Source: a virus
Strand: one strand, 5' to 3'
DNA: 64,000 nucleotides
Virus record (IMG/VR): IMGVR_UViG_3300031993_000003
This document shows, one piece after another, positions 1 to 64,000 of this stretch. The stretch's first letter is position 1, and each line of letters starts with the position of its first letter. The translations under genes and the position numbers were made by a program. A model generated the notes under the pieces. That model was not told the origin of the DNA, ran no database searches, and was given only the letters and a program-made list of their open reading frames with translations.

Positions 1-114
1 GACGACGGTTTCTGCGCGGTCTCCGTTCTGGCTGACGCTCGCGCTCCATTCGGTGTCCTTGATGATTTCTTCCAGTTTCTCCTGGGTCTTTTCGTAGTAA
101 GATTTGCGTGCCAT
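1..114 (-). CDS. hypothetical protein, 5' part only (MARKSYYEK...)
   Basis: ATG at 114 after SD AAGGAG and a repeat copy; runs off the window. Confidence 0.7.
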   Translation of the reverse strand, partial: MARKSYYEKTQEKLEEIIKDTEWSASVSQNGDRAETVV

Positions 115-198
115 GTTGCTGTCTCCTTGTTGTACTTGGCATATACCCCCGGTACCTCCCGGGAGCATCCCCCGGTGTCAGCCGGTGGGCTGCCGGTG

Positions 199-525
199 TC
201 AGCCGTCTACCTCAACGTTGACTATGAAGGCGTTGCCGTCGTGGTCGCACAGTTGCCATTCGCCAAGGAAATCGTCCTCCACGTCGCTATGCGATACCTC
301 GGAGTAGGTTCCCTCCGCGTTGCGCTTGAACAGCACGGCCTCCGTCCAGCAGGGCTCCTCGTCACCGCAGCCGACGATTTTCATGTCCACCAGGTACAGG
401 TCGTCGAGGAACGACGCGGTTTCCCCGTCCGAGGCCATGTCGTCCATGAGTCCGGGTTCGGAAAGCGCACGCTTGATGAAGTCGGCGCGTTCCTTGGAAA
501 TCTTTATTGTCTTGTAGTAGTCCAT
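199..525 (-). CDS. small acidic hypothetical protein
   Basis: ORF with SD AAGGAG and upstream repeat. Confidence 0.8.
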   Translation of the reverse strand: MDYYKTIKISKERADFIKRALSEPGLMDDMASDGETASFLDDLYLVDMKIVGCGDEEPCWTEAVLFKRNAEGTYSEVSHSDVEDDFLGEWQLCDHDGNAFIVNVEVDG

Positions 526-598
526 AGTTGTCTCCTTGTTGTATAAGAATTATCCTCCCGGGAGCTCCCGGGAGCATCCCCCGGACGTTCCCGGTGGG

Positions 599-952
599 CT
601 AAAAGTCCTTGCCCGGGCGGGGCTGGTAGACGTTCAGCTTCTTGACTTCGACCGGGAACCCCTTGCCGTCCATGTCGTCGTGCCAGTCTGCGCGGTACTG
701 CTCGAGCATGTACTTGACGTGCTCCGGGTCGCACCGGTCGGTTCCAGGGCGGGTGTGGGCATAGTAGTCGTAGCCGGACTCGTTGTAGTAGTGGCTGTTG
801 CCGGATTCTGTGCAGACACACTCGACCCAGCTCTTGTGGCACGCCTGCGAGCAGTTCCAGAAAAAAATAATCGGGAACCAGCACTTCTGGTACTTGTTGT
901 ATTCCTGCCGGAGAACAAATACGTTCTCCCAGTTCTTGACTTGTCTAGCCAT
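599..952 (-). CDS. hypothetical protein
   Basis: ORF with SD AAGGAG. Confidence 0.75.
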   Translation of the reverse strand: MARQVKNWENVFVLRQEYNKYQKCWFPIIFFWNCSQACHKSWVECVCTESGNSHYYNESGYDYYAHTRPGTDRCDPEHVKYMLEQYRADWHDDMDGKGFPVEVKKLNVYQPRPGKDF

Positions 953-1084
953 AGTTGTCTCCTTGATTTAAATATTTGGCTATATTCAGCCAAAGTGTTG
1001 CTGGGTTGTTAGCTGTTAATGAAAATGTTAATAAAATTTAACTAAACATACTTAAATATGCTAATGGAAATAATGTATATTTAG

Positions 1085-1296
1085 TTATGCCTAGTTTGAT
1101 ATGCCGACCGTGTTAAGGCTCTTCAGTAATGAAGTAGGACTAGGCAAGTCAGCCGTATTGCTTGATGCATATTAGGTATATCGCGTAGATACGGTTGATT
1201 AAGTGCCGTTACGGCCTACCCAGTGATGGGCAAGGTAGGAAATCACATAGGTCTATCTCTTGGTAGATTTAGGTAGGTTTCAGTTAACGGTTAAGA
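1085..1296 (+). ncRNA. candidate structured non-coding RNA
   Basis: ORF-free; consecutive stems with G-U pairs and GNRA loops (CTTCA-GTAA-TGAAG, CCCA-GTGA-TGGG); TGTATATT just upstream. Confidence 0.45.
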
Positions 1297-1647
1297 CTAG
1301 AGGTCGATGTATTCCAGTTCGAAGTCGATGATGCGGCTACCATTGGGGCTATCGACAAAGATGTTGTAGACATGCGTCCAAAACCATCGGCATTGGCGCT
1401 TAATCATGTAGCGCAGTTTGCGGTTGTCCTGGGGGCCATTGTAGTCCATGGCGACATTGCCGGAAATGCTCGGCTTGCCCTCATACCAGGTGTGATTAAG
1501 GGAAACCTTGCACCCGGGGTGCTTGCTGATTTCCTTGCATACATAGTCGATTAAAAGTTTTTTCTCGCTATCCTCAGTGTAGCGCGAGGGGCCGAACTTG
1601 AAAATCGGTTCCCTGTTGTGGCGCAGTATCCATAGGGTCACAGCCAT
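1297..1647 (-). CDS. hypothetical protein
   Basis: 116-aa ORF following the upstream gene. Confidence 0.7.
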   Translation of the reverse strand: MAVTLWILRHNREPIFKFGPSRYTEDSEKKLLIDYVCKEISKHPGCKVSLNHTWYEGKPSISGNVAMDYNGPQDNRKLRYMIKRQCRWFWTHVYNIFVDSPNGSRIIDFELEYIDL

Positions 1648-1658
1648 GTCTTACCCCC

Positions 1659-2054
1659 TTATCCGAAAGTCACTTCGCCAAAGATGGCGCAGTCGATGAA
1701 GGCGCAGTCGGTGTGCATGTCGGGGGAGTCGAGGTACTGCCTGAGGATTTCGGTCTCCTTGGTGAAGATGACATCGACGGCGCGTTCGAGGTGCTCGATG
1801 GTGAGGTCATGCTTGTCGCCTTCCGGGTCGGTGACAGTGAGGGTCATGCCGCGTTGGAGCATTTCGGCATAGATGTCCTCCACGCACGGGCCATAGGGGT
1901 CCTGCCAGTTCTCGGCGAGGGATTTCTTTACCGCATTGAACTGGTCGGTGTCGCCGTCAATCCAGTATTCGGAGCCGGTAAACGCGCCCGATATGATGTA
2001 GGTGAGCTTGTAGTCAGCCAGTTTCAGGAAGGCTTCGAGGTTGATGATAGTCAT
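1659..2054 (-). CDS. acidic hypothetical protein
   Basis: start moved to the ATG after SD AAGGAG. Confidence 0.75.
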   Translation of the reverse strand: MTIINLEAFLKLADYKLTYIISGAFTGSEYWIDGDTDQFNAVKKSLAENWQDPYGPCVEDIYAEMLQRGMTLTVTDPEGDKHDLTIEHLERAVDVIFTKETEILRQYLDSPDMHTDCAFIDCAIFGEVTFG

Positions 2055-2175
2055 GGTGTTGTCTCCTTGTTTGAATCTAGTATACCTCCCGGTATTACCC
2101 GGGAGCATCCCCCATCCGTACCCGGTGGGTTACCGGGAAGCCTCCGGAAGCACGCCGCCCGGGAACCCGGACATC

Positions 2176-2215
2176 AAAAAAAGAGTTGGCCCCCGGACGC
2201 ACCGGGGGCCAACTG
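2176..2215 (-). terminator. intrinsic terminator
   Basis: AGTTGGCCCCCGG/CCGGGGGCCAACT stem followed by a T-run on the minus strand; related copy at ~2930-2965. Confidence 0.75.
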
Positions 2216-2274
2216 GTGGCTGCTATGGAATTAAGTTGCGGTTGCTACCACGGTGGGTTGGCTTTCTCCTTCTG

Positions 2275-2433
2275 TTACAGACCATCTTCCTCTCGGCTTC
2301 GAATCCACTGGAAAAAAGATTTTTTGCAGTCGCCGCATATGATGTTCTCGGAACCGCCCACCTTGAGTATAAGGAACTTGGCGTATTCCCCCGAAGTATC
2401 AAACTCCTGACGGCAGAAAGGGCACGTCCTCAT
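2275..2433 (-). CDS. 52-aa CxxC...CxxC zinc-finger-like protein (not in ORF track)
   Basis: MRTCPFC...ICGDC; ATGA overlap with the DUF2958 stop. Confidence 0.6.
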   Translation of the reverse strand: MRTCPFCRQEFDTSGEYAKFLILKVGGSENIICGDCKKSFFQWIRSREEDGL

Positions 2434-2810
2434 TGCCAGTCCTCCCCGTAGAGCCTGCGGAGTTCCCCGAGGGTATTCTTCAGGGGTTCCACGGAGGTAT
2501 CACGCTCGATGTACATACCGAACGGGAGTTTCAGGTCGAACAGTTCCTTCAGGCTGATGTCCCCGAGTTCCAGCCCGTAGCCCAGCGTGGAGGCAGAGAA
2601 CACAATCATGTTCTCCTCGACGTGGTCGGCATCCTTGTGTTCCGGGTCGGTGAAGAACATGGAGTCCTCCAGCACGTACCAGGTTCCGCGTCCGCACGGG
2701 TTGAAGTAGCGGGCGATGACCTTCTTCTCGTCCTTCGGCGTCCCGTCGGTGGAGCCGTAGGGGGTCTTGGCCAGCGCGCTGATTATTTCCTGGGTGATTC
2801 TCTTCTGCAT
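2430..2810 (-). CDS. DUF2958-like protein
   Basis: motifs RYFNPCGRGTWYVLE, ELGDISLKEL, IERD. Confidence 0.75.
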   Translation of the reverse strand: MQKRITQEIISALAKTPYGSTDGTPKDEKKVIARYFNPCGRGTWYVLEDSMFFTDPEHKDADHVEENMIVFSASTLGYGLELGDISLKELFDLKLPFGMYIERDTSVEPLKNTLGELRRLYGEDWQ

Positions 2811-2984
2811 TGTTGTCTCCTTGTTGTATAAGAATTATCCTCCCGGGCGCTACCGGGAGCATCCCCCGGACATTCCCGGTGGGTTCCCGGCAATTTTCCT
2901 GTGACCGGTCAGCCGGCCGCTTCAGGTACAAAAAGAGCTGGCCCCCGGGACATCCGGGAGCCAGCCGTTGGCTGCTATGGAGGT

Positions 2985-3164
2985 TCATCGTCTGGGGATG
3001 GCGTCTGCCACCTCCTTAAGTACCTTGGCGTGGGCATCCATCGACTCGTTGAACTTCTTGATTGCCTCCCGGAGTTCCCCGAGCATGTCCCCGATGTTCT
3101 CCAGGTTGTTGTTCAGTTGCGCGGTCGCCCTCTGTTCACCTACGGTCGGTCCTGCGAAAGCCAT
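2985..3164 (-). CDS. 59-aa coiled-coil-like protein (not in ORF track)
   Basis: MAFAGPTVGEQ...; SD AAGGAGG and repeat upstream. Confidence 0.65.
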   Translation of the reverse strand: MAFAGPTVGEQRATAQLNNNLENIGDMLGELREAIKKFNESMDAHAKVLKEVADAIPRR

Positions 3165-3246
3165 ATAGTGCCTCCTTTGTTATATCCCGTATCCCTCCCG
3201 GATGCCACCGTGGGCATCCCCCGGGAGGAACCGGTGGTATAAAAAA

Positions 3247-3906
3247 TTATTTCCTGTACTTGTCGAAGTCGCAGTTCCAGAGTTCCAGCTCGCTGTTGTG
3301 GATGTCGCCCAAGTCCTCGCAGGCGATGAACTCGCATTCATCGACGATTCTCTCGAGGTCGTACTCGTCGGGATTCCTCCCTTCGTCCTCAAGGCAACGG
3401 ATTGCCTCGTTCATCTTCTTGTCATGGGAAAGCAGGACATCGGAATATGATTCGCTGGTAAGGGAATATTCCCCGTCAAAGCCGTCCACGAAGCGGAGGT
3501 AGTCGCAACCCGATTCGCAGGAGACCATGCTGAACTCGAGCATCGGGTACTTGGCGATAACCGCCTTGAGCCAGTCGGTAGGCCCTACGTAGGGAGTGTC
3601 GAACTCGTACACGGCACACCCCGGGTCATGGTCCAGGCTGACGTTGGCACAGTCCCACTTCGTACCCCAGTGAGTAATACGCCAGTCCCACCAGTTGAAC
3701 TGGAAGTCCCCTTCCGGGGTATGGATGATGTCGCCGTCAATCCCGGAGTTTTCCGCCGGTTTCCACCACTTGCGGTCTTCCCTCTCCTCGGGTACGCTGG
3801 CGTTGAATGTCAATGGGCAGTCCTCGCCCTTGTTCTCCTTCACGAACCGGGCGACCTCGAAGGTGCTCCCGGTGACCTCAAGCCTGTTCTGACAGATGTT
3901 GCTCAT
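3247..3906 (-). CDS. DUF1281/YubB ferredoxin-like domain protein
   Basis: N-terminal NxCxNxL, WxxWRxxxWGTKW and FDTP motifs. Confidence 0.75.
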   Translation of the reverse strand: MSNICQNRLEVTGSTFEVARFVKENKGEDCPLTFNASVPEEREDRKWWKPAENSGIDGDIIHTPEGDFQFNWWDWRITHWGTKWDCANVSLDHDPGCAVYEFDTPYVGPTDWLKAVIAKYPMLEFSMVSCESGCDYLRFVDGFDGEYSLTSESYSDVLLSHDKKMNEAIRCLEDEGRNPDEYDLERIVDECEFIACEDLGDIHNSELELWNCDFDKYRK

Positions 3907-4039
3907 AGTAGCCTCCATGCTATGACATGTATATCCTCCCGGTAGTCTCATAGAGCATCCCCCGGGAGTACCCGGTGGCTACCGGGAGGCAGCAGGACGG
4001 ATTCCCGGGACAGGAACTGCCGCTTCAGGGACAAACGAG

Positions 4040-4070
4040 GAAGCCTCCCGGAATGTACCGGGAGGCTCCT
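4040..4070 (-). terminator. CCTCCCGG-loop-CCGGGAGG hairpin family (terminator-like)
   Basis: related hairpins at ~5858, 8526, 9239, 13342, 13815, 14465, 15410, 16418, 16885, several followed by T-runs on the minus strand. Confidence 0.7.
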
Positions 4071-4090
4071 TGTTGGCTGCTATGGAAAAG

Positions 4091-4243
4091 TTAGAGTGCG
4101 ACCGCGTTGAGTTCGTCGGGGTCTGCCGTGAGGTACTCGGTATAGGCGAGGTTCTCGGCGAGTTCACGGGCTTCCTCCCGGGAGTTGGCCTCGACCTCGA
4201 CTGTGAACTCCACGTTTACGGATACGGGTATTCGGTAAGTCAT
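4091..4243 (-). CDS. 50-aa acidic protein (not in ORF track)
   Basis: MTYRIPVSVNVEFTVEVEANSREEA; resembles 5542-5733. Confidence 0.65.
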   Translation of the reverse strand: MTYRIPVSVNVEFTVEVEANSREEARELAENLAYTEYLTADPDELNAVAL

Positions 4244-4245
4244 GT

Positions 4246-4533
4246 CTATACCTCCATCATGGTGTGGAAGTCGTTGGATTCGTTATTGACCTGCATGGCG
4301 AAGTAGCCGAAGTAGCCGCCCGCCATGAGGGTATCCATGAGGGTGTCCCCGTCTATCGGGTCGCCGTGGCAGTCGGTGACTTCGAACCCGTCTTCAGTCC
4401 ATTCGTCATAGAGCTGCTTCATGATTTTCGCGCAGTCCTCCAGTGTACCGGAGTAGTGCCTGATGGCCAGGTACTCCTTGTACGACTGGGGATTCCCGCA
4501 GTGGTCTATGATGATATATTCCTTGTTTGCCAT
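4246..4533 (-). CDS. hypothetical protein
   Basis: SD AAGGAGG and repeat. Confidence 0.75.
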   Translation of the reverse strand: MANKEYIIIDHCGNPQSYKEYLAIRHYSGTLEDCAKIMKQLYDEWTEDGFEVTDCHGDPIDGDTLMDTLMAGGYFGYFAMQVNNESNDFHTMMEV

Positions 4534-4697
4534 GTCAGCCTCCTTTGTATAAAAAATATCCTCCCGGTTAATCCCGGGGGCATCCCCCGGACATGCCCGG
4601 TGGCAATATAAAGAATTTCCCGGGAGGTACCAGTGTTGTTGTGGTCGGGCAGTGTAGCGCCCATGGTACCTCCCGGGCCGGGGCAGGGATTCCCCGG

Positions 4698-4928
4698 TTA
4701 ATCCAGAACCTCGTCAATCTGGTCGCCGTAGCACCAGTGGCCATTGTCGAGTTCGAGCACGGAACATTCACGGTTGTCAAAATCTATGAAGGCGACCTCG
4801 GTTCCATACTTGGAGTGCGGTTCCTCGGTTTCCTCGATGCCTTCCACCTTGGCTTCCTTCGGTTCCTCGCTCCCCCAAGCGCCCCGCCACATCACGCGGC
4901 TGCCTAGCTTGATTACCTTGTCGCTCAT
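4698..4928 (-). CDS. small acidic hypothetical protein
   Basis: ATGA coupling to the upstream gene. Confidence 0.7.
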   Translation of the reverse strand: MSDKVIKLGSRVMWRGAWGSEEPKEAKVEGIEETEEPHSKYGTEVAFIDFDNRECSVLELDNGHWCYGDQIDEVLD

Positions 4929-5245
4929 TCCACTACCTCCTCGGAGATGTCCCATTCGCACCAAGTCCCGTTGCCGTCGATGTCGATGGATTCGGCCTTG
5001 CGGGCTTCGGCAAGGGTCACTCCCTCGGCTTCCTCGCCGTCTATGGTGCTGACCGCGTCGTTGACCTTGTCTTCGTCGTCGAATGCCTCGAGCTCACGGA
5101 GGTAGTTCTCGATGTTGTCCCCCTTGGCCTTCTCGGCCTTGCCCTTGGTGGAGAACACGCCGATGATGCCCATGCCGGACGGGCCGTGCCTGTCCTCGAA
5201 GCGGTAGTGGGCTACCCATACTTTCTGCTTTTCTTCTTTTGCCAT
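4925..5245 (-). CDS. acidic hypothetical protein
   Basis: SD and repeat. Confidence 0.75.
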   Translation of the reverse strand: MAKEEKQKVWVAHYRFEDRHGPSGMGIIGVFSTKGKAEKAKGDNIENYLRELEAFDDEDKVNDAVSTIDGEEAEGVTLAEARKAESIDIDGNGTWCEWDISEEVVE

Positions 5246-5323
5246 ATTCAGCCTCCTTTGGTTGTATAAAAATTATCCTCCCGGTACCTCCCGGGAGCAT
5301 CCCCCGGGAGCGCCCGGTGTTAA

Positions 5324-5545
5324 TTACATGGGTTCGGCGGAAAGGATTTCCGCGTCCACCCCGGGTTCCTCGTCCGGGAAGACCTCCGGGTACTGGGCGA
5401 ACAGGTGGGGGAATATGTCCTGCTCTGGATAGTAGCCGTCCGCGTCTGGCTTGACCGTATCCGGAACCTCCACGGAGTAGGTGTCCGTGTCTATGTGCTC
5501 GCCCGTCTCCGGGTCGGTTATCCTTACCTCGACATCCAGCGTCAT
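5324..5545 (-). CDS. very acidic small protein
   Basis: ATGA coupling; D/E-rich. Confidence 0.7.
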   Translation of the reverse strand: MTLDVEVRITDPETGEHIDTDTYSVEVPDTVKPDADGYYPEQDIFPHLFAQYPEVFPDEEPGVDAEILSAEPM

Positions 5546-5733
5546 CCTTCCACCTCCGTGCGGTACGTCTCGAAGTCCAGCTCGAGGTCGTGCGTCTCCG
5601 CGAGTTCTTCCAGCGAGCGGCTCGCTGCGGCATCCACGGCATTCTCCTCGGCGGCTTCCGGGGATTCCGCGTCGACTTCCACGTGGATATACGCGTAACA
5701 GCGTACCAGTACCTTGTATTTCTTCTGCGCCAT
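5542..5733 (-). CDS. small acidic protein
   Basis: SD and repeat; VEVxAxS/xExA motif shared with 4091-4243. Confidence 0.7.
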   Translation of the reverse strand: MAQKKYKVLVRCYAYIHVEVDAESPEAAEENAVDAAASRSLEELAETHDLELDFETYRTEVEG

Positions 5734-5905
5734 GTCAGCCTCCTTGATATGGTATTGGTATTCCTCCCGGGGGGTTCCGGGAGCATCCCCCGGAGCTCCC
5801 CGGTGGGTTACCGGGAGATGACCGGCGGAGGCATGTCGGATTCCCGGAGGGATAAAGGAAGCCTCCCGGAAGATACCGGGAGGCTACCGGGAGGTTGCTA
5901 TGTAG

Positions 5906-8404
5906 TTACTTGCGGAGGAAGCCGAGTTCATAGACCTGCGGGAGCATCTTGTCCTTGAGGGTCTTGAAGTCGGCCTTAAGGGTGGCGAACTCCTTCGGGC
6001 AGGCTTCCTCGAACAGTCCCTTCAACTGTCTCCAGCCACAGTCCCACCTCTGAACCTGGAGTTCCGGGTGGGCCTTGGCATAGGCCGGGCGGGCACTGGC
6101 GGATGCCTTGAGGCAGGCCTTGAAGTCGTCAAGTACCTTCTGCCCTTCCGGGGTCAGGTCGGTCAGTTTGTCGGCGATAAAGCGCTTGGCATCCTTCGAG
6201 TTCTCCTTCCACTGGAGTCCGAGGAGTTGATAGGTTTCCTTCTTGGTGAAGGGGTAGAATTGATTGAGAAATTCGTATGCGTCCCCGTCTACCTCGCCCT
6301 TGATGGAGGTCTGGTTGGACTTGGCCTCGAACATGGAAAACACAAAGCAATCTTTTTGCCATTCGGAGTATTTGGGATTGGCAGTGTCCGGCGCCATGTA
6401 ACAGTCCTGGTGGTTCCACACTTCATCTACTACGAGTCGTCGGGCGGCGAAGCCGGATACTGCGCGGTCGAAGTTCTCCGGGAGGAGGTTGAAACAGTTT
6501 CCTCGGCTAAATGGGATTGAGAATAACCCAACAAATTGTGCATTCGCCTCAACACAATTACTGGAAAGAACTGCACAGCCAAGTGAACCGGCACACCACC
6601 GTCCTCTAGCGGTCCCATCGGCATCCGTTTTAATTTTGATGCCATCGGTTGTGTTGATGGAAGAGACGGTTTTTGGTAAAGGGCCTTTTACCCAATCAGA
6701 CATTTTTTCTTGACCGTCCAGATTGTAGTAAGTATGCGTTCCAATGCAGACCAGGTCTTGACCATCTTGGTTTTCCATCAGGTCAACCGGAAATTCAGTC
6801 TGGAGCGGTTTTGAAGATTTTTTCCCGGTAGGCTTCTCCATATTCCATACTGAGAAGTTAATTGCCCAACCCGGTTTCACCCCGGAAAATTCTTCCGACG
6901 GGAAAGCGAAGGAATTATTGAAGGTGAATACATCGAGCCATTCCTTGCGGAACTTCTCGCAGGCATCTCCCGTAATCCACGAGGGTGACGAGAACAGACC
7001 GACGGTAACGTTAGTAAGTTTAAATTCTTTTACAATCTCCATCATTCGGTACAAAAATTGTACAGTAAGTTCGTTCGCGGCCTTTCCCAGTCCCTTTTCC
7101 ATCATGCGGGATTTGACTGCTGTTTTTGAAGATTCTTTCTTGGAATCACCACCCTTGTTTGCACCTTCACCTGTCCCGCTGTACGGAGGATTTTGGATAA
7201 AAACAATTTTTTTATCTTTGTTTGCCTTGAGGGCTTCTACCAGGGTCTTCGGGAGGGTTGCGATGTCGCAATTCAAGAAGTCCCAGACGAAGGTTTCCTT
7301 TGCCTCGGTGGAGAGGGAATCGGAGCACTTCAATTCATTCGGGTCGATGGTGGAAAGAAAAAGATTTCCGAACTCATAATCGCGGGTGAGACTTTTCGTT
7401 CCACAAGAGCCGTCCCATACGAGGCAGGATTCTTCCCAGTCCTGACCGGCAACGCGGGCGATGCGACGGTGTGCCTCGTCAACCCACAACTTACCAGTGA
7501 AGAACTGCCCTCCCCTTCTACGTTCAGCCTCGCTAACTAGGGTATCGTAGAGGCGTTCGAGTTCGCGGTGGTCGTTCTCGGTGAAGGCACCGAAGCGGGC
7601 CTTGAACTGCCTTGCCTTGACTTCGTCCACGGCGACCGGGGCGTACCCGTCCACACCCATCAACTTTCCGTTCATGATGATGGCATCGTCCTGGCTCTTG
7701 AGGTAGCCGTAGAAGCGGCCAACGACCTCGTTAGCGGACATCCCTTCGGTGGATTTCAAAATTTTTGTCGAGAAGTAGTCGAATCCCTTCTTCAGGGTGG
7801 CGGCCGTAATCGGGACGATACGGGCAATGCCGTTCGCCATCGCGTCGATGGCATCAAAAATTTTTTCCGGGTCGAAATCCGGGTCGTCGATGTGGTACAC
7901 GATGGACTGCTCCTGCACGGCGGCATCCTTGACGAGGGCTTCCAGCAGTTTAGCGTTCTTCCACTGCTCGCTCGGGGCGAGTTTCTCGTCCACCATGTTC
8001 ACGTACTGGTTCACGTAGTTGATATGGAGAGCCCAGCACTCGTTGCGGTCGGCCACGAAGATGACATCCGGGGTGCGGAGGTTGGTCTTGCCGTTGAGGA
8101 AGCGGGTGTAGTACTGGATGGCCTGGGCGAGCACCTTCGCGCGCACCGTGGCATCCTGCATGTCCACGTCGGCCTTGAACTCGATGAGCAGGGCCTTCTT
8201 GTCGATGCTCACGTAGGCGTCGCAGTGCTTGTAGCGGGTGATGGACACCTTCTTCCAGTGCTTCTCGATGGCCGGGAGCCACACCAGGGCCACCTGGCTC
8301 TCCTGGTCGGAGGACTTCGGGTCGATTGCGCGGAGCTTTGCCTCGAATTCCTTGGCCTTTGCGGACTTGGTGTAGGTTGCGGTGTTGAGTGTTCTTGTAG
8401 TCAT
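5906..8404 (-). CDS. Type IIG-like fused restriction endonuclease / N6-adenine DNA methyltransferase
   Basis: N-terminal D...IEFK and QAIQY (PD-(D/E)xK-like), GQFFT, motif I-like WDGSCGT, motif IV NPPY, long C-terminal region. Confidence 0.75.
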   Translation of the reverse strand: MTTRTLNTATYTKSAKAKEFEAKLRAIDPKSSDQESQVALVWLPAIEKHWKKVSITRYKHCDAYVSIDKKALLIEFKADVDMQDATVRAKVLAQAIQYYTRFLNGKTNLRTPDVIFVADRNECWALHINYVNQYVNMVDEKLAPSEQWKNAKLLEALVKDAAVQEQSIVYHIDDPDFDPEKIFDAIDAMANGIARIVPITAATLKKGFDYFSTKILKSTEGMSANEVVGRFYGYLKSQDDAIIMNGKLMGVDGYAPVAVDEVKARQFKARFGAFTENDHRELERLYDTLVSEAERRRGGQFFTGKLWVDEAHRRIARVAGQDWEESCLVWDGSCGTKSLTRDYEFGNLFLSTIDPNELKCSDSLSTEAKETFVWDFLNCDIATLPKTLVEALKANKDKKIVFIQNPPYSGTGEGANKGGDSKKESSKTAVKSRMMEKGLGKAANELTVQFLYRMMEIVKEFKLTNVTVGLFSSPSWITGDACEKFRKEWLDVFTFNNSFAFPSEEFSGVKPGWAINFSVWNMEKPTGKKSSKPLQTEFPVDLMENQDGQDLVCIGTHTYYNLDGQEKMSDWVKGPLPKTVSSINTTDGIKIKTDADGTARGRWCAGSLGCAVLSSNCVEANAQFVGLFSIPFSRGNCFNLLPENFDRAVSGFAARRLVVDEVWNHQDCYMAPDTANPKYSEWQKDCFVFSMFEAKSNQTSIKGEVDGDAYEFLNQFYPFTKKETYQLLGLQWKENSKDAKRFIADKLTDLTPEGQKVLDDFKACLKASASARPAYAKAHPELQVQRWDCGWRQLKGLFEEACPKEFATLKADFKTLKDKMLPQVYELGFLRK

Positions 8405-8580
8405 AGCAGCTTCCTCTTGTTATATACTATATCCTACCGGTACCTCCCGGGAGCATCCCCCGGAGCTTCCCGGTGACTACCATGCTCTCCAGCTCGCAGC
8501 ATGCTTCAGGTACCCGGGATAAACAGGAAGCCTCCCGGAATTTACCGGGAGGCTACCGGGAGGTTGCTAATTAAAAAAAA

Positions 8581-9069
8581 TTAACACAAGATGGCCACGA
8601 TGTTCTCGAAGGGAATCAATATCTTATGGTATTTCTCCCCGTCCTTGGACGTGCGGCAGTGCATGTAGTTGAAGCCGCAGTGCCCCGCGGAGGTCTCCGT
8701 GTAGCGCTTCTCATACGTCTGCCCGTCGCGGAACTCGCCAGTGCCGATGAGGTCGTCCTTGCGCTGGTCGTCCTTTCCGCTGACCTTGCGGAGGTGGCGC
8801 ACCGTGACCTTCACGAACCCGTCACACACTTCAACCGAATCCAGGTAGTTTTCCAGCTTGAACTTCCGGTCGTTCCTCTTGAGACCGTCCACGAAGTCCT
8901 TCCTCAGGTCATCCGCGTCCACGCACTCGGGATACCTCGTAAGGAACACCTCAACGCTGCTGGAACTGCTGGAATACAGTCCGCCGCTGTGCATCCCGGT
9001 ATATACTATCTCGGCGATTCCGTTCTTCCTCGCCTCGTCAACCATTGCGCTTACTACTTTCTTGTCCAT
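8581..9069 (-). CDS. hypothetical protein
   Basis: SD GGAGG and repeat. Confidence 0.75.
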   Translation of the reverse strand: MDKKVVSAMVDEARKNGIAEIVYTGMHSGGLYSSSSSSVEVFLTRYPECVDADDLRKDFVDGLKRNDRKFKLENYLDSVEVCDGFVKVTVRHLRKVSGKDDQRKDDLIGTGEFRDGQTYEKRYTETSAGHCGFNYMHCRTSKDGEKYHKILIPFENIVAILC

Positions 9070-9288
9070 AATAGCCTCCGTTTATCCTATCTATCCCTCC
9101 CGGTACCTCCCGGGAGCATCCCCCGGAAAATCCCGGTGGCTGCCATGCTCTCCAGCTCGCAGCATGCTTCAGGCACCCGGGATAGTAGAATTGTACTGAC
9201 GCGTCAAGTACCTTATTGTAAAATTTAAAATACAAAACAGCCTCCCGGAACTAACCGGGAGGCCACAGGGAGGTCGGCACAGAAAAAA

Positions 9289-9819
9289 TTAAATAAAGTA
9301 CCAGTCAATGGGCTTGGTGTAATCCTCTATGTCCACGGGGGAGCAGTATTCCTCCTCGCACTTTTCAAGGTACTTCAGCCCTTCTTCGGTAATTTCCCTC
9401 ACGTGGTGGAAGTTGGTGCCGTCATGGTGGGGAACCTCCACGAACAGCCCCTCGGAATCGTACCCTACGCGGAACTCGTAGCAGGCGCAGTCGGGGATGA
9501 ACTTCACGAAGAAGTCCCTTACGTTATCCACGCGCACCGGGCAGCAGGTGCCACGGGGACCGTCCCACAGTCCGCAGTGACCTGTCACAAGGACGTTCCT
9601 GGGAAACTGCTTCGTGTACTTCAGTCCGGCCTCGAAGCTCTCCCAGTCCCATTCGCGGGCATGGGCGACCTCGTCCCAGTATGCCTTGCTGTCCTCCTCG
9701 GGAACCGGCCAGTCGTTGGCCTCGCAGTTCTCGCGGATTTCATCCATAGTAATTTCCCGGTCGCTCTCGTAGATGTAGACCTTGTCCTTGCCGTTAAGAT
9801 TTACCTTTTCCCTTTCCAT
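9289..9819 (-). CDS. hypothetical phage protein
   Basis: SD and repeat; GLWDG and HHDGTN motifs. Confidence 0.75.
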   Translation of the reverse strand: MEREKVNLNGKDKVYIYESDREITMDEIRENCEANDWPVPEEDSKAYWDEVAHAREWDWESFEAGLKYTKQFPRNVLVTGHCGLWDGPRGTCCPVRVDNVRDFFVKFIPDCACYEFRVGYDSEGLFVEVPHHDGTNFHHVREITEEGLKYLEKCEEEYCSPVDIEDYTKPIDWYFI

Positions 9820-9895
9820 GGTAGCCTCCGTTTGTTGCTATACGTATTATCCTCCCGGAAATGCCCGGGAGCATCCCCCGGAAATCCCCGGTAGG

Positions 9896-10279
9896 TTACT
9901 GGTCGCCCCAGCCAGCGAGCCAGTCTTCCGCCAGCGACGTGCAGTCCTTCTGGCACAGTTCCTTCTCCGGTACGCCCTTCCCGGTGTATTCCCCGGAAAT
10001 CCAGCGCTCGGCCAGCTCGTCAAGGATGTCCCAGCGAGCACCCATCCTGTCCGGGTGGTTGTCATCGGTATCGTTGTCTTCTTCAAGGTCGCCAAAAGAA
10101 AGATTTTCTTCCAGCATCATGGCCATCGCGGTGACCTTCGTGCTCCACTCGTCCCTGTCCATTCCCGGGTTGTTGCCCAGCACGTCAGCCAAGGTCGCCA
10201 TGTAGCCCTGCCCGCATACGCCCCACCACAGGCCGTTGTCACGGCAGGACTTGTCAAGTTCCTCGTTAGTCAGTTCCAT
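9896..10279 (-). CDS. acidic hypothetical protein
   Basis: SD and repeat. Confidence 0.75.
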   Translation of the reverse strand: MELTNEELDKSCRDNGLWWGVCGQGYMATLADVLGNNPGMDRDEWSTKVTAMAMMLEENLSFGDLEEDNDTDDNHPDRMGARWDILDELAERWISGEYTGKGVPEKELCQKDCTSLAEDWLAGWGDQ

Positions 10280-10410
10280 AGTAAGCCTCCTTTAGCTATA
10301 TGCCGTATCCTCCCGGAAATCCCCGGGGGCATCCCCCGGGAATCCCCGGTAGCTCCCGGTATATGCCGGGAAGACCCCGGGAGCATGTCCCGGAGCCTGC
10401 GTTCCCCTTC

Positions 10411-10554
10411 TCAGTACCTGAATATCCTCCCGCCCGTACGGGTGAAGACCTTCCCGGTGAACTCCGGTTCCTTCTTCGCCTTCTTCTTCGGCAGGGCGTC
10501 CGGGTGCTTCCCGTAGAACGCCCCGGCGATTGCCTTCATCTTCTGTTCGTCCAT
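10411..10554 (-). CDS. 47-aa basic peptide (not in ORF track)
   Basis: MDEQKMKAIAG...; SD AGGAGG and repeat. Confidence 0.6.
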   Translation of the reverse strand: MDEQKMKAIAGAFYGKHPDALPKKKAKKEPEFTGKVFTRTGGRIFRY

Positions 10555-10729
10555 GTCAGCCTCCTCTAGCTATTACAGGTATGTCTCCCGGCATGCACCG
10601 GGAGCATCCCCCGGGAGTTCCCGGTGGATTCCGCAACAAAAAATTTCTCCGGATGGGTTCCAGGCAGGTACCGGGAGGACTATCCGTGGTAGCCGCCGGT
10701 GCGTCCCCAGTCGTGGTATACCATACGCA

Positions 10730-11053
10730 TCACTTCACCCCCTTCTTGGAGGTAGCCACAGCGCTATCCGCGGTCTTCTTGGCCTTGGACTTGGCCGCCT
10801 TGGCTTCATCCTTGACGGCCTGCACGATGGCATCCTTGGCTTCGGTAGCCTGCTCGGCAATCACCTCGCCCGTGCCCTTCGCGCCCTCTATGGCCACGTC
10901 AACAACCGCGCTCGCGGCATCCCCGGCGACAGTAATCGCGAGCTTTCCCGCGGCACGCGCAGTCTCCTTGGCGGCCTCCCTGCTGTTGTCCCCGCACCCC
11001 GCCATGGTCACCATGGCAAGCACCGGGAGCATAAGTAAGAACATCTTCTTCAT
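10730..11053 (-). CDS. putative lipoprotein
   Basis: MKK, hydrophobic core, then lipobox-like MAG-C; Ala/Lys-rich body. Confidence 0.7.
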   Translation of the reverse strand: MKKMFLLMLPVLAMVTMAGCGDNSREAAKETARAAGKLAITVAGDAASAVVDVAIEGAKGTGEVIAEQATEAKDAIVQAVKDEAKAAKSKAKKTADSAVATSKKGVK

Positions 11054-11146
11054 GTTGCGGTCTCCTTTTATTAAAAAAATTTCCTATGCAGGTATCGCTA
11101 CGGGAAATCTCCCGGGGCATCCCCCGGGAGGAACCGGTGGATATCT

Positions 11147-11572
11147 CTAGAGCTGTTCGCCCCTCTTCTGCTCGCGGCCAGGTCCCCATGGAGTGCTCCA
11201 TTCCTCCTGAAGGCGCAGTTTCACTCGCTGTGCAGTAGTCAGCGGGGACTTGGAGATGCAGTGGTCCATCACCTTGGTGTACCCGTAGTACCCGTTGTGG
11301 TACCATTGGCGGTACACGAAGTACCCCGCTTCCTTTATGTCGGCTACGATGGCGTTCCAATGCTCCTCGGTAATCACGAACTTCTGTCCGTCTCTGTTGA
11401 ACTCCGTGACGCAACCCGCCCAGATATGGGAAGGCATGGGGGTATCGTCATAGGACTTGACCTCCCACTTCTTGGAGAAAATATAATCCTCCACCTTGTC
11501 AACTTCCTTGCGGAACTGCTTGGCGTTCTGCTCGGCGACCGTCTCCTGGTCAATATTGTTCTTTGGAATCAT
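11147..11572 (-). CDS. hypothetical protein
   Basis: SD and repeat. Confidence 0.75.
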   Translation of the reverse strand: MIPKNNIDQETVAEQNAKQFRKEVDKVEDYIFSKKWEVKSYDDTPMPSHIWAGCVTEFNRDGQKFVITEEHWNAIVADIKEAGYFVYRQWYHNGYYGYTKVMDHCISKSPLTTAQRVKLRLQEEWSTPWGPGREQKRGEQL

Positions 11573-11743
11573 AGCAACCTCCGTTTGTGTACATATATTA
11601 TGCCCCAGGTACCTCCCGGGAGCATCCCCCGGAACTCCCCGGTGGATACCGGGAGGTTCCCGCAGCGCCAGGGAATTCCGCCAGAAAGGAAACGGGGCCC
11701 ACCGGAAGGTTCCGGCAGGCCCCGTAAGGCAACAGAAAATTTT

Positions 11744-12295
11744 CTAGTCCACTATCCCGCCCCCGTAGAACTCGGACATGGTCAGCCCTCGGTAGATTCT
11801 CCTCTCTCGGTTAATCATCTTGCGGCCATACTTTGAGGTTCCCTCCATTTCCCACTTTATATTCGGGTCACGTTCCTCCTCGGGAGTTGCCGGACGCCAT
11901 ACCACCGCGGCATCCTCTGCTTCCTTGATGTGCTTGTGCGGCAAGTCCTTGGCGAGCATGGAGATGACGATGTTGGCGAGCGTATCGGGGGAATTGGTGA
12001 CGAACTGCCTTCTCACCACCTTGTACTTGTCTGTGCCCATGATGTCACCCACCCAAATCTGCCCCTCGGACATGGAGTAGATGGCGTTCCTCCACTTGTC
12101 CATGCAGTCGGTGTCCACCACTACCTTTCCCTCTTCAGACATGGGCTTAACCACGAAGAAGATGTGGCTCTCGGGGAAGGTGTTGCGAATCCTGCGCGCG
12201 AGGTCTTCAGCGTCAGTCACCTGTTGGTGCTCGCTGTCAGCGGTAAAAACGATGTTTCCATAACGCTTGTAGACCGAAAGAGTATCTTGTGCCAT
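11744..12295 (-). CDS. hypothetical protein
   Basis: start at the ATG after GGAGG. Confidence 0.75.
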   Translation of the reverse strand: MAQDTLSVYKRYGNIVFTADSEHQQVTDAEDLARRIRNTFPESHIFFVVKPMSEEGKVVVDTDCMDKWRNAIYSMSEGQIWVGDIMGTDKYKVVRRQFVTNSPDTLANIVISMLAKDLPHKHIKEAEDAAVVWRPATPEEERDPNIKWEMEGTSKYGRKMINRERRIYRGLTMSEFYGGGIVD

Positions 12296-12479
12296 AGTAA
12301 CCTCCGTTGTTGGCACATATATTATGTCTCCCGCAGTCTCCCGTGGCATCCCCCGGGAGATACCGGTGGCAACCGGCTCCTACCGGAAGACGCACCGGAA
12401 CCCCCTCGGGCTGTGCCGGAGGGGGCGAACGGGATAGGCCTCCCGAGGGGTATCGGGAGGACTACCTATACTGGTATCG

Positions 12480-12677
12480 CTACCATCTTCGCCATGCGGT
12501 CTTGATGACGGCCGCATAGAACGTCACGAGGACAACCACCCACGAGACCCCGAGCTCGATGGTGTCACCCGAGAACGCCCACGTGCCGTTGGCGAGGGCG
12601 ACTGCCGTGATTGCGGTCTCGCCTACGAGGGCGAGGGTGAAGGCGGTCAGCACCGCCACGATGAGTGTCTTGAACAT
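12480..12677 (-). CDS. small two-TM membrane protein
   Basis: two hydrophobic segments; paralog of 16937-17212. Confidence 0.7.
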   Translation of the reverse strand: MFKTLIVAVLTAFTLALVGETAITAVALANGTWAFSGDTIELGVSWVVVLVTFYAAVIKTAWRRW

Positions 12678-12839
12678 AGGCAACCTACCTTTCAGTTCTG
12701 CGGGTTTCTTGGGCAACCCGATATAGCCCTTTCCTATACACTATATGCACACCGGAACCTCCCGCAGGCATCCCCCGGGCAATCCCGGTAGATACCGCGG
12801 AGGTAACCGGCCGGCACCTGAAGGAACCGGCAGGAACCG

Positions 12840-13082
12840 CTATGCGTCCATGGTGACCCGCAGGCAGTCCATCAGTCTCTCCTCGTTGCTCTTGTGCAGG
12901 GCAACGTAATCCGCAACAAGCTCCTCAATTAGATGCCTTGCCTTATCCACGATGGACTTGGGGGCGTAGATGCCACAGAGGTACTCAAGCCGGTCGCAGT
13001 GGCGTTCTATCAGCGTGGCGAGCTCGTCCTCACGGGCGAGGGAATCGGTGAAAGTGGCGAGCGTTGTGTTCTTGTTTGCCAT
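12840..13082 (-). CDS. hypothetical protein
   Basis: SD AAGGAG; sigma70-like TTTACA-17-GATAAT upstream. Confidence 0.7.
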   Translation of the reverse strand: MANKNTTLATFTDSLAREDELATLIERHCDRLEYLCGIYAPKSIVDKARHLIEELVADYVALHKSNEERLMDCLRVTMDA

Positions 13083-13390
13083 GGTTGTCTCCTTTGTTTG
13101 GCGTTCATTAATATTATCGTTCAAGCTCGGCAGGGTGTAAAGGACTTTTTTTTAATTTTTTTCCTCTAAGCTCTAACCGCCCTTCTACTCTATATATCGC
13201 CTAGCGTAGCATATTTGTAAAGCGAAGTCAACCATATTTTTGTAAAGTTTGATTTACACGGAATGCATCCCCCGGAACTTCCCGGTAGGTAACCGGGAGC
13301 AGCCCGCGTCTTCCGGTACCCTCCTGTCTGAAGCAAACGGGAAAGCCCCCGGTAACTGCCGGGGGCTTCCGTTGAGAGGTAGGTAAGTGT

Positions 13391-13693
13391 CTACTTGGCC
13401 ACGCGGAGCGTCTCCCCGCATCCCGTGAACCATGGCGGGTTGTTCACGGCTTCGTCCCAGCGGAATCCGCCTTCCTTGACGACCTGCTCCAGCTCGTCAG
13501 CGGTCAGGTTGGCGGCATCGTCAGTGGATTCCGTTGCGCCAAGCTCGGAAGAGACCACGAAGAACCCGCCACCGTCATAGTCGTACATCAGCTTCATCCC
13601 GAGGTCTGCGAGCGCCGCGTTGAAGTCGTTCCACAGGGAAACAGCCGCCTTCCTCTGCTCTTCAGTCACGTGTTTAAAAATTTTTCCTGCCAT
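13391..13693 (-). CDS. hypothetical protein
   Basis: SD and repeat. Confidence 0.7.
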   Translation of the reverse strand: MAGKIFKHVTEEQRKAAVSLWNDFNAALADLGMKLMYDYDGGGFFVVSSELGATESTDDAANLTADELEQVVKEGGFRWDEAVNNPPWFTGCGETLRVAK

Positions 13694-13861
13694 GGTAGCC
13701 TCCCGTGTTGTACATATATTATGTCTCCCGGAAATCCCCGGGAGCATCCCCCGGAACTTCCCGGTGGATACCTCCAGCCCCGGCTGCTCCAGGACTGCTC
13801 CGCCAGAAAAAAGAAAACCTCCCGGATATTTCCGGGAGGTTCCGCAGGGCAGGTAAAAATG

Positions 13862-14344
13862 TCATTTCATGTTCAGCACGCGCTCCTTCGGGGTCTTCAC
13901 GAAGTTCTCCCCGACAATTCCCGCTAGCGCGTCCTCGTCAATCCCAGCGACCTTCATCGCCTGCGTTGGCGTCAGCCCCACGGCGAACTCGGCCACGTCC
14001 TTGCCGTACTCGGCGGCGAGCGCCCTCGCGGCCGCCACCCCGTCCGTGAACTTGAGCTGGTACGTCTGCTTCTCCCACGAAGCACACGCCGGGAGATGCT
14101 CGGGGTCTACCTTCATGCACTGCTTGAAGCCCTCCTTGATGCTCTCGGCCACCACCTCGCACCACCTCATGTACTCCCACAGGTCGCGGAAGTCATCGTC
14201 CATCCCCGCACGCGTGTCGGAATACGCGGGGTCGTCCTTAGCCACCTCGGTCAGGAAACGGTAAGCCCTCATCGCACCCTCGGTCAATGCGGACGGATTT
14301 ATGATGTAGTCTAGCGGTTGGATAAAAATTTCTTTCCTTGCCAT
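13862..14344 (-). CDS. hypothetical protein
   Basis: repeat upstream, terminator downstream. Confidence 0.75.
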   Translation of the reverse strand: MARKEIFIQPLDYIINPSALTEGAMRAYRFLTEVAKDDPAYSDTRAGMDDDFRDLWEYMRWCEVVAESIKEGFKQCMKVDPEHLPACASWEKQTYQLKFTDGVAAARALAAEYGKDVAEFAVGLTPTQAMKVAGIDEDALAGIVGENFVKTPKERVLNMK

Positions 14345-14513
14345 AGTGCTTACCTCTCTTTACATATATTATGTCTCCCGGAAGTCCCCGGGAGCATCCC
14401 CCGGGAACCCCCGGTAGATACCGTCCAATCCGGCTGCAACCGGTACCTTCAGTCCAGAAAAAAGAAAACCTCCCGGACAATTCCGGGAGGTTCCGCAGGG
14501 CAGGTAAAATGTC

Positions 14514-14894
14514 CTAGAGGTTCTCGAGCTCCTCCTCTACGAGCTCCCTCTGCATGTCAGTCCATATGGAGGAGAACATCGGCGCCATCATGTTGACCCG
14601 GACGCAGTTCACCACGTCCTGCGGCCCTCCCGAGACCATGCCGCTTATCAGGTTCAGCCCGGCCACCTTGCCCGTGTGCATGGCCAGGTACAGCGGGATT
14701 CGGTTCCCGCATTCCGGGTAGCGCTCGTAGAGCCTGCGCAGTATGTACCTGTCACGCTCCAGCGCCTTCTCTATGCCGGAAATCACGTTGCCGAGCGGCT
14801 TGCCGTCGTTCTTCGCACGGATGTCCTCGAATTCCTCGGCCATTCCGTCCACTATCCCGTCAAGTTCCATCTTCTCGTCTTCGCTAAGTGCCAT
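14514..14894 (-). CDS. hypothetical protein
   Basis: repeat upstream, terminator downstream. Confidence 0.75.
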   Translation of the reverse strand: MALSEDEKMELDGIVDGMAEEFEDIRAKNDGKPLGNVISGIEKALERDRYILRRLYERYPECGNRIPLYLAMHTGKVAGLNLISGMVSGGPQDVVNCVRVNMMAPMFSSIWTDMQRELVEEELENL

Positions 14895-14993
14895 ATCTTA
14901 CCTGCCTTTCCTTGCCGTGAAGCCCATTCCTCCCGGCTCAGTCCCTATACCTCCCGGTAAACCCACGGAGCATCCCCCGGAAGTCCCCGGTAG

Positions 14994-15290
14994 CTACCCC
15001 GTAACCAGCGCGTCGAACAGGTTCTGGTGGTAGGAGGTCGTCCTGCTCCAGTTACCGAGCCGCACAGTCCGGTCACCCCTCACGATGCTCACGATGGTGC
15101 TGTAGGATTGCAGGCAACGTACACCGTTGGCGCTGTCGTACACCTCCCATGCATGCCCCGCCCCGTGGAAGGAACCCCTGCCCGTCTCTACCTCGCGGAC
15201 AACCTCGAAATGCGGCGCCGGATGTCCCTCGGCCAGCATGCTCTCGTATGCCGAATGCTCAAACGGATATGTCCATGTATGCCTTGCCAT
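14994..15290 (-). CDS. hypothetical phage protein (SYxT...GxWSxTTxxHQ motif)
   Basis: paralog of 17889-18179. Confidence 0.75.
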   Translation of the reverse strand: MARHTWTYPFEHSAYESMLAEGHPAPHFEVVREVETGRGSFHGAGHAWEVYDSANGVRCLQSYSTIVSIVRGDRTVRLGNWSRTTSYHQNLFDALVTG

Positions 15291-15457
15291 GATTCACCTG
15301 CCTTTTACACCTATATCCTCCCGGTTCCTCCCGGGAGCATCCCCCGGGAAATCCCGGTAGATGCCGCAAAGTCCAGCTGCCTTCCAGGGCCATGACTGAA
15401 GAAAAAAAGAAAACCTCCCGGGATTTTCCGGGAGGTTCCGCAGGGCAGGTAAAAATT

Positions 15458-16069
15458 CTATCGGTTGATGCTACTATCGAAGACGTACGGGTCAATCCGG
15501 CACATGCTTGTAACCCCGCACTTTCCCACCACTATGTGGTCAAGTACCGGAATCTTCATTATTTTACCGGCAGAGCAGAGCTCGCGGGTGATTCCCCAGT
15601 CCTGCGTGCTCGGTTCCGTCGAGCCGCTCGGGTGGTTGTGTGCGACAATTATGCTCACCGCGTTGTCCAGCAGGGCGACACGGAACACCTCCCGGGGGGC
15701 GACCTGGGTCTGGTTCACCAGCCCCACCGTCACCTCGTGCGTCCCGATTACGTGGTTCACCGAGTCAAGGGTCAGCACCACGAAGCGCTCCTGCGTGGAG
15801 AACTTCAGCCCGCAGAGGTACGGCATCGCGTCGTCGGGGTTCACCACCTCCCTCGCCTGCGTGCCCACCACGTAGCGGGCGGAAAGCTCGCAACAGGCGA
15901 TTATCTTGTCCGCCGTGCTCCCGCCTACGCCGCGGAACCTCATCAGCTCATCGCGGCTCGGTATGGTGCTACGGCTCGCCAGGTAGTCAGTCACCTGCCG
16001 GGCGAGCACCACGTCGCCCAACACTGCCCCGAAAAGCCTTTCTGTCTTCTGTGCGTTCTCGATATCCAT
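15458..16069 (-). CDS. radC: RadC-like JAB/MPN domain protein
   Basis: HhH-like GVG, QERF, PREVF, HNHPSG...PS..D and LDHIVVG. Confidence 0.9.
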   Translation of the reverse strand: MDIENAQKTERLFGAVLGDVVLARQVTDYLASRSTIPSRDELMRFRGVGGSTADKIIACCELSARYVVGTQAREVVNPDDAMPYLCGLKFSTQERFVVLTLDSVNHVIGTHEVTVGLVNQTQVAPREVFRVALLDNAVSIIVAHNHPSGSTEPSTQDWGITRELCSAGKIMKIPVLDHIVVGKCGVTSMCRIDPYVFDSSINR

Positions 16070-16455
16070 AGTCTTACCTCTCTATACCCCTTATACACCC
16101 CGGTACCTCCCGGGAGCATCCCCCGGAAGTCCCCGGTAGATTCCCCGGGAAGACACTGGCGCTGTCCTGGTACCGGTCCAGGAAAACATATGGAACCTTA
16201 TCCGTGGTATCCGCCTATCCTGCCGAACCCGGCCTCAACCGTGTAGTGTCTCTTGGCAATGCCGCCCGCGTTCTTGTACATGTTCCACTCTCCTGTTTTT
16301 AAATTGTTCTCCCGGGCTATCCGGAAAGTCCATTCCCCGGTGCATCCCCCGGACGTTCCCGGTGCCTGCCGGGATATCCAGCTGCATCCTCCTGGACGCC
16401 AACTGCCAGGCATAAGGGAAACCTCCCGGAATTCTCCGGGAGGCTCCTTGGCAGG

Positions 16456-16755
16456 TCAAATGTCCGTCACCCTCGCGTACTCGGCGAGCACCTTTTCCTC
16501 CACGTACGCCTTCAGTGCTGCGTCCTCAGGCTTGACGACACTGCGGATGTCCTCCCCCCTGTAGAACGGGTCAAGGGGGTAACTCACGAAAAGACCGTCG
16601 GTCCCATCCATAACCCTGAGACCCCGTACCGTCAGCGAGCCGTTGAACGTCACTACGGCCAAAGCCTTGAGGTGACCAAGGTCTTCCTTGAACGGGAACA
16701 CGCGCACCTCGGTCAGTATGAGCCCGTTAACTCCTTCAAAAATGTTTTCTGCCAT
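16456..16755 (-). CDS. spoVG: SpoVG family nucleic-acid-binding protein
   Basis: TEVRVFP...LKALA.V.F...VRGLRVMDG..GLFVSYP. Confidence 0.85.
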   Translation of the reverse strand: MAENIFEGVNGLILTEVRVFPFKEDLGHLKALAVVTFNGSLTVRGLRVMDGTDGLFVSYPLDPFYRGEDIRSVVKPEDAALKAYVEEKVLAEYARVTDI

Positions 16756-16936
16756 GCTATACCTGCCTTTTCCTTGTAATTTCCTTATCTTCCACAGAAT
16801 ATCCCGGGAGCATCCCCCGGAAGTCCCCGGTAGATACCGTCATCACCAGCTGCCAGACTCAGGGCCCGTACCGGGATGAACAGGTAAGCCCCCGGGTATT
16901 ACCCGGGGGCTTCCGTCCTTCTCCTTCAATTTTCCC

Positions 16937-17212
16937 CTATTCCTCTTCAGTCTCCTCTTCTGTCTCCTCTTCAGTCTCCTCCTCGGTTTCCTCGTCATCC
17001 GGCCAGTCAGTAGGGGCATCCCACTTGATTACCGGGGTGAACACCGTCTTCACCACGCTCGCCACGAACACCGCGAGCACGACCCCCCATGCCACGCAGA
17101 GCTCTATCACGGAACCGATGTCCACCATCTTTCCCGTGGCGAACAGCACCGTCTCGGCAACTAGCGCCACCGTGAACGCCCCGAGAACTCCCATTGTCAA
17201 TACCTTGCGCAT
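16937..17212 (-). CDS. two-TM membrane protein with (EEET)n acidic tail
   Basis: AFTxALVxET and IELxVxW shared with 12480-12677. Confidence 0.75.
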   Translation of the reverse strand: MRKVLTMGVLGAFTVALVAETVLFATGKMVDIGSVIELCVAWGVVLAVFVASVVKTVFTPVIKWDAPTDWPDDEETEEETEEETEEETEEE

Positions 17213-17369
17213 ACCTTACCTGCCTTTCATTTCCACAAGCGATTCATTTCCCTTGCTTATACCCTATGCCTCCCGGAACCCCCCGGGAGCATCCCCCGGA
17301 AGTCCCCGGTAGATACCTTACTCCCCACTGGCCCGCGGCCGGCGTCATCCAGGACAGGATACGGAAAAG

Positions 17370-17532
17370 CCCCCGGGAGCATCCCCCGGAAGTCCCCGGT
17401 AGATACCTAGATGTCCAGCTGCTTCCAGGGACCTGACGCGGGCCCGGGAACCTCCCGGAACCCCCCGGGAGCATCCCCCGGAAGTCCCCGGTAGATACCT
17501 AGATGTCCAGCTGCTTCCAGGGACCTGACGCG
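17370..17532. repeat. near-tandem ~72-bp duplication of empty repeat units
   Basis: CCCCCGGGAGCATCCCCCGGAAGTCCCCGGTAGATACCTAGATGTCCAGCTGCTTCCAGGGACCTGACGCGG occurs twice. Confidence 0.9.
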
Positions 17533-17548
17533 GCAACCGGTCCTATAT

Positions 17549-17610
17549 AAAAAAAAAGAAGGGAGCGGAACACTGTCCGCTCCCCGAACCTTTAACGAAA
17601 GGAGATATCC
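17549..17610 (-). ncRNA. candidate ~60-nt small RNA carrying an anti-SD-like sequence
   Basis: lies between a TTGACA-17-TATATT promoter and an intrinsic terminator; no plausible ORF. Confidence 0.55.
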
Positions 17611-17612
17611 AT

Positions 17613-17641
17613 AATATAGCAAATATCTTCATCTTTGTCAA
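17613..17641 (-). promoter_or_regulatory. sigma70-type promoter with extended -10
   Basis: TTGACA (17641-17636), 17-nt spacer ending TGC, TATATT (17618-17613). Confidence 0.75.
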
Positions 17642-17888
17642 GTCAAAAAGCGGAAGTTTTTATTATACTGCTCGCCTGTGCACCATATTAAAAACTTATC
17701 CGTGATATCCGCCGACCCGAATAAATCCGTTTTCCCAGCTGAATCCCTTCATATTTAACTCCTTTTTTTAAGTTCTCCCCGCCTATCCGGTAACCCAACC
17801 TCCCGGAGCATCCCCCGGATGTCCCCGGTAGCTCCCGGCAATTCCCCGCATGCAGCAGGAAGGGGGCCGTCGCCGACCCCCTCAGTCC

Positions 17889-18179
17889 CTACGAGACGCT
17901 GTCCTCGAACAGTCCCTGGTGCCGCGTCGTGGTCATGGACCACTTCCCGAGATGCTTCACCCTGCCGCCGATGCACACCGAGACCACCGTCCTGTAGCTA
18001 ACGCAGCACCATGCCCCGTTCGCCCTGTCGTACACCTTCCAGCAAGGAGTGCCCCTCTTCAGACGCTCCGGAGTCCCCCACTCGGGTTCCTTCGGGTTGT
18101 CCAAGGCCGCCATGTACGCCCCGTATTCACTCGGGCCGAATTCCACGCTCCTGCCCTCGCCCATGCAATACCATGTCAT
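17889..18179 (-). CDS. hypothetical phage protein
   Basis: paralog of 14994-15290. Confidence 0.75.
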   Translation of the reverse strand: MTWYCMGEGRSVEFGPSEYGAYMAALDNPKEPEWGTPERLKRGTPCWKVYDRANGAWCCVSYRTVVSVCIGGRVKHLGKWSMTTTRHQGLFEDSVS

Positions 18180-18341
18180 ATCTTACCTGCCTTTCCTTGT
18201 CAAGCGCTTCATTGCCCCTTGACATACTCCCTATACCTCCAGGAACCCCCCGGGAGCATCCCCCGGATATTCCCGGTAGATACCGGAGCAGGCCCCCGGG
18301 ATTCCCCGGGAGCCCGCCTGGCAGGCACTATGCAAATCCCC

Positions 18342-18674
18342 CTACTTCCACGCGATGTCCTCCATGAGCCCGTCGAGCAGCTCCGCCACGTACTTCTCCA
18401 CGTCCTCGGCGGGTACCTTCGCAACGTCAAGCAGGCGCAACCCGCTGGACGCAACCACGCGCCCGTCCGAAGACAGCTCCATGTACGCCTTCTTGCCACC
18501 CTTGTAGAACTCCATGCTACGGCCAGTCGCCGACATGGACGTTATCACCGCAACGTCCCCGCTACGCACGCACGAGATGTTCTCCTCGCCCGCGAACTCC
18601 TCGCACACCGGCAACTCCGCCGACATCGCCATCGCCGCAAGGCCGAGACCCGCAATCACCGCTATGTTCCTCAT
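18342..18674 (-). CDS. putative exported protein
   Basis: signal peptide MRNIAVIAGLGLAAMAMSA. Confidence 0.7.
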   Translation of the reverse strand: MRNIAVIAGLGLAAMAMSAELPVCEEFAGEENISCVRSGDVAVITSMSATGRSMEFYKGGKKAYMELSSDGRVVASSGLRLLDVAKVPAEDVEKYVAELLDGLMEDIAWK

Positions 18675-18891
18675 GCCATACCTGCCTTTTCCTTCGTCGG
18701 CAAGACCATTCCCGCCGACATGCCACCTATGCCTCCCGGTTCCTCCCCGGTGCATCCCCCGGGAATCCCCGGTAGATTCCCCCGGACACCCACTGGCGCC
18801 TCCAGGTTCCCTTCAGGCAGTTCCGCCTGCATTTACGGAGGAACCCTCCCGGGGGGTACCGGGAGGGTTCCTTGGACATCGGCCGCAAGAC

Positions 18892-18993
18892 CTAATCGTC
18901 CTTGCCTGGCTCAGTCCAGCTGTCCTGCGGAACGAACGCAGAGTTCAGCATGACGAGAACCGCGAAGCCGAGCAACACCAATACGACGTACAT
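18892..18993 (-). CDS. 33-aa hydrophobic peptide (not in ORF track)
   Basis: MYVVLVLLGFAVLVML...; same AAAGGCAGGT leader as its neighbours. Confidence 0.5.
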   Translation of the reverse strand: MYVVLVLLGFAVLVMLNSAFVPQDSWTEPGKDD

Positions 18994-19261
18994 GACCCTA
19001 CCTGCCTTTCCTTAGTCAGAGGGTGAATCCCCCTTGACATATGCACTATGCATCGGGACACCTCCCGCAGGCATCCCCCGGGAACCCCCGGTAGATACCG
19101 GGACATCCAGCTGCACGGGTCGACGCGGGCCCCTGACAGGGAAGGACTCCAGGAGGGAACCGGGAGCAGTCGGCGGTGGGCACCGGGAGCAGTCGGCGGT
19201 GGGCACCGGGAGCATCCCCCGGGAGGACCGGGTAGGCTCCGGGAGGTCACCCTGGTCCTGA

Positions 19262-20010
19262 CCGGTACTGTGTCGTCTGGATAACCTGACCCTTAGGGGT
19301 TTACACCCCCCTTTATTTCACAAGTGCTCTACGCCGGTTCCTGGCCGGGAACTTTCGTTCCAGTTTCCTCCCGGTGCATGCTTGGTGGCAGCCAAGTGGC
19401 AGCCAGGGTACTCCCGGAGGCTCCCGGAGGCAGCCGGGTGGTGGACTTGGTGTCTCCCGGAGGCAGCCTGGCATGGGAATGGGTATCTCCCGGTGCATGC
19501 TTGGTCTCTCCCGGAGGCAATCTGTGGTTCCTCCCGGTACATGCCAGGTATATGCCTGGTATGCGGTGCATGCCTGGTGCAGTACTGGGTAGTACCGGGA
19601 GGAGGTGCATGGGAAATTAAAAGAATTTTTCTGGGTACGAAATATAAATTTTTGTTTACATAAAAGGCAATCGAATCGAATCGAATCGAGCAAGTTAGGG
19701 TACAGGGGGTAGGGGGGTAGGGGGTAGGGGGGTAGGGGGGTATGGGATTTTCTGGGATGCCTCCCGGGAGACCCCCCGGGGGTTTCCTGGAGAAGTCCCT
19801 GGGGGTGGCCTGAAAATTTTTTGGCCTGGGGGGTCTAGGCTGGGATTTTCTGGGGGTACCTCCCGGGAGACCCCCGGGGGGTTCCGGGAGAAGACATGTG
19901 GGGTGGCTTTAGAAAAAATTTGGCCGGGGGTGAAATTGTGTTTTTAATTAGGGGTACCTCCCGGAAGGTTCGAGGTTTGGTACCTGGGATATACCGGGAG
20001 GAGGAGTAGG
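19262..20010. other. non-coding junction: putative replication origin or genome terminus
   Basis: AT-rich 19612-19670, (AATCG)x4, G5-6 tracts 19705-19740, ~90-bp imperfect direct repeats (19744-19835/19842-19931), GC-skew switch. Confidence 0.5.
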
Positions 20011-20023
20011 ATAGCTTAATGGC

Positions 20024-20422
20024 TTAGGGGGAGATTTCGTCGAGTATTTTTAGCTGGGAGGATAGTTTCTCCCGGATGTTCCTGATGAATTTCCTGGCCT
20101 GGGACTTGGATATGAACATGATTCCTTCGCAGTAGTCATCGGGATGACGTTCTACGTAGTAGGGGTTGGAGAGGAATGTGGTGTTCTGGTAGCGGGAGAC
20201 AATCTCGCCGACCTTGACATAGTCGTCTACGGAGTCTATGAAGGTGGTTGCATGGATGGCGAGGGGGAGGGTTTCTGGGTCTGAGGTGTCTTCCGGTAGC
20301 TTTCCGGTGAAGGAGATGCGGTCTACGGGGAAGATATAGGAGAGGTCATCTGCGGCCATCCAGCGGTTCTGGAAACGGAGGTTTGCGTTGATGAGGATTT
20401 GTTTCTTGGTCGGTCTTGTCAT
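20024..20422 (-). CDS. hypothetical protein
   Basis: 132-aa ORF with AAGGA upstream. Confidence 0.7.
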   Translation of the reverse strand: MTRPTKKQILINANLRFQNRWMAADDLSYIFPVDRISFTGKLPEDTSDPETLPLAIHATTFIDSVDDYVKVGEIVSRYQNTTFLSNPYYVERHPDDYCEGIMFISKSQARKFIRNIREKLSSQLKILDEISP

Positions 20423-20458
20423 GGAGGGTTCCTTTTGTAAAAATTGGTATACATGGAG

Positions 20459-20668
20459 TTACCGGAGCGCCTCTCCGCTCCCGGTGCAGTCGTCGTATCC
20501 CCAGCCCGAGCCAAAGCCGTGGCCGTTGCCCCAGCCGTACCTGGAACCGGCGCCGTAGCCGGAACCGTCACCGTATCCGATTGCGTAGGAGGAACCCTGC
20601 CCGGTTGCGCTGCCTGCGCCCAATCCGGTATCTGCCGGTGAGTTCTTGAGGAATTCGTCTACTTCCAT
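20459..20668 (-). CDS. Gly/Ser/Tyr-rich repeat mini-protein
   Basis: MEVDEFLKNSPADT followed by GSGYG repeats. Confidence 0.7.
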   Translation of the reverse strand: MEVDEFLKNSPADTGLGAGSATGQGSSYAIGYGDGSGYGAGSRYGWGNGHGFGSGWGYDDCTGSGEALR

Positions 20669-20669
20669 G

Positions 20670-20870
20670 TTACCTCCCGTCACCAGAGCCGTAACCGGAA
20701 CCGTAACCGGAGCAGTCGTCGGAACCGTAGCCGGAGACGGAGCCGATGCAGTAGCCGTACCCGCCGCCGAATCCGCAGTCGTCGGAGGTGCCGGAGCCGC
20801 ATCCGTCGCCGGAGCCTTCTCCCCAACAGGTATCTGCCGGTGAGTTCTTGAGGAATTCTTTGAGTTCCAT
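20670..20870 (-). CDS. Gly/Ser-rich repeat mini-protein
   Basis: MELKEFLKNSPADT followed by Gly-rich repeats. Confidence 0.7.
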   Translation of the reverse strand: MELKEFLKNSPADTCWGEGSGDGCGSGTSDDCGFGGGYGYCIGSVSGYGSDDCSGYGSGYGSGDGR

Positions 20871-20884
20871 AGTGTTCCTCCTAT

Positions 20885-21199
20885 CTACACTAGCGACCAG
20901 AAGTTTTCCTCGAGGATTTGCATGGCATCGTCCGGCAGTGGCCGCTGCTGGTTTATGAAGTTGGCTGCGAAGTCCATGAGGATATCGTACTTGCGCATCT
21001 GCTCACGGTGCAAGGACCAGCGGATGCCGTTCCATCTCTGGTGATGCCCGTGCCATATTGTCCAGACGTTGGCACAGGCGGCGTTGTGGAACAGGTGGGA
21101 TTCGGTAATCCTGCCGGAGGCATGCCCGTGCTTTCCCAGGCGGTATCCGGCGCCGGGACGAATCTTCTGGCCACACAGGAAACAGCGGCGCTGGCTCAT
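20885..21199 (-). CDS. hypothetical protein with CxxC...HxxC
   Basis: CFLC and HNAAC motifs. Confidence 0.65.
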   Translation of the reverse strand: MSQRRCFLCGQKIRPGAGYRLGKHGHASGRITESHLFHNAACANVWTIWHGHHQRWNGIRWSLHREQMRKYDILMDFAANFINQQRPLPDDAMQILEENFWSLV

Positions 21200-21357
21200 C
21201 CGGCGGACTCCTCGTAGCGCATGGCCTCGTGGGCCTCCTTCCGCTTTATCGAGCGGCGGAGTCTCTTGCGGCCCTTGTTGTGCTTTGGGGTGGACGGGGC
21301 GCGGAAGTGCTCGATGGAGTCGTTCTCGAGCTGTCCCCTGAGAATCTTGTTCGTCAT
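21196..21357 (-). CDS. 53-aa basic peptide (not in ORF track)
   Basis: MTNKILRG...KGRKRLRRSIKRK; overlaps the next start. Confidence 0.55.
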   Translation of the reverse strand: MTNKILRGQLENDSIEHFRAPSTPKHNKGRKRLRRSIKRKEAHEAMRYEESAG

Positions 21358-21361
21358 GTGG

Positions 21362-21886
21362 TTACTTCATGTAGAGTTCTTCGAGTTCGTCGGATACTTC
21401 CCGGATTGTGTGCCCGGCAATCCATTCTTTCTGGTTGTCGATGAGGTCCCGTACCAGTCCGGACTCTTTGTATGCCTTCATGGAGAAAGTCAGCTTCCCG
21501 TCCAGGCAGTCCAGGACGATGTACTGGTCAATTTCTTCCTTGGTCATACGGTTACACTCCTTTTTAAGATTTCCGGAAAGATAGAGGTTAACCAGGTCTA
21601 TATTGTCGTAGCCAACGGCCCTCCAGTTTTGGACCTGCTCCTCGCCGAATTCTGTACAGATTTTATCGAAGGTTTCATCCCTTTCCCGCGTAAAGTCGTC
21701 GTATTCGGCTGCCGCGACCTTATATTCATCGTTCAGCCGGTCCTTCAGCTCGGCAAGAGAAGTGGTGCCGTAAGCACGCATCAGAGATTCCACGGGGTCT
21801 ACTGAGCGTATTTTGCCAAGAATATTATCCTTCTTGTTGGCCAGTTCTGCTGCTCGGTTATAATAAGTTTCCTTGTTTTCAATCAT
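21362..21886 (-). CDS. hypothetical protein
   Basis: paralog of 58116-58448 (MIExKExY; QVxNWxAxGYDxxDLVNxYL). Confidence 0.75.
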   Translation of the reverse strand: MIENKETYYNRAAELANKKDNILGKIRSVDPVESLMRAYGTTSLAELKDRLNDEYKVAAAEYDDFTRERDETFDKICTEFGEEQVQNWRAVGYDNIDLVNLYLSGNLKKECNRMTKEEIDQYIVLDCLDGKLTFSMKAYKESGLVRDLIDNQKEWIAGHTIREVSDELEELYMK

Positions 21887-21927
21887 TTCAATAAGCTCCT
21901 TTTGCTGGTTTTAGGTATTTTCTTCAT

Positions 21928-22260
21928 TTAGTTCCCGCTGCCGCGGCCGTCGCCGGAGCCGCTGCCGTTGCCGGAGCCGTCGCTGTAGCCGTCGCCGGAG
22001 CCGCAGCCGTAGCCGAAGCCGAAGCCGGAGCTGTAGCCGTCGCCGGAGCCGTCGCCGCAGCCGAAGCCGTGACCGTAGCCGGAGCCGAAGCCGGAGCCGT
22101 CGCTGTAGCCGTCGCCGGAGCCGCAGCCGTAGCCGTAGCCGGAGCCGGAGCTGTAGCCGTCGCCGGAGCCGTCGCCGCAGCCGTCGCCGGAGCCGTCGCC
22201 GGAGCCGCTGCCGTTGCCAGTATCTACTGGATGGTTCTTGATAAATTCTTCCAGTTCCAT
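21928..22260 (-). CDS. Gly/Ser/Asp/Tyr repeat protein
   Basis: MELEEFIKNHPVDT followed by GSGDG/GYG repeats. Confidence 0.75.
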   Translation of the reverse strand: MELEEFIKNHPVDTGNGSGSGDGSGDGCGDGSGDGYSSGSGYGYGCGSGDGYSDGSGFGSGYGHGFGCGDGSGDGYSSGFGFGYGCGSGDGYSDGSGNGSGSGDGRGSGN

Positions 22261-22261
22261 G

Positions 22262-22504
22262 TTACCTCCCGGAGCCTTTGCGGTTACCTTTGCCGGAGCC
22301 GGAGCCGTAGCCGGAGCCGTCGCTGTAGCCGGAGCCGTAGCCGGAGCCGTAGCCGGAGCCGTAGCCGGAGCCGTAGCCGGAGCCGTAGCCGGAGCCGTAG
22401 CCGGAGCCGTAGCCGGAGCTGTAGCCGTTGCCGCTGCCGTGTCCGTTGCCGGAGCCGGAAGGCTCCGGGTTGAGAACGAACTGTATGCTACTTGATTTCA
22501 TCAC
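22262..22504 (-). CDS. (GSGY)n repeat protein
   Basis: 12-bp tandem repeat GCCGGAGCCGTA. Confidence 0.65.
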   Translation of the reverse strand: MMKSSSIQFVLNPEPSGSGNGHGSGNGYSSGYGSGYGSGYGSGYGSGYGSGYGSGYGSGYSDGSGYGSGSGKGNRKGSGR

Positions 22505-22988
22505 TCAGGCCAAGTTTCTCGATGACCGAGCGGATGATGTCACTGCCGAAGGCGTCCTTCGTCAAGCGGAGGAACTCCTTGGTTGTCATCTTCCCGTCAA
22601 GGTCGACGTTGTGGTCTTTCGCGAAGCTGTCCCGGCCGAACGTGCAGCTTCCGGTGAGGATGCCGTGCCATTCGTAGAAGTCCCTGGTGGGATAGGTCCA
22701 GTCCCTGTCGAACTTCTTGGTGAACTCGTCAACCTTCCCTTCGGTGTCCATTCCGCCGATAATCTTGCGCTCGAGCTCGCTCGCCGCTTCCCTCGCCGTC
22801 TTACCGTGGGCGAAAAGGCCATGACCCTTCGCGATGTAGCACTCGGAAGTGGTGAGGTCGTTGTTGATTGTGTATCCAGATGCAATGTCGCCGTGAACGT
22901 GGTGAATCACGGTAGGCATGCCGTCGATGTAGTGGACCTGCTCGCCGTTGAATCTGGATATCGTTGATGAAGTTGGTACGTTAACCAT
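22488..22988 (-). CDS. conserved phage protein (FAHG, WHxxLTGSCxxGR motifs)
   Basis: recognised family, usually carrying an N-terminal GSG repeat. Confidence 0.75.
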   Translation of the reverse strand: MVNVPTSSTISRFNGEQVHYIDGMPTVIHHVHGDIASGYTINNDLTTSECYIAKGHGLFAHGKTAREAASELERKIIGGMDTEGKVDEFTKKFDRDWTYPTRDFYEWHGILTGSCTFGRDSFAKDHNVDLDGKMTTKEFLRLTKDAFGSDIIRSVIEKLGLSDEIK

Positions 22989-22991
22989 GCG

Positions 22992-23309
22992 CTATGCCTT
23001 CCATTCGGGTACGCTTTCGATGCTGGCAGCCGCCTTGTCGGTCGTCGGGATAATCTGGCAGATGCCGACGATGGCGATGCTGTCGACCGTGACGGTGAAC
23101 TTGCAGTTGTCCGGACGGTTGGTCCCGGTGGAGGCGATTTCCTCGACAGCGGCGGCGCCTTCCCAGTACCAGAGCTTGCGGGCCTTGGAGAGCTCGCAGG
23201 AGCAGCCGTCGGGAGTAACGGAGTCGAGGGTGCCGAAGAACACGCCGGCGTTGATGGAGCGGACGATGACCTTCTTGCCGATGAGATTGGAGAAGATGTT
23301 TTCTGACAT
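22992..23309 (-). CDS. DUF6948-like phage protein
   Basis: VIVRS..AGVFFG.L, ARKLWYWEGAA, IP.T..A. Confidence 0.75.
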   Translation of the reverse strand: MSENIFSNLIGKKVIVRSINAGVFFGTLDSVTPDGCSCELSKARKLWYWEGAAAVEEIASTGTNRPDNCKFTVTVDSIAIVGICQIIPTTDKAAASIESVPEWKA

Positions 23310-23365
23310 GGTATTGTCCTTTTTGGTTTAGGTTTTTATTGATACTACAAATATAGCAAAAACTG

Positions 23366-23620
23366 CTAGAGGGAAGTTTCCGTGTTTTCCGTGGAGTTTT
23401 CGAGGATGCTGTCGCGGAAGTTGTCGAAGTCCTTGCGTGAGGATACGCGGTACGTAATATCATCGGCGGATGAGCCGCTACTCTGGTAGACTATGCGTAC
23501 CTCGTGCTTCGTGGGTGCGGTGGTAGATACGGTTTCCTTGTATCCGAATGAGGAGATTGTGTCCCTGCGGAAGAACTTCTCCCCCTGGAGAGTCGTTAGT
23601 CTGACGAATTTGCTGTTCAT
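23366..23620 (-). CDS. hypothetical protein
   Basis: leaderless start; paralog of 24719-24943. Confidence 0.7.
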   Translation of the reverse strand: MNSKFVRLTTLQGEKFFRRDTISSFGYKETVSTTAPTKHEVRIVYQSSGSSADDITYRVSSRKDFDNFRDSILENSTENTETSL

Positions 23621-23662
23621 GCAATCAAATATAGCAAAAACCGGTATTGGCATAGTGGTTTC

Positions 23663-23935
23663 CTAGTAGTACCATTCATCGGAATTGGGGAGTTGTGTAA
23701 ACTTTGTTTTACCTTCGTCGGTCCAGGTGCGGTAGGCGTGTCCGGTGGACCATCGGACTATTCGTTCGTCGGGGAGTGCGTCGGGGCGTGCGGGAGGTTC
23801 CACGTACTGGATGGTGCACCCGTTTCCCGATAGCAGGAAGGCGATTTCGACAATCCGGTTCCTGGAGTCTAGGTACTTGAGGATGGTGTCGTTGTCGGAG
23901 AGTTCTTTGCTGGATATTTCCATTGTGGCTACCAT
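23663..23935 (-). CDS. hypothetical protein
   Basis: 90-aa ORF. Confidence 0.6.
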   Translation of the reverse strand: MVATMEISSKELSDNDTILKYLDSRNRIVEIAFLLSGNGCTIQYVEPPARPDALPDERIVRWSTGHAYRTWTDEGKTKFTQLPNSDEWYY

Positions 23936-24031
23936 TTAAGCTTTGCGTGTCCTTGCCGGGGTCCGTAGGAGGCGGAGAAGTTGAAGCCCATGCGGTGGAA
24001 TTCTTCGATGACCTTCTGGAATTGGGGGACT

Positions 24032-24119
24032 GTGAACTACCGCCAATCGCATTTAAGCCTCCCCGGGGCTACCGTGGGAGCCTTGCAAGCTGCCGCCCTT
24101 CAGGGCGGCGGTAGTTGAC
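24032..24119. mobile_element. 88-bp IS200/IS605-end-derived miniature element
   Basis: GTGAACTACCGCC...GGCGGTAGTTGAC ends; GCCGCCCTTCAGGGCGGC hairpin nearly identical to the TnpB right end at 40313-40346. Confidence 0.7.
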
Positions 24120-24706
24120 CCCTTGTACAGCTGGTACTTCTTGCTCAATACGTGGCTTGTCTCGTCGGATAGCGGCTTGAACCAGATGCCTACCCTGCAC
24201 CGTCCCTGTCCGTTCTCGTCGGTAAATTCCGGCGTGAGGTCGGTCTTGCAGGCATCATCGATGAAGCCGTAATCAATACCTTCAACCATACCGGCCTGCT
24301 TGGCAAGGTCCACCACCTTCATCAGGTGGTTCAGGTTCTTGGCCTCGCAGATGGTCTTGGTGAAGATGTCGTTAATGTACCCGTTCCAGACATCCTTCGG
24401 AATCTCCATCGCCACGGTCACGCTCGGCCTGGAATCCTCCCTCTGCCACTTGAACGAAGTCTCTCCACGCTCATGCGCTTCCTTGGCAGCCTTGGCCAGT
24501 GCCGGATGGCGGTAAAGCATCCAGTAATCCGGGTCGCGCTTGGTCGATACCGGCAGATACTCGAACTCGTTGTCCATGATTCCGCCCATGGACGCATACG
24601 TCTTGAGCAGGCTAATCCAGTAGCCCTCGGCACAATGTGCGACCATGGCGGCCAGCTTACCCGGAGCCAGGTTCAAATCCTTCCTGATGATAAAAAGTCT
24701 TCTCAT
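24053..24706 (-). CDS. pth2: peptidyl-tRNA hydrolase, Pth2 family
   Basis: IIRKDL.L..GKLAA.VAH, KTIC, IDDACKTD, VGI. Confidence 0.75.
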   Translation of the reverse strand: MRRLFIIRKDLNLAPGKLAAMVAHCAEGYWISLLKTYASMGGIMDNEFEYLPVSTKRDPDYWMLYRHPALAKAAKEAHERGETSFKWQREDSRPSVTVAMEIPKDVWNGYINDIFTKTICEAKNLNHLMKVVDLAKQAGMVEGIDYGFIDDACKTDLTPEFTDENGQGRCRVGIWFKPLSDETSHVLSKKYQLYKGSTTAALKGGSLQGSHGSPGEA

Positions 24707-24718
24707 ATTACTTTCTCA

Positions 24719-24943
24719 TTACATAATTGATTTGGTCAGCGGGAATCCATTTATCGTTCCATTCTTTGATATCCGGCGTGACCTGTTGGCGGAGCTTGTC
24801 TGGTAGACGACTCGGACCTCGATTGTGGTGGGTGCGGTGGTGGATACCTTCCGGGTGATGCCGAAGGAGGAGATTGCTGAGCGGCGGAAGAACTTCTCGC
24901 CGGAGGAGGCGTTGAGCCTGACGAAATCGTTGTTATTGTTCAT
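24719..24943 (-). CDS. hypothetical protein, possibly truncated paralog
   Basis: matches 23366-23620 up to VYQxS, then diverges. Confidence 0.6.
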   Translation of the reverse strand: MNNNNDFVRLNASSGEKFFRRSAISSFGITRKVSTTAPTTIEVRVVYQTSSANRSRRISKNGTINGFPLTKSIM

Positions 24944-24997
24944 GCCAGCAAATATAGCAAAAAGTATGGTGGGGAAATTGCTATATTTGTGGTCGAT

Positions 24998-25432
24998 ATG
25001 AGGATACCTGTAGATATTCGGATTTCTGTGTATTGTGGGCTGGTGCTTGGTTTCTCCCGGAGGCTGCTTGGGAGGGTGCTGGAGCCTTCCGGTGGCAGCC
25101 GGGAGTATAAGGATGGGGAATTCCGGCTGTGCATTGGCAGGAAGGATGCCTTCGGTGCCGCCTTCCCCAGTGGTGACATGTACTGGCTGAAGGGTTTCGG
25201 CGGGAGGTGGCAGGTAAAGAGGATGCTGCGGGAGCTGCGGGAGTTCACCCAGGGGAAGCTGCCGTACGGATGGTCGGTGGTCGTGCTGGAGAAGACGGCG
25301 GCGAACCGGGAGATGCTGCGGGAGATGAAGTACTGGTCGATGATACCGGACCGGGAGGTCTGGAATGCTGTCGAGGAAATTGTCGAGGAAATAGATGCAT
25401 GGTGGGAAGTGAACCGCGGGAGGTTCATGTGA
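24998..25432 (+). CDS. shared-leader family protein
   Basis: RISVYCGLVLGFSRRLLGRVLEPSG. Confidence 0.75.
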   Translation: MRIPVDIRISVYCGLVLGFSRRLLGRVLEPSGGSREYKDGEFRLCIGRKDAFGAAFPSGDMYWLKGFGGRWQVKRMLRELREFTQGKLPYGWSVVVLEKTAANREMLREMKYWSMIPDREVWNAVEEIVEEIDAWWEVNRGRFM

Positions 25433-25833
25433 GGGCGGTGTATGTCCTGATAGTGCTGGGTTTCTCCCGGAGGCTTCTGGGGAGGGTGCTGGTACCTTCC
25501 GGTGGCAGCCGGGTGAGGGAGAGGCCGCAGGACCCTCTATACGAGTGCGCCATGTACCTATACGAGGGGAAGGTCAGCTACAGGGTCGGCGGCACTTTCC
25601 TAGTGGGGGGCCGTGCGTCGGTGGAGGTCAACTACAGGGTGAGTGACAGGTACGGGAGTATTGCCAGGTGCTTCGGGTACGAGATAGGCTTCTACTCGGT
25701 GGGCAAGGGGGACCTTAGCGTGGGTTCCCTTCCGGGCGTGACGTCTCCGCGGATGATGGAGTTCCTGAACTCGGCCTACGATTACGTCAAGTCCATAGTC
25801 CCGGAAGGAAGCAGGCACACGGGGTTGCTATGA
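25429..25833 (+). CDS. shared-leader family protein
   Basis: GTG start, RAVYVLIVLGFSRRLLGRVLVPSG; full-length paralog of 29803-30207. Confidence 0.8.
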   Translation: MRAVYVLIVLGFSRRLLGRVLVPSGGSRVRERPQDPLYECAMYLYEGKVSYRVGGTFLVGGRASVEVNYRVSDRYGSIARCFGYEIGFYSVGKGDLSVGSLPGVTSPRMMEFLNSAYDYVKSIVPEGSRHTGLL

Positions 25834-26183
25834 GGGCGGTATACTTGCTGATAGTTCTTGGGTTCCTCCGGAGGCTGCTTAGGAGGGTGCTGGTACCTTC
25901 CGGTAACTACCGGTGGAGGCACGGGGGGTACGTGCTTGGTCTTCAGGTGGATGGGGAGGAGTACGGTATAGTCGGGTTCGGGCGTCAGGCCAGGGTGGAC
26001 GCCATGCTACTGGACATGATACCATGTGTCGCTCAGAGTATTCCTTGCGGATGCAGCATAAGCGTCAGCGAGGGTAGGGTTGGGGACATGAGGACATGGC
26101 AGGAGATAGATGATTTCCGTGCGAGGAATGTTGCGAGCGAGATATCGGACTGGTTCGACGCGAACGGGGGGAAGTACCTGTGA
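25830..26183 (+). CDS. shared-leader family protein
   Basis: MRAVYLLIVLGFLRRLLRRVLVPSG. Confidence 0.8.
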   Translation: MRAVYLLIVLGFLRRLLRRVLVPSGNYRWRHGGYVLGLQVDGEEYGIVGFGRQARVDAMLLDMIPCVAQSIPCGCSISVSEGRVGDMRTWQEIDDFRARNVASEISDWFDANGGKYL

Positions 26184-26545
26184 GGGCTGTATATCTGCTG
26201 ATAGTTTTGGGATTTTTGCGGCGGTTAATGAGGAGGGTGCTGGTGCCTGCCGGGAGGTGCCGGGTGATGAGCCTGGAGCTTGCCGGGAGGGGGTACGGGC
26301 TTGTCGTCGGTGGACCCTGGGAGATACCGGAGGGTAGGATGTGGGCAGTGGAGGGGAACGCCGCGGTATGGAGCGAGGAGCTCCCGGAGGGTCTCCGCCT
26401 GAGGCTGCTGGAGACGGACAGGCCTGTAGGGAGCGTTGTGAGGTTCTGCCGTGATGTTGGCGTGGGGAGTCCGGGAGAGGTGGAGAGCGTATGCAGAACG
26501 GTGGACTGCTGCATAAGGGACATCCTGGTTGCGAGAGGAATATAA
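26180..26545 (+). CDS. shared-leader family protein
   Basis: MRAVYLLIVLGFLRRLMRRVLVPAG. Confidence 0.8.
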   Translation: MRAVYLLIVLGFLRRLMRRVLVPAGRCRVMSLELAGRGYGLVVGGPWEIPEGRMWAVEGNAAVWSEELPEGLRLRLLETDRPVGSVVRFCRDVGVGSPGEVESVCRTVDCCIRDILVARGI

Positions 26546-26574
26546 ACTGTGGAAAACGGCAGACAGGGTGAAAA

Positions 26575-27354
26575 ATGAATCCAACAAACACTTTCTTCAT
26601 TGGCAAGGACGGCATAGTCCAGCTTGACGACGTACTCTGTTCTATGACGGGAAGCTCCCGGGAGGTACCGGGAGGCGGCGGGGATAAGCCTGAACCGGAA
26701 CCGGAACCGGAACCGGAACCGGAACCGGAACCGGAACCGGAACCGGAACCGGTCGACCCGAATACGGTTATCATAGGCGGAAGGTCATACCGGACTACCA
26801 CCATAGGAAACCAGGTATGGATGGCCGAGAACCTGGACTACAAGTTCGACGGGTGCACGATAGGTGACGAATATGTAGAAAGTAAACCGGGCGCGTGGTA
26901 TCTTCATAACGACGAGACGACATATGGTGTAAACGGAAAAAAATACGGCCTATTATATAATGAAGATGCCATGCTGTATTTGGAAGAGCATTTATCCTCT
27001 CTTGGAATACCGGATGGCTGGCATGTTCCTAGCCAATCAGAAATAGAAACTCTTGTCGAAACTGCTGGTGGTGAAGAACTTGCAGGACCTAGGTTACGAG
27101 CTACCACTGAATGGAAACATGCAGACGGTATAGTAAATACTGATGAGTATTCATTTTCATTATTGCCGGGAGGCGCAAAATGGTCCGATAATTTCACTGA
27201 GGATGGTGAATCCGCATATTTCTGGAGTACTACTATAGACGATTGGGATGGTACATATTATCTATTTGCAACTGTGTATTATGGCGGGGCAGACCATGAT
27301 TGGTATAATGGGTCATATCGTGGGTTTTCCATTCGTCTCGTTAAGGATATGTAA
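26575..27354 (+). CDS. FISUMP (Fibrobacter succinogenes major paralogous) domain protein with Pro-Glu linker
   Basis: IGNQVWMAENL, YGLLY, PDGWHVPS..E, FSLLPGG, FWS, GFSIRLVKD. Confidence 0.9.
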   Translation: MNPTNTFFIGKDGIVQLDDVLCSMTGSSREVPGGGGDKPEPEPEPEPEPEPEPEPEPEPVDPNTVIIGGRSYRTTTIGNQVWMAENLDYKFDGCTIGDEYVESKPGAWYLHNDETTYGVNGKKYGLLYNEDAMLYLEEHLSSLGIPDGWHVPSQSEIETLVETAGGEELAGPRLRATTEWKHADGIVNTDEYSFSLLPGGAKWSDNFTEDGESAYFWSTTIDDWDGTYYLFATVYYGGADHDWYNGSYRGFSIRLVKDM

Positions 27355-27382
27355 CATCAAGATTAAGTAATAATCCCGGTAC

Positions 27383-27784
27383 CTACCGGTGCCTCCACCG
27401 GTTCATAACCTCGTTTGCCTCTGATGGGTCGGTGGTCACCCTGTTCTGCCCGTGGCTCTCGGCGAAATGGGGTACCTGTGGCCAGTGGTCGATGCACCCC
27501 ATGAAGTCGAATACGGACTTGAACTTGTAGTATGTGGAATGCCCTTTCCAGTCATCTAGGCATTCTATATCAATCCTGCAGCGTACGTACTCCCGGAGTC
27601 TCTTCTTGAACTCCTCGGCCTTCTGCTGTGTGTTGAACGAGCCTACTATTGCCGACTCGTTGGCATATGGGTAGATTGCAATCCACCTCCCGGGTCTCCT
27701 AGGTGCATCCGGGGACATCTTCCTTATGGTCTTCCTGGCGAAATGCAGGAATATGGCGAGGTATGCCGCGTTTCTTAAGGTCAT
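27383..27784 (-). CDS. shared-leader family protein
   Basis: MTLRNAAYLAIFLHFARKTIRKMSP. Confidence 0.8.
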   Translation of the reverse strand: MTLRNAAYLAIFLHFARKTIRKMSPDAPRRPGRWIAIYPYANESAIVGSFNTQQKAEEFKKRLREYVRCRIDIECLDDWKGHSTYYKFKSVFDFMGCIDHWPQVPHFAESHGQNRVTTDPSEANEVMNRWRHR

Positions 27785-28101
27785 TGGTAGATGAACTCGT
27801 CGTACGTTTCTACGAGTACCAGGTGCCTGTCCGGTGTCAGCTGTATCTTCTCTTGGATTTCCTCCATGACGTTCCTGGTACGTTCCTCTGCGCCAAGCAG
27901 GTATGAGCCCGTATGGTCGGCATGAACGAGGAACACCCCGTCCTTCCCGTGGGCCCTTTCCAGTATGCTGGCGGTGTCTTCGGAGGAGTTCCGGTAGACC
28001 TGTGCGCATATCCCGGAGTGTTCCAGGACGTCTAGCCACCGGTTGAAGCGCCGGCGAGTCTCGCACTCGAAGTTCGGTACTATCATTCGGTGAGTATGCA
28101 T
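27781..28101 (-). CDS. hypothetical protein
   Basis: stop/start overlaps with both neighbours. Confidence 0.65.
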   Translation of the reverse strand: MHTHRMIVPNFECETRRRFNRWLDVLEHSGICAQVYRNSSEDTASILERAHGKDGVFLVHADHTGSYLLGAEERTRNVMEEIQEKIQLTPDRHLVLVETYDEFIYQ

Positions 28102-29342
28102 CAGTACCTCGCCGCTTCCATGGGGTCGAGGAACCCGTGTATTCCGGACGAGCACTCGGTGTCGGTTATGTCGAAGGGCAGTTCTGGCCTGGCGGTCTTG
28201 CCGATGCGGTACCTGAACCCGGTGTCGTAGTTGGACCTGAGCGACGCGAACATGGGGAGCTTGATGTCCTGTACGGCGTTCACCTTTCCTTCACGGGACT
28301 GCAGAATCCTGTACAATGCAACCGGCTTGGCCTCTGATACGCGTACCTTCCTGGAGAACGCGGTGAACCGGGCTTCGGCGGGCGGTGGCACCTCCATCCT
28401 GATTATAACCGGTTCGTCCTTGTGGAACGGGCGTCGCATTATTACCTTCTTGTACAGGGTGGCCTTTCCCTTAGGGAACCCGGTAGACAGGTAAGTCGAA
28501 GTGAGCATGCGGCAGTCTGGGGGGATGCTGTATTCGGCGCACGCCGATACCCTTGCTGCGATTAAGCCTATCGTGGATATCGAGTCGAGCAGGATTCTGT
28601 GCAGGGTAACGTACCTGAATGACAAAGTCTCTATGCTAGAGCACTTTTTTATTTCGAAGTCCGTCACGGACGCGTCTTCGACCAATACGGTTCCGGGGAG
28701 GTTGGATGACACGATTCTCAGGTAGGCGTTCGTGATAGACGACATCGATAGTACCGATGCATGGTAGTTGCCCTGTTCCGGTGTCAGTGTAGAATTGACT
28801 AGCTCCACGCTTCCGGTTACCTTGTGGACGGAAACGTACCTGGCAGATATGCCGTTTAGGCTGACCTTGTAGAAATACTGTATCGACACGCGCTTGAATT
28901 GACAGTCGTTCATGGCCAGCGACGACAGCTTGTCCTTCGTCCCGGACAGCGACAGGCGTCCTCCGTTGCAAGCGGACATGATTATCCCGTAGCTGTTGTA
29001 GTCTTGATTTTCGGTGACAATGAGTACGCAGGTTGGCCCGAATTCGCAGGTTGGCCCGAATTCGCACCCGATGAAAGATGCCTTCCCGGTAAACTGGACT
29101 GTCCCGGGCGTTATCGAGTTGCCGATGAACTGGCAGTCCACGAATTCCACGTTGCCGACCGGGAGGTTCATTACTGTATATTCAAGGTTGAACGTGTATC
29201 CTTCGACCCGGTAACTGTACGGGCCTACCTGGGGGAACTCCTTGGCGAAGTCGAACCTGTTGTCGACGGTGATGCTTGTCTTTTTCTTCTTGCCGGAACT
29301 GTTCTTTTTAGTGGCGGGGGTCTGGGGTTTCTTCTTTTTCAT
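28101..29342 (-). CDS. beta-solenoid-like protein with C-terminal DUF5758-like domain
   Basis: LYKK...RKVRVSEA...F.Y.IG...CSSGIHGF. Confidence 0.7.
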   Translation of the reverse strand: MKKKKPQTPATKKNSSGKKKKTSITVDNRFDFAKEFPQVGPYSYRVEGYTFNLEYTVMNLPVGNVEFVDCQFIGNSITPGTVQFTGKASFIGCEFGPTCEFGPTCVLIVTENQDYNSYGIIMSACNGGRLSLSGTKDKLSSLAMNDCQFKRVSIQYFYKVSLNGISARYVSVHKVTGSVELVNSTLTPEQGNYHASVLSMSSITNAYLRIVSSNLPGTVLVEDASVTDFEIKKCSSIETLSFRYVTLHRILLDSISTIGLIAARVSACAEYSIPPDCRMLTSTYLSTGFPKGKATLYKKVIMRRPFHKDEPVIIRMEVPPPAEARFTAFSRKVRVSEAKPVALYRILQSREGKVNAVQDIKLPMFASLRSNYDTGFRYRIGKTARPELPFDITDTECSSGIHGFLDPMEAARY

Positions 29343-29390
29343 GCCTACAAATATAGCAAAAAGTTTGCACAAATTGCTATATTTGGTGGC

Positions 29391-29810
29391 ATGCGGATTG
29401 CGGTGTACCTTTCCATCATACTCTATTTCCTCAGGAGACTATTCCGGAGGGTTATGGCGCCTGCCCGCAAGGCCAGGCTGAATCCGGGGAAGAAGTATCC
29501 TTGCCACATCAACCTGTTCAAGATAGACGACATGGGGAGGCTGGGGAGGTTCTACCACGTAGGGTCGGAGCTGATGCTCAACGAACGCCTGCGGAGTGCC
29601 GCGGAGGAATACCTGGAGAAGCACTACGATAGAGTGTTTGCCGACAACGGCGGCTGGACTACCGGAATAGGCACCGACGATGCGGACGACGGGAGCTTCC
29701 AGGAACTTCTCGACACGATGTCCGTGGAGCAAAGCGCCAAGTTCTATAAGATGTGCAGGACGATGGTGTTCGACTTAAAGAAGTTCCTGGCGAGGATGGA
29801 AAATGCGTAG
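29391..29810 (+). CDS. shared-leader family protein
   Basis: MRIAVYLSIILYFLRRLFRRVMAP; leaderless start. Confidence 0.8.
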   Translation: MRIAVYLSIILYFLRRLFRRVMAPARKARLNPGKKYPCHINLFKIDDMGRLGRFYHVGSELMLNERLRSAAEEYLEKHYDRVFADNGGWTTGIGTDDADDGSFQELLDTMSVEQSAKFYKMCRTMVFDLKKFLARMENA

Positions 29811-30207
29811 GGCTATATACTGTGCGATGGTTATTTCGTTCCTGCGGAGGTTGAAAAGCAAGGTCCTTGTGCCTGCCGGTAGCAGCCGGGTGAAGGCCAG
29901 GGTTGGAGACCGGCCATGCGAGTGCGCGATGTTCCTGTACAAGGCCAGTACGATTAACTACCGGATAGGCGGCAAGTTCATTGTGGGTGGCAGGGCGTCA
30001 TGGGATGTCAACGATAGACTGCTTGAGAAGTACGGGAAGGTGGCCAGGTCATTCGGATACAATATTGGATTCTATATTGCGAGTAAGGACGATGTCATAA
30101 GCGGTTATCCCGTGGAATTTACATCGCAGAATATGATGAACTTCCTTCACCAGGCATACGACTATGTACTGAAGATATTGCCGGAAGGATGCAAGAGGAT
30201 TGCTTGA
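29803..30207 (+). CDS. shared-leader family protein
   Basis: MRRAIYCAMVISFLRRLKSKVLVPAG. Confidence 0.8.
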   Translation: MRRAIYCAMVISFLRRLKSKVLVPAGSSRVKARVGDRPCECAMFLYKASTINYRIGGKFIVGGRASWDVNDRLLEKYGKVARSFGYNIGFYIASKDDVISGYPVEFTSQNMMNFLHQAYDYVLKILPEGCKRIA

Positions 30208-30209
30208 CG

Positions 30210-30581
30210 ATGAAGAACGCAGTGTACTTTGCGATATTTCTATATTTCCTCCGGAAGGTGATGTGGCGGCTCCTCCCGGTGGCATCAGGTACTCCCTGGG
30301 TGGTGCTATGGCTGTTGAGGTACGAGGACGAGCCAGGGTCCACCAGGGACAGGTACGTCAGGGTATACGAGGGGCATTCGGCGGTTGCCGCCGGGTGGGC
30401 CCGGGATACTATGATTCTTAATGATTGGAACAGGGAGTTCATAGTGCTGTGCCGTAAGGGACAGCAGAGGGACATCAGGATACTCGACCTGCAGGATGAC
30501 TTCAGCGAGATATACGACCTGATGGACGAATTCAGCGCTGACGAGCTCCGAGACATAGCGCAGAAGGCGAGGTCGATATGA
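30210..30581 (+). CDS. shared-leader family protein
   Basis: MKNAVYFAIFLYFLRKVMWRLLP. Confidence 0.8.
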   Translation: MKNAVYFAIFLYFLRKVMWRLLPVASGTPWVVLWLLRYEDEPGSTRDRYVRVYEGHSAVAAGWARDTMILNDWNREFIVLCRKGQQRDIRILDLQDDFSEIYDLMDEFSADELRDIAQKARSI

Positions 30582-31015
30582 GGAAGGCTATATACTTGTC
30601 GCTGTTGCTGCGGTTCGCCCGCAGGGTCATCCGGAAGGCTAGCCCGGGCAATAAGGAAGCCAAACCAGTTTCTCCCGGTGACATCCCGCTGCCTGCATCG
30701 GGGACATACGGGCTGTTCCTGGTGGACCACTGCGAGAGTCCGGTATATTACCTGTATGGCAACAAGTTCAAGGTTCCTGACGACGAGAATTCCAGGATGA
30801 CACTATATGTGCTGATGCGGCTGATAAAGGGAAAGTACTGTTCCGAAAGGACGCATGTTGGGTTCAGCGTAGAGATACTGCCTTCGGATGGGCCGGAGGA
30901 CTACGTGGGGATGTATCCGGCCTGGACTCAGCACTATGAACAGCACGACAAGGTGATGACCGAGGCATACGGTCATGTAATGGACACAATTCCACCGGAG
31001 TGGTTCCTTGACTAG
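30578..31015 (+). CDS. shared-leader family protein
   Basis: MRKAIYLSLLLRFARRVIRKASP. Confidence 0.8.
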   Translation: MRKAIYLSLLLRFARRVIRKASPGNKEAKPVSPGDIPLPASGTYGLFLVDHCESPVYYLYGNKFKVPDDENSRMTLYVLMRLIKGKYCSERTHVGFSVEILPSDGPEDYVGMYPAWTQHYEQHDKVMTEAYGHVMDTIPPEWFLD

Positions 31016-31433
31016 GGCGGTGTACATCGCAATATTCATAGGTTTCATCCGGAGGTTGCTGCGGAAGGTACTGGTGCCTACCGGTAGCTCTCCGGTGGAC
31101 CCGTTCAGTCCGGGAGGGAAGACCTACAGCATGTACATGATAGATACGGACCTGCACGAGGTCTACTTCAAGTATGGCTGGGAGTTTTACATTCCGGTAG
31201 ACAGCGCGTCGGTACGACGCTTTATCGAACTGAGACAACGGTTCGAACAAAGGTACACCGGAACGGAAACCGGGATGCCGTTCGGCATTCTACTTCTTAG
31301 TTCTTCCGTTTCGGATACGAGGTGGACAAGCTATCCCAGGTACATGGACTACCGTAGTGTACTTGAGCATGCCTGGGCTGACCTCACGAGCATCATGCCG
31401 GGAGAGTGGTTGAGGTTCCCGAATGACAGGTAG
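31008..31433 (+). CDS. shared-leader family protein
   Basis: RAVYIAIFIGFIRRLLRKVLVP. Confidence 0.8.
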   Translation: MTRAVYIAIFIGFIRRLLRKVLVPTGSSPVDPFSPGGKTYSMYMIDTDLHEVYFKYGWEFYIPVDSASVRRFIELRQRFEQRYTGTETGMPFGILLLSSSVSDTRWTSYPRYMDYRSVLEHAWADLTSIMPGEWLRFPNDR

Positions 31434-31806
31434 GGCGGTATATATAGCAATTATTATTGGTTTCTTCCGGAGGCTGCTGCGGAAGGTTATGGTGCCTGCC
31501 GGGAAGCACCGGGCGTTCGCCCTGTATATAGTGGTATACGGAGATTACTACGCAGTTCCAGGTACAGTGCGTGATATGACCGACGGCCTGGCGTGCCTGG
31601 TAAGCGGGGCGGTAATCGATGCGTGGGGGGACTGCTGCGACAAGGCAATTCCATCCATGCGCCTGCAGGTACTCCCGATAGGAAGGCACTACCGGCCGCT
31701 ATGCGAGCTGGAGGACCGGCTCGATGATGCCGAGAAAGCGAGCCTGCGCTGCATAGTCAACGGTGCGCGTGCCACATATAACGACGTGTGGAGGTGGAAC
31801 AAATGA
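31423..31806 (+). CDS. shared-leader family protein
   Basis: RAVYIAIIIGFFRRLLRKVMVP. Confidence 0.8.
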   Translation: MTGRAVYIAIIIGFFRRLLRKVMVPAGKHRAFALYIVVYGDYYAVPGTVRDMTDGLACLVSGAVIDAWGDCCDKAIPSMRLQVLPIGRHYRPLCELEDRLDDAEKASLRCIVNGARATYNDVWRWNK

Positions 31807-32084
31807 AGAATGCGGTGTACTTCGCCATATTCCTGCATTTTGCAAGGAATACAATACGGAAGATTTCCGATAGCAAGTATGCCAGGCCGGTCCGTACGTG
31901 CTTCCGCATGGAAGAAAACGGTGTCAAGATATACTGGGACATGTATGCTGACAAGTCATACGGTGTGTCCATGGCGAGGCGTTACATGTATACAGATGAC
32001 AACAAGGGAAACCTGAAGTCGCCGTATGACATAGTGAAGGACCTCGTGAAAAATAAATACCCTAGCATAATGGAGAGGAAATGA
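31803..32084 (+). CDS. shared-leader family protein
   Basis: MKNAVYFAIFLHFARNTIRKIS. Confidence 0.8.
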   Translation: MKNAVYFAIFLHFARNTIRKISDSKYARPVRTCFRMEENGVKIYWDMYADKSYGVSMARRYMYTDDNKGNLKSPYDIVKDLVKNKYPSIMERK

Positions 32085-32491
32085 GGAACGCGTGCTACTT
32101 TGCCTTGATACTATGGTTCCTCCGGAAGATTATGAGAAGGATAATCCCCTCCGGCGGACAGAGGTACTGCTGCCTGGTTGAACTGACGTCAGGCGATATA
32201 TACTGCTTCGCGTCTTACGGGAGCATACTGAAGTGCCAGGAGGCAACCATGATGCTCCGGGATGCGATAGATAATGAAGGCAAGCATGGGTTCGTCATTG
32301 CATATGGCAGGAAGGACAACGACCGTCCCCCGGTAGGCATCAAGGTGACTTCCCGGGAAATCCATAACATATGGAACGAGAACGACGAGCGGGTTAAGAT
32401 GGGGAGGGCCCACTTCCCTACGACATTCGAACTGATTAGACGGGTTTCCAGGAGCCTGTGCCAGGACGTAGATACCTGCCGGTGCCAATAG
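32081..32491 (+). CDS. shared-leader family protein
   Basis: MRNACYFALILWFLRKIMRRIIP. Confidence 0.8.
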   Translation: MRNACYFALILWFLRKIMRRIIPSGGQRYCCLVELTSGDIYCFASYGSILKCQEATMMLRDAIDNEGKHGFVIAYGRKDNDRPPVGIKVTSREIHNIWNENDERVKMGRAHFPTTFELIRRVSRSLCQDVDTCRCQ

Positions 32492-32499
32492 GAGTTTAA

Positions 32500-34002
32500 A
32501 TGGGTAAGCCAGTAATAAGGAAGCATCCGACCCTGGACATAGAGGTGTCTAGCGACGGACTGGTCAGAGTAAGCGATGAATCCGGGTGGATTCCGGGGGT
32601 GAAGGATGGTGGCAAGCTCAGTGTACGAATCGGAAGCCATCGGTATAGTATACACCGGCTTGTCGCGGAGACGTTCATGCCGAACCCGAAGAACTTGCCG
32701 AACGTTCTCCATGTTGACGGGGACTTCAGGAACAACAGGGTGGAGAACCTGAAGTACGGTGTGCGCGGAGGACTGGAGGCCAGAAGACTTGACATAGCTA
32801 CTGCATTGGCCATAGCAAGCAGGTATGACAAGGTGGTCGACCTTGTGAAGAACGACGCGTCCGTATACGATGTACTGTGGAAGAACGGGCTAGTCGACAA
32901 GGTGTTTCCAAACCGGGTCAAGAAGATGACCCTGGAGGAATGCAAGAAGCGTGCTGCCGAATGCAATACGCTGGTAGAGTTCCGTCGGAAGTATCCGAAT
33001 ACGTACATGAAGTGCAAGAAGGATAATACAATATGGGAGCTCGGGTTTCCCGATACGGCAGATGTCCTGCTGAACTCCCGGGAACTGCGTATTTCTGACG
33101 AGAAGATATGGGAGGCAGCCCAGCAGTTCAGTACTATAAACGACTTCCGTACGAAGAATCCGAAGATGTATGACCGCGCAGTGCGGCATGGCCTTATAGG
33201 AAAGATGACGTTCCTATCACGGAACAAGCATCTGGACAAGGATAGGTACCGTGATTCAGTATACGTATACGAGTTCCCGTCGCATAATACCGCATACGTT
33301 GGCCGTACCGTATCGATATGCCAGAGGGACTCGGCCCATCGCATGTGTGGAGACAAGGTGCGCGACTATGCGGACTCTATCGGTGAGCCGGTTCCCAAGG
33401 TCAAGATACTGCATTCCGGCCTGAATCCGGAGGATGGTGCCTATATAGAGATTAGCGAGATTGCCCATTACCGGGATGCTGGATGGGTTATGCTCAACGA
33501 GAAGTCCGGGGGAGGGCTTGGTGGACTTGAACGGATTACGAAGGCGGACTGCTTCAGGATAGCACGGCAGTTCACTGACTACACGGAGTTCCGAAAGCAG
33601 TATCCGTATATCGTAGACAAGATGCGCAGGAATGGCTGGATAGGAGAATGCGACTGGCTGAAACGTCGTAGGAGGCCGGCAGGTACTTGGATGGACAAGG
33701 AGAACTGCAGAATAGAGGCGGCCAAGTTCAGTACCCGTAACGAGATGCGCATGCACAGCAGGGTAGCGTACGAGGTATGCAAGCGAAATGGTTGGGACGT
33801 AGATTTTTTCGACGAGCCTCCACGGCCAACTGCAAGGAAGGTAGTCAGGCTCTCCCGGACAGGAAAGGTATACCGCCGGTATAATTCACTGAAGGAGGCA
33901 GCCGAGGCAGCCGGGACATTCCCGCAGACTGTAAGCGCTATATGCCGTAAGGTGATGAAGTCGTGGAAGGGGATAGTGTTCCGCTACGCGGACGAAGTCT
34001 AG
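32500..34002 (+). CDS. homing-endonuclease-like protein: HNH + GIY-YIG-like + NUMOD1-like
   Basis: HRLVA...HVDG...NNRVENL; VYVY...YVGRT...R..H...E...N; YNSLKEAA. Confidence 0.75.
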   Translation: MGKPVIRKHPTLDIEVSSDGLVRVSDESGWIPGVKDGGKLSVRIGSHRYSIHRLVAETFMPNPKNLPNVLHVDGDFRNNRVENLKYGVRGGLEARRLDIATALAIASRYDKVVDLVKNDASVYDVLWKNGLVDKVFPNRVKKMTLEECKKRAAECNTLVEFRRKYPNTYMKCKKDNTIWELGFPDTADVLLNSRELRISDEKIWEAAQQFSTINDFRTKNPKMYDRAVRHGLIGKMTFLSRNKHLDKDRYRDSVYVYEFPSHNTAYVGRTVSICQRDSAHRMCGDKVRDYADSIGEPVPKVKILHSGLNPEDGAYIEISEIAHYRDAGWVMLNEKSGGGLGGLERITKADCFRIARQFTDYTEFRKQYPYIVDKMRRNGWIGECDWLKRRRRPAGTWMDKENCRIEAAKFSTRNEMRMHSRVAYEVCKRNGWDVDFFDEPPRPTARKVVRLSRTGKVYRRYNSLKEAAEAAGTFPQTVSAICRKVMKSWKGIVFRYADEV

Positions 34003-34124
34003 ATATGCAGGAATAGCAGGGCAAGCCCGCTGATTATGGCGATTAGGAGTACTGCAAGGGCGAGGAAACCGAACCCTGCGGCTATCCATTCTACAATTTC
34101 GCGTATCTTGCTATTGGTGCTCAT
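33999..34124 (-). CDS. 41-aa single-TM peptide (not in ORF track)
   Basis: MSTNSKIREIVEWIAAGFGFLALAVLLIAIISGLALLFLHI. Confidence 0.55.
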   Translation of the reverse strand: MSTNSKIREIVEWIAAGFGFLALAVLLIAIISGLALLFLHI

Positions 34125-34142
34125 ACCGGAAAGTTTATGCAC

Positions 34143-34517
34143 TTACGGCTGGGTGGTGGACGCTGTCTGGCTCTCGTTGGCGGACAGGACCAGTGCCCTG
34201 AGGAGAACTGTGGTGTTCCTGTCCATTGTATCGGCGTCGAATATGGAATTTGCCTTTCCATGGAAGTTTGACAGTAGTATGACGAGCTCGCGGGGATTCT
34301 TGGCGTATACGGGCTGGTTCAGTACGGCCTTCGCCTTCCTTGCGAACTTCATTGCCTTCCCCTCGCTGTGGAAACGTCCGAGTATGTACGCGGTGCCTTC
34401 GTAGCCGAGTACGACGGTATACTCCCCGGGGCCGCCGGGAGAGAGCTTCCGGTAGGTCCTGCGGAGGAACCGGAGAAAAAGCGTTGCGTAGAAGGCGTCG
34501 TATGCTGTAGGTATCAT
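34143..34517 (-). CDS. shared-leader family protein
   Basis: DAFYATLFLRFLRRTYRKLSP. Confidence 0.8.
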   Translation of the reverse strand: MIPTAYDAFYATLFLRFLRRTYRKLSPGGPGEYTVVLGYEGTAYILGRFHSEGKAMKFARKAKAVLNQPVYAKNPRELVILLSNFHGKANSIFDADTMDRNTTVLLRALVLSANESQTASTTQP

Positions 34518-34891
34518 AATGTGGTGCTCCTCAAGTCCTGGCCTGCCGCCTGGCACATCTTCCTGATTTCCGGGGTGTCAGGCGGCATGCTGAATTTGCC
34601 TGCACACTCGAAAATGGAAAGGAACTGTGCGTCGCGGTACTTATGCCGGTACTGCTCGACGGTAAGCCCGCTGCCCATGCGGTATCCGGTAAGCTTGACT
34701 ATCTTCTGGCAGAGCTGTGTTGCCCTGTCCTGCGAGATGAAGGTCCCGCACACGTAATGTTCCCCGTAAGGTATTGCCACTATGTATTTCTGCGATATGT
34801 CGACGGATGTGTCGGGAACCGCCTGGCGGAATATTTTCCGGAGGGCGGCGATGAATATGGACAGGTAGAACGCGTTGAATATGGTTTTCAT
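34514..34891 (-). CDS. shared-leader family protein
   Basis: NAFYLSIFIAALRKIFRQAVP. Confidence 0.8.
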   Translation of the reverse strand: MKTIFNAFYLSIFIAALRKIFRQAVPDTSVDISQKYIVAIPYGEHYVCGTFISQDRATQLCQKIVKLTGYRMGSGLTVEQYRHKYRDAQFLSIFECAGKFSMPPDTPEIRKMCQAAGQDLRSTTL

Positions 34892-34893
34892 CG

Positions 34894-35268
34894 TTAATTC
34901 TCGGCCTCGTATTCATGGACGAACGCCCGTATGATTGTGCGCTTGCTGAGGGACAGGTAATCCCTGGTCTTGTCGTCATCGAATATGGAGCTGCTGCTAC
35001 CGCTGCATTTCTGTGCGACGTAGCCTTGGATTTCCCTGGCCTGTACGATTTGGCAGATGTACCCGCTTTCAGCTTCTACGGTTCGCTTTGCCCTTTCTGC
35101 CACGGATAGCGAACGGTATCTTCCTGCGATGATGCAGTGCTCGCAGAAAGGAATGACGACGTGATAGTCATTCATTGATGCGGGGTGTATGGTGAACCGG
35201 TCGACAATCTTGCGGACTGCCGCTATGAACAGGGATAGGTAGAACGCCTTGTAGATTTTATTGAACAT
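34894..35268 (-). CDS. shared-leader family protein
   Basis: KAFYLSLFIAAVRKIVDR; start just after the promoter motif. Confidence 0.8.
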   Translation of the reverse strand: MFNKIYKAFYLSLFIAAVRKIVDRFTIHPASMNDYHVVIPFCEHCIIAGRYRSLSVAERAKRTVEAESGYICQIVQAREIQGYVAQKCSGSSSSIFDDDKTRDYLSLSKRTIIRAFVHEYEAEN

Positions 35269-35331
35269 TGACACCACAAATATAGCAAAAAGTTTTCGAA
35301 AAATTGCTATATTTGGTGAAAAGAGGACAAT

Positions 35332-36399
35332 ATGGAAGATTGCAAGTCCACATTCGACATAAAGATTGAAAAGTTCCTTGATACCGCCAAGTACGGGTAC
35401 GAGGTTATCGACGGTATTACCGGCAAGACCATGAGGCTCAACAGCGTGCATGCGGAGCACGCGGAACACAACGAGCTGACCGTCTCCGACCTTCATCAGA
35501 TGGCGGGCAGTGTGCATTGGTGTGCAACTGTATCCCTGGATGATATAACTGAAGGCCGCATGTGCTATGACCGTGGGGAATCTATGACTGACAGCATGCT
35601 TGAGGACGACCCCCTGTTCATCCGAATCATGGACATGATAAGGTACAATATCGTCGAGCCGAAGGAAGTACTGCAGCACGTTCAGCACTTTCTCGGGTCC
35701 CTGGGAACTCCCGGGGAGGACTGGGAGTTCAGCACCGAGGACGTTGCCAGTGCAAGTTTCACTGACATCAGGCGGACAATGGTCAGTGCACCGAAGTATA
35801 CCTGGCGACGGCTGGTGGTACACTGGCGGAACGCTCCGGAAGGAAAGCTGTGGTTCGTTCTCTATCCTAGTCGCAAGGGCCGGGCCATAGCCGCGCTGTG
35901 CGACGACACGGCGGGCGAGTTCGTATCGGCAGTGACAGACCTGTTCGCCGTCCTGTCCGAGATGGACGGAATGTGTTACGGGAGCGACGAGTTCAACAAG
36001 AGGCTGTACGACATCAAGGCGTGCATACAGAATATCGCCAAGTTCAAGCTGGACGATGATACCCCGGAGCCTCTCAGCAAGCTCCCGGGAGAAAAGGTGG
36101 AAGGAATGGGGATTCTCGACGATTCTATTCTGGATATGATGGTGGACGGCTCGCTCATACCGATTGTGCCGCCGAAACGGACGGAGTACGGAGCCATTTC
36201 TGCACTTTACGACGTCTCCAATACGCATACCGGTTGGGACTGCCTCAAAATTCTCTCGTTCGATAATGCGGGTGAAATTGAATGGACCATGAACTTCGCG
36301 GGGCCGGAAGGAAAGGACATTCACCGGACATACGTATTCGACAAGAAGAGCTCGAAGAAACTCTACCGTACGATGTCCCTGCTAGTGGAGGCTAAGTGA
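35332..36399 (+). CDS. hypothetical protein
   Basis: 355-aa ORF after promoter and AGAGGA. Confidence 0.75.
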   Translation: MEDCKSTFDIKIEKFLDTAKYGYEVIDGITGKTMRLNSVHAEHAEHNELTVSDLHQMAGSVHWCATVSLDDITEGRMCYDRGESMTDSMLEDDPLFIRIMDMIRYNIVEPKEVLQHVQHFLGSLGTPGEDWEFSTEDVASASFTDIRRTMVSAPKYTWRRLVVHWRNAPEGKLWFVLYPSRKGRAIAALCDDTAGEFVSAVTDLFAVLSEMDGMCYGSDEFNKRLYDIKACIQNIAKFKLDDDTPEPLSKLPGEKVEGMGILDDSILDMMVDGSLIPIVPPKRTEYGAISALYDVSNTHTGWDCLKILSFDNAGEIEWTMNFAGPEGKDIHRTYVFDKKSSKKLYRTMSLLVEAK

Positions 36400-36773
36400 T
36401 TTTCAAGGCGGCATACCTTGCGATATTCCTTCATTTTCTTCGCCGGATAATGGCCAAGATGCTAGTTACCCCCGATGACGACCGGGCGGTGTGCTACGAT
36501 GCCGGAAGCGGGACCATAGTGGTTCTTGGTAGGGCACGGGTAGGCGCCGAGCCTGGAAAGCGTGGCGTATTCAAGCTGTACACCAGTGGAGAACTTAGCA
36601 GGAGCGGCAGGAATGTCGACACGGCAGCAGCTGTCCTGCAGGGTATGAGAATGGAGCCTCCCGGATTGGACCGGGAGAAACTGTACAGTCTGTACCAAGC
36701 CATGTGCGTGAAGTACAACCGGCAGGAATGGTGCAACGACTTTGTATATGAAGTATATTCGAGGAAACGATGA
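36396..36773 (+). CDS. shared-leader family protein
   Basis: KAAYLAIFLHFLRRIMAKMLVTP. Confidence 0.8.
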   Translation: MIFKAAYLAIFLHFLRRIMAKMLVTPDDDRAVCYDAGSGTIVVLGRARVGAEPGKRGVFKLYTSGELSRSGRNVDTAAAVLQGMRMEPPGLDREKLYSLYQAMCVKYNRQEWCNDFVYEVYSRKR

Positions 36774-37123
36774 TACAGTCAATTAAGGATTACTTCGAGG
36801 ACCTAATCAATATGAGCACCCCGGATGACTGGGTTCGCCGTGTGCTACTGGTTCTCCTGGTGGCTGGCGGGTGCTTCGGCCTGGTAACCTGCTGGAACGC
36901 CGTGGATATCGGATACAAGGTAGTCGACGTGGATACCGGAGAGTGTATCGACATACCATCCGGTAATTTCTGGTGCTGCCTGAACTGTGGCGACCCGGAC
37001 GACAACAGGTTCGTTTCCGACTATGTATTCCAGAACAGGTCCACCGGAGAACTGCGGAAATATTCCAAGAATTCCCACCTGGTGACTACCAGGGGAACGA
37101 AGCGTGGGAGGTGCCAACAATGA
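36770..37123 (+). CDS. membrane-anchored hypothetical protein
   Basis: one hydrophobic segment. Confidence 0.65.
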   Translation: MIQSIKDYFEDLINMSTPDDWVRRVLLVLLVAGGCFGLVTCWNAVDIGYKVVDVDTGECIDIPSGNFWCCLNCGDPDDNRFVSDYVFQNRSTGELRKYSKNSHLVTTRGTKRGRCQQ

Positions 37124-37554
37124 TATCCGACTTCTTCTACCTGAACAAGCCGAAGGCTACCGAGGACGAGCGCATCGAATACTACCAGAGGCAGCTCGGG
37201 AAGGTCCGGGAGATGCTATCGCAGCATTTCTTCAAGCCGGAGCCGGCATACAAGGAAGCCTACCTCGAGAACACCAGGGTCACCTACATAGCGACCTCCG
37301 GCGAGGAGTGGATTATATACGTGACCACCGACCAGGTCTACATCAATCGCAACCGGTGGGACCGGGAGATTGACCGGTTCCAGCAGGAGAACCGCTGCAA
37401 GATACCGGAAATTGACTATATTTGTATCCTGATGCGCATGTTCCACGAGTGCGGCATAATGGTGCGCCCGTGCGACGGTACCCTCTGCATAACCCTGTAC
37501 AAGCACTGGCAGGACAAGGACGAATTCGACTACGACGAGGAAGAAGATGAGTAA
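37120..37554 (+). CDS. hypothetical protein
   Basis: ATGA coupling. Confidence 0.7.
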   Translation: MISDFFYLNKPKATEDERIEYYQRQLGKVREMLSQHFFKPEPAYKEAYLENTRVTYIATSGEEWIIYVTTDQVYINRNRWDREIDRFQQENRCKIPEIDYICILMRMFHECGIMVRPCDGTLCITLYKHWQDKDEFDYDEEEDE

Positions 37555-38200
37555 CCAGCCGAAATATCCAATTTCTGACCAGGAGATGCACGAACTCCTG
37601 GTAAAGTACCCGTTCCTCCGGTACCTCCCGGAGGACCTGGATAATCCCGACGACGAGGCCGTGCAGCTATCGGTCAACTACTACAAGATGTGGGACGGAA
37701 CCGGATGGGAGGACCTCTGGAAGAACAGGTACCTCCCGAGGCTGTTCCGGCTGTATGACAGTTGGGACGAGGAGAAGCGCAAGAGCTTCCAGTTCACCGA
37801 CGTCAAGTCAAAGTTTGGCGAGCTCCGCATCTATACCTCGGTATCCACCGGGGAGGACTCACTGGAGGGCATCGCTGAGAGTCTGTCCGGATGGATTTGC
37901 GAGCGCTGCGGTGCCGAGCCGAGGAATGCCGGGGGCTACCGGGAGATATGGACCACGAAGGGCTGGATTATGAACCTGTGCCGCCATTGCATGTACCGGG
38001 AACTACGGGTGCATGGCGGGAAGGACGGAGGTACAATGTCCAAGCAGGACGTGGATGCGGAAATCGACAGGCTGCACCACGTCGCCGAGAAGGGATTCGG
38101 GTATACCCGCTTCAGCCAGAAGGGGACGGTAAACGTAAAGTTCCGGGAGACGCCGGACGGGTGGTTGGCGAGAGATAGAGTGGAGGTAGTGCACAAATGA
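37547..38200 (+). CDS. conserved phage protein (VKxKFGxLRxY...CExCG)
   Basis: recognised motif. Confidence 0.75.
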   Translation: MSNQPKYPISDQEMHELLVKYPFLRYLPEDLDNPDDEAVQLSVNYYKMWDGTGWEDLWKNRYLPRLFRLYDSWDEEKRKSFQFTDVKSKFGELRIYTSVSTGEDSLEGIAESLSGWICERCGAEPRNAGGYREIWTTKGWIMNLCRHCMYRELRVHGGKDGGTMSKQDVDAEIDRLHHVAEKGFGYTRFSQKGTVNVKFRETPDGWLARDRVEVVHK

Positions 38201-38703
38201 GCATTATTGACAGATTGTGGTCTAGTATTTGCACATGTTATCCTACCGTAGCTATGTACAATGAATGCGTACTCAACGGGTTTACTTACATATTCAAGCG
38301 TTCAAGTCCAGATGAAATCTCGCTTCAGATTTACTACAAGAACTTGGAAAACGACTTTGGTGTAGTGTTCAAATCGGTGGTCGAAACCAAGGAGTATTCT
38401 CCATGTGTGACCATGAAATACCCACCGAAGGATAAATACGAGTTCATCCATGTTCAGGACCCGTTGGGTCAAATTGGAACATCCTTGCTTGGCGACTACA
38501 AGGATTGGAGTGATGAGGAAATCAATAATTGGGTAAACGGAATGCTTGCGGAGTATGGGAAGCTTGCTTCATGGCGTATATGGGTTTCCTTGAAGTTCAA
38601 GGAACTTGAATCCGCATTGCTTGAACCTGATTGGAACATCGTTGCGGCGATAACCAAAGAAATGAAAGAATATGCATCATTGATTTTTAACCCTGGTAAG
38701 TGA
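38197..38703 (+). CDS. hypothetical protein (lower GC)
   Basis: 168-aa ORF. Confidence 0.7.
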   Translation: MSIIDRLWSSICTCYPTVAMYNECVLNGFTYIFKRSSPDEISLQIYYKNLENDFGVVFKSVVETKEYSPCVTMKYPPKDKYEFIHVQDPLGQIGTSLLGDYKDWSDEEINNWVNGMLAEYGKLASWRIWVSLKFKELESALLEPDWNIVAAITKEMKEYASLIFNPGK

Positions 38704-38816
38704 TATAGTGGAGGTAGTTAAATGAGTATAGGACGCGAATATAATGATTCCTACGGAAGATAGGTGGTTAGATGTGTGCTTAGTGGATAACTTGACACAA
38801 GCGGGATTCGCCAAAG

Positions 38817-40346
38817 TTGACATAAACAGCCGACCGCAAGATACCGCCCGATGCCGCTAGGCATCGGGGAACCCTTTAGGGCGGTATTTAGGTCGGCTAC
38901 TGCATGGTCTACCTTGTAGTATATAGGGAACCTGAAATGTAAGAAATAAATAAGTTTCCATGAACAGATATTTATTATATATTTGAGTAAAGAACCACTA
39001 AACTTCTATTGAAGTCAAGAATACTGATATGGAACCGGTAAGGAGCGAAGAAACAAAGGCCAGGATACGGGCGAGCATGTCCGCGACGAAGGCGAGGCGG
39101 CAGACGCAGGTCTGCCGCGTGTTCGAGCTCAAGGTATCGGTCCGGCACAACCCGAAGGAAACGTTCAGGAAGCTTGCACAGTGCTTCAAGGAAGCTAAGT
39201 GGGTTGTCAACGACATGCTGTCGCAGACCAAGGACAATCCTGACAACAGCATGTTCGACTACAAGTACACGGAACACAGGGAAGTGGTTCACTACGACCG
39301 AGACAGGAACCCGATAACCGATACCATAACCTTGCCTTCGGTCCTGCACAGGGCTACCGTTGCCCAGAAGAAGACGGATATAGTCAACCTGGCGAAGGCT
39401 AAACAGAAGGGTATAAAGATAGGTGCACTGAAGTTCAGGAGCGAGGTGAACTGCCTGCCCATCATTACCGGTTTCACGCAGATACTGGACGGATGCAGGA
39501 TAACCATTCCCGGGTTCCGTAAGCTCCGTGTGCACGGGATTAACCAGCTGCATCAATTCGAGAAGTTTGAACTTGCCGACGCCAAGCTGATACGGAAGGC
39601 GTCCGGCTACTATGTCAAGATTAGCATAATGCTACCGAAGGAGAGGAGGAACCCTACCGGCAGGAATGTCGGTCTCGACTTCGGCATAAAGGATTCCATA
39701 ACGACGTCATACGGCGACAAGTACAAATGTGATGTGCGAGAAAGCGACCGCCTGAAATATCTTTCCAGGAAGCTGAACAAGCGCGGGAAGAAGAGGAACG
39801 AGAAGGGGTCGAAGCGATATTACAGGTGTCTTCGTCAGCTGAAACGTGAGTACGAGCATGTCGCCAACGCCCGCAAGGACGTCGGCAACAAAATCTACCA
39901 CAAACTGGTGACCGACTATGATGTCATATACTTTCAGGACGAGCAGATAAAGGGATGGCAGAAGGGCCTGTTCGGAAGACAGGTCCAGTCGTCCTGCCTC
40001 GGGTCACTGAAGCAGCGGCTGAAGTCCCTACAGGACTCCGGGCGCAGCTTCATGATTTCCAGGTGGGAGCCGACAACCAAGCTGTGCCCCGCCTGCGGGG
40101 CGATAAACCATCCCACACTGGCCGACCGCATCTACCTCTGTGGCTGCGGCTATACCATGGACAGGGACATCCATTCTGCTAGACTGGTCTTGATGATTGG
40201 CTCGTCAAAGAGAGCCGAGTGCCTGGAACAGGCCTCGATGGAGCCCGGACCTATTATACCGAGAAGCAGCGCAGCTGCGACGAGGCAAGCCCGGGCGGTG
40301 AAGTCGAAACAAGAAGCTGCCGCCCTTTAGGGCGGCGGTAGTTCAC
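38817..40346 (+). mobile_element. IS200/IS605-family tnpB-only element
   Basis: long hairpin at 38828-38898; right-end hairpin CCGCCCTTTAGGGCGG then GTAGTTCAC; no tnpA; left boundary approximate. Confidence 0.7.
39029..40330 (+). CDS. tnpB: TnpB family RNA-guided nuclease-like protein
   Basis: RuvC-I VGLDFG, TTKLCPACG/CGCG zinc finger, RuvC-III DRDIHSA. Confidence 0.85.
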   Translation: MEPVRSEETKARIRASMSATKARRQTQVCRVFELKVSVRHNPKETFRKLAQCFKEAKWVVNDMLSQTKDNPDNSMFDYKYTEHREVVHYDRDRNPITDTITLPSVLHRATVAQKKTDIVNLAKAKQKGIKIGALKFRSEVNCLPIITGFTQILDGCRITIPGFRKLRVHGINQLHQFEKFELADAKLIRKASGYYVKISIMLPKERRNPTGRNVGLDFGIKDSITTSYGDKYKCDVRESDRLKYLSRKLNKRGKKRNEKGSKRYYRCLRQLKREYEHVANARKDVGNKIYHKLVTDYDVIYFQDEQIKGWQKGLFGRQVQSSCLGSLKQRLKSLQDSGRSFMISRWEPTTKLCPACGAINHPTLADRIYLCGCGYTMDRDIHSARLVLMIGSSKRAECLEQASMEPGPIIPRSSAAATRQARAVKSKQEAAAL

Positions 40347-40381
40347 GATAAACTCCGGGTGTTGAAACTCGGAGTTTTTCT

Positions 40382-41257
40382 ATGCGTAACAGGTATCTCG
40401 CAATCAGCGTAAACGGCGGCGGCGCCCTCGGTATCGGCCCACTGGCATTCATGTGCAGGCTCGAGCAGGATACCGGGAAGAAACTGGGAGACCTGGCGGT
40501 TGCCTTCGCCGGTACCTCCACGGGTGCAATCATTGCTGCCGGACTGGACGAGGGATATTCCGCGCATGACCTCTTCGACCTATACAAGGACAACCTCCCG
40601 AAGATTTTCACGAAGTACCCGTGGTACAAGAGGATGACTGCCGGTTGCCCAACGTACGACAACAGCTTCCTGAAGAAGATGCTCCAGGATAAGTTCAAGG
40701 GTACGATGGACCAGTTCAAGAAGCCCATCTTCATCCCTACCACTCATACCAACGGCAAGAGCGTGGAGAAGGTTTGGGACCTCGGGGACACAGGTGTGGA
40801 GAAAGCCTTTTGCATATTAACGAGTACTGCGGCTCCTACGTATTTTGACTGCGTGCAGAAGGATGGTGAATCCTATTCGGATGGTGGGTTATTTTGTAAC
40901 GACCCTATAGCTGTACTTAATGCTGGTCTCAAGCGTTCTGCCTATGGAAGGGACCTTCGAATACTGTCGTTCAATACAGGCATGGAGACGCCGAATACTC
41001 TTAAAGGAAACCAGACGCTGCTCGGCTGGGGAACTTACTTACTGAGCGAATGGGTTGCCAGGGCAGGCAAGAGCAACCTGTACGAGGTATCTGCCGACCT
41101 CGGCTCGGAGAATGTCGCCGCGGCATCTCCCGAATGCTCCAAGAAGATTGACATGGATGACACATCAAGCAAGACTCTGGATAAGGTCATCGGAATATGG
41201 ACGGACTACTACGAGGCCCATAAGGACTACTTCAGGAAGTTCGTTTTGGGCAACTAA
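40382..41257 (+). CDS. patatin-like phospholipase
   Basis: GGGxxG, GTSTG, AAPTYF, DGG. Confidence 0.9.
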   Translation: MRNRYLAISVNGGGALGIGPLAFMCRLEQDTGKKLGDLAVAFAGTSTGAIIAAGLDEGYSAHDLFDLYKDNLPKIFTKYPWYKRMTAGCPTYDNSFLKKMLQDKFKGTMDQFKKPIFIPTTHTNGKSVEKVWDLGDTGVEKAFCILTSTAAPTYFDCVQKDGESYSDGGLFCNDPIAVLNAGLKRSAYGRDLRILSFNTGMETPNTLKGNQTLLGWGTYLLSEWVARAGKSNLYEVSADLGSENVAAASPECSKKIDMDDTSSKTLDKVIGIWTDYYEAHKDYFRKFVLGN

Positions 41258-41559
41258 CGGTTGATGCATAGGTCCTTCACGGAGGCTGCCCGGATAATCG
41301 GTATGGATACCTCCCGGTCGCCCATCTTGCACCTTACCTTATCGAACTCTACTTGATTGCTGTGGTCGGACTCGGCAATCAACCTGGGTTTTCGGTATGG
41401 TATCTTGTCACGTGACAAGACGATGCTTCTGGATAAGGCACTGTACCTGGACGCTGTGGATTCCCTGGTAGTCGCCTGGCATTTCGAAATAATCCACCTT
41501 GCCATCTGAAGTACAATAGTAACGTATACTGAAACCCGTAGACTTCTCCAAAGTTCCAT
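41254..41559 (-). CDS. divergent shared-leader family protein
   Basis: RVSVYVTIVLQMARWIISK. Confidence 0.6.
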   Translation of the reverse strand: MELWRSLRVSVYVTIVLQMARWIISKCQATTRESTASRYSALSRSIVLSRDKIPYRKPRLIAESDHSNQVEFDKVRCKMGDREVSIPIIRAASVKDLCINR

Positions 41560-41785
41560 TTCTTTCTTCCTCGGTTATCGGGTATTTTCCGCTTTGCGCC
41601 CGTTTAATCCGTTCGATATTGTCATTGTACAACTGGAAGTTCCTGGCGTATGCCTCGAGGAACTCATTGCTGCTGATGTCGATGGTGAACTTCGGGGTAC
41701 GTTCCTCCCGGACTTTCCGGATTATCTTCCGGAGGCCCCACAGGAATATCCCGGCATATGCTGCGGTTCTGACTGTGGGAATCAT
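41408..41785 (-). CDS. shared-leader family protein
   Basis: RTAAYAGIFLWGLRKIIRK; 3' end overlaps the next gene by ~150 nt. Confidence 0.65.
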   Translation of the reverse strand: MIPTVRTAAYAGIFLWGLRKIIRKVREERTPKFTIDISSNEFLEAYARNFQLYNDNIERIKRAQSGKYPITEEERNGTLEKSTGFSIRYYCTSDGKVDYFEMPGDYQGIHSVQVQCLIQKHRLVT

Positions 41786-42711
41786 TTTCTATCCTTCAGG
41801 AATCCACCTGACTTGCACCTGTCGACGATGTCCACCCAAGATTTCGGCTGTTCGCCGTCGTATCTCAGTTCGCACAGGTAGTCTACACGCCTTCCTGGGT
41901 GGGTATCGGCATATGAATCCTCGTAGGTGGTGTACGGATTGCATGACAGCCGGGCACACCTGTCTATTCCCTGGAGCCCGCTGTCTATGTCTGTATAGAG
42001 GACAAGGAAATTTCGCTCAGACTGGCCGGCATCCATGCCAGGTGCATCCAGTTGTATATCTTTTGCCTGCAGTTCCTCTATCTTTCGGTCACGCCACACG
42101 CAGGCCTGCTCATACGATGTAGTGTTGAGGGTGACTTCTGGCACTAGGGCCTTTCCGTTCGACCCTACCTCGAATACTCCCCCGTACCATACGGCCGAGC
42201 CCCGGTAAAGATTTTTCTGCCGGATTCTAACCTTGAAATTACCTAGTGGACGGTTTCTGTGGTTCGGGAACCGGTTGAAGTCGTTCTCGTCCAGTTCCGC
42301 GATTGCCTTATTAGGCATATGCCTGTACTTATACGGTACACCCCGGTTAATCAGTGTGGCTGCATTGTGCATTCTGTGACGGAACTGTTCCCTGGCGCAC
42401 TTGCTCAGCAGGTAGTGGGCGTACCAGTGTAGAAGGACTGTGAAAGTGACCGTATTGCGGTCGTCCAGTCCATCATCGTCCCGTCTGCGCTCGAAGTAGC
42501 ACGATGGAACTATATGGTGGACTTCCGTATAGCCGGATACTGATAGGTCATTGCTGAGTGCATATAGGCATAGCTTTGCATATTTCCATGCGCTCGGATG
42601 CGTATGTAGGATGAATTCGCCAAGCTGGGAAGTCCTGTCGTCTCCTATCAAGGAACATAGTTTACGGTAGTCTGCTTCGGATGCACCGGCGGTAATTTCT
42701 ATCAGGCGCAT
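41782..42711 (-). CDS. HNH homing-endonuclease-like protein
   Basis: EVHHIVP...N...HWYAH. Confidence 0.7.
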   Translation of the reverse strand: MRLIEITAGASEADYRKLCSLIGDDRTSQLGEFILHTHPSAWKYAKLCLYALSNDLSVSGYTEVHHIVPSCYFERRRDDDGLDDRNTVTFTVLLHWYAHYLLSKCAREQFRHRMHNAATLINRGVPYKYRHMPNKAIAELDENDFNRFPNHRNRPLGNFKVRIRQKNLYRGSAVWYGGVFEVGSNGKALVPEVTLNTTSYEQACVWRDRKIEELQAKDIQLDAPGMDAGQSERNFLVLYTDIDSGLQGIDRCARLSCNPYTTYEDSYADTHPGRRVDYLCELRYDGEQPKSWVDIVDRCKSGGFLKDRK

Positions 42712-42713
42712 AT

Positions 42714-42845
42714 CTAGTCCATGCCGATGCAGTGCTTGTAGAAGTATTTCTTCCAGAAGCACTCGTATCCGGGAGCGGTCTTTCCGGTGAAGAAGTAAGC
42801 GATGACATATAGCCAGTCTTCCATGTAGTTGTCCAGGTCCTTCAT
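42714..42845 (-). CDS. 43-aa aromatic-rich peptide (not in ORF track)
   Basis: MKDLDNYMEDWLY...; fills the gap with ATGA coupling. Confidence 0.5.
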   Translation of the reverse strand: MKDLDNYMEDWLYVIAYFFTGKTAPGYECFWKKYFYKHCIGMD

Positions 42846-43186
42846 CGCGCCTCCAGTTTTGCCAGTACCCGTTCCCATACCTGTTGCCACTGGTTGGCGG
42901 TGAGCTGCCGGCGGGTAGAATGTTCTGGGTCAGCCCCGGTGCCGTCGATATGGTATCGGTCGGTAGACTTGAATTCCGGAAGGCACTGCTCGTTGCCTAC
43001 TATCTCCATCCAGTACCTCCGCTGTGACTTCGCATATGCGATACGGAGCTTCCGGATGGTACCGGTGGCTACCCGGAGTTTCTCCTTGGCGTCAAGGGCA
43101 ATTTCGTAGTCCTCCCGGTGCACCTCTACGGTGTCCGGACCGTGGTCCAGGTGGTGGCAGGGATATTCGCCAAGTGGTAGAGCCAT
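42842..43186 (-). CDS. hypothetical protein
   Basis: TAATG coupling. Confidence 0.65.
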   Translation of the reverse strand: MALPLGEYPCHHLDHGPDTVEVHREDYEIALDAKEKLRVATGTIRKLRIAYAKSQRRYWMEIVGNEQCLPEFKSTDRYHIDGTGADPEHSTRRQLTANQWQQVWERVLAKLEAR

Positions 43187-43602
43187 TACTTGAGTTCCTT
43201 TGTGAGCATCTTGAAGGTGTCTTTGGCAGAAATCATTATGTCGCAGAGTTCGGAGGACTCGGCATACCCGAGGTTCTCGACGAGCTCGTTGGGGTCCTCG
43301 GTGGGCATGTCGGCATACTGGAGGACGGCAAACTTCCTGCTCTCGTGGAATAGGGAGATGAACCGTTCCTTGTACTTGTAGGTAAGAGTGCTCTCCAGGT
43401 GGAAAGCATCCAGGGCGGTGCACTTGCACGACAGGTACATCGGCCAGTATCGGTTGCCGTCGGAAAGGTAGAGGAAGTACGGACGGGACTTGCCGTCGTG
43501 TCCGTTGAACATCTTCCGGGCGGGTACCAGCAGCTTCCGGGATATCCGGCGGATAGCGTGCAGGAGAATGGCGGTATATGCAGCAGCCTTGAGCGAAGCC
43601 AT
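43186..43602 (-). CDS. shared-leader family protein
   Basis: KAAAYTAILLHAIRRISRKLLVPA. Confidence 0.8.
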   Translation of the reverse strand: MASLKAAAYTAILLHAIRRISRKLLVPARKMFNGHDGKSRPYFLYLSDGNRYWPMYLSCKCTALDAFHLESTLTYKYKERFISLFHESRKFAVLQYADMPTEDPNELVENLGYAESSELCDIMISAKDTFKMLTKELK

Positions 43603-43603
43603 T

Positions 43604-44005
43604 CTATAACCTTTCTATTGCCTTGTTTTCCGGCTTGGCCGGCACCTCGCCTGACATCAACCGCTTGACCAGGTCGTTGACCGTCTCTATCGGGATGAGG
43701 GTACTTTCACGCATCTTGAAGTAGAGGCCTTCTGCCTGGTCGGTAATCACCTCCAGTGCGGGTCTGCCGTCCATCAGGAGTTCCTTGGTATCGCGGACGG
43801 CGAGCACCTTGATGTTATTTCCCCTGACCTTGAGGATAATTGCGGCGGCATACTGTATGTATGCGTACATGCGGATAGCCTTGCGCAGTTCAGGGAAGTC
43901 CGGCGCCTTAAGCCCCATAAGGGCCATGTTGTCCAGGTTTATCGAGTCCTCGGTTTCCTGCGGGACATACTTGATGTTTTCCGGTTCCTGCATATCTTCT
44001 GCCAT
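43604..44005 (-). CDS. hypothetical protein
   Basis: 133-aa ORF. Confidence 0.7.
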   Translation of the reverse strand: MAEDMQEPENIKYVPQETEDSINLDNMALMGLKAPDFPELRKAIRMYAYIQYAAAIILKVRGNNIKVLAVRDTKELLMDGRPALEVITDQAEGLYFKMRESTLIPIETVNDLVKRLMSGEVPAKPENKAIERL

Positions 44006-44017
44006 TCCTGTTCGAGT

Positions 44018-44383
44018 TCACTGTAAGAGGGTAGGTTGTATTTCTGTTCCTGCTCCCGAATTGCCTTCTTTCTGTCCATCTTCAGTCCTTGTAAGTCCGG
44101 CGACTAGCCGGTCGCGGTTCCGCGTGAGTATCTCGCGGACTTCCATTTTGTCTAGTTCCTTGCACTTTGCGGAGTACTTCCTGATGCCCGCCTCGAATAT
44201 GTGGCGGAGGATGTTGAAGTATGCCGGCCTGTTGCGGTCAATGTCGGGCACCTTCTGCCTTGCCGACTGCTTGGCCATGCGGTACATAGCTTCGACCTTC
44301 GTGAGGGGGATGCCGTAGACTATGGCCTTGTCGACGAGCATCCTTGCCACGCGCGCGGGATATCTGTTTTCTATGGTACTCAT
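44018..44383 (-). CDS. hypothetical protein
   Basis: leaderless start after the promoter motif. Confidence 0.7.
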   Translation of the reverse strand: MSTIENRYPARVARMLVDKAIVYGIPLTKVEAMYRMAKQSARQKVPDIDRNRPAYFNILRHIFEAGIRKYSAKCKELDKMEVREILTRNRDRLVAGLTRTEDGQKEGNSGAGTEIQPTLLQ

Positions 44384-44473
44384 GCCCCAAATATAGCAAA
44401 AAATCGGACGGAGAAACGGGAAATTGCTATATTTGGTCGAGTAGATATCCCGCGCGAGACATAGTTTAAGAGT

Positions 44474-45511
44474 ATGACAGAGAAACAGCTTTATCCCATC
44501 GAATATCTTGGGAAGACATACAATACGACAATACACAGGGACCTTACCGACGAGGAGTACGAGGGAATAGTCGCCGGCATCCGCGCGAGACCCTCCCGGG
44601 AGGAAGTCCTCGCCCAGCTGAAGAGCGTCTCCGCCGGAGGCACCCGCATGGACAAGGTGTACTCATACTACTTCAAGGAGTGCGCATACAAGACCTGCCT
44701 CGTGTACAACAACTGGTCAATCGACGAGGCTTTGCGGCACAAGCCTTTGATGGAGTTCTTCGCCGGAAAGTCCGCCGAGAACAAGAAGGTATACCCGGAC
44801 ACGATGCCACTGTGGAAGAAGGTGGAGACCGCGTTCAGGCTCTGCGGGTTCAGGACATGCTCCAAGCCCAGCAACTTCCCGATGAAGGCCATAGACGGCC
44901 TCCTGGAGGCATACTGCCCGGCAGGCGGAAACTACTTCGACTATTCATGCGGATGGGGGGTAAGGCTGCTTTCGGCGCTTAAGCACAACGTGAACTACTT
45001 CGGTACCGACCCGAACTACGAGCTGGTCCCGAAGCTCAGGGAGATGGCAGTGGACTACCGGGAGGCTACTGGTGGCTCCCCGGAAGTCAACGCGAGGTGC
45101 ACCGGGAGCGAGCACCTGCAGGAGGACTGGGTGGGCAAGATGGACCTGGCCTTTACAAGCCCCCCGTACTTCAACCTGGAGGACTACCGGGTTGGCGACC
45201 AGTCCTACAAGGAGGGGACCGACTACGATTCCTGGCTGGAGAACTACGTCGGACCTACCGTAAGGAACTGCCGGGAGTACCTGAAGCCGGGCGGGATATT
45301 CGCCTTCAACATCAAGAACAACTTCAAGTACATAAAGCACGACCTGGAAGGGGACTGGGCAACGATAGCCGAGGAAACCGGTCTTGTATACATCGGAGAA
45401 GTCCCCCTGGAGAATATAACCAGGGTATCCGGGCACAGGCACGAGGACTCCGGGAATACCATGTTGAAGCACGACAATGACGAGGTAATCCGGCTCTACC
45501 GCAAGGCATAA
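44474..45511 (+). CDS. DNA amino-methyltransferase (N4-C or N6-A)
   Basis: motif I FDYSCGWG, motif IV FTSPPY, LKPGG. Confidence 0.85.
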   Translation: MTEKQLYPIEYLGKTYNTTIHRDLTDEEYEGIVAGIRARPSREEVLAQLKSVSAGGTRMDKVYSYYFKECAYKTCLVYNNWSIDEALRHKPLMEFFAGKSAENKKVYPDTMPLWKKVETAFRLCGFRTCSKPSNFPMKAIDGLLEAYCPAGGNYFDYSCGWGVRLLSALKHNVNYFGTDPNYELVPKLREMAVDYREATGGSPEVNARCTGSEHLQEDWVGKMDLAFTSPPYFNLEDYRVGDQSYKEGTDYDSWLENYVGPTVRNCREYLKPGGIFAFNIKNNFKYIKHDLEGDWATIAEETGLVYIGEVPLENITRVSGHRHEDSGNTMLKHDNDEVIRLYRKA

Positions 45512-45544
45512 ACTGCGGTCGAAACTAGAATATAGGGGATAGGA

Positions 45545-46687
45545 ATGGAAGAGAAATTGCCCAACAAGTGGCTGAACTGCGCGATTCCGGGGGTGGCACT
45601 GACCACCTGCATCGGGTCCGTGTACTGCTGGAGCCAGTTCTCCCGGGAGCTCATGGAGACCTTCGGGACGACCCGGTTCCAGACCGACATCGGCTTCACG
45701 CTCATCATCTTCTTCCTCGGCATGTGCGCAGCCATCTTCGGCAGCACAATCGAGAAGAACCCGAGGACGGGGGCGTGGCTGTCAACGATAGTGTTCATCA
45801 CCGGCTTCCTGATGCTCGGGGTGGCCGTCTATACCAAGTGCCTCCCGGCGTTCTACATAGCGACCGCCGTTATCGGAGCCGGTACCGGTATCGGGTACGT
45901 GACCCCGGTGAAGACCCTGATGGCCTTCTTCGCCGACCACAAGGGTATGGCTTCCGGTCTCGCCATTACCGGGTTCGGACTTGCCAAGTTCGTCGCCTCC
46001 CCGGTAATCGAGTGGCTGCTGGCCACGGTTCCGCTCTACGGGGTGTTCTTCGCACTGGGCGGCATCTACGCGGCCGTAATGGTGGTGTCCTCCCTGCTGC
46101 TCCGGAAGTACCCCAAGATGGAGAAGGAATACGGGAATCCGGACTTCCGGTACTCCCTGGTATTCAAGAGGAAGGAATGGTGGGCCATCTGGTTCATGTT
46201 CATGACGAACATTTCCTGTGGACTTGCCATCATCTCCCAGGAGAAGGGGCTTCTGTTAGGACTGGGAATCGCCTCGGTAGCCGCCATCCTCTCCGGGACG
46301 GCACTGGCGAACTCCGGGGGGCGCATCGGGTTCTCGACCCTGTCCGACCGTATCGGTCGCAAGGCGAGCTACCATTTCGTCTGCTCGTTCGGAATATTGG
46401 GAGCATTGTTCTGTGTCACAGGGAGCCCGGTGCTTACCGTAATCGGTATCCTCCTCTGCGAGGCGGCATACGGCGGAAACTTCAGTGTACTTCCTAGCCT
46501 GTTGGCCAAGCGCTTCGGAATGTCCAGCGCCTCCCGGATTCACTCGATGACTCTGACCGGTTGGAGCGTGGGCGGCATCTTCGGGCCGGTGCTGGCTAAC
46601 ACCTTTACGGGCACCACTCTGTACCTGGTGCTTGCCGTACTCTACTTCATCGCGTTCACCGTGATGGAAATTAACGTGAAGAAGTAG
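45545..46687 (+). CDS. MFS transporter, oxalate:formate antiporter (OFA)-like
   Basis: many TM segments; GSVYxWS, GLAxxGFG, SDRIGR, YGG. Confidence 0.85.
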   Translation: MEEKLPNKWLNCAIPGVALTTCIGSVYCWSQFSRELMETFGTTRFQTDIGFTLIIFFLGMCAAIFGSTIEKNPRTGAWLSTIVFITGFLMLGVAVYTKCLPAFYIATAVIGAGTGIGYVTPVKTLMAFFADHKGMASGLAITGFGLAKFVASPVIEWLLATVPLYGVFFALGGIYAAVMVVSSLLLRKYPKMEKEYGNPDFRYSLVFKRKEWWAIWFMFMTNISCGLAIISQEKGLLLGLGIASVAAILSGTALANSGGRIGFSTLSDRIGRKASYHFVCSFGILGALFCVTGSPVLTVIGILLCEAAYGGNFSVLPSLLAKRFGMSSASRIHSMTLTGWSVGGIFGPVLANTFTGTTLYLVLAVLYFIAFTVMEINVKK

Positions 46688-46752
46688 ATTTCCACTGCAA
46701 AATTTGCTATATTTGGGACGTTAATCGTCCCGTTTCTTTTTAGGAATTGTAG

Positions 46753-47280
46753 ATGTACGAATATATTACCAACCACATCCCTGAGGCAATCGGGATAGGC
46801 TCGTCGGCGGCTTCCGCCGGAGGCTTCTTCCTGGTCCGTTGGCTACTGCGCAGGCGCCGCCGGAACAAGATGCTCAGGAAGTTCGGCGCCAACGACATGC
46901 GGGAACTTGCCATCGAGGCAAGGAACAAGAGGCTTAGGAAGGACCTTACCGATGCCTACCGGTTCGTCAAGAAGGCAATCTACCTGGCAAGCACCGGGAA
47001 TGCCGGGTGCAGGGTCACCGTATGCATATGGAAATGGTGCAAGTACTACTTCAAGCAGTATGACGCGGCCACCTGCAAGGAACTGTTCGTCGACCGGCTG
47101 GTAAACCGGCTTCTCGACGAGGGGTTCGCCGCCGAGTACCTCCCGGTAGGCGAACAGAAGGACTCCGCGGAGCCTTCCCTTAGGATTTCCTGGGGAGAGT
47201 CGAGCGACGACCTGGAGGAAATGGTGGAAGAGGAACTGGAGCAACCGGGAGAAACCGGGAAGGAAGAAGCAACATGGTGA
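46753..47280 (+). CDS. membrane-anchored hypothetical protein
   Basis: N-terminal TM followed by RRRRR. Confidence 0.7.
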   Translation: MYEYITNHIPEAIGIGSSAASAGGFFLVRWLLRRRRRNKMLRKFGANDMRELAIEARNKRLRKDLTDAYRFVKKAIYLASTGNAGCRVTVCIWKWCKYYFKQYDAATCKELFVDRLVNRLLDEGFAAEYLPVGEQKDSAEPSLRISWGESSDDLEEMVEEELEQPGETGKEEATW

Positions 47281-47600
47281 AGTCTATAATGAACGCTGTG
47301 TACGTCGCCATAGGTCTGGCGTTCGCCAGGAAGATTTACGAGAAGGCCTGCAGCGACCCGTACGAGAACCTGCCAAGGAGCCACGGGATATTGAAACAAA
47401 GACCCGGGTTCAGCTATCACGACCTGGACATGATTATGGGCAAGCCAGATGCAGGGAAGAGCATAATCAAGACGATAATGGAAACCAGCCGTAACATCGA
47501 ACATGGGAAGATGGGGGTAGTGCCTATGTTCTCCAGTACGCCGAATACGGATGGGCCGTGGAGGCATTTACTTGGCGTGAAGGACATACTCAAGGGCTAG
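47274..47600 (+). CDS. shared-leader family protein
   Basis: NAVYVAIGLAFARKIYEK. Confidence 0.75.
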   Translation: MVKSIMNAVYVAIGLAFARKIYEKACSDPYENLPRSHGILKQRPGFSYHDLDMIMGKPDAGKSIIKTIMETSRNIEHGKMGVVPMFSSTPNTDGPWRHLLGVKDILKG

Positions 47601-47601
47601 C

Positions 47602-48021
47602 ATGGAACGAGCTGCATACCTGCTCATATTCCTCCATTTCCTGCGCAGGCTGTTCAGGAAGCTGTTATTCCGTGTCCGCCTCCCGGTGAGGAGGTGTCCA
47701 CGCTCCGGCGAGAAGGGATACAGCCGCCTCGTCGTTACCGGTGCGAAATACGACCTATGTGGAAACTTCAGCGTCAGGACGCCTGCACATTTCTACTCCC
47801 GCCGCATGGATGAACGCATAGAGGCGGAACTTACCCGTAGGTTCGGCAATAGCATACGGGAAGCTACCGGTGGTGAATTCGACAAAATAATAGTGTACGA
47901 TGGCAAGCTCGCCCCGAAGGACCTTGAGTTCGACGAGGACGGCAACGGGAAGGGTATACCCAGGGAAATCCGGGGGATACTTGCCTCCGCGAGCGAGGAA
48001 TTCGTTAGACTGATGAGGTAA
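47602..48021 (+). CDS. shared-leader family protein
   Basis: MERAAYLLIFLHFLRRLFRKLL. Confidence 0.8.
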   Translation: MERAAYLLIFLHFLRRLFRKLLFRVRLPVRRCPRSGEKGYSRLVVTGAKYDLCGNFSVRTPAHFYSRRMDERIEAELTRRFGNSIREATGGEFDKIIVYDGKLAPKDLEFDEDGNGKGIPREIRGILASASEEFVRLMR

Positions 48022-48022
48022 T

Positions 48023-49144
48023 ATGTACGAGGAAAAAATAAGCCTTGAAGAAATCATAAACCCGGAACATTTCCCTAATAGTTTCCTTAGGCGTAAGGGA
48101 CGAGAATGCCTGCTGACTGCAGTTTCCGGAATAGGATACATGCCGTTGGCGAAGCTTGTCAGTGTAGGCATACGGTTCTACGGCGTGGCATTATATCATG
48201 CACTCGATGAATACTACCTTTCCTGCCGGTACCAGCTCCCGGAGAAGCACGCGCTGTACCGGGAGAGGAACCGGGAGGTAGAGGTAGCCAGGATATATTC
48301 GGAAAAGTCGACGGCAGCAACGAAGTATGCCATACAAGGGGTGAATCTCGACTTTGATAGCATCAGTGAGCCGATACTGCCGGAATATTGTCTTAAGCCG
48401 TGCAAGTGGCTAACATACAGCTTTACTGACTCGTTCGAGACGGTACTCAAGGGACTCGACTATTTCCATGTTTCCGTGCCGAGAATTGTACGAAGCCTTA
48501 ATACGCTCGCTGACCAGTGCATACTGAAATACCTGCATGTTGACAAAGGACCGGGTTACAAGGGAATTGATGGCATCGTTCAGAACTATCTGCGCCGAGT
48601 CAGGATGAAGTACCCGGATTCCATCGCGGTCAGGGTGCGCCTGATGGACAAGTACGTATATGCATACGTCGACAAACTGGGATTCACAATGTATCTGGTA
48701 AAAGGCAGGCCGGGCATAACCATTTCCAGTGTTGATATGTCCGCACGACTGCTTCCGCATGATTGCGACATGATTCGCAGGTTCATGGAGTTCTGTCGAC
48801 TGGCCCCGGGAATAGAGCACATGAACAATGCCGCCCGCGATGCCCTGTTCGATGCGTTTGTCGGCTGGGGAATAACCGTGAATGTGGACGAGCGGATGAA
48901 CGAGCACGGCGAGATGAACCACGTGAAGTTCGAAGGCAATGCATCGCAGGAAATGACACTGCACAACGACGAGCATCTCTACCGGTGGACCCTGGAAGAT
49001 GCCTGTACCGGCCGGTGGTCCCGTGTTGCTTACGGGAAGAGGAACGGGAGACCCCGGGAGTTTCCGGGAGACAAGACGCTGTTCCTGAACGACGCCACGC
49101 ATGACCTGATTCACGACGTCTGTCACCGTATAATGACCGAGTAA
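48023..49144 (+). CDS. hypothetical protein
   Basis: 373-aa ORF. Confidence 0.75.
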   Translation: MYEEKISLEEIINPEHFPNSFLRRKGRECLLTAVSGIGYMPLAKLVSVGIRFYGVALYHALDEYYLSCRYQLPEKHALYRERNREVEVARIYSEKSTAATKYAIQGVNLDFDSISEPILPEYCLKPCKWLTYSFTDSFETVLKGLDYFHVSVPRIVRSLNTLADQCILKYLHVDKGPGYKGIDGIVQNYLRRVRMKYPDSIAVRVRLMDKYVYAYVDKLGFTMYLVKGRPGITISSVDMSARLLPHDCDMIRRFMEFCRLAPGIEHMNNAARDALFDAFVGWGITVNVDERMNEHGEMNHVKFEGNASQEMTLHNDEHLYRWTLEDACTGRWSRVAYGKRNGRPREFPGDKTLFLNDATHDLIHDVCHRIMTE

Positions 49145-49159
49145 GAATTGGCTACTACG

Positions 49160-49192
49160 GAAAAGGACCGGGAAAGTTCCCGGTCCTTTTTT
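49160..49192. terminator. bidirectional intrinsic terminator
   Basis: AAAAGGACCGGGAA-AG-TTCCCGGTCCTTTTTT between convergent genes. Confidence 0.8.
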
Positions 49193-49211
49193 GGTCTATC
49201 ATGAAGAATTG

Positions 49212-50396
49212 CTAGGAGCATGCCTGCTTGATGGCAGTGCGGATTACCTTCTTGCGGACAATCCAGAGCATCATGCGGAGTGCCAGCGTATCCTCGGCCG
49301 GACGGTACGGCCAGCGGGTGTTTGCGGCTTCCCAGTCGTTGGAGTTCTCCACAAGCCTGCCGAGGTTCTCCGGGTGCAGAGTGGTAAGCTCGTCGGAAAG
49401 CAGTATGCAAATCCGGTCAATGAGCAGGTATCTAGTTCCGACGAACTCTGAAACCAGCCCGTGCCTTACTTTGTCGAAGTCCGGGCCGTGCTTTACGAGG
49501 TGCGACACGAATTCGGCCACGTTACGGATTGCCTTGGCGAGACCGGGCAGACGGTCCTGGATGAAAGCCCACCTGGCTCCCGGAGAATGCGGGTGTGCCA
49601 GCTCGTACAGTTCGTCGGTCAGTTCCGTCTTCGGCGTGCTCCCGTGGGTCATCAGTCCGAGGCGGTAGTACCCGTTGAGTGCTAGGATTGCGTTAGGGAG
49701 GTCCTTGTCGCACTTCATGAGGGACCTTGCCCATTCCTTGTCGATATTGCTCCAGGAACGGTCGGAATTGCAGATATCGACGTACTTCTGTGTGAACGTG
49801 AAGGCCTTGGCGTAGTTCTTGAGTTCCTTGTAGGTGTTCTTGTAGAGGAAGCGTTTCGCGAGGGACTCGTGCTGCCAGGCGAGGACGTGTCCGGCGGCAC
49901 GCCCGTAGTACCTGCGGACCTTGTCGAGTACCCTGTCGGTCACGTAGGACAGTGCTCCAGGCGCATTGTCGTTGTCGAGCACGGTCTTGAACGGGAGGTA
50001 CTTCTCCTTGTGCTCGATTTTCCATATGAGTTCCCGTACCTTAGCGGCAATCTCGCTTTCGCATTTAGGGTCCTCGTTCACCGAGTATTTCTTGAGGAGG
50101 ATATGCGTGGGGTCTACCGGGACCGCTTGAATATTCGGTTTATCCTGTGAGGGGGCATATTCCCATATTACTCGCGCATCGAACCCAACAGATGGATTCT
50201 CCAGTGCCCCGAGTTTGTTTGCCCATGCAGCAGCTTTAAGCGCCATATCCCTAGTAGGATAACGTTCGGCGTAATTTAAGTCATCGGTAAAGGTCTTGAT
50301 GTCCTTTCCGGCACCGAGAAGACTGAGCCTGGAGGCGACGTAAGAGCGTTTTCCCTCTCGGGTGATGCGAACCAGGTAAGTATATTGATTTGCCAT
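49212..50396 (-). CDS. hypothetical protein
   Basis: start MANQY after promoter and AAGGA. Confidence 0.75.
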   Translation of the reverse strand: MANQYTYLVRITREGKRSYVASRLSLLGAGKDIKTFTDDLNYAERYPTRDMALKAAAWANKLGALENPSVGFDARVIWEYAPSQDKPNIQAVPVDPTHILLKKYSVNEDPKCESEIAAKVRELIWKIEHKEKYLPFKTVLDNDNAPGALSYVTDRVLDKVRRYYGRAAGHVLAWQHESLAKRFLYKNTYKELKNYAKAFTFTQKYVDICNSDRSWSNIDKEWARSLMKCDKDLPNAILALNGYYRLGLMTHGSTPKTELTDELYELAHPHSPGARWAFIQDRLPGLAKAIRNVAEFVSHLVKHGPDFDKVRHGLVSEFVGTRYLLIDRICILLSDELTTLHPENLGRLVENSNDWEAANTRWPYRPAEDTLALRMMLWIVRKKVIRTAIKQACS

Positions 50397-50450
50397 ATGG
50401 TATTCCTTTTTTCTCCCAAATATAGCAAAAAATACGATAAACTGTAGAAC

Positions 50451-51620
50451 ATGAGCGCGAAATCCGTCATAGAGGCAGCTTCCGGTGCCTACCGGTGCAT
50501 TTTCGGGGAGGAAATGCCGGATTCCCTGGTGGAGGGGATATCCGCCGACAGCCGCTGCACCTACTGCCACGAGTACTATACCGGGGATGCCCGGGAGCTT
50601 TGCCACGCGGCGAAGGACGGAGATATCGATGCAATCATGCGGATGGCACGGGAGATGTGCCGCTACGTGTCCCCCGAAGACATACTGGTGCCCGTACCGT
50701 CCCATACCGGACGCGCCACGATGACGCTGGAACTAGCCAAGCAGATTGCGTGGAACTCCGGAGCCCGCGTCGAGGACGTACTCGTGGGAAGCTCCCGGAA
50801 GTCCCTGTACGAGCTCAAGAAGGAAGGTGTGGAAGTTCCCGAGGGATTCTTCGGTCTGCGACTCGTCCGCCCAGTGGAAGGAAGGATATGGCTGGTGGAC
50901 AACGTGGTGGCCACCGGGAGCACCGCCCGGGAGGCACTGAAGCTGCTGCCGGGTGCACACGTGCTGGCATACGCGATGGACACCGGGAAGTACCGGACGA
51001 TGACCGAGTCCTACACGGACGACATCGCTGCAGTGGCCAGGCGGATAAAGGGAGGCGAGGAACCGAACTTCACCCACCACCGGTACATGCTCAACAAGTG
51101 GATGGTACACTACTCGCCCGATGCCTATACCGTGGCACAGGACGGTTTCAGGTACGCGAGGCATCCGGGGGACGAAATGTCCGTCTCCCTGGAGACTGAC
51201 CCGGAATCGCCGGACTACCTGAAGAACGTGGGCATAGACGGGAACATCGTCTTCGCCTTCCCGATGGCCGACGAATTCGACGACCCGCACTACGTGGCCT
51301 ATGACGGTAGCCCGAGCTGCACCGGCAGGGGCGCCGCCGTGTTCGTCGGTTCCGGCGAGTACGTCAACAGCGCGTTCGAACAGGAGGACCAGGTCATCGT
51401 CGACAAGCGAACCGTCCATGGAGCCCTCTATGTCAACGAGAGGGGCGACGTGTTCGGCTCCCCGAGACGACCGGGTGACTCCGGGAGGATACGCCGGGGG
51501 CTACCGGGAGATACGTACAAGGAAGGGTTCCGCTGGATTGCGGACAACCAGGAAAAGGCTATCGACCGTATGTTCCAGTGGGACAACCTGGGGACTGTAC
51601 CGTCGGTAAACCCGATATAG
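50451..51620 (+). CDS. ComF-like phosphoribosyltransferase domain fused to an unknown domain
   Basis: LVPVPS and LVDNVVATGST (PRPP-binding-like). Confidence 0.7.
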   Translation: MSAKSVIEAASGAYRCIFGEEMPDSLVEGISADSRCTYCHEYYTGDARELCHAAKDGDIDAIMRMAREMCRYVSPEDILVPVPSHTGRATMTLELAKQIAWNSGARVEDVLVGSSRKSLYELKKEGVEVPEGFFGLRLVRPVEGRIWLVDNVVATGSTAREALKLLPGAHVLAYAMDTGKYRTMTESYTDDIAAVARRIKGGEEPNFTHHRYMLNKWMVHYSPDAYTVAQDGFRYARHPGDEMSVSLETDPESPDYLKNVGIDGNIVFAFPMADEFDDPHYVAYDGSPSCTGRGAAVFVGSGEYVNSAFEQEDQVIVDKRTVHGALYVNERGDVFGSPRRPGDSGRIRRGLPGDTYKEGFRWIADNQEKAIDRMFQWDNLGTVPSVNPI

Positions 51621-51645
51621 AAATTATGATGCACAAGGAGAAACG

Positions 51646-52293
51646 ATGAGCATCTACGTGGTAGGTTCCAGCAGGAACAAGTTCCTACCGCTGGACGACA
51701 TCAGGACCAAGTTCCTGGTGGACCAGAAGCATGACGGCCCGAACATCGACGGGCTCAACCCGATGTTCTGCGAGCTGACCGGGCTGTTCTACATGTGGAA
51801 GAACTGCAATGACGACATAGTTGGCCTGGAGCACTACCGGAGGTACCTGTCAGTCGACGGGAGGACACCGGTAGGAAGGAAGAAGATTGAGGAACTGCTA
51901 GACAATTCGGACGTGCTTACCATCGACATAGAATACCGCAACAGACCGATAATGAGCTACTTCTGGATGTCCAAGCCGGACCTGGCACCCATATTCAAGG
52001 ACTACGTCACCCACCTGGGCGCCGTAATAGACCCGAAGTATGCCAGGCACTGCGAGGACTACCTCAACGGGCACCACCATGTGCTTGGCAACATGTTCAT
52101 TTCCCGTAGGGAACTCATGGACGAGTACTGCAAGTACCTGTTCGGGACCCTGATGAGCTTCAATGCCTTCCGGATGCATACCGGGAGGCCGGTACTCCCG
52201 CGCATGTTCGGGTACTTCTCCGAGTTCCTTTTCGGATGCTACCTGGAATGGTCCGGGAGGCGCCGGCATGACCTGCGCCTGCTGATGATTTAA
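51646..52293 (+). CDS. DUF4422 glycosyltransferase-like protein
   Basis: NPMFCELTG...WKN...VGLEHYRR. Confidence 0.8.
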   Translation: MSIYVVGSSRNKFLPLDDIRTKFLVDQKHDGPNIDGLNPMFCELTGLFYMWKNCNDDIVGLEHYRRYLSVDGRTPVGRKKIEELLDNSDVLTIDIEYRNRPIMSYFWMSKPDLAPIFKDYVTHLGAVIDPKYARHCEDYLNGHHHVLGNMFISRRELMDEYCKYLFGTLMSFNAFRMHTGRPVLPRMFGYFSEFLFGCYLEWSGRRRHDLRLLMI

Positions 52294-52320
52294 TCGACAA
52301 CGTCGACCGAGGCTGGACTA

Positions 52321-52614
52321 CTAGTCATCGAATAGGTCAGGCTGGTCCATCTCACCGCCGTACACCCAGCAGTTATACAGGATGGACTTCACGCATCCCC
52401 ACTGGGCTCCGGTACCGCCCTCGGTATCGCACTCGCAGGACACCTTCCACATTCTCTTGCGGGCATAGTGGTCTGGATTTTCCGGCTTTACCTCGTCGAT
52501 TTACTTCTCGAGATAGTCCATTATCTTCTCGGCCCATGTGAAACAGTAACGGCCATAGCCGTCCTTGTTCTTGGCCTTCCATTCTTCGTATTTTTGCTTG
52601 TCCTTCAGTTTCAT
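52321..52614 (-). pseudogene. 97-codon gene interrupted by one in-frame TAA (52501-52503)
   Basis: SD AAGGAG; reading frame continues after the stop to 52321. Confidence 0.55.
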
Positions 52615-52626
52615 GGTATGTTCTCC

Positions 52627-52947
52627 TTATTGGTTGAGTGGTATCTGTTTCAGAATTTCCCGTACCTTCCCGGCAGGCTCCCTGCACTTGTCGTCGTGGT
52701 ACAGGTAACCATCGTATCCGACACTAAGTAGCTCGGCAAGTGCAACCGAGAGCATTACGGGGTCTTCCGGGAGGCGGAGGGCGTCTTTTCCCCATGCGGC
52801 ATATAGCTGATGTTTCGCATCATGCTTGACAGCGGAATTTACGGCGGTTTCGTGCCCGGTCGTATTCCGGGCATTCCTGGACTTCAATGCCGAGATTCGC
52901 CGGGATATGGCTATTCGGTTGAGTACATTGCTGTGTTTCATTGGCAT
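52627..52947 (-). CDS. hypothetical protein
   Basis: 106-aa ORF. Confidence 0.65.
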   Translation of the reverse strand: MPMKHSNVLNRIAISRRISALKSRNARNTTGHETAVNSAVKHDAKHQLYAAWGKDALRLPEDPVMLSVALAELLSVGYDGYLYHDDKCREPAGKVREILKQIPLNQ

Positions 52948-52970
52948 TTTTATTCCTATGAAAAATTAAA

Positions 52971-53195
52971 CTAGGCTCCAGAAGTTTTCTTTCCAAATGC
53001 CATCCTGAGTGGCAGGTTGACGTCCAGTAGCCTATTGTTGAGGTTCCAAGTAATGCGCTCGTACTTCCGTTCCTTCTTGCTGCGGAACTTCTTCCGGAGC
53101 ATCACGTTGTGCACGTGGTTATACCGGTGGTCGATGTAGTGGTAGCCTAGCCAGCAGTCTCCCTGCTTGTATTTGGGGGACTTGCTGAAAATCAT
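52971..53195 (-). CDS. small basic protein
   Basis: ATGA coupling. Confidence 0.6.
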   Translation of the reverse strand: MIFSKSPKYKQGDCWLGYHYIDHRYNHVHNVMLRKKFRSKKERKYERITWNLNNRLLDVNLPLRMAFGKKTSGA

Positions 53196-53803
53196 GCGGT
53201 TACCGTTCTGCCGACGCTGACAGTGTTCACGATTTCATGTATCTGGATATCCGTACAGTCATTCTTCTTCAGGATATCAACCCTATCGAGTGCCTCGCTA
53301 AACAACTGATAATGTGTGGCTTCGGACAATCGCGTACTGAAATTGCCATATGCGCCTTCAGCGAAGAACCACCTGGTGCCACCAGGGTAGTTGATAGCAC
53401 TGATTGCATACTCCGTAGTAGTAACGGTCTGGCCGGTTATATCGATTATAGCCTTTCCGGTGATTACTGTTTTCTCCATATCGTCCTCGCTTCCAATGAT
53501 TGGTTTCCAGCCCGTTGATTTTAGTGTAGGCTGTTGCCCTAGAAGTGTAGCATGCACTTCGAACGTCACCACGTTGATTGTACCTGGGCAGTACTTATCC
53601 AGTACATGATGTTCTTGTAGATAGGTACGGTACTTTACCGCAGCGCCATATGTGCCAAACCACTTTGCGTTAAGCGGGTCGGTAACGATGGACTTGTCAT
53701 CTCGAACGTATACAATCTCGGTATTCTCGAAATTCTTCGGCCGTAGAAACTGTACCACGTGGATATATTTCTGGCCCTGGTATGGTGCGTTATCTACGCT
53801 CAT
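53192..53803 (-). CDS. hypothetical protein
   Basis: ATGA coupling. Confidence 0.7.
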   Translation of the reverse strand: MSVDNAPYQGQKYIHVVQFLRPKNFENTEIVYVRDDKSIVTDPLNAKWFGTYGAAVKYRTYLQEHHVLDKYCPGTINVVTFEVHATLLGQQPTLKSTGWKPIIGSEDDMEKTVITGKAIIDITGQTVTTTEYAISAINYPGGTRWFFAEGAYGNFSTRLSEATHYQLFSEALDRVDILKKNDCTDIQIHEIVNTVSVGRTVTA

Positions 53804-54159
53804 GTCGATACGTCCCCGGATACTGTAGTGACATGTCCTTTTATGTCTCCGCACACCTCAACGTCTCCGGAAACTGTCTCCACGTCTCCAGTTACATCAT
53901 GCCCGATGCGTACAACTCCCGAAGTGGTGTTGACTGACCTGGCGTTCCCGGTTATGTTAACCTCGCCGGACGCGGTATCAACGGTATCCACGTTTCCTGC
54001 AATCGATATGGTAACGTTCTTGTCGTCGCATTCAACTTCATTACCGTCGATGATAACCTTGTTGTTCTTGATGCTAACCGTGGACCCGGTATAGGTCTTT
54101 CCGTTGATGGTCACCGTATTTCCTACGATTCCCTTGATGATGGTATTCAGGATGCTCAT
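53800..54159 (-). CDS. beta-helix/solenoid phage protein (GxVxTxSG repeats)
   Basis: repeated SGDV/TVSG. Confidence 0.75.
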   Translation of the reverse strand: MSILNTIIKGIVGNTVTINGKTYTGSTVSIKNNKVIIDGNEVECDDKNVTISIAGNVDTVDTASGEVNITGNARSVNTTSGVVRIGHDVTGDVETVSGDVEVCGDIKGHVTTVSGDVST

Positions 54160-54851
54160 TTGTTCTCCTTAACTATCTCGCCCGGGGTATTCTTTTCCTC
54201 GTCAGGCATAGGCCATCTCCCCTTCATTATCGGGGTGCAGCGCCTATTGACGTCCCTGTGCCATTTCAGCAAAATTTCGTCATAATCAGTTGAGCGGACT
54301 ATGTCAAGTAGAGTGGAATCGTCCCAGAACTTCATGTAGAACCATTCCTCCCGGGAGGTAACCGGTTTCGGCTCGTCCGCCTTGCACACGGTGTCGAACT
54401 TAATCGGTTTCGGGCCGGGGATGGCTGCTATCGCGCCAAGTGCCATGCTATATATAAAGGAGACACCATCGTCCTTGAACCATACGTCTTTCATGTATAG
54501 AATATTCTTGTCTCGGTCAACCAGCTTTACCGTTATGCTGGGCTCGTGCGAGTATACCCCGAAGTTGAGTACATTGACCATTACGTCAAGTTCGTACTTG
54601 CCTCCTACGGTAAACCCGGATGTCCACTGGAATGTTGCATGGTCTCTGGTATGCTCCATCGCACCGGTATATACCTCGCCTAACTGAAGCCACTTGCCGC
54701 CATGCTCGGTAGAATGCAGATTGCCCTTCTCCAGGCGTTTCCTGATTTCCAGCACTGCATCGTGCAATGTTTCCTGAACCGCCATGTTGAATATGTCAGG
54801 GTCGACGTCCTTGTTGTCCACTATAAGCTTGAGTGCCCTTTCCAGTTCCAT
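54156..54851 (-). CDS. hypothetical protein
   Basis: follows promoter motif. Confidence 0.75.
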   Translation of the reverse strand: MELERALKLIVDNKDVDPDIFNMAVQETLHDAVLEIRKRLEKGNLHSTEHGGKWLQLGEVYTGAMEHTRDHATFQWTSGFTVGGKYELDVMVNVLNFGVYSHEPSITVKLVDRDKNILYMKDVWFKDDGVSFIYSMALGAIAAIPGPKPIKFDTVCKADEPKPVTSREEWFYMKFWDDSTLLDIVRSTDYDEILLKWHRDVNRRCTPIMKGRWPMPDEEKNTPGEIVKENK

Positions 54852-54925
54852 ATAATCCTCGCTCTTTCAACCAAATATAGCAAATTTCCATAGAACTGAT
54901 GTAGTTTGCCTATCAGGAGGCAATC

Positions 54926-55291
54926 ATGGCACATTTTGAAATTATGGAAGAACCTACCGGTAGCATCCCGGATGCCCAGGACATGGTCCGTGCGCTGACC
55001 GACGAACTCCGCTATTCGAGGTTGTCCATGATGCAGGACATCTATAACCGGCATTCCGGCGAAGTCATCTCCCGGGACCTGCTGGACGGAATAACGGCAG
55101 AAATCGAGGATACTCTCAGCAGGCAGCTGATGATGCCAAACGACTGCGACATGCACATGGCTGTCCAGTGCTTCGTCGCCCGTGCCATGTCCAGCCGACT
55201 GCAGAACCCGGACTGGCTATACGAATACATGGACGTGGAGCACGAACAGGCGCTGGTAGGGCTGCTTGGGGAGCTACCGGTAGCTATCTAG
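54926..55291 (+). CDS. hypothetical protein
   Basis: SD AGGAGG. Confidence 0.7.
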   Translation: MAHFEIMEEPTGSIPDAQDMVRALTDELRYSRLSMMQDIYNRHSGEVISRDLLDGITAEIEDTLSRQLMMPNDCDMHMAVQCFVARAMSSRLQNPDWLYEYMDVEHEQALVGLLGELPVAI

Positions 55292-55553
55292 GAAGTTCAA
55301 CGTGGATTGGGATGTCCTGCTTCCCGATTGCTATCTCCCGGATTTTATGGCGTTCATCCATGGTAAGCTCCGGGACGAACCGGGAGGTCAGATAGGACCT
55401 GCCTGTCCTGATGCAGTCAAGGAATAGACTGTAGTCGTTCCTGAGTTCACAAAGGAACTCCCGGTCGGTACCGAGGAACCTCCGCATCACTTCCCGGGGG
55501 ACCTTGATTCGCCACGGTTCGGCAGGGATAAGGTCGTCGATGAAATAGCTCAT
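55284..55553 (-). CDS. hypothetical protein
   Basis: coupled ORF. Confidence 0.65.
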   Translation of the reverse strand: MSYFIDDLIPAEPWRIKVPREVMRRFLGTDREFLCELRNDYSLFLDCIRTGRSYLTSRFVPELTMDERHKIREIAIGKQDIPIHVELPR

Positions 55554-55885
55554 TCACGTTCCTTGATGCGGTTCAGTCTACCAATCCACTCCAGCGAGTC
55601 CTTGCGCCAGATTTCCTTCTTCACCGTGCATACCTGCTCGGACAGTCCCTCGCAACGGTAGACATATTCCCTATGCTTGAAGAAGCTGTCCGCCGCGCTC
55701 ATGGTAAGGTTGTCAAACCGGGCAACGACTATGGCGGTCAGTATGCCCATGACCAATACCAGGCCGCCCATCAGGGCCGCTAGTGAGTGGTCCGGCTTCG
55801 GCTTGATAAGAGAATATATGGCAGCAACCAGGCCGATTACACCGATTGCCACCGGGAGGGCAAGTACTCCGTATACCGCTATCAT
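55550..55885 (-). CDS. two-TM membrane protein
   Basis: two hydrophobic segments. Confidence 0.7.
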   Translation of the reverse strand: MIAVYGVLALPVAIGVIGLVAAIYSLIKPKPDHSLAALMGGLVLVMGILTAIVVARFDNLTMSAADSFFKHREYVYRCEGLSEQVCTVKKEIWRKDSLEWIGRLNRIKERE

Positions 55886-56067
55886 TACTTTCTCCTGTTG
55901 AGCATTCTTTCGATTTCCTCCCGGTGCTCCTCGAGTTTCTTCTGTTCGAGGTAGCCGGTTATCCTTAGGATTGTTCCCTCGCTGGCATAAATCCAGCTGG
56001 CCTTTCCGCCACGGGTCTTCCGCTGGATTTCCTTGGCGGCGGCCAGTATCTGCTCCGCTGTACTCAT
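55885..56067 (-). CDS. small hypothetical protein
   Basis: MSTAEQ start with AAGGAG. Confidence 0.6.
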   Translation of the reverse strand: MSTAEQILAAAKEIQRKTRGGKASWIYASEGTILRITGYLEQKKLEEHREEIERMLNRRK

Positions 56068-56068
56068 T

Positions 56069-56350
56069 TTATACTCCTTCGGGCAGTTCCGGGAGGTCCG
56101 CCCAGTGGCTGGTGAACTGCACCCCGAAAGTAATCTCGTGCCCCTTCCAGCCGTCGAACTCCCAGTAGTAGGGTACCGGGTCACCCCCGGTAACAGGCAG
56201 CGGGCACAGCGTGGCTATCCCGATAAGGGTTCGCCTGTCCCCGTCGAACTGGTCGTCGGGAATCTCGTATATCATCTTCCGGTCGCCAACGTGGAGCTCC
56301 GGGTGGAGCTTCCCGTCGACGAGCACAGGTTTCCATTCTGCATTGCTCAT
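56069..56350 (-). CDS. hypothetical protein (W...P...THWxxLPxxP, DUF551-like)
   Basis: C-terminal SHWADLPELP. Confidence 0.6.
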   Translation of the reverse strand: MSNAEWKPVLVDGKLHPELHVGDRKMIYEIPDDQFDGDRRTLIGIATLCPLPVTGGDPVPYYWEFDGWKGHEITFGVQFTSHWADLPELPEGV

Positions 56351-56496
56351 TTTCGTTTCCTTATGCACGGTTTCTTCGGTATATAGGTATCCACGATGTG
56401 CCAGCACTTCTCGCAGTGTACTCCTGCCACTCCTTCGGTGTCAGGTTGATGGCGGTATCCTGGAAATCGTCATGCATTGCGATGCGTTCATTTCCG

Positions 56497-56805
56497 TCAA
56501 TTTCTCTTATCAGCATTCTTGTCCTCCAGTGCACTCAGGGAGTCCAGAACGAACACGGTCTTTCCAGGTGCCTCCCCGGTAGCCTCCGCGGTCAGCTCAT
56601 GGATTTTCTCCAGGAGTTCCCCCGTGAGTTCCCTCAGGTCCTGCGCGGCACCCGTGTTCCTGGCCAGTACCTTTACTGCGTCGTAGTCGGCGGTATCGAT
56701 GAAGCAGTTGTCCATGGACTGTACAAACGCGTCGATTTCCGCCTTGGTAGGAATGTTCTTTATTATAATTCGGGTCGGCTCGATGCCAGTACTATGTTCG
56801 CTCAT
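56497..56805 (-). CDS. hypothetical protein
   Basis: 102-aa ORF. Confidence 0.6.
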   Translation of the reverse strand: MSEHSTGIEPTRIIIKNIPTKAEIDAFVQSMDNCFIDTADYDAVKVLARNTGAAQDLRELTGELLEKIHELTAEATGEAPGKTVFVLDSLSALEDKNADKRN

Positions 56806-57199
56806 ACTTACCCCAGTTCAGGTCTATCATCATCGGCCGGTACTCCTGGTCGCCTTCCAGGTGTTTCAGGGCGTGTAGCACGTTGAGACAGACCTCGCGC
56901 AGCTCCTCCTTGCTACTTATAGAGGTATGACGGTCTCCCAGGTCGGTCCCGTTGATAGTGTACTTGCCTGTGCTAGTTTCTCTCCACAGGGCATCGTAGA
57001 ATCCCTGGACTACTGACCCTCCTGACAGACAGTAGTTGTTCCACCAGCCGAACGACGTCCTGCCGTCCCTAAGCACGGGGGACGATATGTATGCCACCAC
57101 GTCTATCATGCCCGGCCCCCACTCGGTCGTTTCAACCTCCAGTCCACAATCAGCACAGATAGCGGCAAACTCTTCCTTTGTCATCGTTTCTTCGGTCAT
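56792..57199 (-). CDS. hypothetical protein
   Basis: SD AGGAG. Confidence 0.7.
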   Translation of the reverse strand: MTEETMTKEEFAAICADCGLEVETTEWGPGMIDVVAYISSPVLRDGRTSFGWWNNYCLSGGSVVQGFYDALWRETSTGKYTINGTDLGDRHTSISSKEELREVCLNVLHALKHLEGDQEYRPMMIDLNWGKYERT

Positions 57200-57208
57200 G
57201 ATGTACTC

Positions 57209-58033
57209 CTAAAGCTTCGTTATCCACTCCCGGGTCTCCGGATAGTGGCTAACCATGTATCCCTTGGCCAGGTGGAAGAACATCCCGTACATCCCCTGGG
57301 CTGGACCGTAGATGTACCGGTCAACTGAGCAGAACCCCAAGGCGAACCCGAGCAGAGGGTTGTCCATGTGCTTCCGGGAGGCAACTTCCTGGAGAAGGCT
57401 TGTACATGCAGGGAACTCGACCTCCCCCTTATCCAGGTCGACCCGGTAGAACACCGTGTCCTTGTACGAGTAGGAGTAGGTGTTCCCGTCGACAGTTTCG
57501 GTGCACTTGAGCCTGTATATCAGGTCGTTCACGTGCGACACGATACGGTCGTAGTGCTCCTGGGAACGGTCGTTCCATTCGTCGAACCAGTCCGTGTATT
57601 TCTTGTTGGTCGCCCTGTTGATGAGAGCCTGCCCAATCTTGCATTTCTCGTAGTGCCACTTCTTGGCATGCTCGGCCATCGTATGCTCCGCGCTGGTCAC
57701 AATCTTCCCGACGGGTTCCGCCAGCGCATCCCGGTAGAACCGGTCGATTAACTCCTTGGAGGCCTCCCGGTCAACCCCGGGAGCGAACAGGAATCCCCGG
57801 TAGGAAATCTCTTCGTCGTCTACCGGGTGTTCCGGGATGAGTACGAATGTTACCGGGTCGTCCTTGTCATCGTCGTAGAACATGCGGTATACGGCATGCC
57901 CCTTGGGTTCGAACTTGGTGTGGCACCTGCTCTCTTCGCCATACCCGAGGAAAGTCCCGTTGGCCTCGGTGATGCCCCTGGATAGGAGGAATTCGCCAAG
58001 TGAGTCGCGTATCAGTGTATCGCCTATGTACAT
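57209..58033 (-). CDS. hypothetical protein
   Basis: start after promoter and GAGGAG. Confidence 0.75.
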   Translation of the reverse strand: MYIGDTLIRDSLGEFLLSRGITEANGTFLGYGEESRCHTKFEPKGHAVYRMFYDDDKDDPVTFVLIPEHPVDDEEISYRGFLFAPGVDREASKELIDRFYRDALAEPVGKIVTSAEHTMAEHAKKWHYEKCKIGQALINRATNKKYTDWFDEWNDRSQEHYDRIVSHVNDLIYRLKCTETVDGNTYSYSYKDTVFYRVDLDKGEVEFPACTSLLQEVASRKHMDNPLLGFALGFCSVDRYIYGPAQGMYGMFFHLAKGYMVSHYPETREWITKL

Positions 58034-58115
58034 GTGTACTCCTCTTTGTCCCCAAATATAGCAAATTTGTCTCAGTCCGCTAGAAAATGCTATATTTGAT
58101 GCCGGAGGAATCCAC

Positions 58116-58448
58116 ATGATAGAAGACAAGGAAGCATACCAGGCCAGGCGTGACGAGATTCTCGACCGCCAGAACGAACTGTTCGACCGTATGGAATATG
58201 TCGATTCCATGCTGGAGGAATACGGCGACCTCACGCTCGGCCAGATTAGGGAAAAGCTCGATGCCGAACTCGACAAACTGGAAGACGAGTACCAGGCGCA
58301 TACCCGGGAGGAATTCGATACCCTGGCCAAAATCAGCAAGGAATTCAGCGCCCCCCAGGTGGAAAACTGGATTGCACAGGGATACGACACGGTGGACCTC
58401 GTGAACGCCTACCTCCGGGGTGACCTGGACAAGTTCAGGGGGAAATAG
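58116..58448 (+). CDS. hypothetical protein
   Basis: paralog of 21362-21886. Confidence 0.75.
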   Translation: MIEDKEAYQARRDEILDRQNELFDRMEYVDSMLEEYGDLTLGQIREKLDAELDKLEDEYQAHTREEFDTLAKISKEFSAPQVENWIAQGYDTVDLVNAYLRGDLDKFRGK

Positions 58449-58483
58449 TGATATAAACTACCGGAAAACCCCGGTAGGATACC

Positions 58484-59455
58484 ATGGATTCCCTCCAGAA
58501 TACCTTCAAGACCTTTATCGAGTCCACCTGTACTAAGTTCGGCTGCACTGAAATGATTGCCCCTCTCCAGGAGGGTTTCTCCGCACTGTGCGAGGCCGAG
58601 AATGTCAACGGTGCAAGACCGGTTGACGTGGCAGAGAAGCTGGTGGAAAGGGTGATTAGATACCTTATCAACGAGAAAGGGTACTATGTAGTCGCCCACG
58701 AGACCCACAGGTATATCGACAGTGACGGCTGGTTCGAACTGGAGTTCAACCTTAGGGGTGGTTCCGACCCGAACACCGACGTATACCTCAATACACACAG
58801 CGACACTGACCAGGATTTCGAGGATGAATGGCTGAACCATGACTCGGACGAAGAGCTGGGATACGATGCCATAATGTGGGACCCGTACACATTGCATGAC
58901 TATGCGTACGCCCTGGAGAACATCATCGAATGCGATGCCACGCGCAATGACCTGCCACCGGAGTTGGTTTCCGAATGTGTAACCTTCCTGCAGGGAAACA
59001 GATACCTGAAGGATTTCGACAAGTCCAAGTGCACGGACGCAAATAAGCCACTCCAGGAAGGGCTCGCGGCGATGTGCGAAGCGGAGGCGGGGGGAACGGC
59101 GGTTGAAATCCCAGTCCGGTTCACCCCGGCAACCAATGTCCAGGCGAAGGTGGACGCGAAACTCAGGCAGCTTGGCATAGTGGTGGACTGGTCGACATAC
59201 GAGCCGTCCAGGAACCGTTCGTGGGCCTCCCAGGGGATGCCCTCGGGTACAGCCGAGGCCTACACGGTGTCGGAGGCCGAGGAAGCCGGTTCGTATACAA
59301 CATACAACAAGCGCACGATATGCTTCTATGTATCGGTGAGCGAACTGGCGAGGACTCCGGTGGAGATGTATGACGTGAACGACCACATGGGCAGCGACTA
59401 CCGGGAAATTGGCGTGGACACCAGGTTCGTACCGGCGGGGGAAACGGAGAGGTAA
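58484..59455 (+). CDS. acidic protein with duplicated PLQEGxxAxCEAE motif
   Basis: motif near codons 27-39 and ~190-201. Confidence 0.75.
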   Translation: MDSLQNTFKTFIESTCTKFGCTEMIAPLQEGFSALCEAENVNGARPVDVAEKLVERVIRYLINEKGYYVVAHETHRYIDSDGWFELEFNLRGGSDPNTDVYLNTHSDTDQDFEDEWLNHDSDEELGYDAIMWDPYTLHDYAYALENIIECDATRNDLPPELVSECVTFLQGNRYLKDFDKSKCTDANKPLQEGLAAMCEAEAGGTAVEIPVRFTPATNVQAKVDAKLRQLGIVVDWSTYEPSRNRSWASQGMPSGTAEAYTVSEAEEAGSYTTYNKRTICFYVSVSELARTPVEMYDVNDHMGSDYREIGVDTRFVPAGETER

Positions 59456-59482
59456 TCCAAGGATTGTACAAGGGAGACTGCA

Positions 59483-60229
59483 ATGGAGACAGTGGGAGAT
59501 ACCGGGAAACTGGACTGCGTGGTGGGCCTTACTTCATGGAGAGGCAGGCTGTATTCCGACATAGTCCAGCTCGTATTGTTCAGCCTGCTGAAGCAGAAGA
59601 CCAAGTACAGGTACAAGGTCGTATTGGTGCTATCCGAGGAGGAATTCCCCGGGAAGGACCGGGAGGTGCCCGGGAACATACTCAGGATGGTCCGGGCGGT
59701 TTCATTCTTCGAGATACTGTGGGATTCCGGCAACGCAAAATCATACAAAAAATATTTCCCGGTACAGCGGAAGTATCCTGATTTGCCCATTATTACTATC
59801 GACGACGACAGTCCGGCGCACGAGGACTTTGTCGAGAAGATGATGGACTTGCACCACAAGGATGTTAAACGTGTCATTTATGGCTACCATATGGTCCCAC
59901 ATAACCTTGGTGGGATTGACTGTGTCCGCTACGGGGTGGCACTGTACCCGCCTGGCTCGCTATTTCCACTGGACGAGCACTTCGGACGTAAGTTCTTCAA
60001 GGACATGGATGACGAGTATATGCGGCTCTTGCATGTACTGGCAGGTACCCGGTACTTTGAGATAAAGGCAGGAAGTGTCCTGCACATCCAGGCCGGTGCC
60101 CAGGATGTCGCCATGCAGCGTATAATGGCGAACCAATGGGGAGAAATCAGGGGCATGTGGGAGACACTATTCGCCGCCATGCCCAAGCTGAAGGAACTCT
60201 GGGACAGGAACGTTAGGAAGAAGAACTAG
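59483..60229 (+). CDS. GT-A-fold glycosyltransferase-like protein
   Basis: LTSW..R, EEEFP, SYKK, ITIDDD, LYPP. Confidence 0.7.
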   Translation: METVGDTGKLDCVVGLTSWRGRLYSDIVQLVLFSLLKQKTKYRYKVVLVLSEEEFPGKDREVPGNILRMVRAVSFFEILWDSGNAKSYKKYFPVQRKYPDLPIITIDDDSPAHEDFVEKMMDLHHKDVKRVIYGYHMVPHNLGGIDCVRYGVALYPPGSLFPLDEHFGRKFFKDMDDEYMRLLHVLAGTRYFEIKAGSVLHIQAGAQDVAMQRIMANQWGEIRGMWETLFAAMPKLKELWDRNVRKKN

Positions 60230-60230
60230 G

Positions 60231-60854
60231 ATGAATCTCATTGGCAATTGTTGCATATCCAATCATGTCGCAGAACTCTGTGGGGAAGGACATACAAATC
60301 CGTTCACCTGGGTAGACCTAGATTTCGAATCGATGTTTCACCTGATTACGCACTGGGATACCATTAACTGGGGCAAAATTAGAATCGAGGAGCATCCGCA
60401 TCCGTATGGTTGGGCAAAGAATGCCTACTGGCTAATCGTTGATGACAAGGTGAAAATCCGGTATGTGCATTACCTGTTCGACCCAATGGTAAATACACCT
60501 TCAGTAAAAGGGGCCGATGTCCGGTACAATAAAATATGGAAATACATTGTTGATAAGTATGTAGAACGAACCAGGAGAATGCTGGAATTACACGATAACC
60601 CCACATTTATAATTGAATGGGGCCATATGGACTACAAAGGAGATAATTGGAAAAGGCTGGTCAAATGTAATCCTAAATATAATGTAGTCGTTATAACGCG
60701 GGGCCACTCGTTATCGGAACTGCCATCGAATATATTGGTTATTCACGACCCGAATAATACCGAATTTCCATTGTACTTTGCCAGGAAATATTATAAACAG
60801 ATATATTCTTGGTGTACTCCTGGATTTACACGGCATAATGCTACCGGAAGCTAA
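60231..60854 (+). CDS. DUF1919-like protein
   Basis: IGNCC...NPFTW...HY. Confidence 0.6.
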   Translation: MNLIGNCCISNHVAELCGEGHTNPFTWVDLDFESMFHLITHWDTINWGKIRIEEHPHPYGWAKNAYWLIVDDKVKIRYVHYLFDPMVNTPSVKGADVRYNKIWKYIVDKYVERTRRMLELHDNPTFIIEWGHMDYKGDNWKRLVKCNPKYNVVVITRGHSLSELPSNILVIHDPNNTEFPLYFARKYYKQIYSWCTPGFTRHNATGS

Positions 60855-60888
60855 AATAACGTTTGCGTTTAATGAATACATCGATTTA

Positions 60889-61695
60889 CTATAGTAATTG
60901 CATTAGCTCATCTTTACTTTTCATTTCATAATTTGTATCATTAAACTTTGGAAAAATACGTTTCCATTGCGATAAATTATTCTCGTTGCATCGCAATGCC
61001 AAGTATAATTGAATATGTTTAGTCTTTACTATACTTTTCCAGGTAGCAGTATCTTGTGTCCCATCGACTATGAAATTATTCCATTGATGTGTCATTATAC
61101 GAGTATCGGAATTTACAATGTATGGTGTAAGCCAACATTCGTCGCATTTTTTACAATACTCCTTGCGTAAGGTGATTGCATTAGGTAGAATAGAGTTCAA
61201 TGGAAATGAGCGTGGTAGAACAATGCATTGACCGCATAATTGTATAGTTTTTAATGGAATATCAATAGTGGGTGGTAAGAATACTCGCTGAATACTATTG
61301 TTATATGATAATCTTGGGTATAAATAATCGCCACAATTTATAATTAGATTATTATATTTGGTAGTCATTTTTTTTGCAGACTCAATCAGTTTCGTATCAT
61401 AAAAAACATCATCATCAATCGATATCACTAAATCATTATAATGGTCTGGATAAACATACCATCTCTTATGACAGTATTCATTATCTTTAATCCATTTTAC
61501 CATTATATGAAAGTATTTGCATACCTGCAATAAATCTTTAGGTAAATCAGACTCTTTATTAGGAAACTCTTCTTCGGCTAACCATAAATAAAATATATCC
61601 GGTTTAACGGTTTGTGTATTCATGAAACGAAATATGGCTTCTCCCATATACTTTATTCGACCGGTCCAAGAGGTCATCGTAATTATAGTCAGCAT
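60889..61695 (-). CDS. GT-A-fold glycosyltransferase-like protein
   Basis: MTSW..RI, EEEFP, ISIDDD; homolog of 59483-60229; low GC. Confidence 0.7.
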   Translation of the reverse strand: MLTIITMTSWTGRIKYMGEAIFRFMNTQTVKPDIFYLWLAEEEFPNKESDLPKDLLQVCKYFHIMVKWIKDNEYCHKRWYVYPDHYNDLVISIDDDVFYDTKLIESAKKMTTKYNNLIINCGDYLYPRLSYNNSIQRVFLPPTIDIPLKTIQLCGQCIVLPRSFPLNSILPNAITLRKEYCKKCDECWLTPYIVNSDTRIMTHQWNNFIVDGTQDTATWKSIVKTKHIQLYLALRCNENNLSQWKRIFPKFNDTNYEMKSKDELMQLL

Positions 61696-61730
61696 GTTTA
61701 TATGTTTCCTTATACTTGCATAGTGAGAAA

Positions 61731-62567
61731 TTATAAATGTAATAAGGTACCTAATTTGCCATTTGTATCGGCGGTTCTGAAATGGTCATACCCTGAATCT
61801 GGTGTGAATGTCAATTCTCCTAAATATAGGGTATCATCAATTTCATAAAAATCGCATCGGCATATTTTAAAATCCGCAGACAGTATGCGACTATATTCAA
61901 TCATTTTTTCAAGGTTAACCGGCCGTTTAATGGTTGACCGCGACGGGTATTCAATCCAATCATACTCAGGGGAGTATTTCCAATCCAATGAATAATTTGA
62001 CACTGTTTTGTTTGTGTGCCTATCTAGGAAGACTTGGCACCAAATTGGATTTCCGTTAAAACAGTGAATCTTATAATCGGTCAAATCAGAATGGCCGGTT
62101 TGTTTCATGTACTTTTCAATTAAAATACGCGGTTCAATCATGGCATAATGCAGTTCGCAACCGTTTGAGAACGCAAAATTGGTATGAAGCCATTTCGTCA
62201 GAGTTTCTATTATTTTTGACCGGTTGATAGTTCTTTTATCTTTAACAACAATATTCATGCCGGAACCGTGGTTGCATTTAATGACAAATGCATCAGGCAA
62301 AGCATCAAAATTTATCTGTTCCGGTGCTGAGCATACTTGGAGTATTGGAATGCATAAATCTATCCCCAATTTGGCTTTACACCATTTATGTAAGTTAATT
62401 TTATCGGTTAAATAACTTTTAATAAAGGTGGAATCATAGATTTTAAGCCACTGTATTTTTTCCGTGTATAAGGCAGGATGTTCAAGATTCAACTCATGCC
62501 CCATCATTTGCCGATAAGTGTTTTTTAGCTGAGGTATAAATGTTTTGCAATATTCTACCCATTCCAT
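61731..62567 (-). CDS. TupA-like ATP-grasp protein
   Basis: EKIQWLK, IKCNHGSG, DYK..CFNG, RCDFY, GELTF.P.SG. Confidence 0.85.
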   Translation of the reverse strand: MEWVEYCKTFIPQLKNTYRQMMGHELNLEHPALYTEKIQWLKIYDSTFIKSYLTDKINLHKWCKAKLGIDLCIPILQVCSAPEQINFDALPDAFVIKCNHGSGMNIVVKDKRTINRSKIIETLTKWLHTNFAFSNGCELHYAMIEPRILIEKYMKQTGHSDLTDYKIHCFNGNPIWCQVFLDRHTNKTVSNYSLDWKYSPEYDWIEYPSRSTIKRPVNLEKMIEYSRILSADFKICRCDFYEIDDTLYLGELTFTPDSGYDHFRTADTNGKLGTLLHL

Positions 62568-63412
62568 AAAGAAACCAGCCTTTTCTCTTCAGTAAACATG
62601 CTGTTGTTCGCATATAAATTGGTATAAATAAGCGGCTTATTCTTGTCGAATTTCTGGTTTGCCGCAGATTTTCTCTTGGAACATTTTATCCTCCATTCAT
62701 CATCGCTTTTGAATTGATAATGGGCTACAAACATATCCAAGTTGGAGCGCGGAGGTAATATATTATCGGCACAATCTTTGATTATGGTACCATCGCACAT
62801 GTAAGATTGAATTCGAGCATTGGTGCCATTTTCCGATGGGTTGTGCCCACCATTGTGCGGCAAGCCCCAGTACCATTGGTGCATAGTATTTACACATGTC
62901 TTAACCCACCGGTTATCTTGCCTCCACTGAGAATACAATGCTTCACTTGCCTTATCGGACCATCCGGTAGCGTTTTCAATCAATGACTTGGTTCTGGTCT
63001 TCGTAAATTCCAATGGGAACATATTCTTCCAGGACATGCTTAGTTTCACCATGTCCGGGTACTTTTTCTGCAAGGTCAATAATGCGGCATTGATGTTATT
63101 GCTGTACTTCTCGCTAACATAGAGGAATTCGTCATCGTCAATGGGCAGCACCCACCATGCCGGGCTTTCGTTGTTGATGTACCGGTTGTACAGGGCGTAC
63201 TGGTTCGGCCATCCCTTGATCAGTTCATAGGTCACCCGGTCGCCGTATTTCTGGCATTCGCTCTTGATGTCCACCGATGATTCGTTGTTGAAAACGTGGC
63301 ACCTTTGGAACCCGATGATGTCCATGTGCCAGTGCAGCCAATCCTTGAAGTCCTGCAAGTTGTAACTCTTGGTAAGCAGTACGACTTCAGTGAAGAACTT
63401 CTTCTCTACCAT
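62555..63412 (-). CDS. glycosyltransferase family 92/2-like protein
   Basis: WL.WH..IG, NNES, W...IDDDEFL, HYQFKS. Confidence 0.75.
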   Translation of the reverse strand: MVEKKFFTEVVLLTKSYNLQDFKDWLHWHMDIIGFQRCHVFNNESSVDIKSECQKYGDRVTYELIKGWPNQYALYNRYINNESPAWWVLPIDDDEFLYVSEKYSNNINAALLTLQKKYPDMVKLSMSWKNMFPLEFTKTRTKSLIENATGWSDKASEALYSQWRQDNRWVKTCVNTMHQWYWGLPHNGGHNPSENGTNARIQSYMCDGTIIKDCADNILPPRSNLDMFVAHYQFKSDDEWRIKCSKRKSAANQKFDKNKPLIYTNLYANNSMFTEEKRLVSLWNG

Positions 63413-63450
63413 GGTGGTCTCCCTTTCATAATAGGCAGTTTATATATTTA

Positions 63451-63813
63451 TTAGCGGTTACGTCTTGACCGTCGTCGCGGTTTGTGTGCTTGAATTTGAA
63501 AATCGTCAATGGTAGAATAGATGCCACGATGCTGATTAAAGGTGAATACCCATGTCGTGTCAGATTTCTCTATAATGCCTTTACCGGCGGCTTCTAACCT
63601 GGTAAAAAGACCACGTACATATTCTTTGGTTATTTTTATGGATGTCCCATTATATAGAGATATTACAACATCATCGGAAAGTCCACCTCCTACATGAAAA
63701 GGGCGATATGTTCCGGCCAATGGGTCATGAGGAATTGACCATGCAGAAGATGCACGAAAATACATCTGCATTTCCACTTGAGAATCTAGTTGTTCTGATG
63801 CTTCTTTTTTCAT
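63451..63813 (-). CDS. hypothetical protein
   Basis: 120-aa ORF with AAGGA. Confidence 0.65.
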   Translation of the reverse strand: MKKEASEQLDSQVEMQMYFRASSAWSIPHDPLAGTYRPFHVGGGLSDDVVISLYNGTSIKITKEYVRGLFTRLEAAGKGIIEKSDTTWVFTFNQHRGIYSTIDDFQIQAHKPRRRSRRNR

Positions 63814-63874
63814 AAAGTATCCTTCTTGGGATAGGGTTTATTGTCGAAATAGTAATAACCCTATGAATTTTTGT

Positions 63875-64000
63875 GTGAACTACAGACCGCCCTAAAGGGC
63901 GGCAGCTTCTGGTTTCAACCCAGCGAACTTGTCCGTTCCAGAATAGGTTTGGATATATAGGTCCACCAGTCCACCATCATAAGTTTCCTCCGTTCCGGAG
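63875..64000 (-). mobile_element. right end of a second IS200/IS605 (tnpB) element, cut by the window edge
   Basis: minus strand reads ...KPEAAAL* then CCGCCCTTTAGGGCGG...GTAGTTCAC, as at 40310-40346. Confidence 0.7.

Follow-up and report, generated by a model that had tools for sequence, protein, structure and literature searches.

The window analysed here, a 64,000-nucleotide stretch of DNA, comes from an uncultured giant (jumbo) phage of the cattle gut that is T4-like and whose host is probably Fibrobacter. It harbours 22 genes for small proteins that begin with a common leader (Table 1). An earlier note on this DNA had listed about 22 such proteins, with a leader of some 25 residues ending in proline. 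All 22 starts listed are open reading frames (ORFs) of 93-145 amino acids on the strands given there (18 ATG, 3 GTG and 1 TTG start codons), and most of them overlap or adjoin a neighbouring gene, in keeping with the translationally coupled runs on both strands that the note had described. The leader is real, but its conserved part covers about 19-21 residues and the final proline is variable.

Table 1. Leader genes and associated motifs in the window
Feature	Position	Strand	Remarks
TGCTATATTT minus-strand copy	24959	-	back-to-back with 24979..24988 motif
TGCTATATTT promoter-like motif	24979..24988	+	heads run 24998-26545; putative promoter
Leader protein, 144 aa	24998..25432	+	leader core 25025-25081; body clusters with 25830
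Leader protein, 134 aa	25429..25833	+	body 52% identical to 29803; leader closest to neighbours'
Leader protein, 117 aa	25830..26183	+	model: leader helix 2-20, body E-E-H-E-H
Leader protein, 121 aa	26180..26545	+	ORF and leader HMM
Leader protein, 133 aa	27383..27784	-	body in largest cluster
TGCTATATTT partner motif	29358	-	heads run ending in 27784 gene
TGCTATATTT motif	29375..29384	+	heads eight-gene run 29391-32491
Leader protein, 139 aa	29391..29810	+	ORF
Leader protein, 134 aa	29803..30207	+	ORF
Leader protein, 123 aa	30210..30581	+	only body cluster common to window and G001
Leader protein, 145 aa	30578..31015	+	ORF
Leader protein, 141 aa	31008..31433	+	TTG start; body resembles 30578, leader resembles 31423
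Leader protein, 127 aa	31423..31806	+	ORF
Leader protein, 93 aa	31803..32084	+	one relative: weak gp23 likeness only
Leader protein, 136 aa	32081..32491	+	ORF
Leader protein, 124 aa	34143..34517	-	body in largest cluster
Leader protein, 125 aa	34514..34891	-	model: leader helix 3-24, body E-E-H-H-E-H
Leader protein, 124 aa	34894..35268	-	body in largest cluster
Back-to-back TGCTATATTT motifs	35278..35314	35287 -, 35305 +	head runs to 34143 and to 36396
Leader protein, 125 aa	36396..36773	+	ORF
Leader protein, 101 aa	41254..41559	-	first 152 nt overlap 41785 gene, other frame
Leader protein, 125 aa	41408..41785	-	ORF
Leader protein, 138 aa	43186..43602	-	ORF
TGCTATATTT motif	44389..44398	-	nearest upstream of 43602, 41785, 41559
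TGCTATATTT motif	46705..46714	+	nearest upstream of 47274, 47602
Leader protein, 108 aa	47274..47600	+	ORF
Leader protein, 139 aa	47602..48021	+	ORF

A leader HMM, trained on the 22 window ORFs themselves, retrieved exactly these 22 from the six frames of the window (26.3-44.8 bits, the next match scoring 5.8 bits). A related T4-like contig of 222 kb (G001) provided an independent test: the same profile found 20 copies there, and a widened profile scored members at 18.6 bits or more against 7.2 bits. A degenerate DNA pattern of the leader matched 6 times, with 0.00 matches expected from 100 shuffles. Tyr(0) and Arg(+9) occur in 22/22 window proteins and Ala(-2) in 20/22, encoded by differing codons. 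Among 57 cluster representatives, Tyr and Arg are present in 57/57 (an invariance that is partly a product of the way members were picked), Ala(-2) in 93%, Phe(+7) in 89% and Ile(+3) in 86%, and small residues at -2, +2 and often +6 line one face of the helix. With dN/dS values of 0.27 for the leader and 0.36 for the bodies, both are under purifying selection, and the earlier claim of protein-level selection on a sequence with invariant Tyr and variable codons stands. An embedded DNA promoter or repeat is ruled out, because leader codons vary and dN/dS is 0.27.

Distribution of the leader

Beyond the window, the leader was found only near the N-terminus of proteins of 55-168 residues (89 of the 92 matches among 1.84 billion; the other three, long repeat proteins, were dropped). 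One protein, P0059, has two leaders in tandem. Leader proteins are also encoded on contigs of about 445-455 kb. Seven of 25 pattern loci (L011, L019, L020 and L022-L025) failed the leader HMM and were discarded as chance matches. A single-protein scan and two narrow pattern scans of viral contigs yielded no matches, GTDB genome contigs contained no true leader (two raw pattern matches both failed the HMM), and tblastn searches of cultured phages and plasmids with 29391, 25830 and P0080 found nothing. Contigs from other runs matched only short pieces of the window, without differences, and thus gave no strain variation.

The leader matched nothing in Pfam, PHROG, NCBIfam or PDB (for PDB sequences, none at E<=10), and it can be regarded as undescribed, as the earlier note had held when proposing a metagenome search with a leader HMM. 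None of the 22 whole proteins matched Pfam, PHROGs or NCBIfam at E<0.001; lone weak matches of 29391 (phrog_27456, E 0.005) and 36396 (E 0.002) were discarded. The openly accessible papers and preprint texts searched held no account of the leader or of the host promoter.

Leaders and bodies

The bodies of the window fall into 15 clusters, four of which have several members (24998/25830; 25429/29803; 30578/31008/31423; 27784/34517/34891/35268). The bodies had been called largely dissimilar, with 25429/29803 and, more weakly, 30578/31008 as exceptions. They are more often related than that: 11 of the 22 bodies have a sibling in the window, and weak matches between clusters are in excess: after merging, cross-cluster HMM matches numbered 28 against 3 for reversed decoys at E<=0.05, and 176 against 43 at E<=0.5.

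Leaders do not follow their bodies. The body of 25429 matches that of 29803 (alignment score 268), yet the DNA of the two leaders is only 0.57 identical; its leader is 0.83 identical to that of the neighbouring 25830, a pair whose body score is 25. Likewise, the body of 31008 matches that of 30578 (score 111), yet the leaders are 0.49 identical, and its leader is 0.82 identical to that of its neighbour 31423 (body score 24). In the 37 pairs whose bodies reach 90% identity or more, leaders average 0.89 against 0.95 for the bodies, and identical leaders occur on different body clusters (P0020, P0025, P0015). Leaders thus resemble those of nearby genes more than those of genes with related bodies, a sign of swapping, and it is likely, from these comparisons, that the leader has been exchanged between neighbouring genes. 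Leader swaps would be a route by which the phage makes new genes.

In relatives, profile matches indicate that the leader is fused to parts of the major capsid protein and of the portal protein of the T4 type. Residues 39-89 of P0080 match Pfam Gp23 above the cut-off (E 1.2e-5), and at E<=0.01 home-built profiles recognised gp23 in 5 and gp20 in 7 of 225 bodies, compared with 0/225 reversed and 0/900 shuffled controls. A family search with 97 relatives brought out capsid-like segments and nothing else of note. These segments are clear in the relatives and not in the 22 window bodies, where the best candidate (24998 against gp20, E 0.014) lies close to the best decoy (0.025; 23/57 clusters) and a capsid or portal origin of 31803 and 47274 is unsupported by profile matches; G001 has no Gp23 match, and no body matched profiles of gp17, gp18, gp19, gp21 or gp22 at E<=0.1 (those of gp17 and gp18 being made from one sequence each).

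Could the set be an ordinary, fast-diverging paralogue family whose first helix is merely its best-conserved element? The excess of cross-cluster matches over decoys and the uniform sizes would fit, as would the finding of no leaderless body homologue among 15,084 six-frame segments. Structure prediction, proposed earlier as a check for a single fold, leads in the same direction in one respect: the models of 34891 and 25830, from different clusters, share a beta-beta-alpha-...-alpha order, opening with a hairpin and helix and closing with another helix. A common topology is probable for many of the bodies, in which case the set would partly consist of diverged paralogues; many also look remotely related, so the leader helix could belong to the ancestral fold. 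Searches of known structures with the models gave best Z values of 3.7 (rmsd 3.0, 57 aligned) and 3.8 (rmsd 3.6, 63 aligned), with none at 5 or above, values that establish neither a relation to a known fold nor a novel one; the 25830 model found nothing under E 0.1 in a viral structure library, and the best PDB sequence for the largest body cluster had an E of 0.44. Against a single family, the bodies of the wider set, relatives included, are not all homologous, as the same leader heads gp23-like and gp20-like bodies in relatives; leader identity goes with neighbourhood; P0059 has its two tandem leaders; and the 25830 model places the leader on a linker with pLDDT <50, as a separate leader module would show. 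We therefore consider a plain paralogue family rather improbable, and for the capsid-like clusters already partly refuted; the leader on capsid and portal segments does not suit one ordinary family.

Where the leader may send its proteins

The leader consists of two unlike halves in the 57 cluster representatives. The N-terminal half (A-2 to +8) is hydrophobic (mean 1.11, Fauchere-Pliska scale), has a net charge of 0 and no hydrophobic moment above shuffles (0.22 vs 0.20), and the C-terminal half is amphipathic (0.52 vs 0.33) and basic (net charge +3.3). Asp and Glu are scarce (32 among 3843 leader residues). AlphaFold predicts a single helix in both models, with modest pLDDT (58/51 and 67/77). 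A plain membrane span is unlikely because the uncharged run is too short, at 8-15 residues (best 19-residue hydropathy 0.57-1.63).

The hydrophobic run is followed directly by Arg, then mostly by Arg/Lys, and by a basic helix. The earlier note's view that the leader is unlike Sec, Tat and lipoprotein signals agrees with this order: neither the Tat motif S/T-R-R-x-F-L before the hydrophobic region (the leader arginines come after it) nor a lipobox ending in Cys occurs in any of the 22 leaders, and, judged from sequence, n- and h-regions of a Sec (SPase I) signal are there but lead into the basic helix instead of a polar A-x-A c-region. An export signal or reverse signal-anchor for an unstudied Fibrobacter pathway, with bodies either periplasmic or lying across the membrane, might draw on the presence of at least one Lys/Arg before the run in 21/22 leaders, and secretion signals of Fibrobacter are, to our knowledge, poorly known. 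At least three basic residues follow the run, however, and by the positive-inside rule basic residues stay on the cytoplasmic side, which would keep the body cytoplasmic. Together with the missing lipobox and Tat motifs and the lack of true leaders in GTDB genome contigs, this makes export very improbable indeed.

Loading into the phage head for injection is another reading that a T4-like jumbo phage with small, diverse proteins invites. T4 internal proteins, according to one account (PMC9026906), share a short N-terminal capsid-targeting sequence (CTS) on small divergent bodies that include variable counter-defence cargo, and some leader bodies resemble head proteins. The I/L-x-E site that closes a CTS is rare and scattered, though, being found in 11/183 leaders and 16/183 of the first-25-residue body stretches. 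The same phages hold a separate acidic propeptide class that ends in L/M/C-x-E (58484 in the window); the profile of each class scores members of the other at 0.6 bits or less. Nor does the gene context look like that of late genes: TGCTATATTT is nearer than TATAAAC[AT] for 22/22 leader genes of the window and 19/20 in G001 (against a baseline of 0.65-0.74, the 22 window genes sharing only 7 sites), and the TATAAAC motif is found before a baseplate wedge gene, promoter classes being assigned here from the genes behind the motifs. Capsid targeting is consequently a reading to which we give little credence.

The leader helix could instead dock onto a single protein hub, be it a complex of the host or of the phage or else other leaders, with membrane contact secondary or absent. 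Short amphipathic helices also act as protein-docking motifs; the fixed Tyr and Arg, the near-constant Ala, Phe and Ile and the small residues of one face would suit such a role, and payloads limited to 55-168 residues recall adaptors. On the other hand, an N-terminal half that is hydrophobic all round and without moment is better suited to lipid than to a soluble groove, and no candidate hub was found. We think this unlikely, if worth keeping in mind, as the invariance of Tyr and Arg is more than a lipid anchor needs.

The best reading of the leader, to which we would give about an even chance, is that of an uncleaved membrane-targeting helix that deploys a library of proteins for conflict with the host. 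Some 20 small proteins per genome would be anchored by this N-terminal leader of about 20 residues, predicted to be helical, on the cytoplasmic face of the inner membrane of the host (probably Fibrobacter). The 11-residue hydrophobic half would enter the bilayer and the basic amphipathic half lie on anionic head groups, much like the MinD helix, and the Ala/Tyr/Arg pattern may add helix-helix contact with a common membrane partner. The genes would be expressed from a non-late promoter class, leader-leader recombination would bring new bodies under the tag and, to judge by gene context, the variable bodies would act against host defences or rival phages. The targeting or docking tag with diversified bodies that the earlier note had imagined therefore survives in part: the leader is undescribed, under purifying selection, decoupled from its bodies and fused to non-homologous bodies in relatives, but part of the set is probably made of diverged paralogues. 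Among the three functions it had offered, virion loading is disfavoured (no fixed I/L-x-E, non-late motif, separate acidic class) and, given the leader anatomy, membrane tethering fits best.

The membrane-helix reading can be extended. According to a recent preprint (bioRxiv 10.64898/2026.01.04.697583), Avs7/8/10 sense capsid folds, Avs4/11 the portal, and Lit and CapRel short capsid motifs. Since portal and capsid proteins trigger bacterial sensors, leader-tagged fragments suggest a testable decoy idea: the swappable helix would capture gene pieces, conserved segments of major capsid and portal proteins included, and the resulting recombining library of membrane-pinned mini-proteins would be shown at the inner membrane before late genes, as decoys for host capsid or portal sensors or as poisons of a rival's membrane-bound head assembly. 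We put this forward as an unlikely reading.

Comparison with known systems

Should the leader prove to be a membrane address, about 20 genes per genome that are otherwise anonymous would form a single functional class, and phages of a main gut cellulose degrader could be screened directly for counter-defence at the envelope. In T4-like phages, the known systems that join a tag to variable cargo are those of capsid loading; this phage clade appears to have two classes of tag, one acidic, late and resembling capsid loading, the other the hydrophobic-basic leader.

Bodies of the largest cluster show a hairpin-Gly-x-Phe-helix pattern that may recall small alpha-beta domains of the SPOR or DUF7336-like kind. 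SPOR is the nearest named Atlas cluster (0.76) and the SPOR domain of RlpA scored Z 3.2 (rmsd 3.4, 54 aligned), both under the bar of the tool; the cluster has no Pfam match. Polymorphic systems combine a constant N-terminal delivery part with a variable C-terminal part and recombine in the constant part. The leader is likewise a constant head with variable payloads and exchange by recombination, but this head has 20 residues, and the searches revealed no toxin domain, no immunity gene and no secretion system (22 proteins, E<0.001).

Like the leader in this T4-like phage, the CTS of T4 IPI-III is a short tag that small, divergent proteins share at their N-terminus. It differs in being 10 residues long and cut after I/L-x-E by gp21, whereas the leader has about 20 residues, first hydrophobic and then basic, with almost no acidic ones, and lies behind a non-late motif. 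According to PMC8155659, the membrane-targeting sequence (MTS) of MinD, a short amphipathic helix of basic character, can serve as a membrane tag when moved onto unrelated proteins. The C-terminal half of the leader has the same make-up, as its moment, its charge and both models indicate, and no sequence homology is claimed. The MTS is C-terminal, belongs to a single family of ATPases and by itself is weak in E. coli; the leader, in contrast, is N-terminal, has an additional hydrophobic half of 11 residues and a fixed Tyr and Arg, and occurs in about 20 copies per genome.

The shared leader and its probable exchange between genes

The 22 small proteins that the earlier note had described as sharing one N-terminal leader are all borne out: each of the listed starts begins an ORF, 93-145 aa in length, and in a six-frame profile scan of the window exactly these leaders stand out, at 26-45 bits, with all others at 5.8 bits or less. 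The observation of a common leader is thus real. The genes are arranged as runs of overlapping or abutting members. Aligned on the tyrosine (position 0), the core of the 22 window leaders reads A-x-Y-x-[AS]-I-x-[LI]-x-F-[LA]-R-[RK]-[IL]-x-R-[KR]; the tyrosine is invariant (22/22), as is the arginine at +9 (22/22), with varied codon usage, just as had been claimed for the tyrosine. The protein-level selection proposed for the leader agrees with a dN/dS of 0.27, against 0.36 for the downstream body (17 orthologous pairs, not all independent); at these values both parts are functional protein.

Leader identity follows gene position, not body ancestry. Gene 25429 (window genes being named by start coordinate) has the body of 29803 and a leader resembling those of its neighbours 25830 and 24998, and 31008 has the body of 30578 and a leader resembling that of 31423. 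Leader DNA identity drops with distance (Spearman -0.24, 231 non-independent pairs), identical leaders are found on different body clusters, and in near-identical strain variants the leader has diverged further than the body (98% body and 76% leader identity for the proteins P0020 and P0036). We infer that recombination or gene conversion has probably taken place between leaders. No leaderless copy of any body was found in the DNA compared.

A 31-column leader profile run against 1.84 billion representatives, the kind of search proposed in the earlier note, gave 92 matches, of which 89 are proteins of 55-168 aa with the tyrosine at residue 5-17 (six of them from the window) and three are long repeat proteins. 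When proteins of 71-2000 aa were admitted (7999 candidates scored), all 50 matches were 97-165 aa long with the tyrosine at 5-18, and none of these 50 carried a Pfam domain. One exact leader pattern had no true match on GTDB genome contigs, a weak test since it catches only 6/22 of the window leaders. The related T4-like viral contig G001 holds 20 copies, and other loci 9, 8, 4, 4, 2, 2 and 2. Only 2/20 G001 bodies fall in a cluster containing a window body (19 were counted by locus name, the twentieth, P0124, lying in a non-window cluster); the tag is retained while the body repertoire turns over.

Two arrangements may be recorded here. The leader protein P0059 has two tandem leaders, with tyrosines at residues 9 and 46. 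At window 41254-41785 (-), leader gene 41559 and the end of leader gene 41785 share 152 nt, read in different frames, and each has relatives elsewhere.

Relatedness of the bodies and head-protein segments

The 183 distinct bodies form 77 BLAST clusters and 57 HMM clusters (0 decoy matches at the merge threshold), and the window's 22 bodies fall into 15 clusters. After merging, 28 cross-cluster matches compare with 3 for reversed decoys (E<=0.05), an excess that suggests remote kinship or a common order of secondary structure. AlphaFold models of proteins from two body clusters (pLDDT 81.9 from 16 sequences and 80.5 from 14) both give leader helix, linker, beta-hairpin, helix and closing helix; they diverge mid-body, where 25830 has a clear third strand. 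A structural neighbour search with both models returned nothing convincing. A large share of the leader proteins probably belongs to a single family that has diverged, a point against describing the bodies as mostly unrelated. Some bodies are of another kind: in certain relatives they resemble gp23 or gp20 (the T4-type major capsid and portal proteins).

This likeness was first spotted by eye, by its motifs, and then tested. Residues 39-89 of one leader protein, P0080, score above the Pfam Gp23 cut-off and also match PHROG 138. With home-built profiles (84 gp23 and 28 gp20 sequences), 5/225 bodies match gp23 and 7/225 match gp20 at E<=0.01, compared with 0/225 reversed and 0/900 shuffled controls; each set comes from a single cluster, so these represent two events, not twelve. 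Profile-profile comparison concurs (E 2.5e-4 and 7.7e-5; best decoy 0.025) and adds a third case, P0081, which matches gp20 over 57 columns (E 0.003, same best decoy). No clear head-protein segment was found in the window's own 22 bodies.

Promoter-like motifs, phage and host

Shared leaders in T4-like phages are usually read as capsid loading, according to PMC9026906, and virion loading was among the roles first suggested for this one. It is disfavoured here: no fixed I/L-x-E was found in the leader proteins, the nearer motif is a putative non-late one, and a separate acidic propeptide class exists in these phages. The motif TGCTATATTT lies upstream of every leader-gene run, occurs 15 times in the window (30 base shuffles gave 0.07 on average), and is nearer than TATAAAC for 41/42 leader genes (baseline 0.65-0.74, with few independent sites). 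It is also found upstream of DNA ligase, and TATAAAC upstream of the baseplate wedge. Many paired TGCTATATTT sites are only 5-6 nt upstream of an ATG, which suggests leaderless mRNAs. The acidic propeptides end in L/M/C-x-E-A/G, several directly behind TATAAACT / TATAAAC (hand-picked set, n=11), and resemble a class that the phage uses for capsid targeting or cleaves by protease. Many short genes at window 1-20000 and about 56000-60000 are separated by copies of a GC-rich element (CCCGGTAG / ATGCTCCCG), which may represent early promoters.

Features of the window and of the related contig G001
Feature	Position	Strand	Remarks
Four adjacent leader genes	G001 39434-40249 (leader-bearing locus L006 16920-17735)	-	One with a portal-like (gp20-like) segment, its neighbour in the gp23-like cluster
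Back-to-back TGCTATATTT pairs	window 24959/24979, 29358/29375, 35287/35305, 44398/44425, 58063/58088		Divergent promoter-like sites
Acidic propeptide class	window 58484-59455; G001 18427, 25524, 71831, 73119 and others	+ (window)	
PTH2-like gene	window 24053-24706		Interleaved with leader arrays
Fib_succ_major protein with Pro-Glu repeat	window 26575-27354	+	Behind TATAAACT motif, inserted among leader genes
HNH endonuclease	window 32500-34002		Interleaved with leader arrays
IS605 TnpB-like nuclease	window 39029-40330		Interleaved with leader arrays
Patatin-like phospholipase	window 40382-41257		Interleaved with leader arrays
Homing endonuclease	window 41782-42711		Interleaved with leader arrays
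OFA-family MFS transporter	window 45545-46687	+	Identity 98-100% in close relatives, 74-87% in many others

The window's proteins sit on a contig of 284,234 nt, and the contigs of relatives span 222-455 kb. Dozens of genes are common to the window and G001 (222 kb, 78% complete), which encodes a T4-type terminase, baseplate wedge, sigma factor and RNA ligase; the T4-type DNA polymerase at another leader-bearing locus is only about 25-29% identical to those of cultured phages. The runs containing the window stretch are bovine gut metagenomes (n=7, of which 3 may be the source itself). The Fib_succ_major gene within the leader array (E 3e-30), together with a relative of the MFS transporter labelled Fibrobacter sp. 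(on a 466-kb contig that may be phage binned with host), makes Fibrobacter the likely host. A number of the transporter's relatives lie on contigs of 390-480 kb, and it marks a large giant-phage clade. The tail-gene region of G001 has a domain related to the window's Fib_succ_major protein. Several small Gly/Ser/Tyr/Asp-repeat genes occupy window 20459-22501 (-), three with the common start MEx(D/K/E)EF(L/I)KN.

A likely membrane address

The leader has two parts, 11 uncharged, uniformly hydrophobic residues followed by a basic amphipathic stretch. It is unlike Sec, Tat or lipoprotein signals, as had been stated, since it has neither Tat motif nor lipobox and basic residues occupy the place of the signal-peptidase c-region; its length also falls short of an ordinary transmembrane segment. 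This make-up, the missing motifs and the short length fit an uncleaved membrane-targeting helix that would rest in the inner leaflet and leave the body cytoplasmic, comparable in action to the transplantable targeting helix of MinD (PMC8155659). An added specific contact is suggested by the conserved Ala, Tyr, Ile, Phe and Arg, which makes docking on a protein hub the main rival.

Small, non-late genes of fast turnover fit a conflict with host or rivals, which the leader proteins may serve. Capsid and portal proteins set off bacterial sensors, some reading the whole fold and others short motifs (bioRxiv 10.64898/2026.01.04.697583), and T4 prohead maturation takes place on the membrane (PMC9026906). 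These two points lead to a reading of the tagged head-protein fragments as decoys or assembly poisons, which we consider rather unlikely; fragments would not mimic whole-fold triggers and might mimic short-motif ones.

The leader was claimed to be undescribed, and no family, structure or paper was found for it among the families, structures and openly accessible papers searched, which included the accessible text of PMC7824862, PMC12484599 and PMC13728456. That a constant tag can carry variable cargo is already known as a general design; the leader tag itself, the membrane address it likely provides, the swapping of leaders and the head-protein fragments are not.
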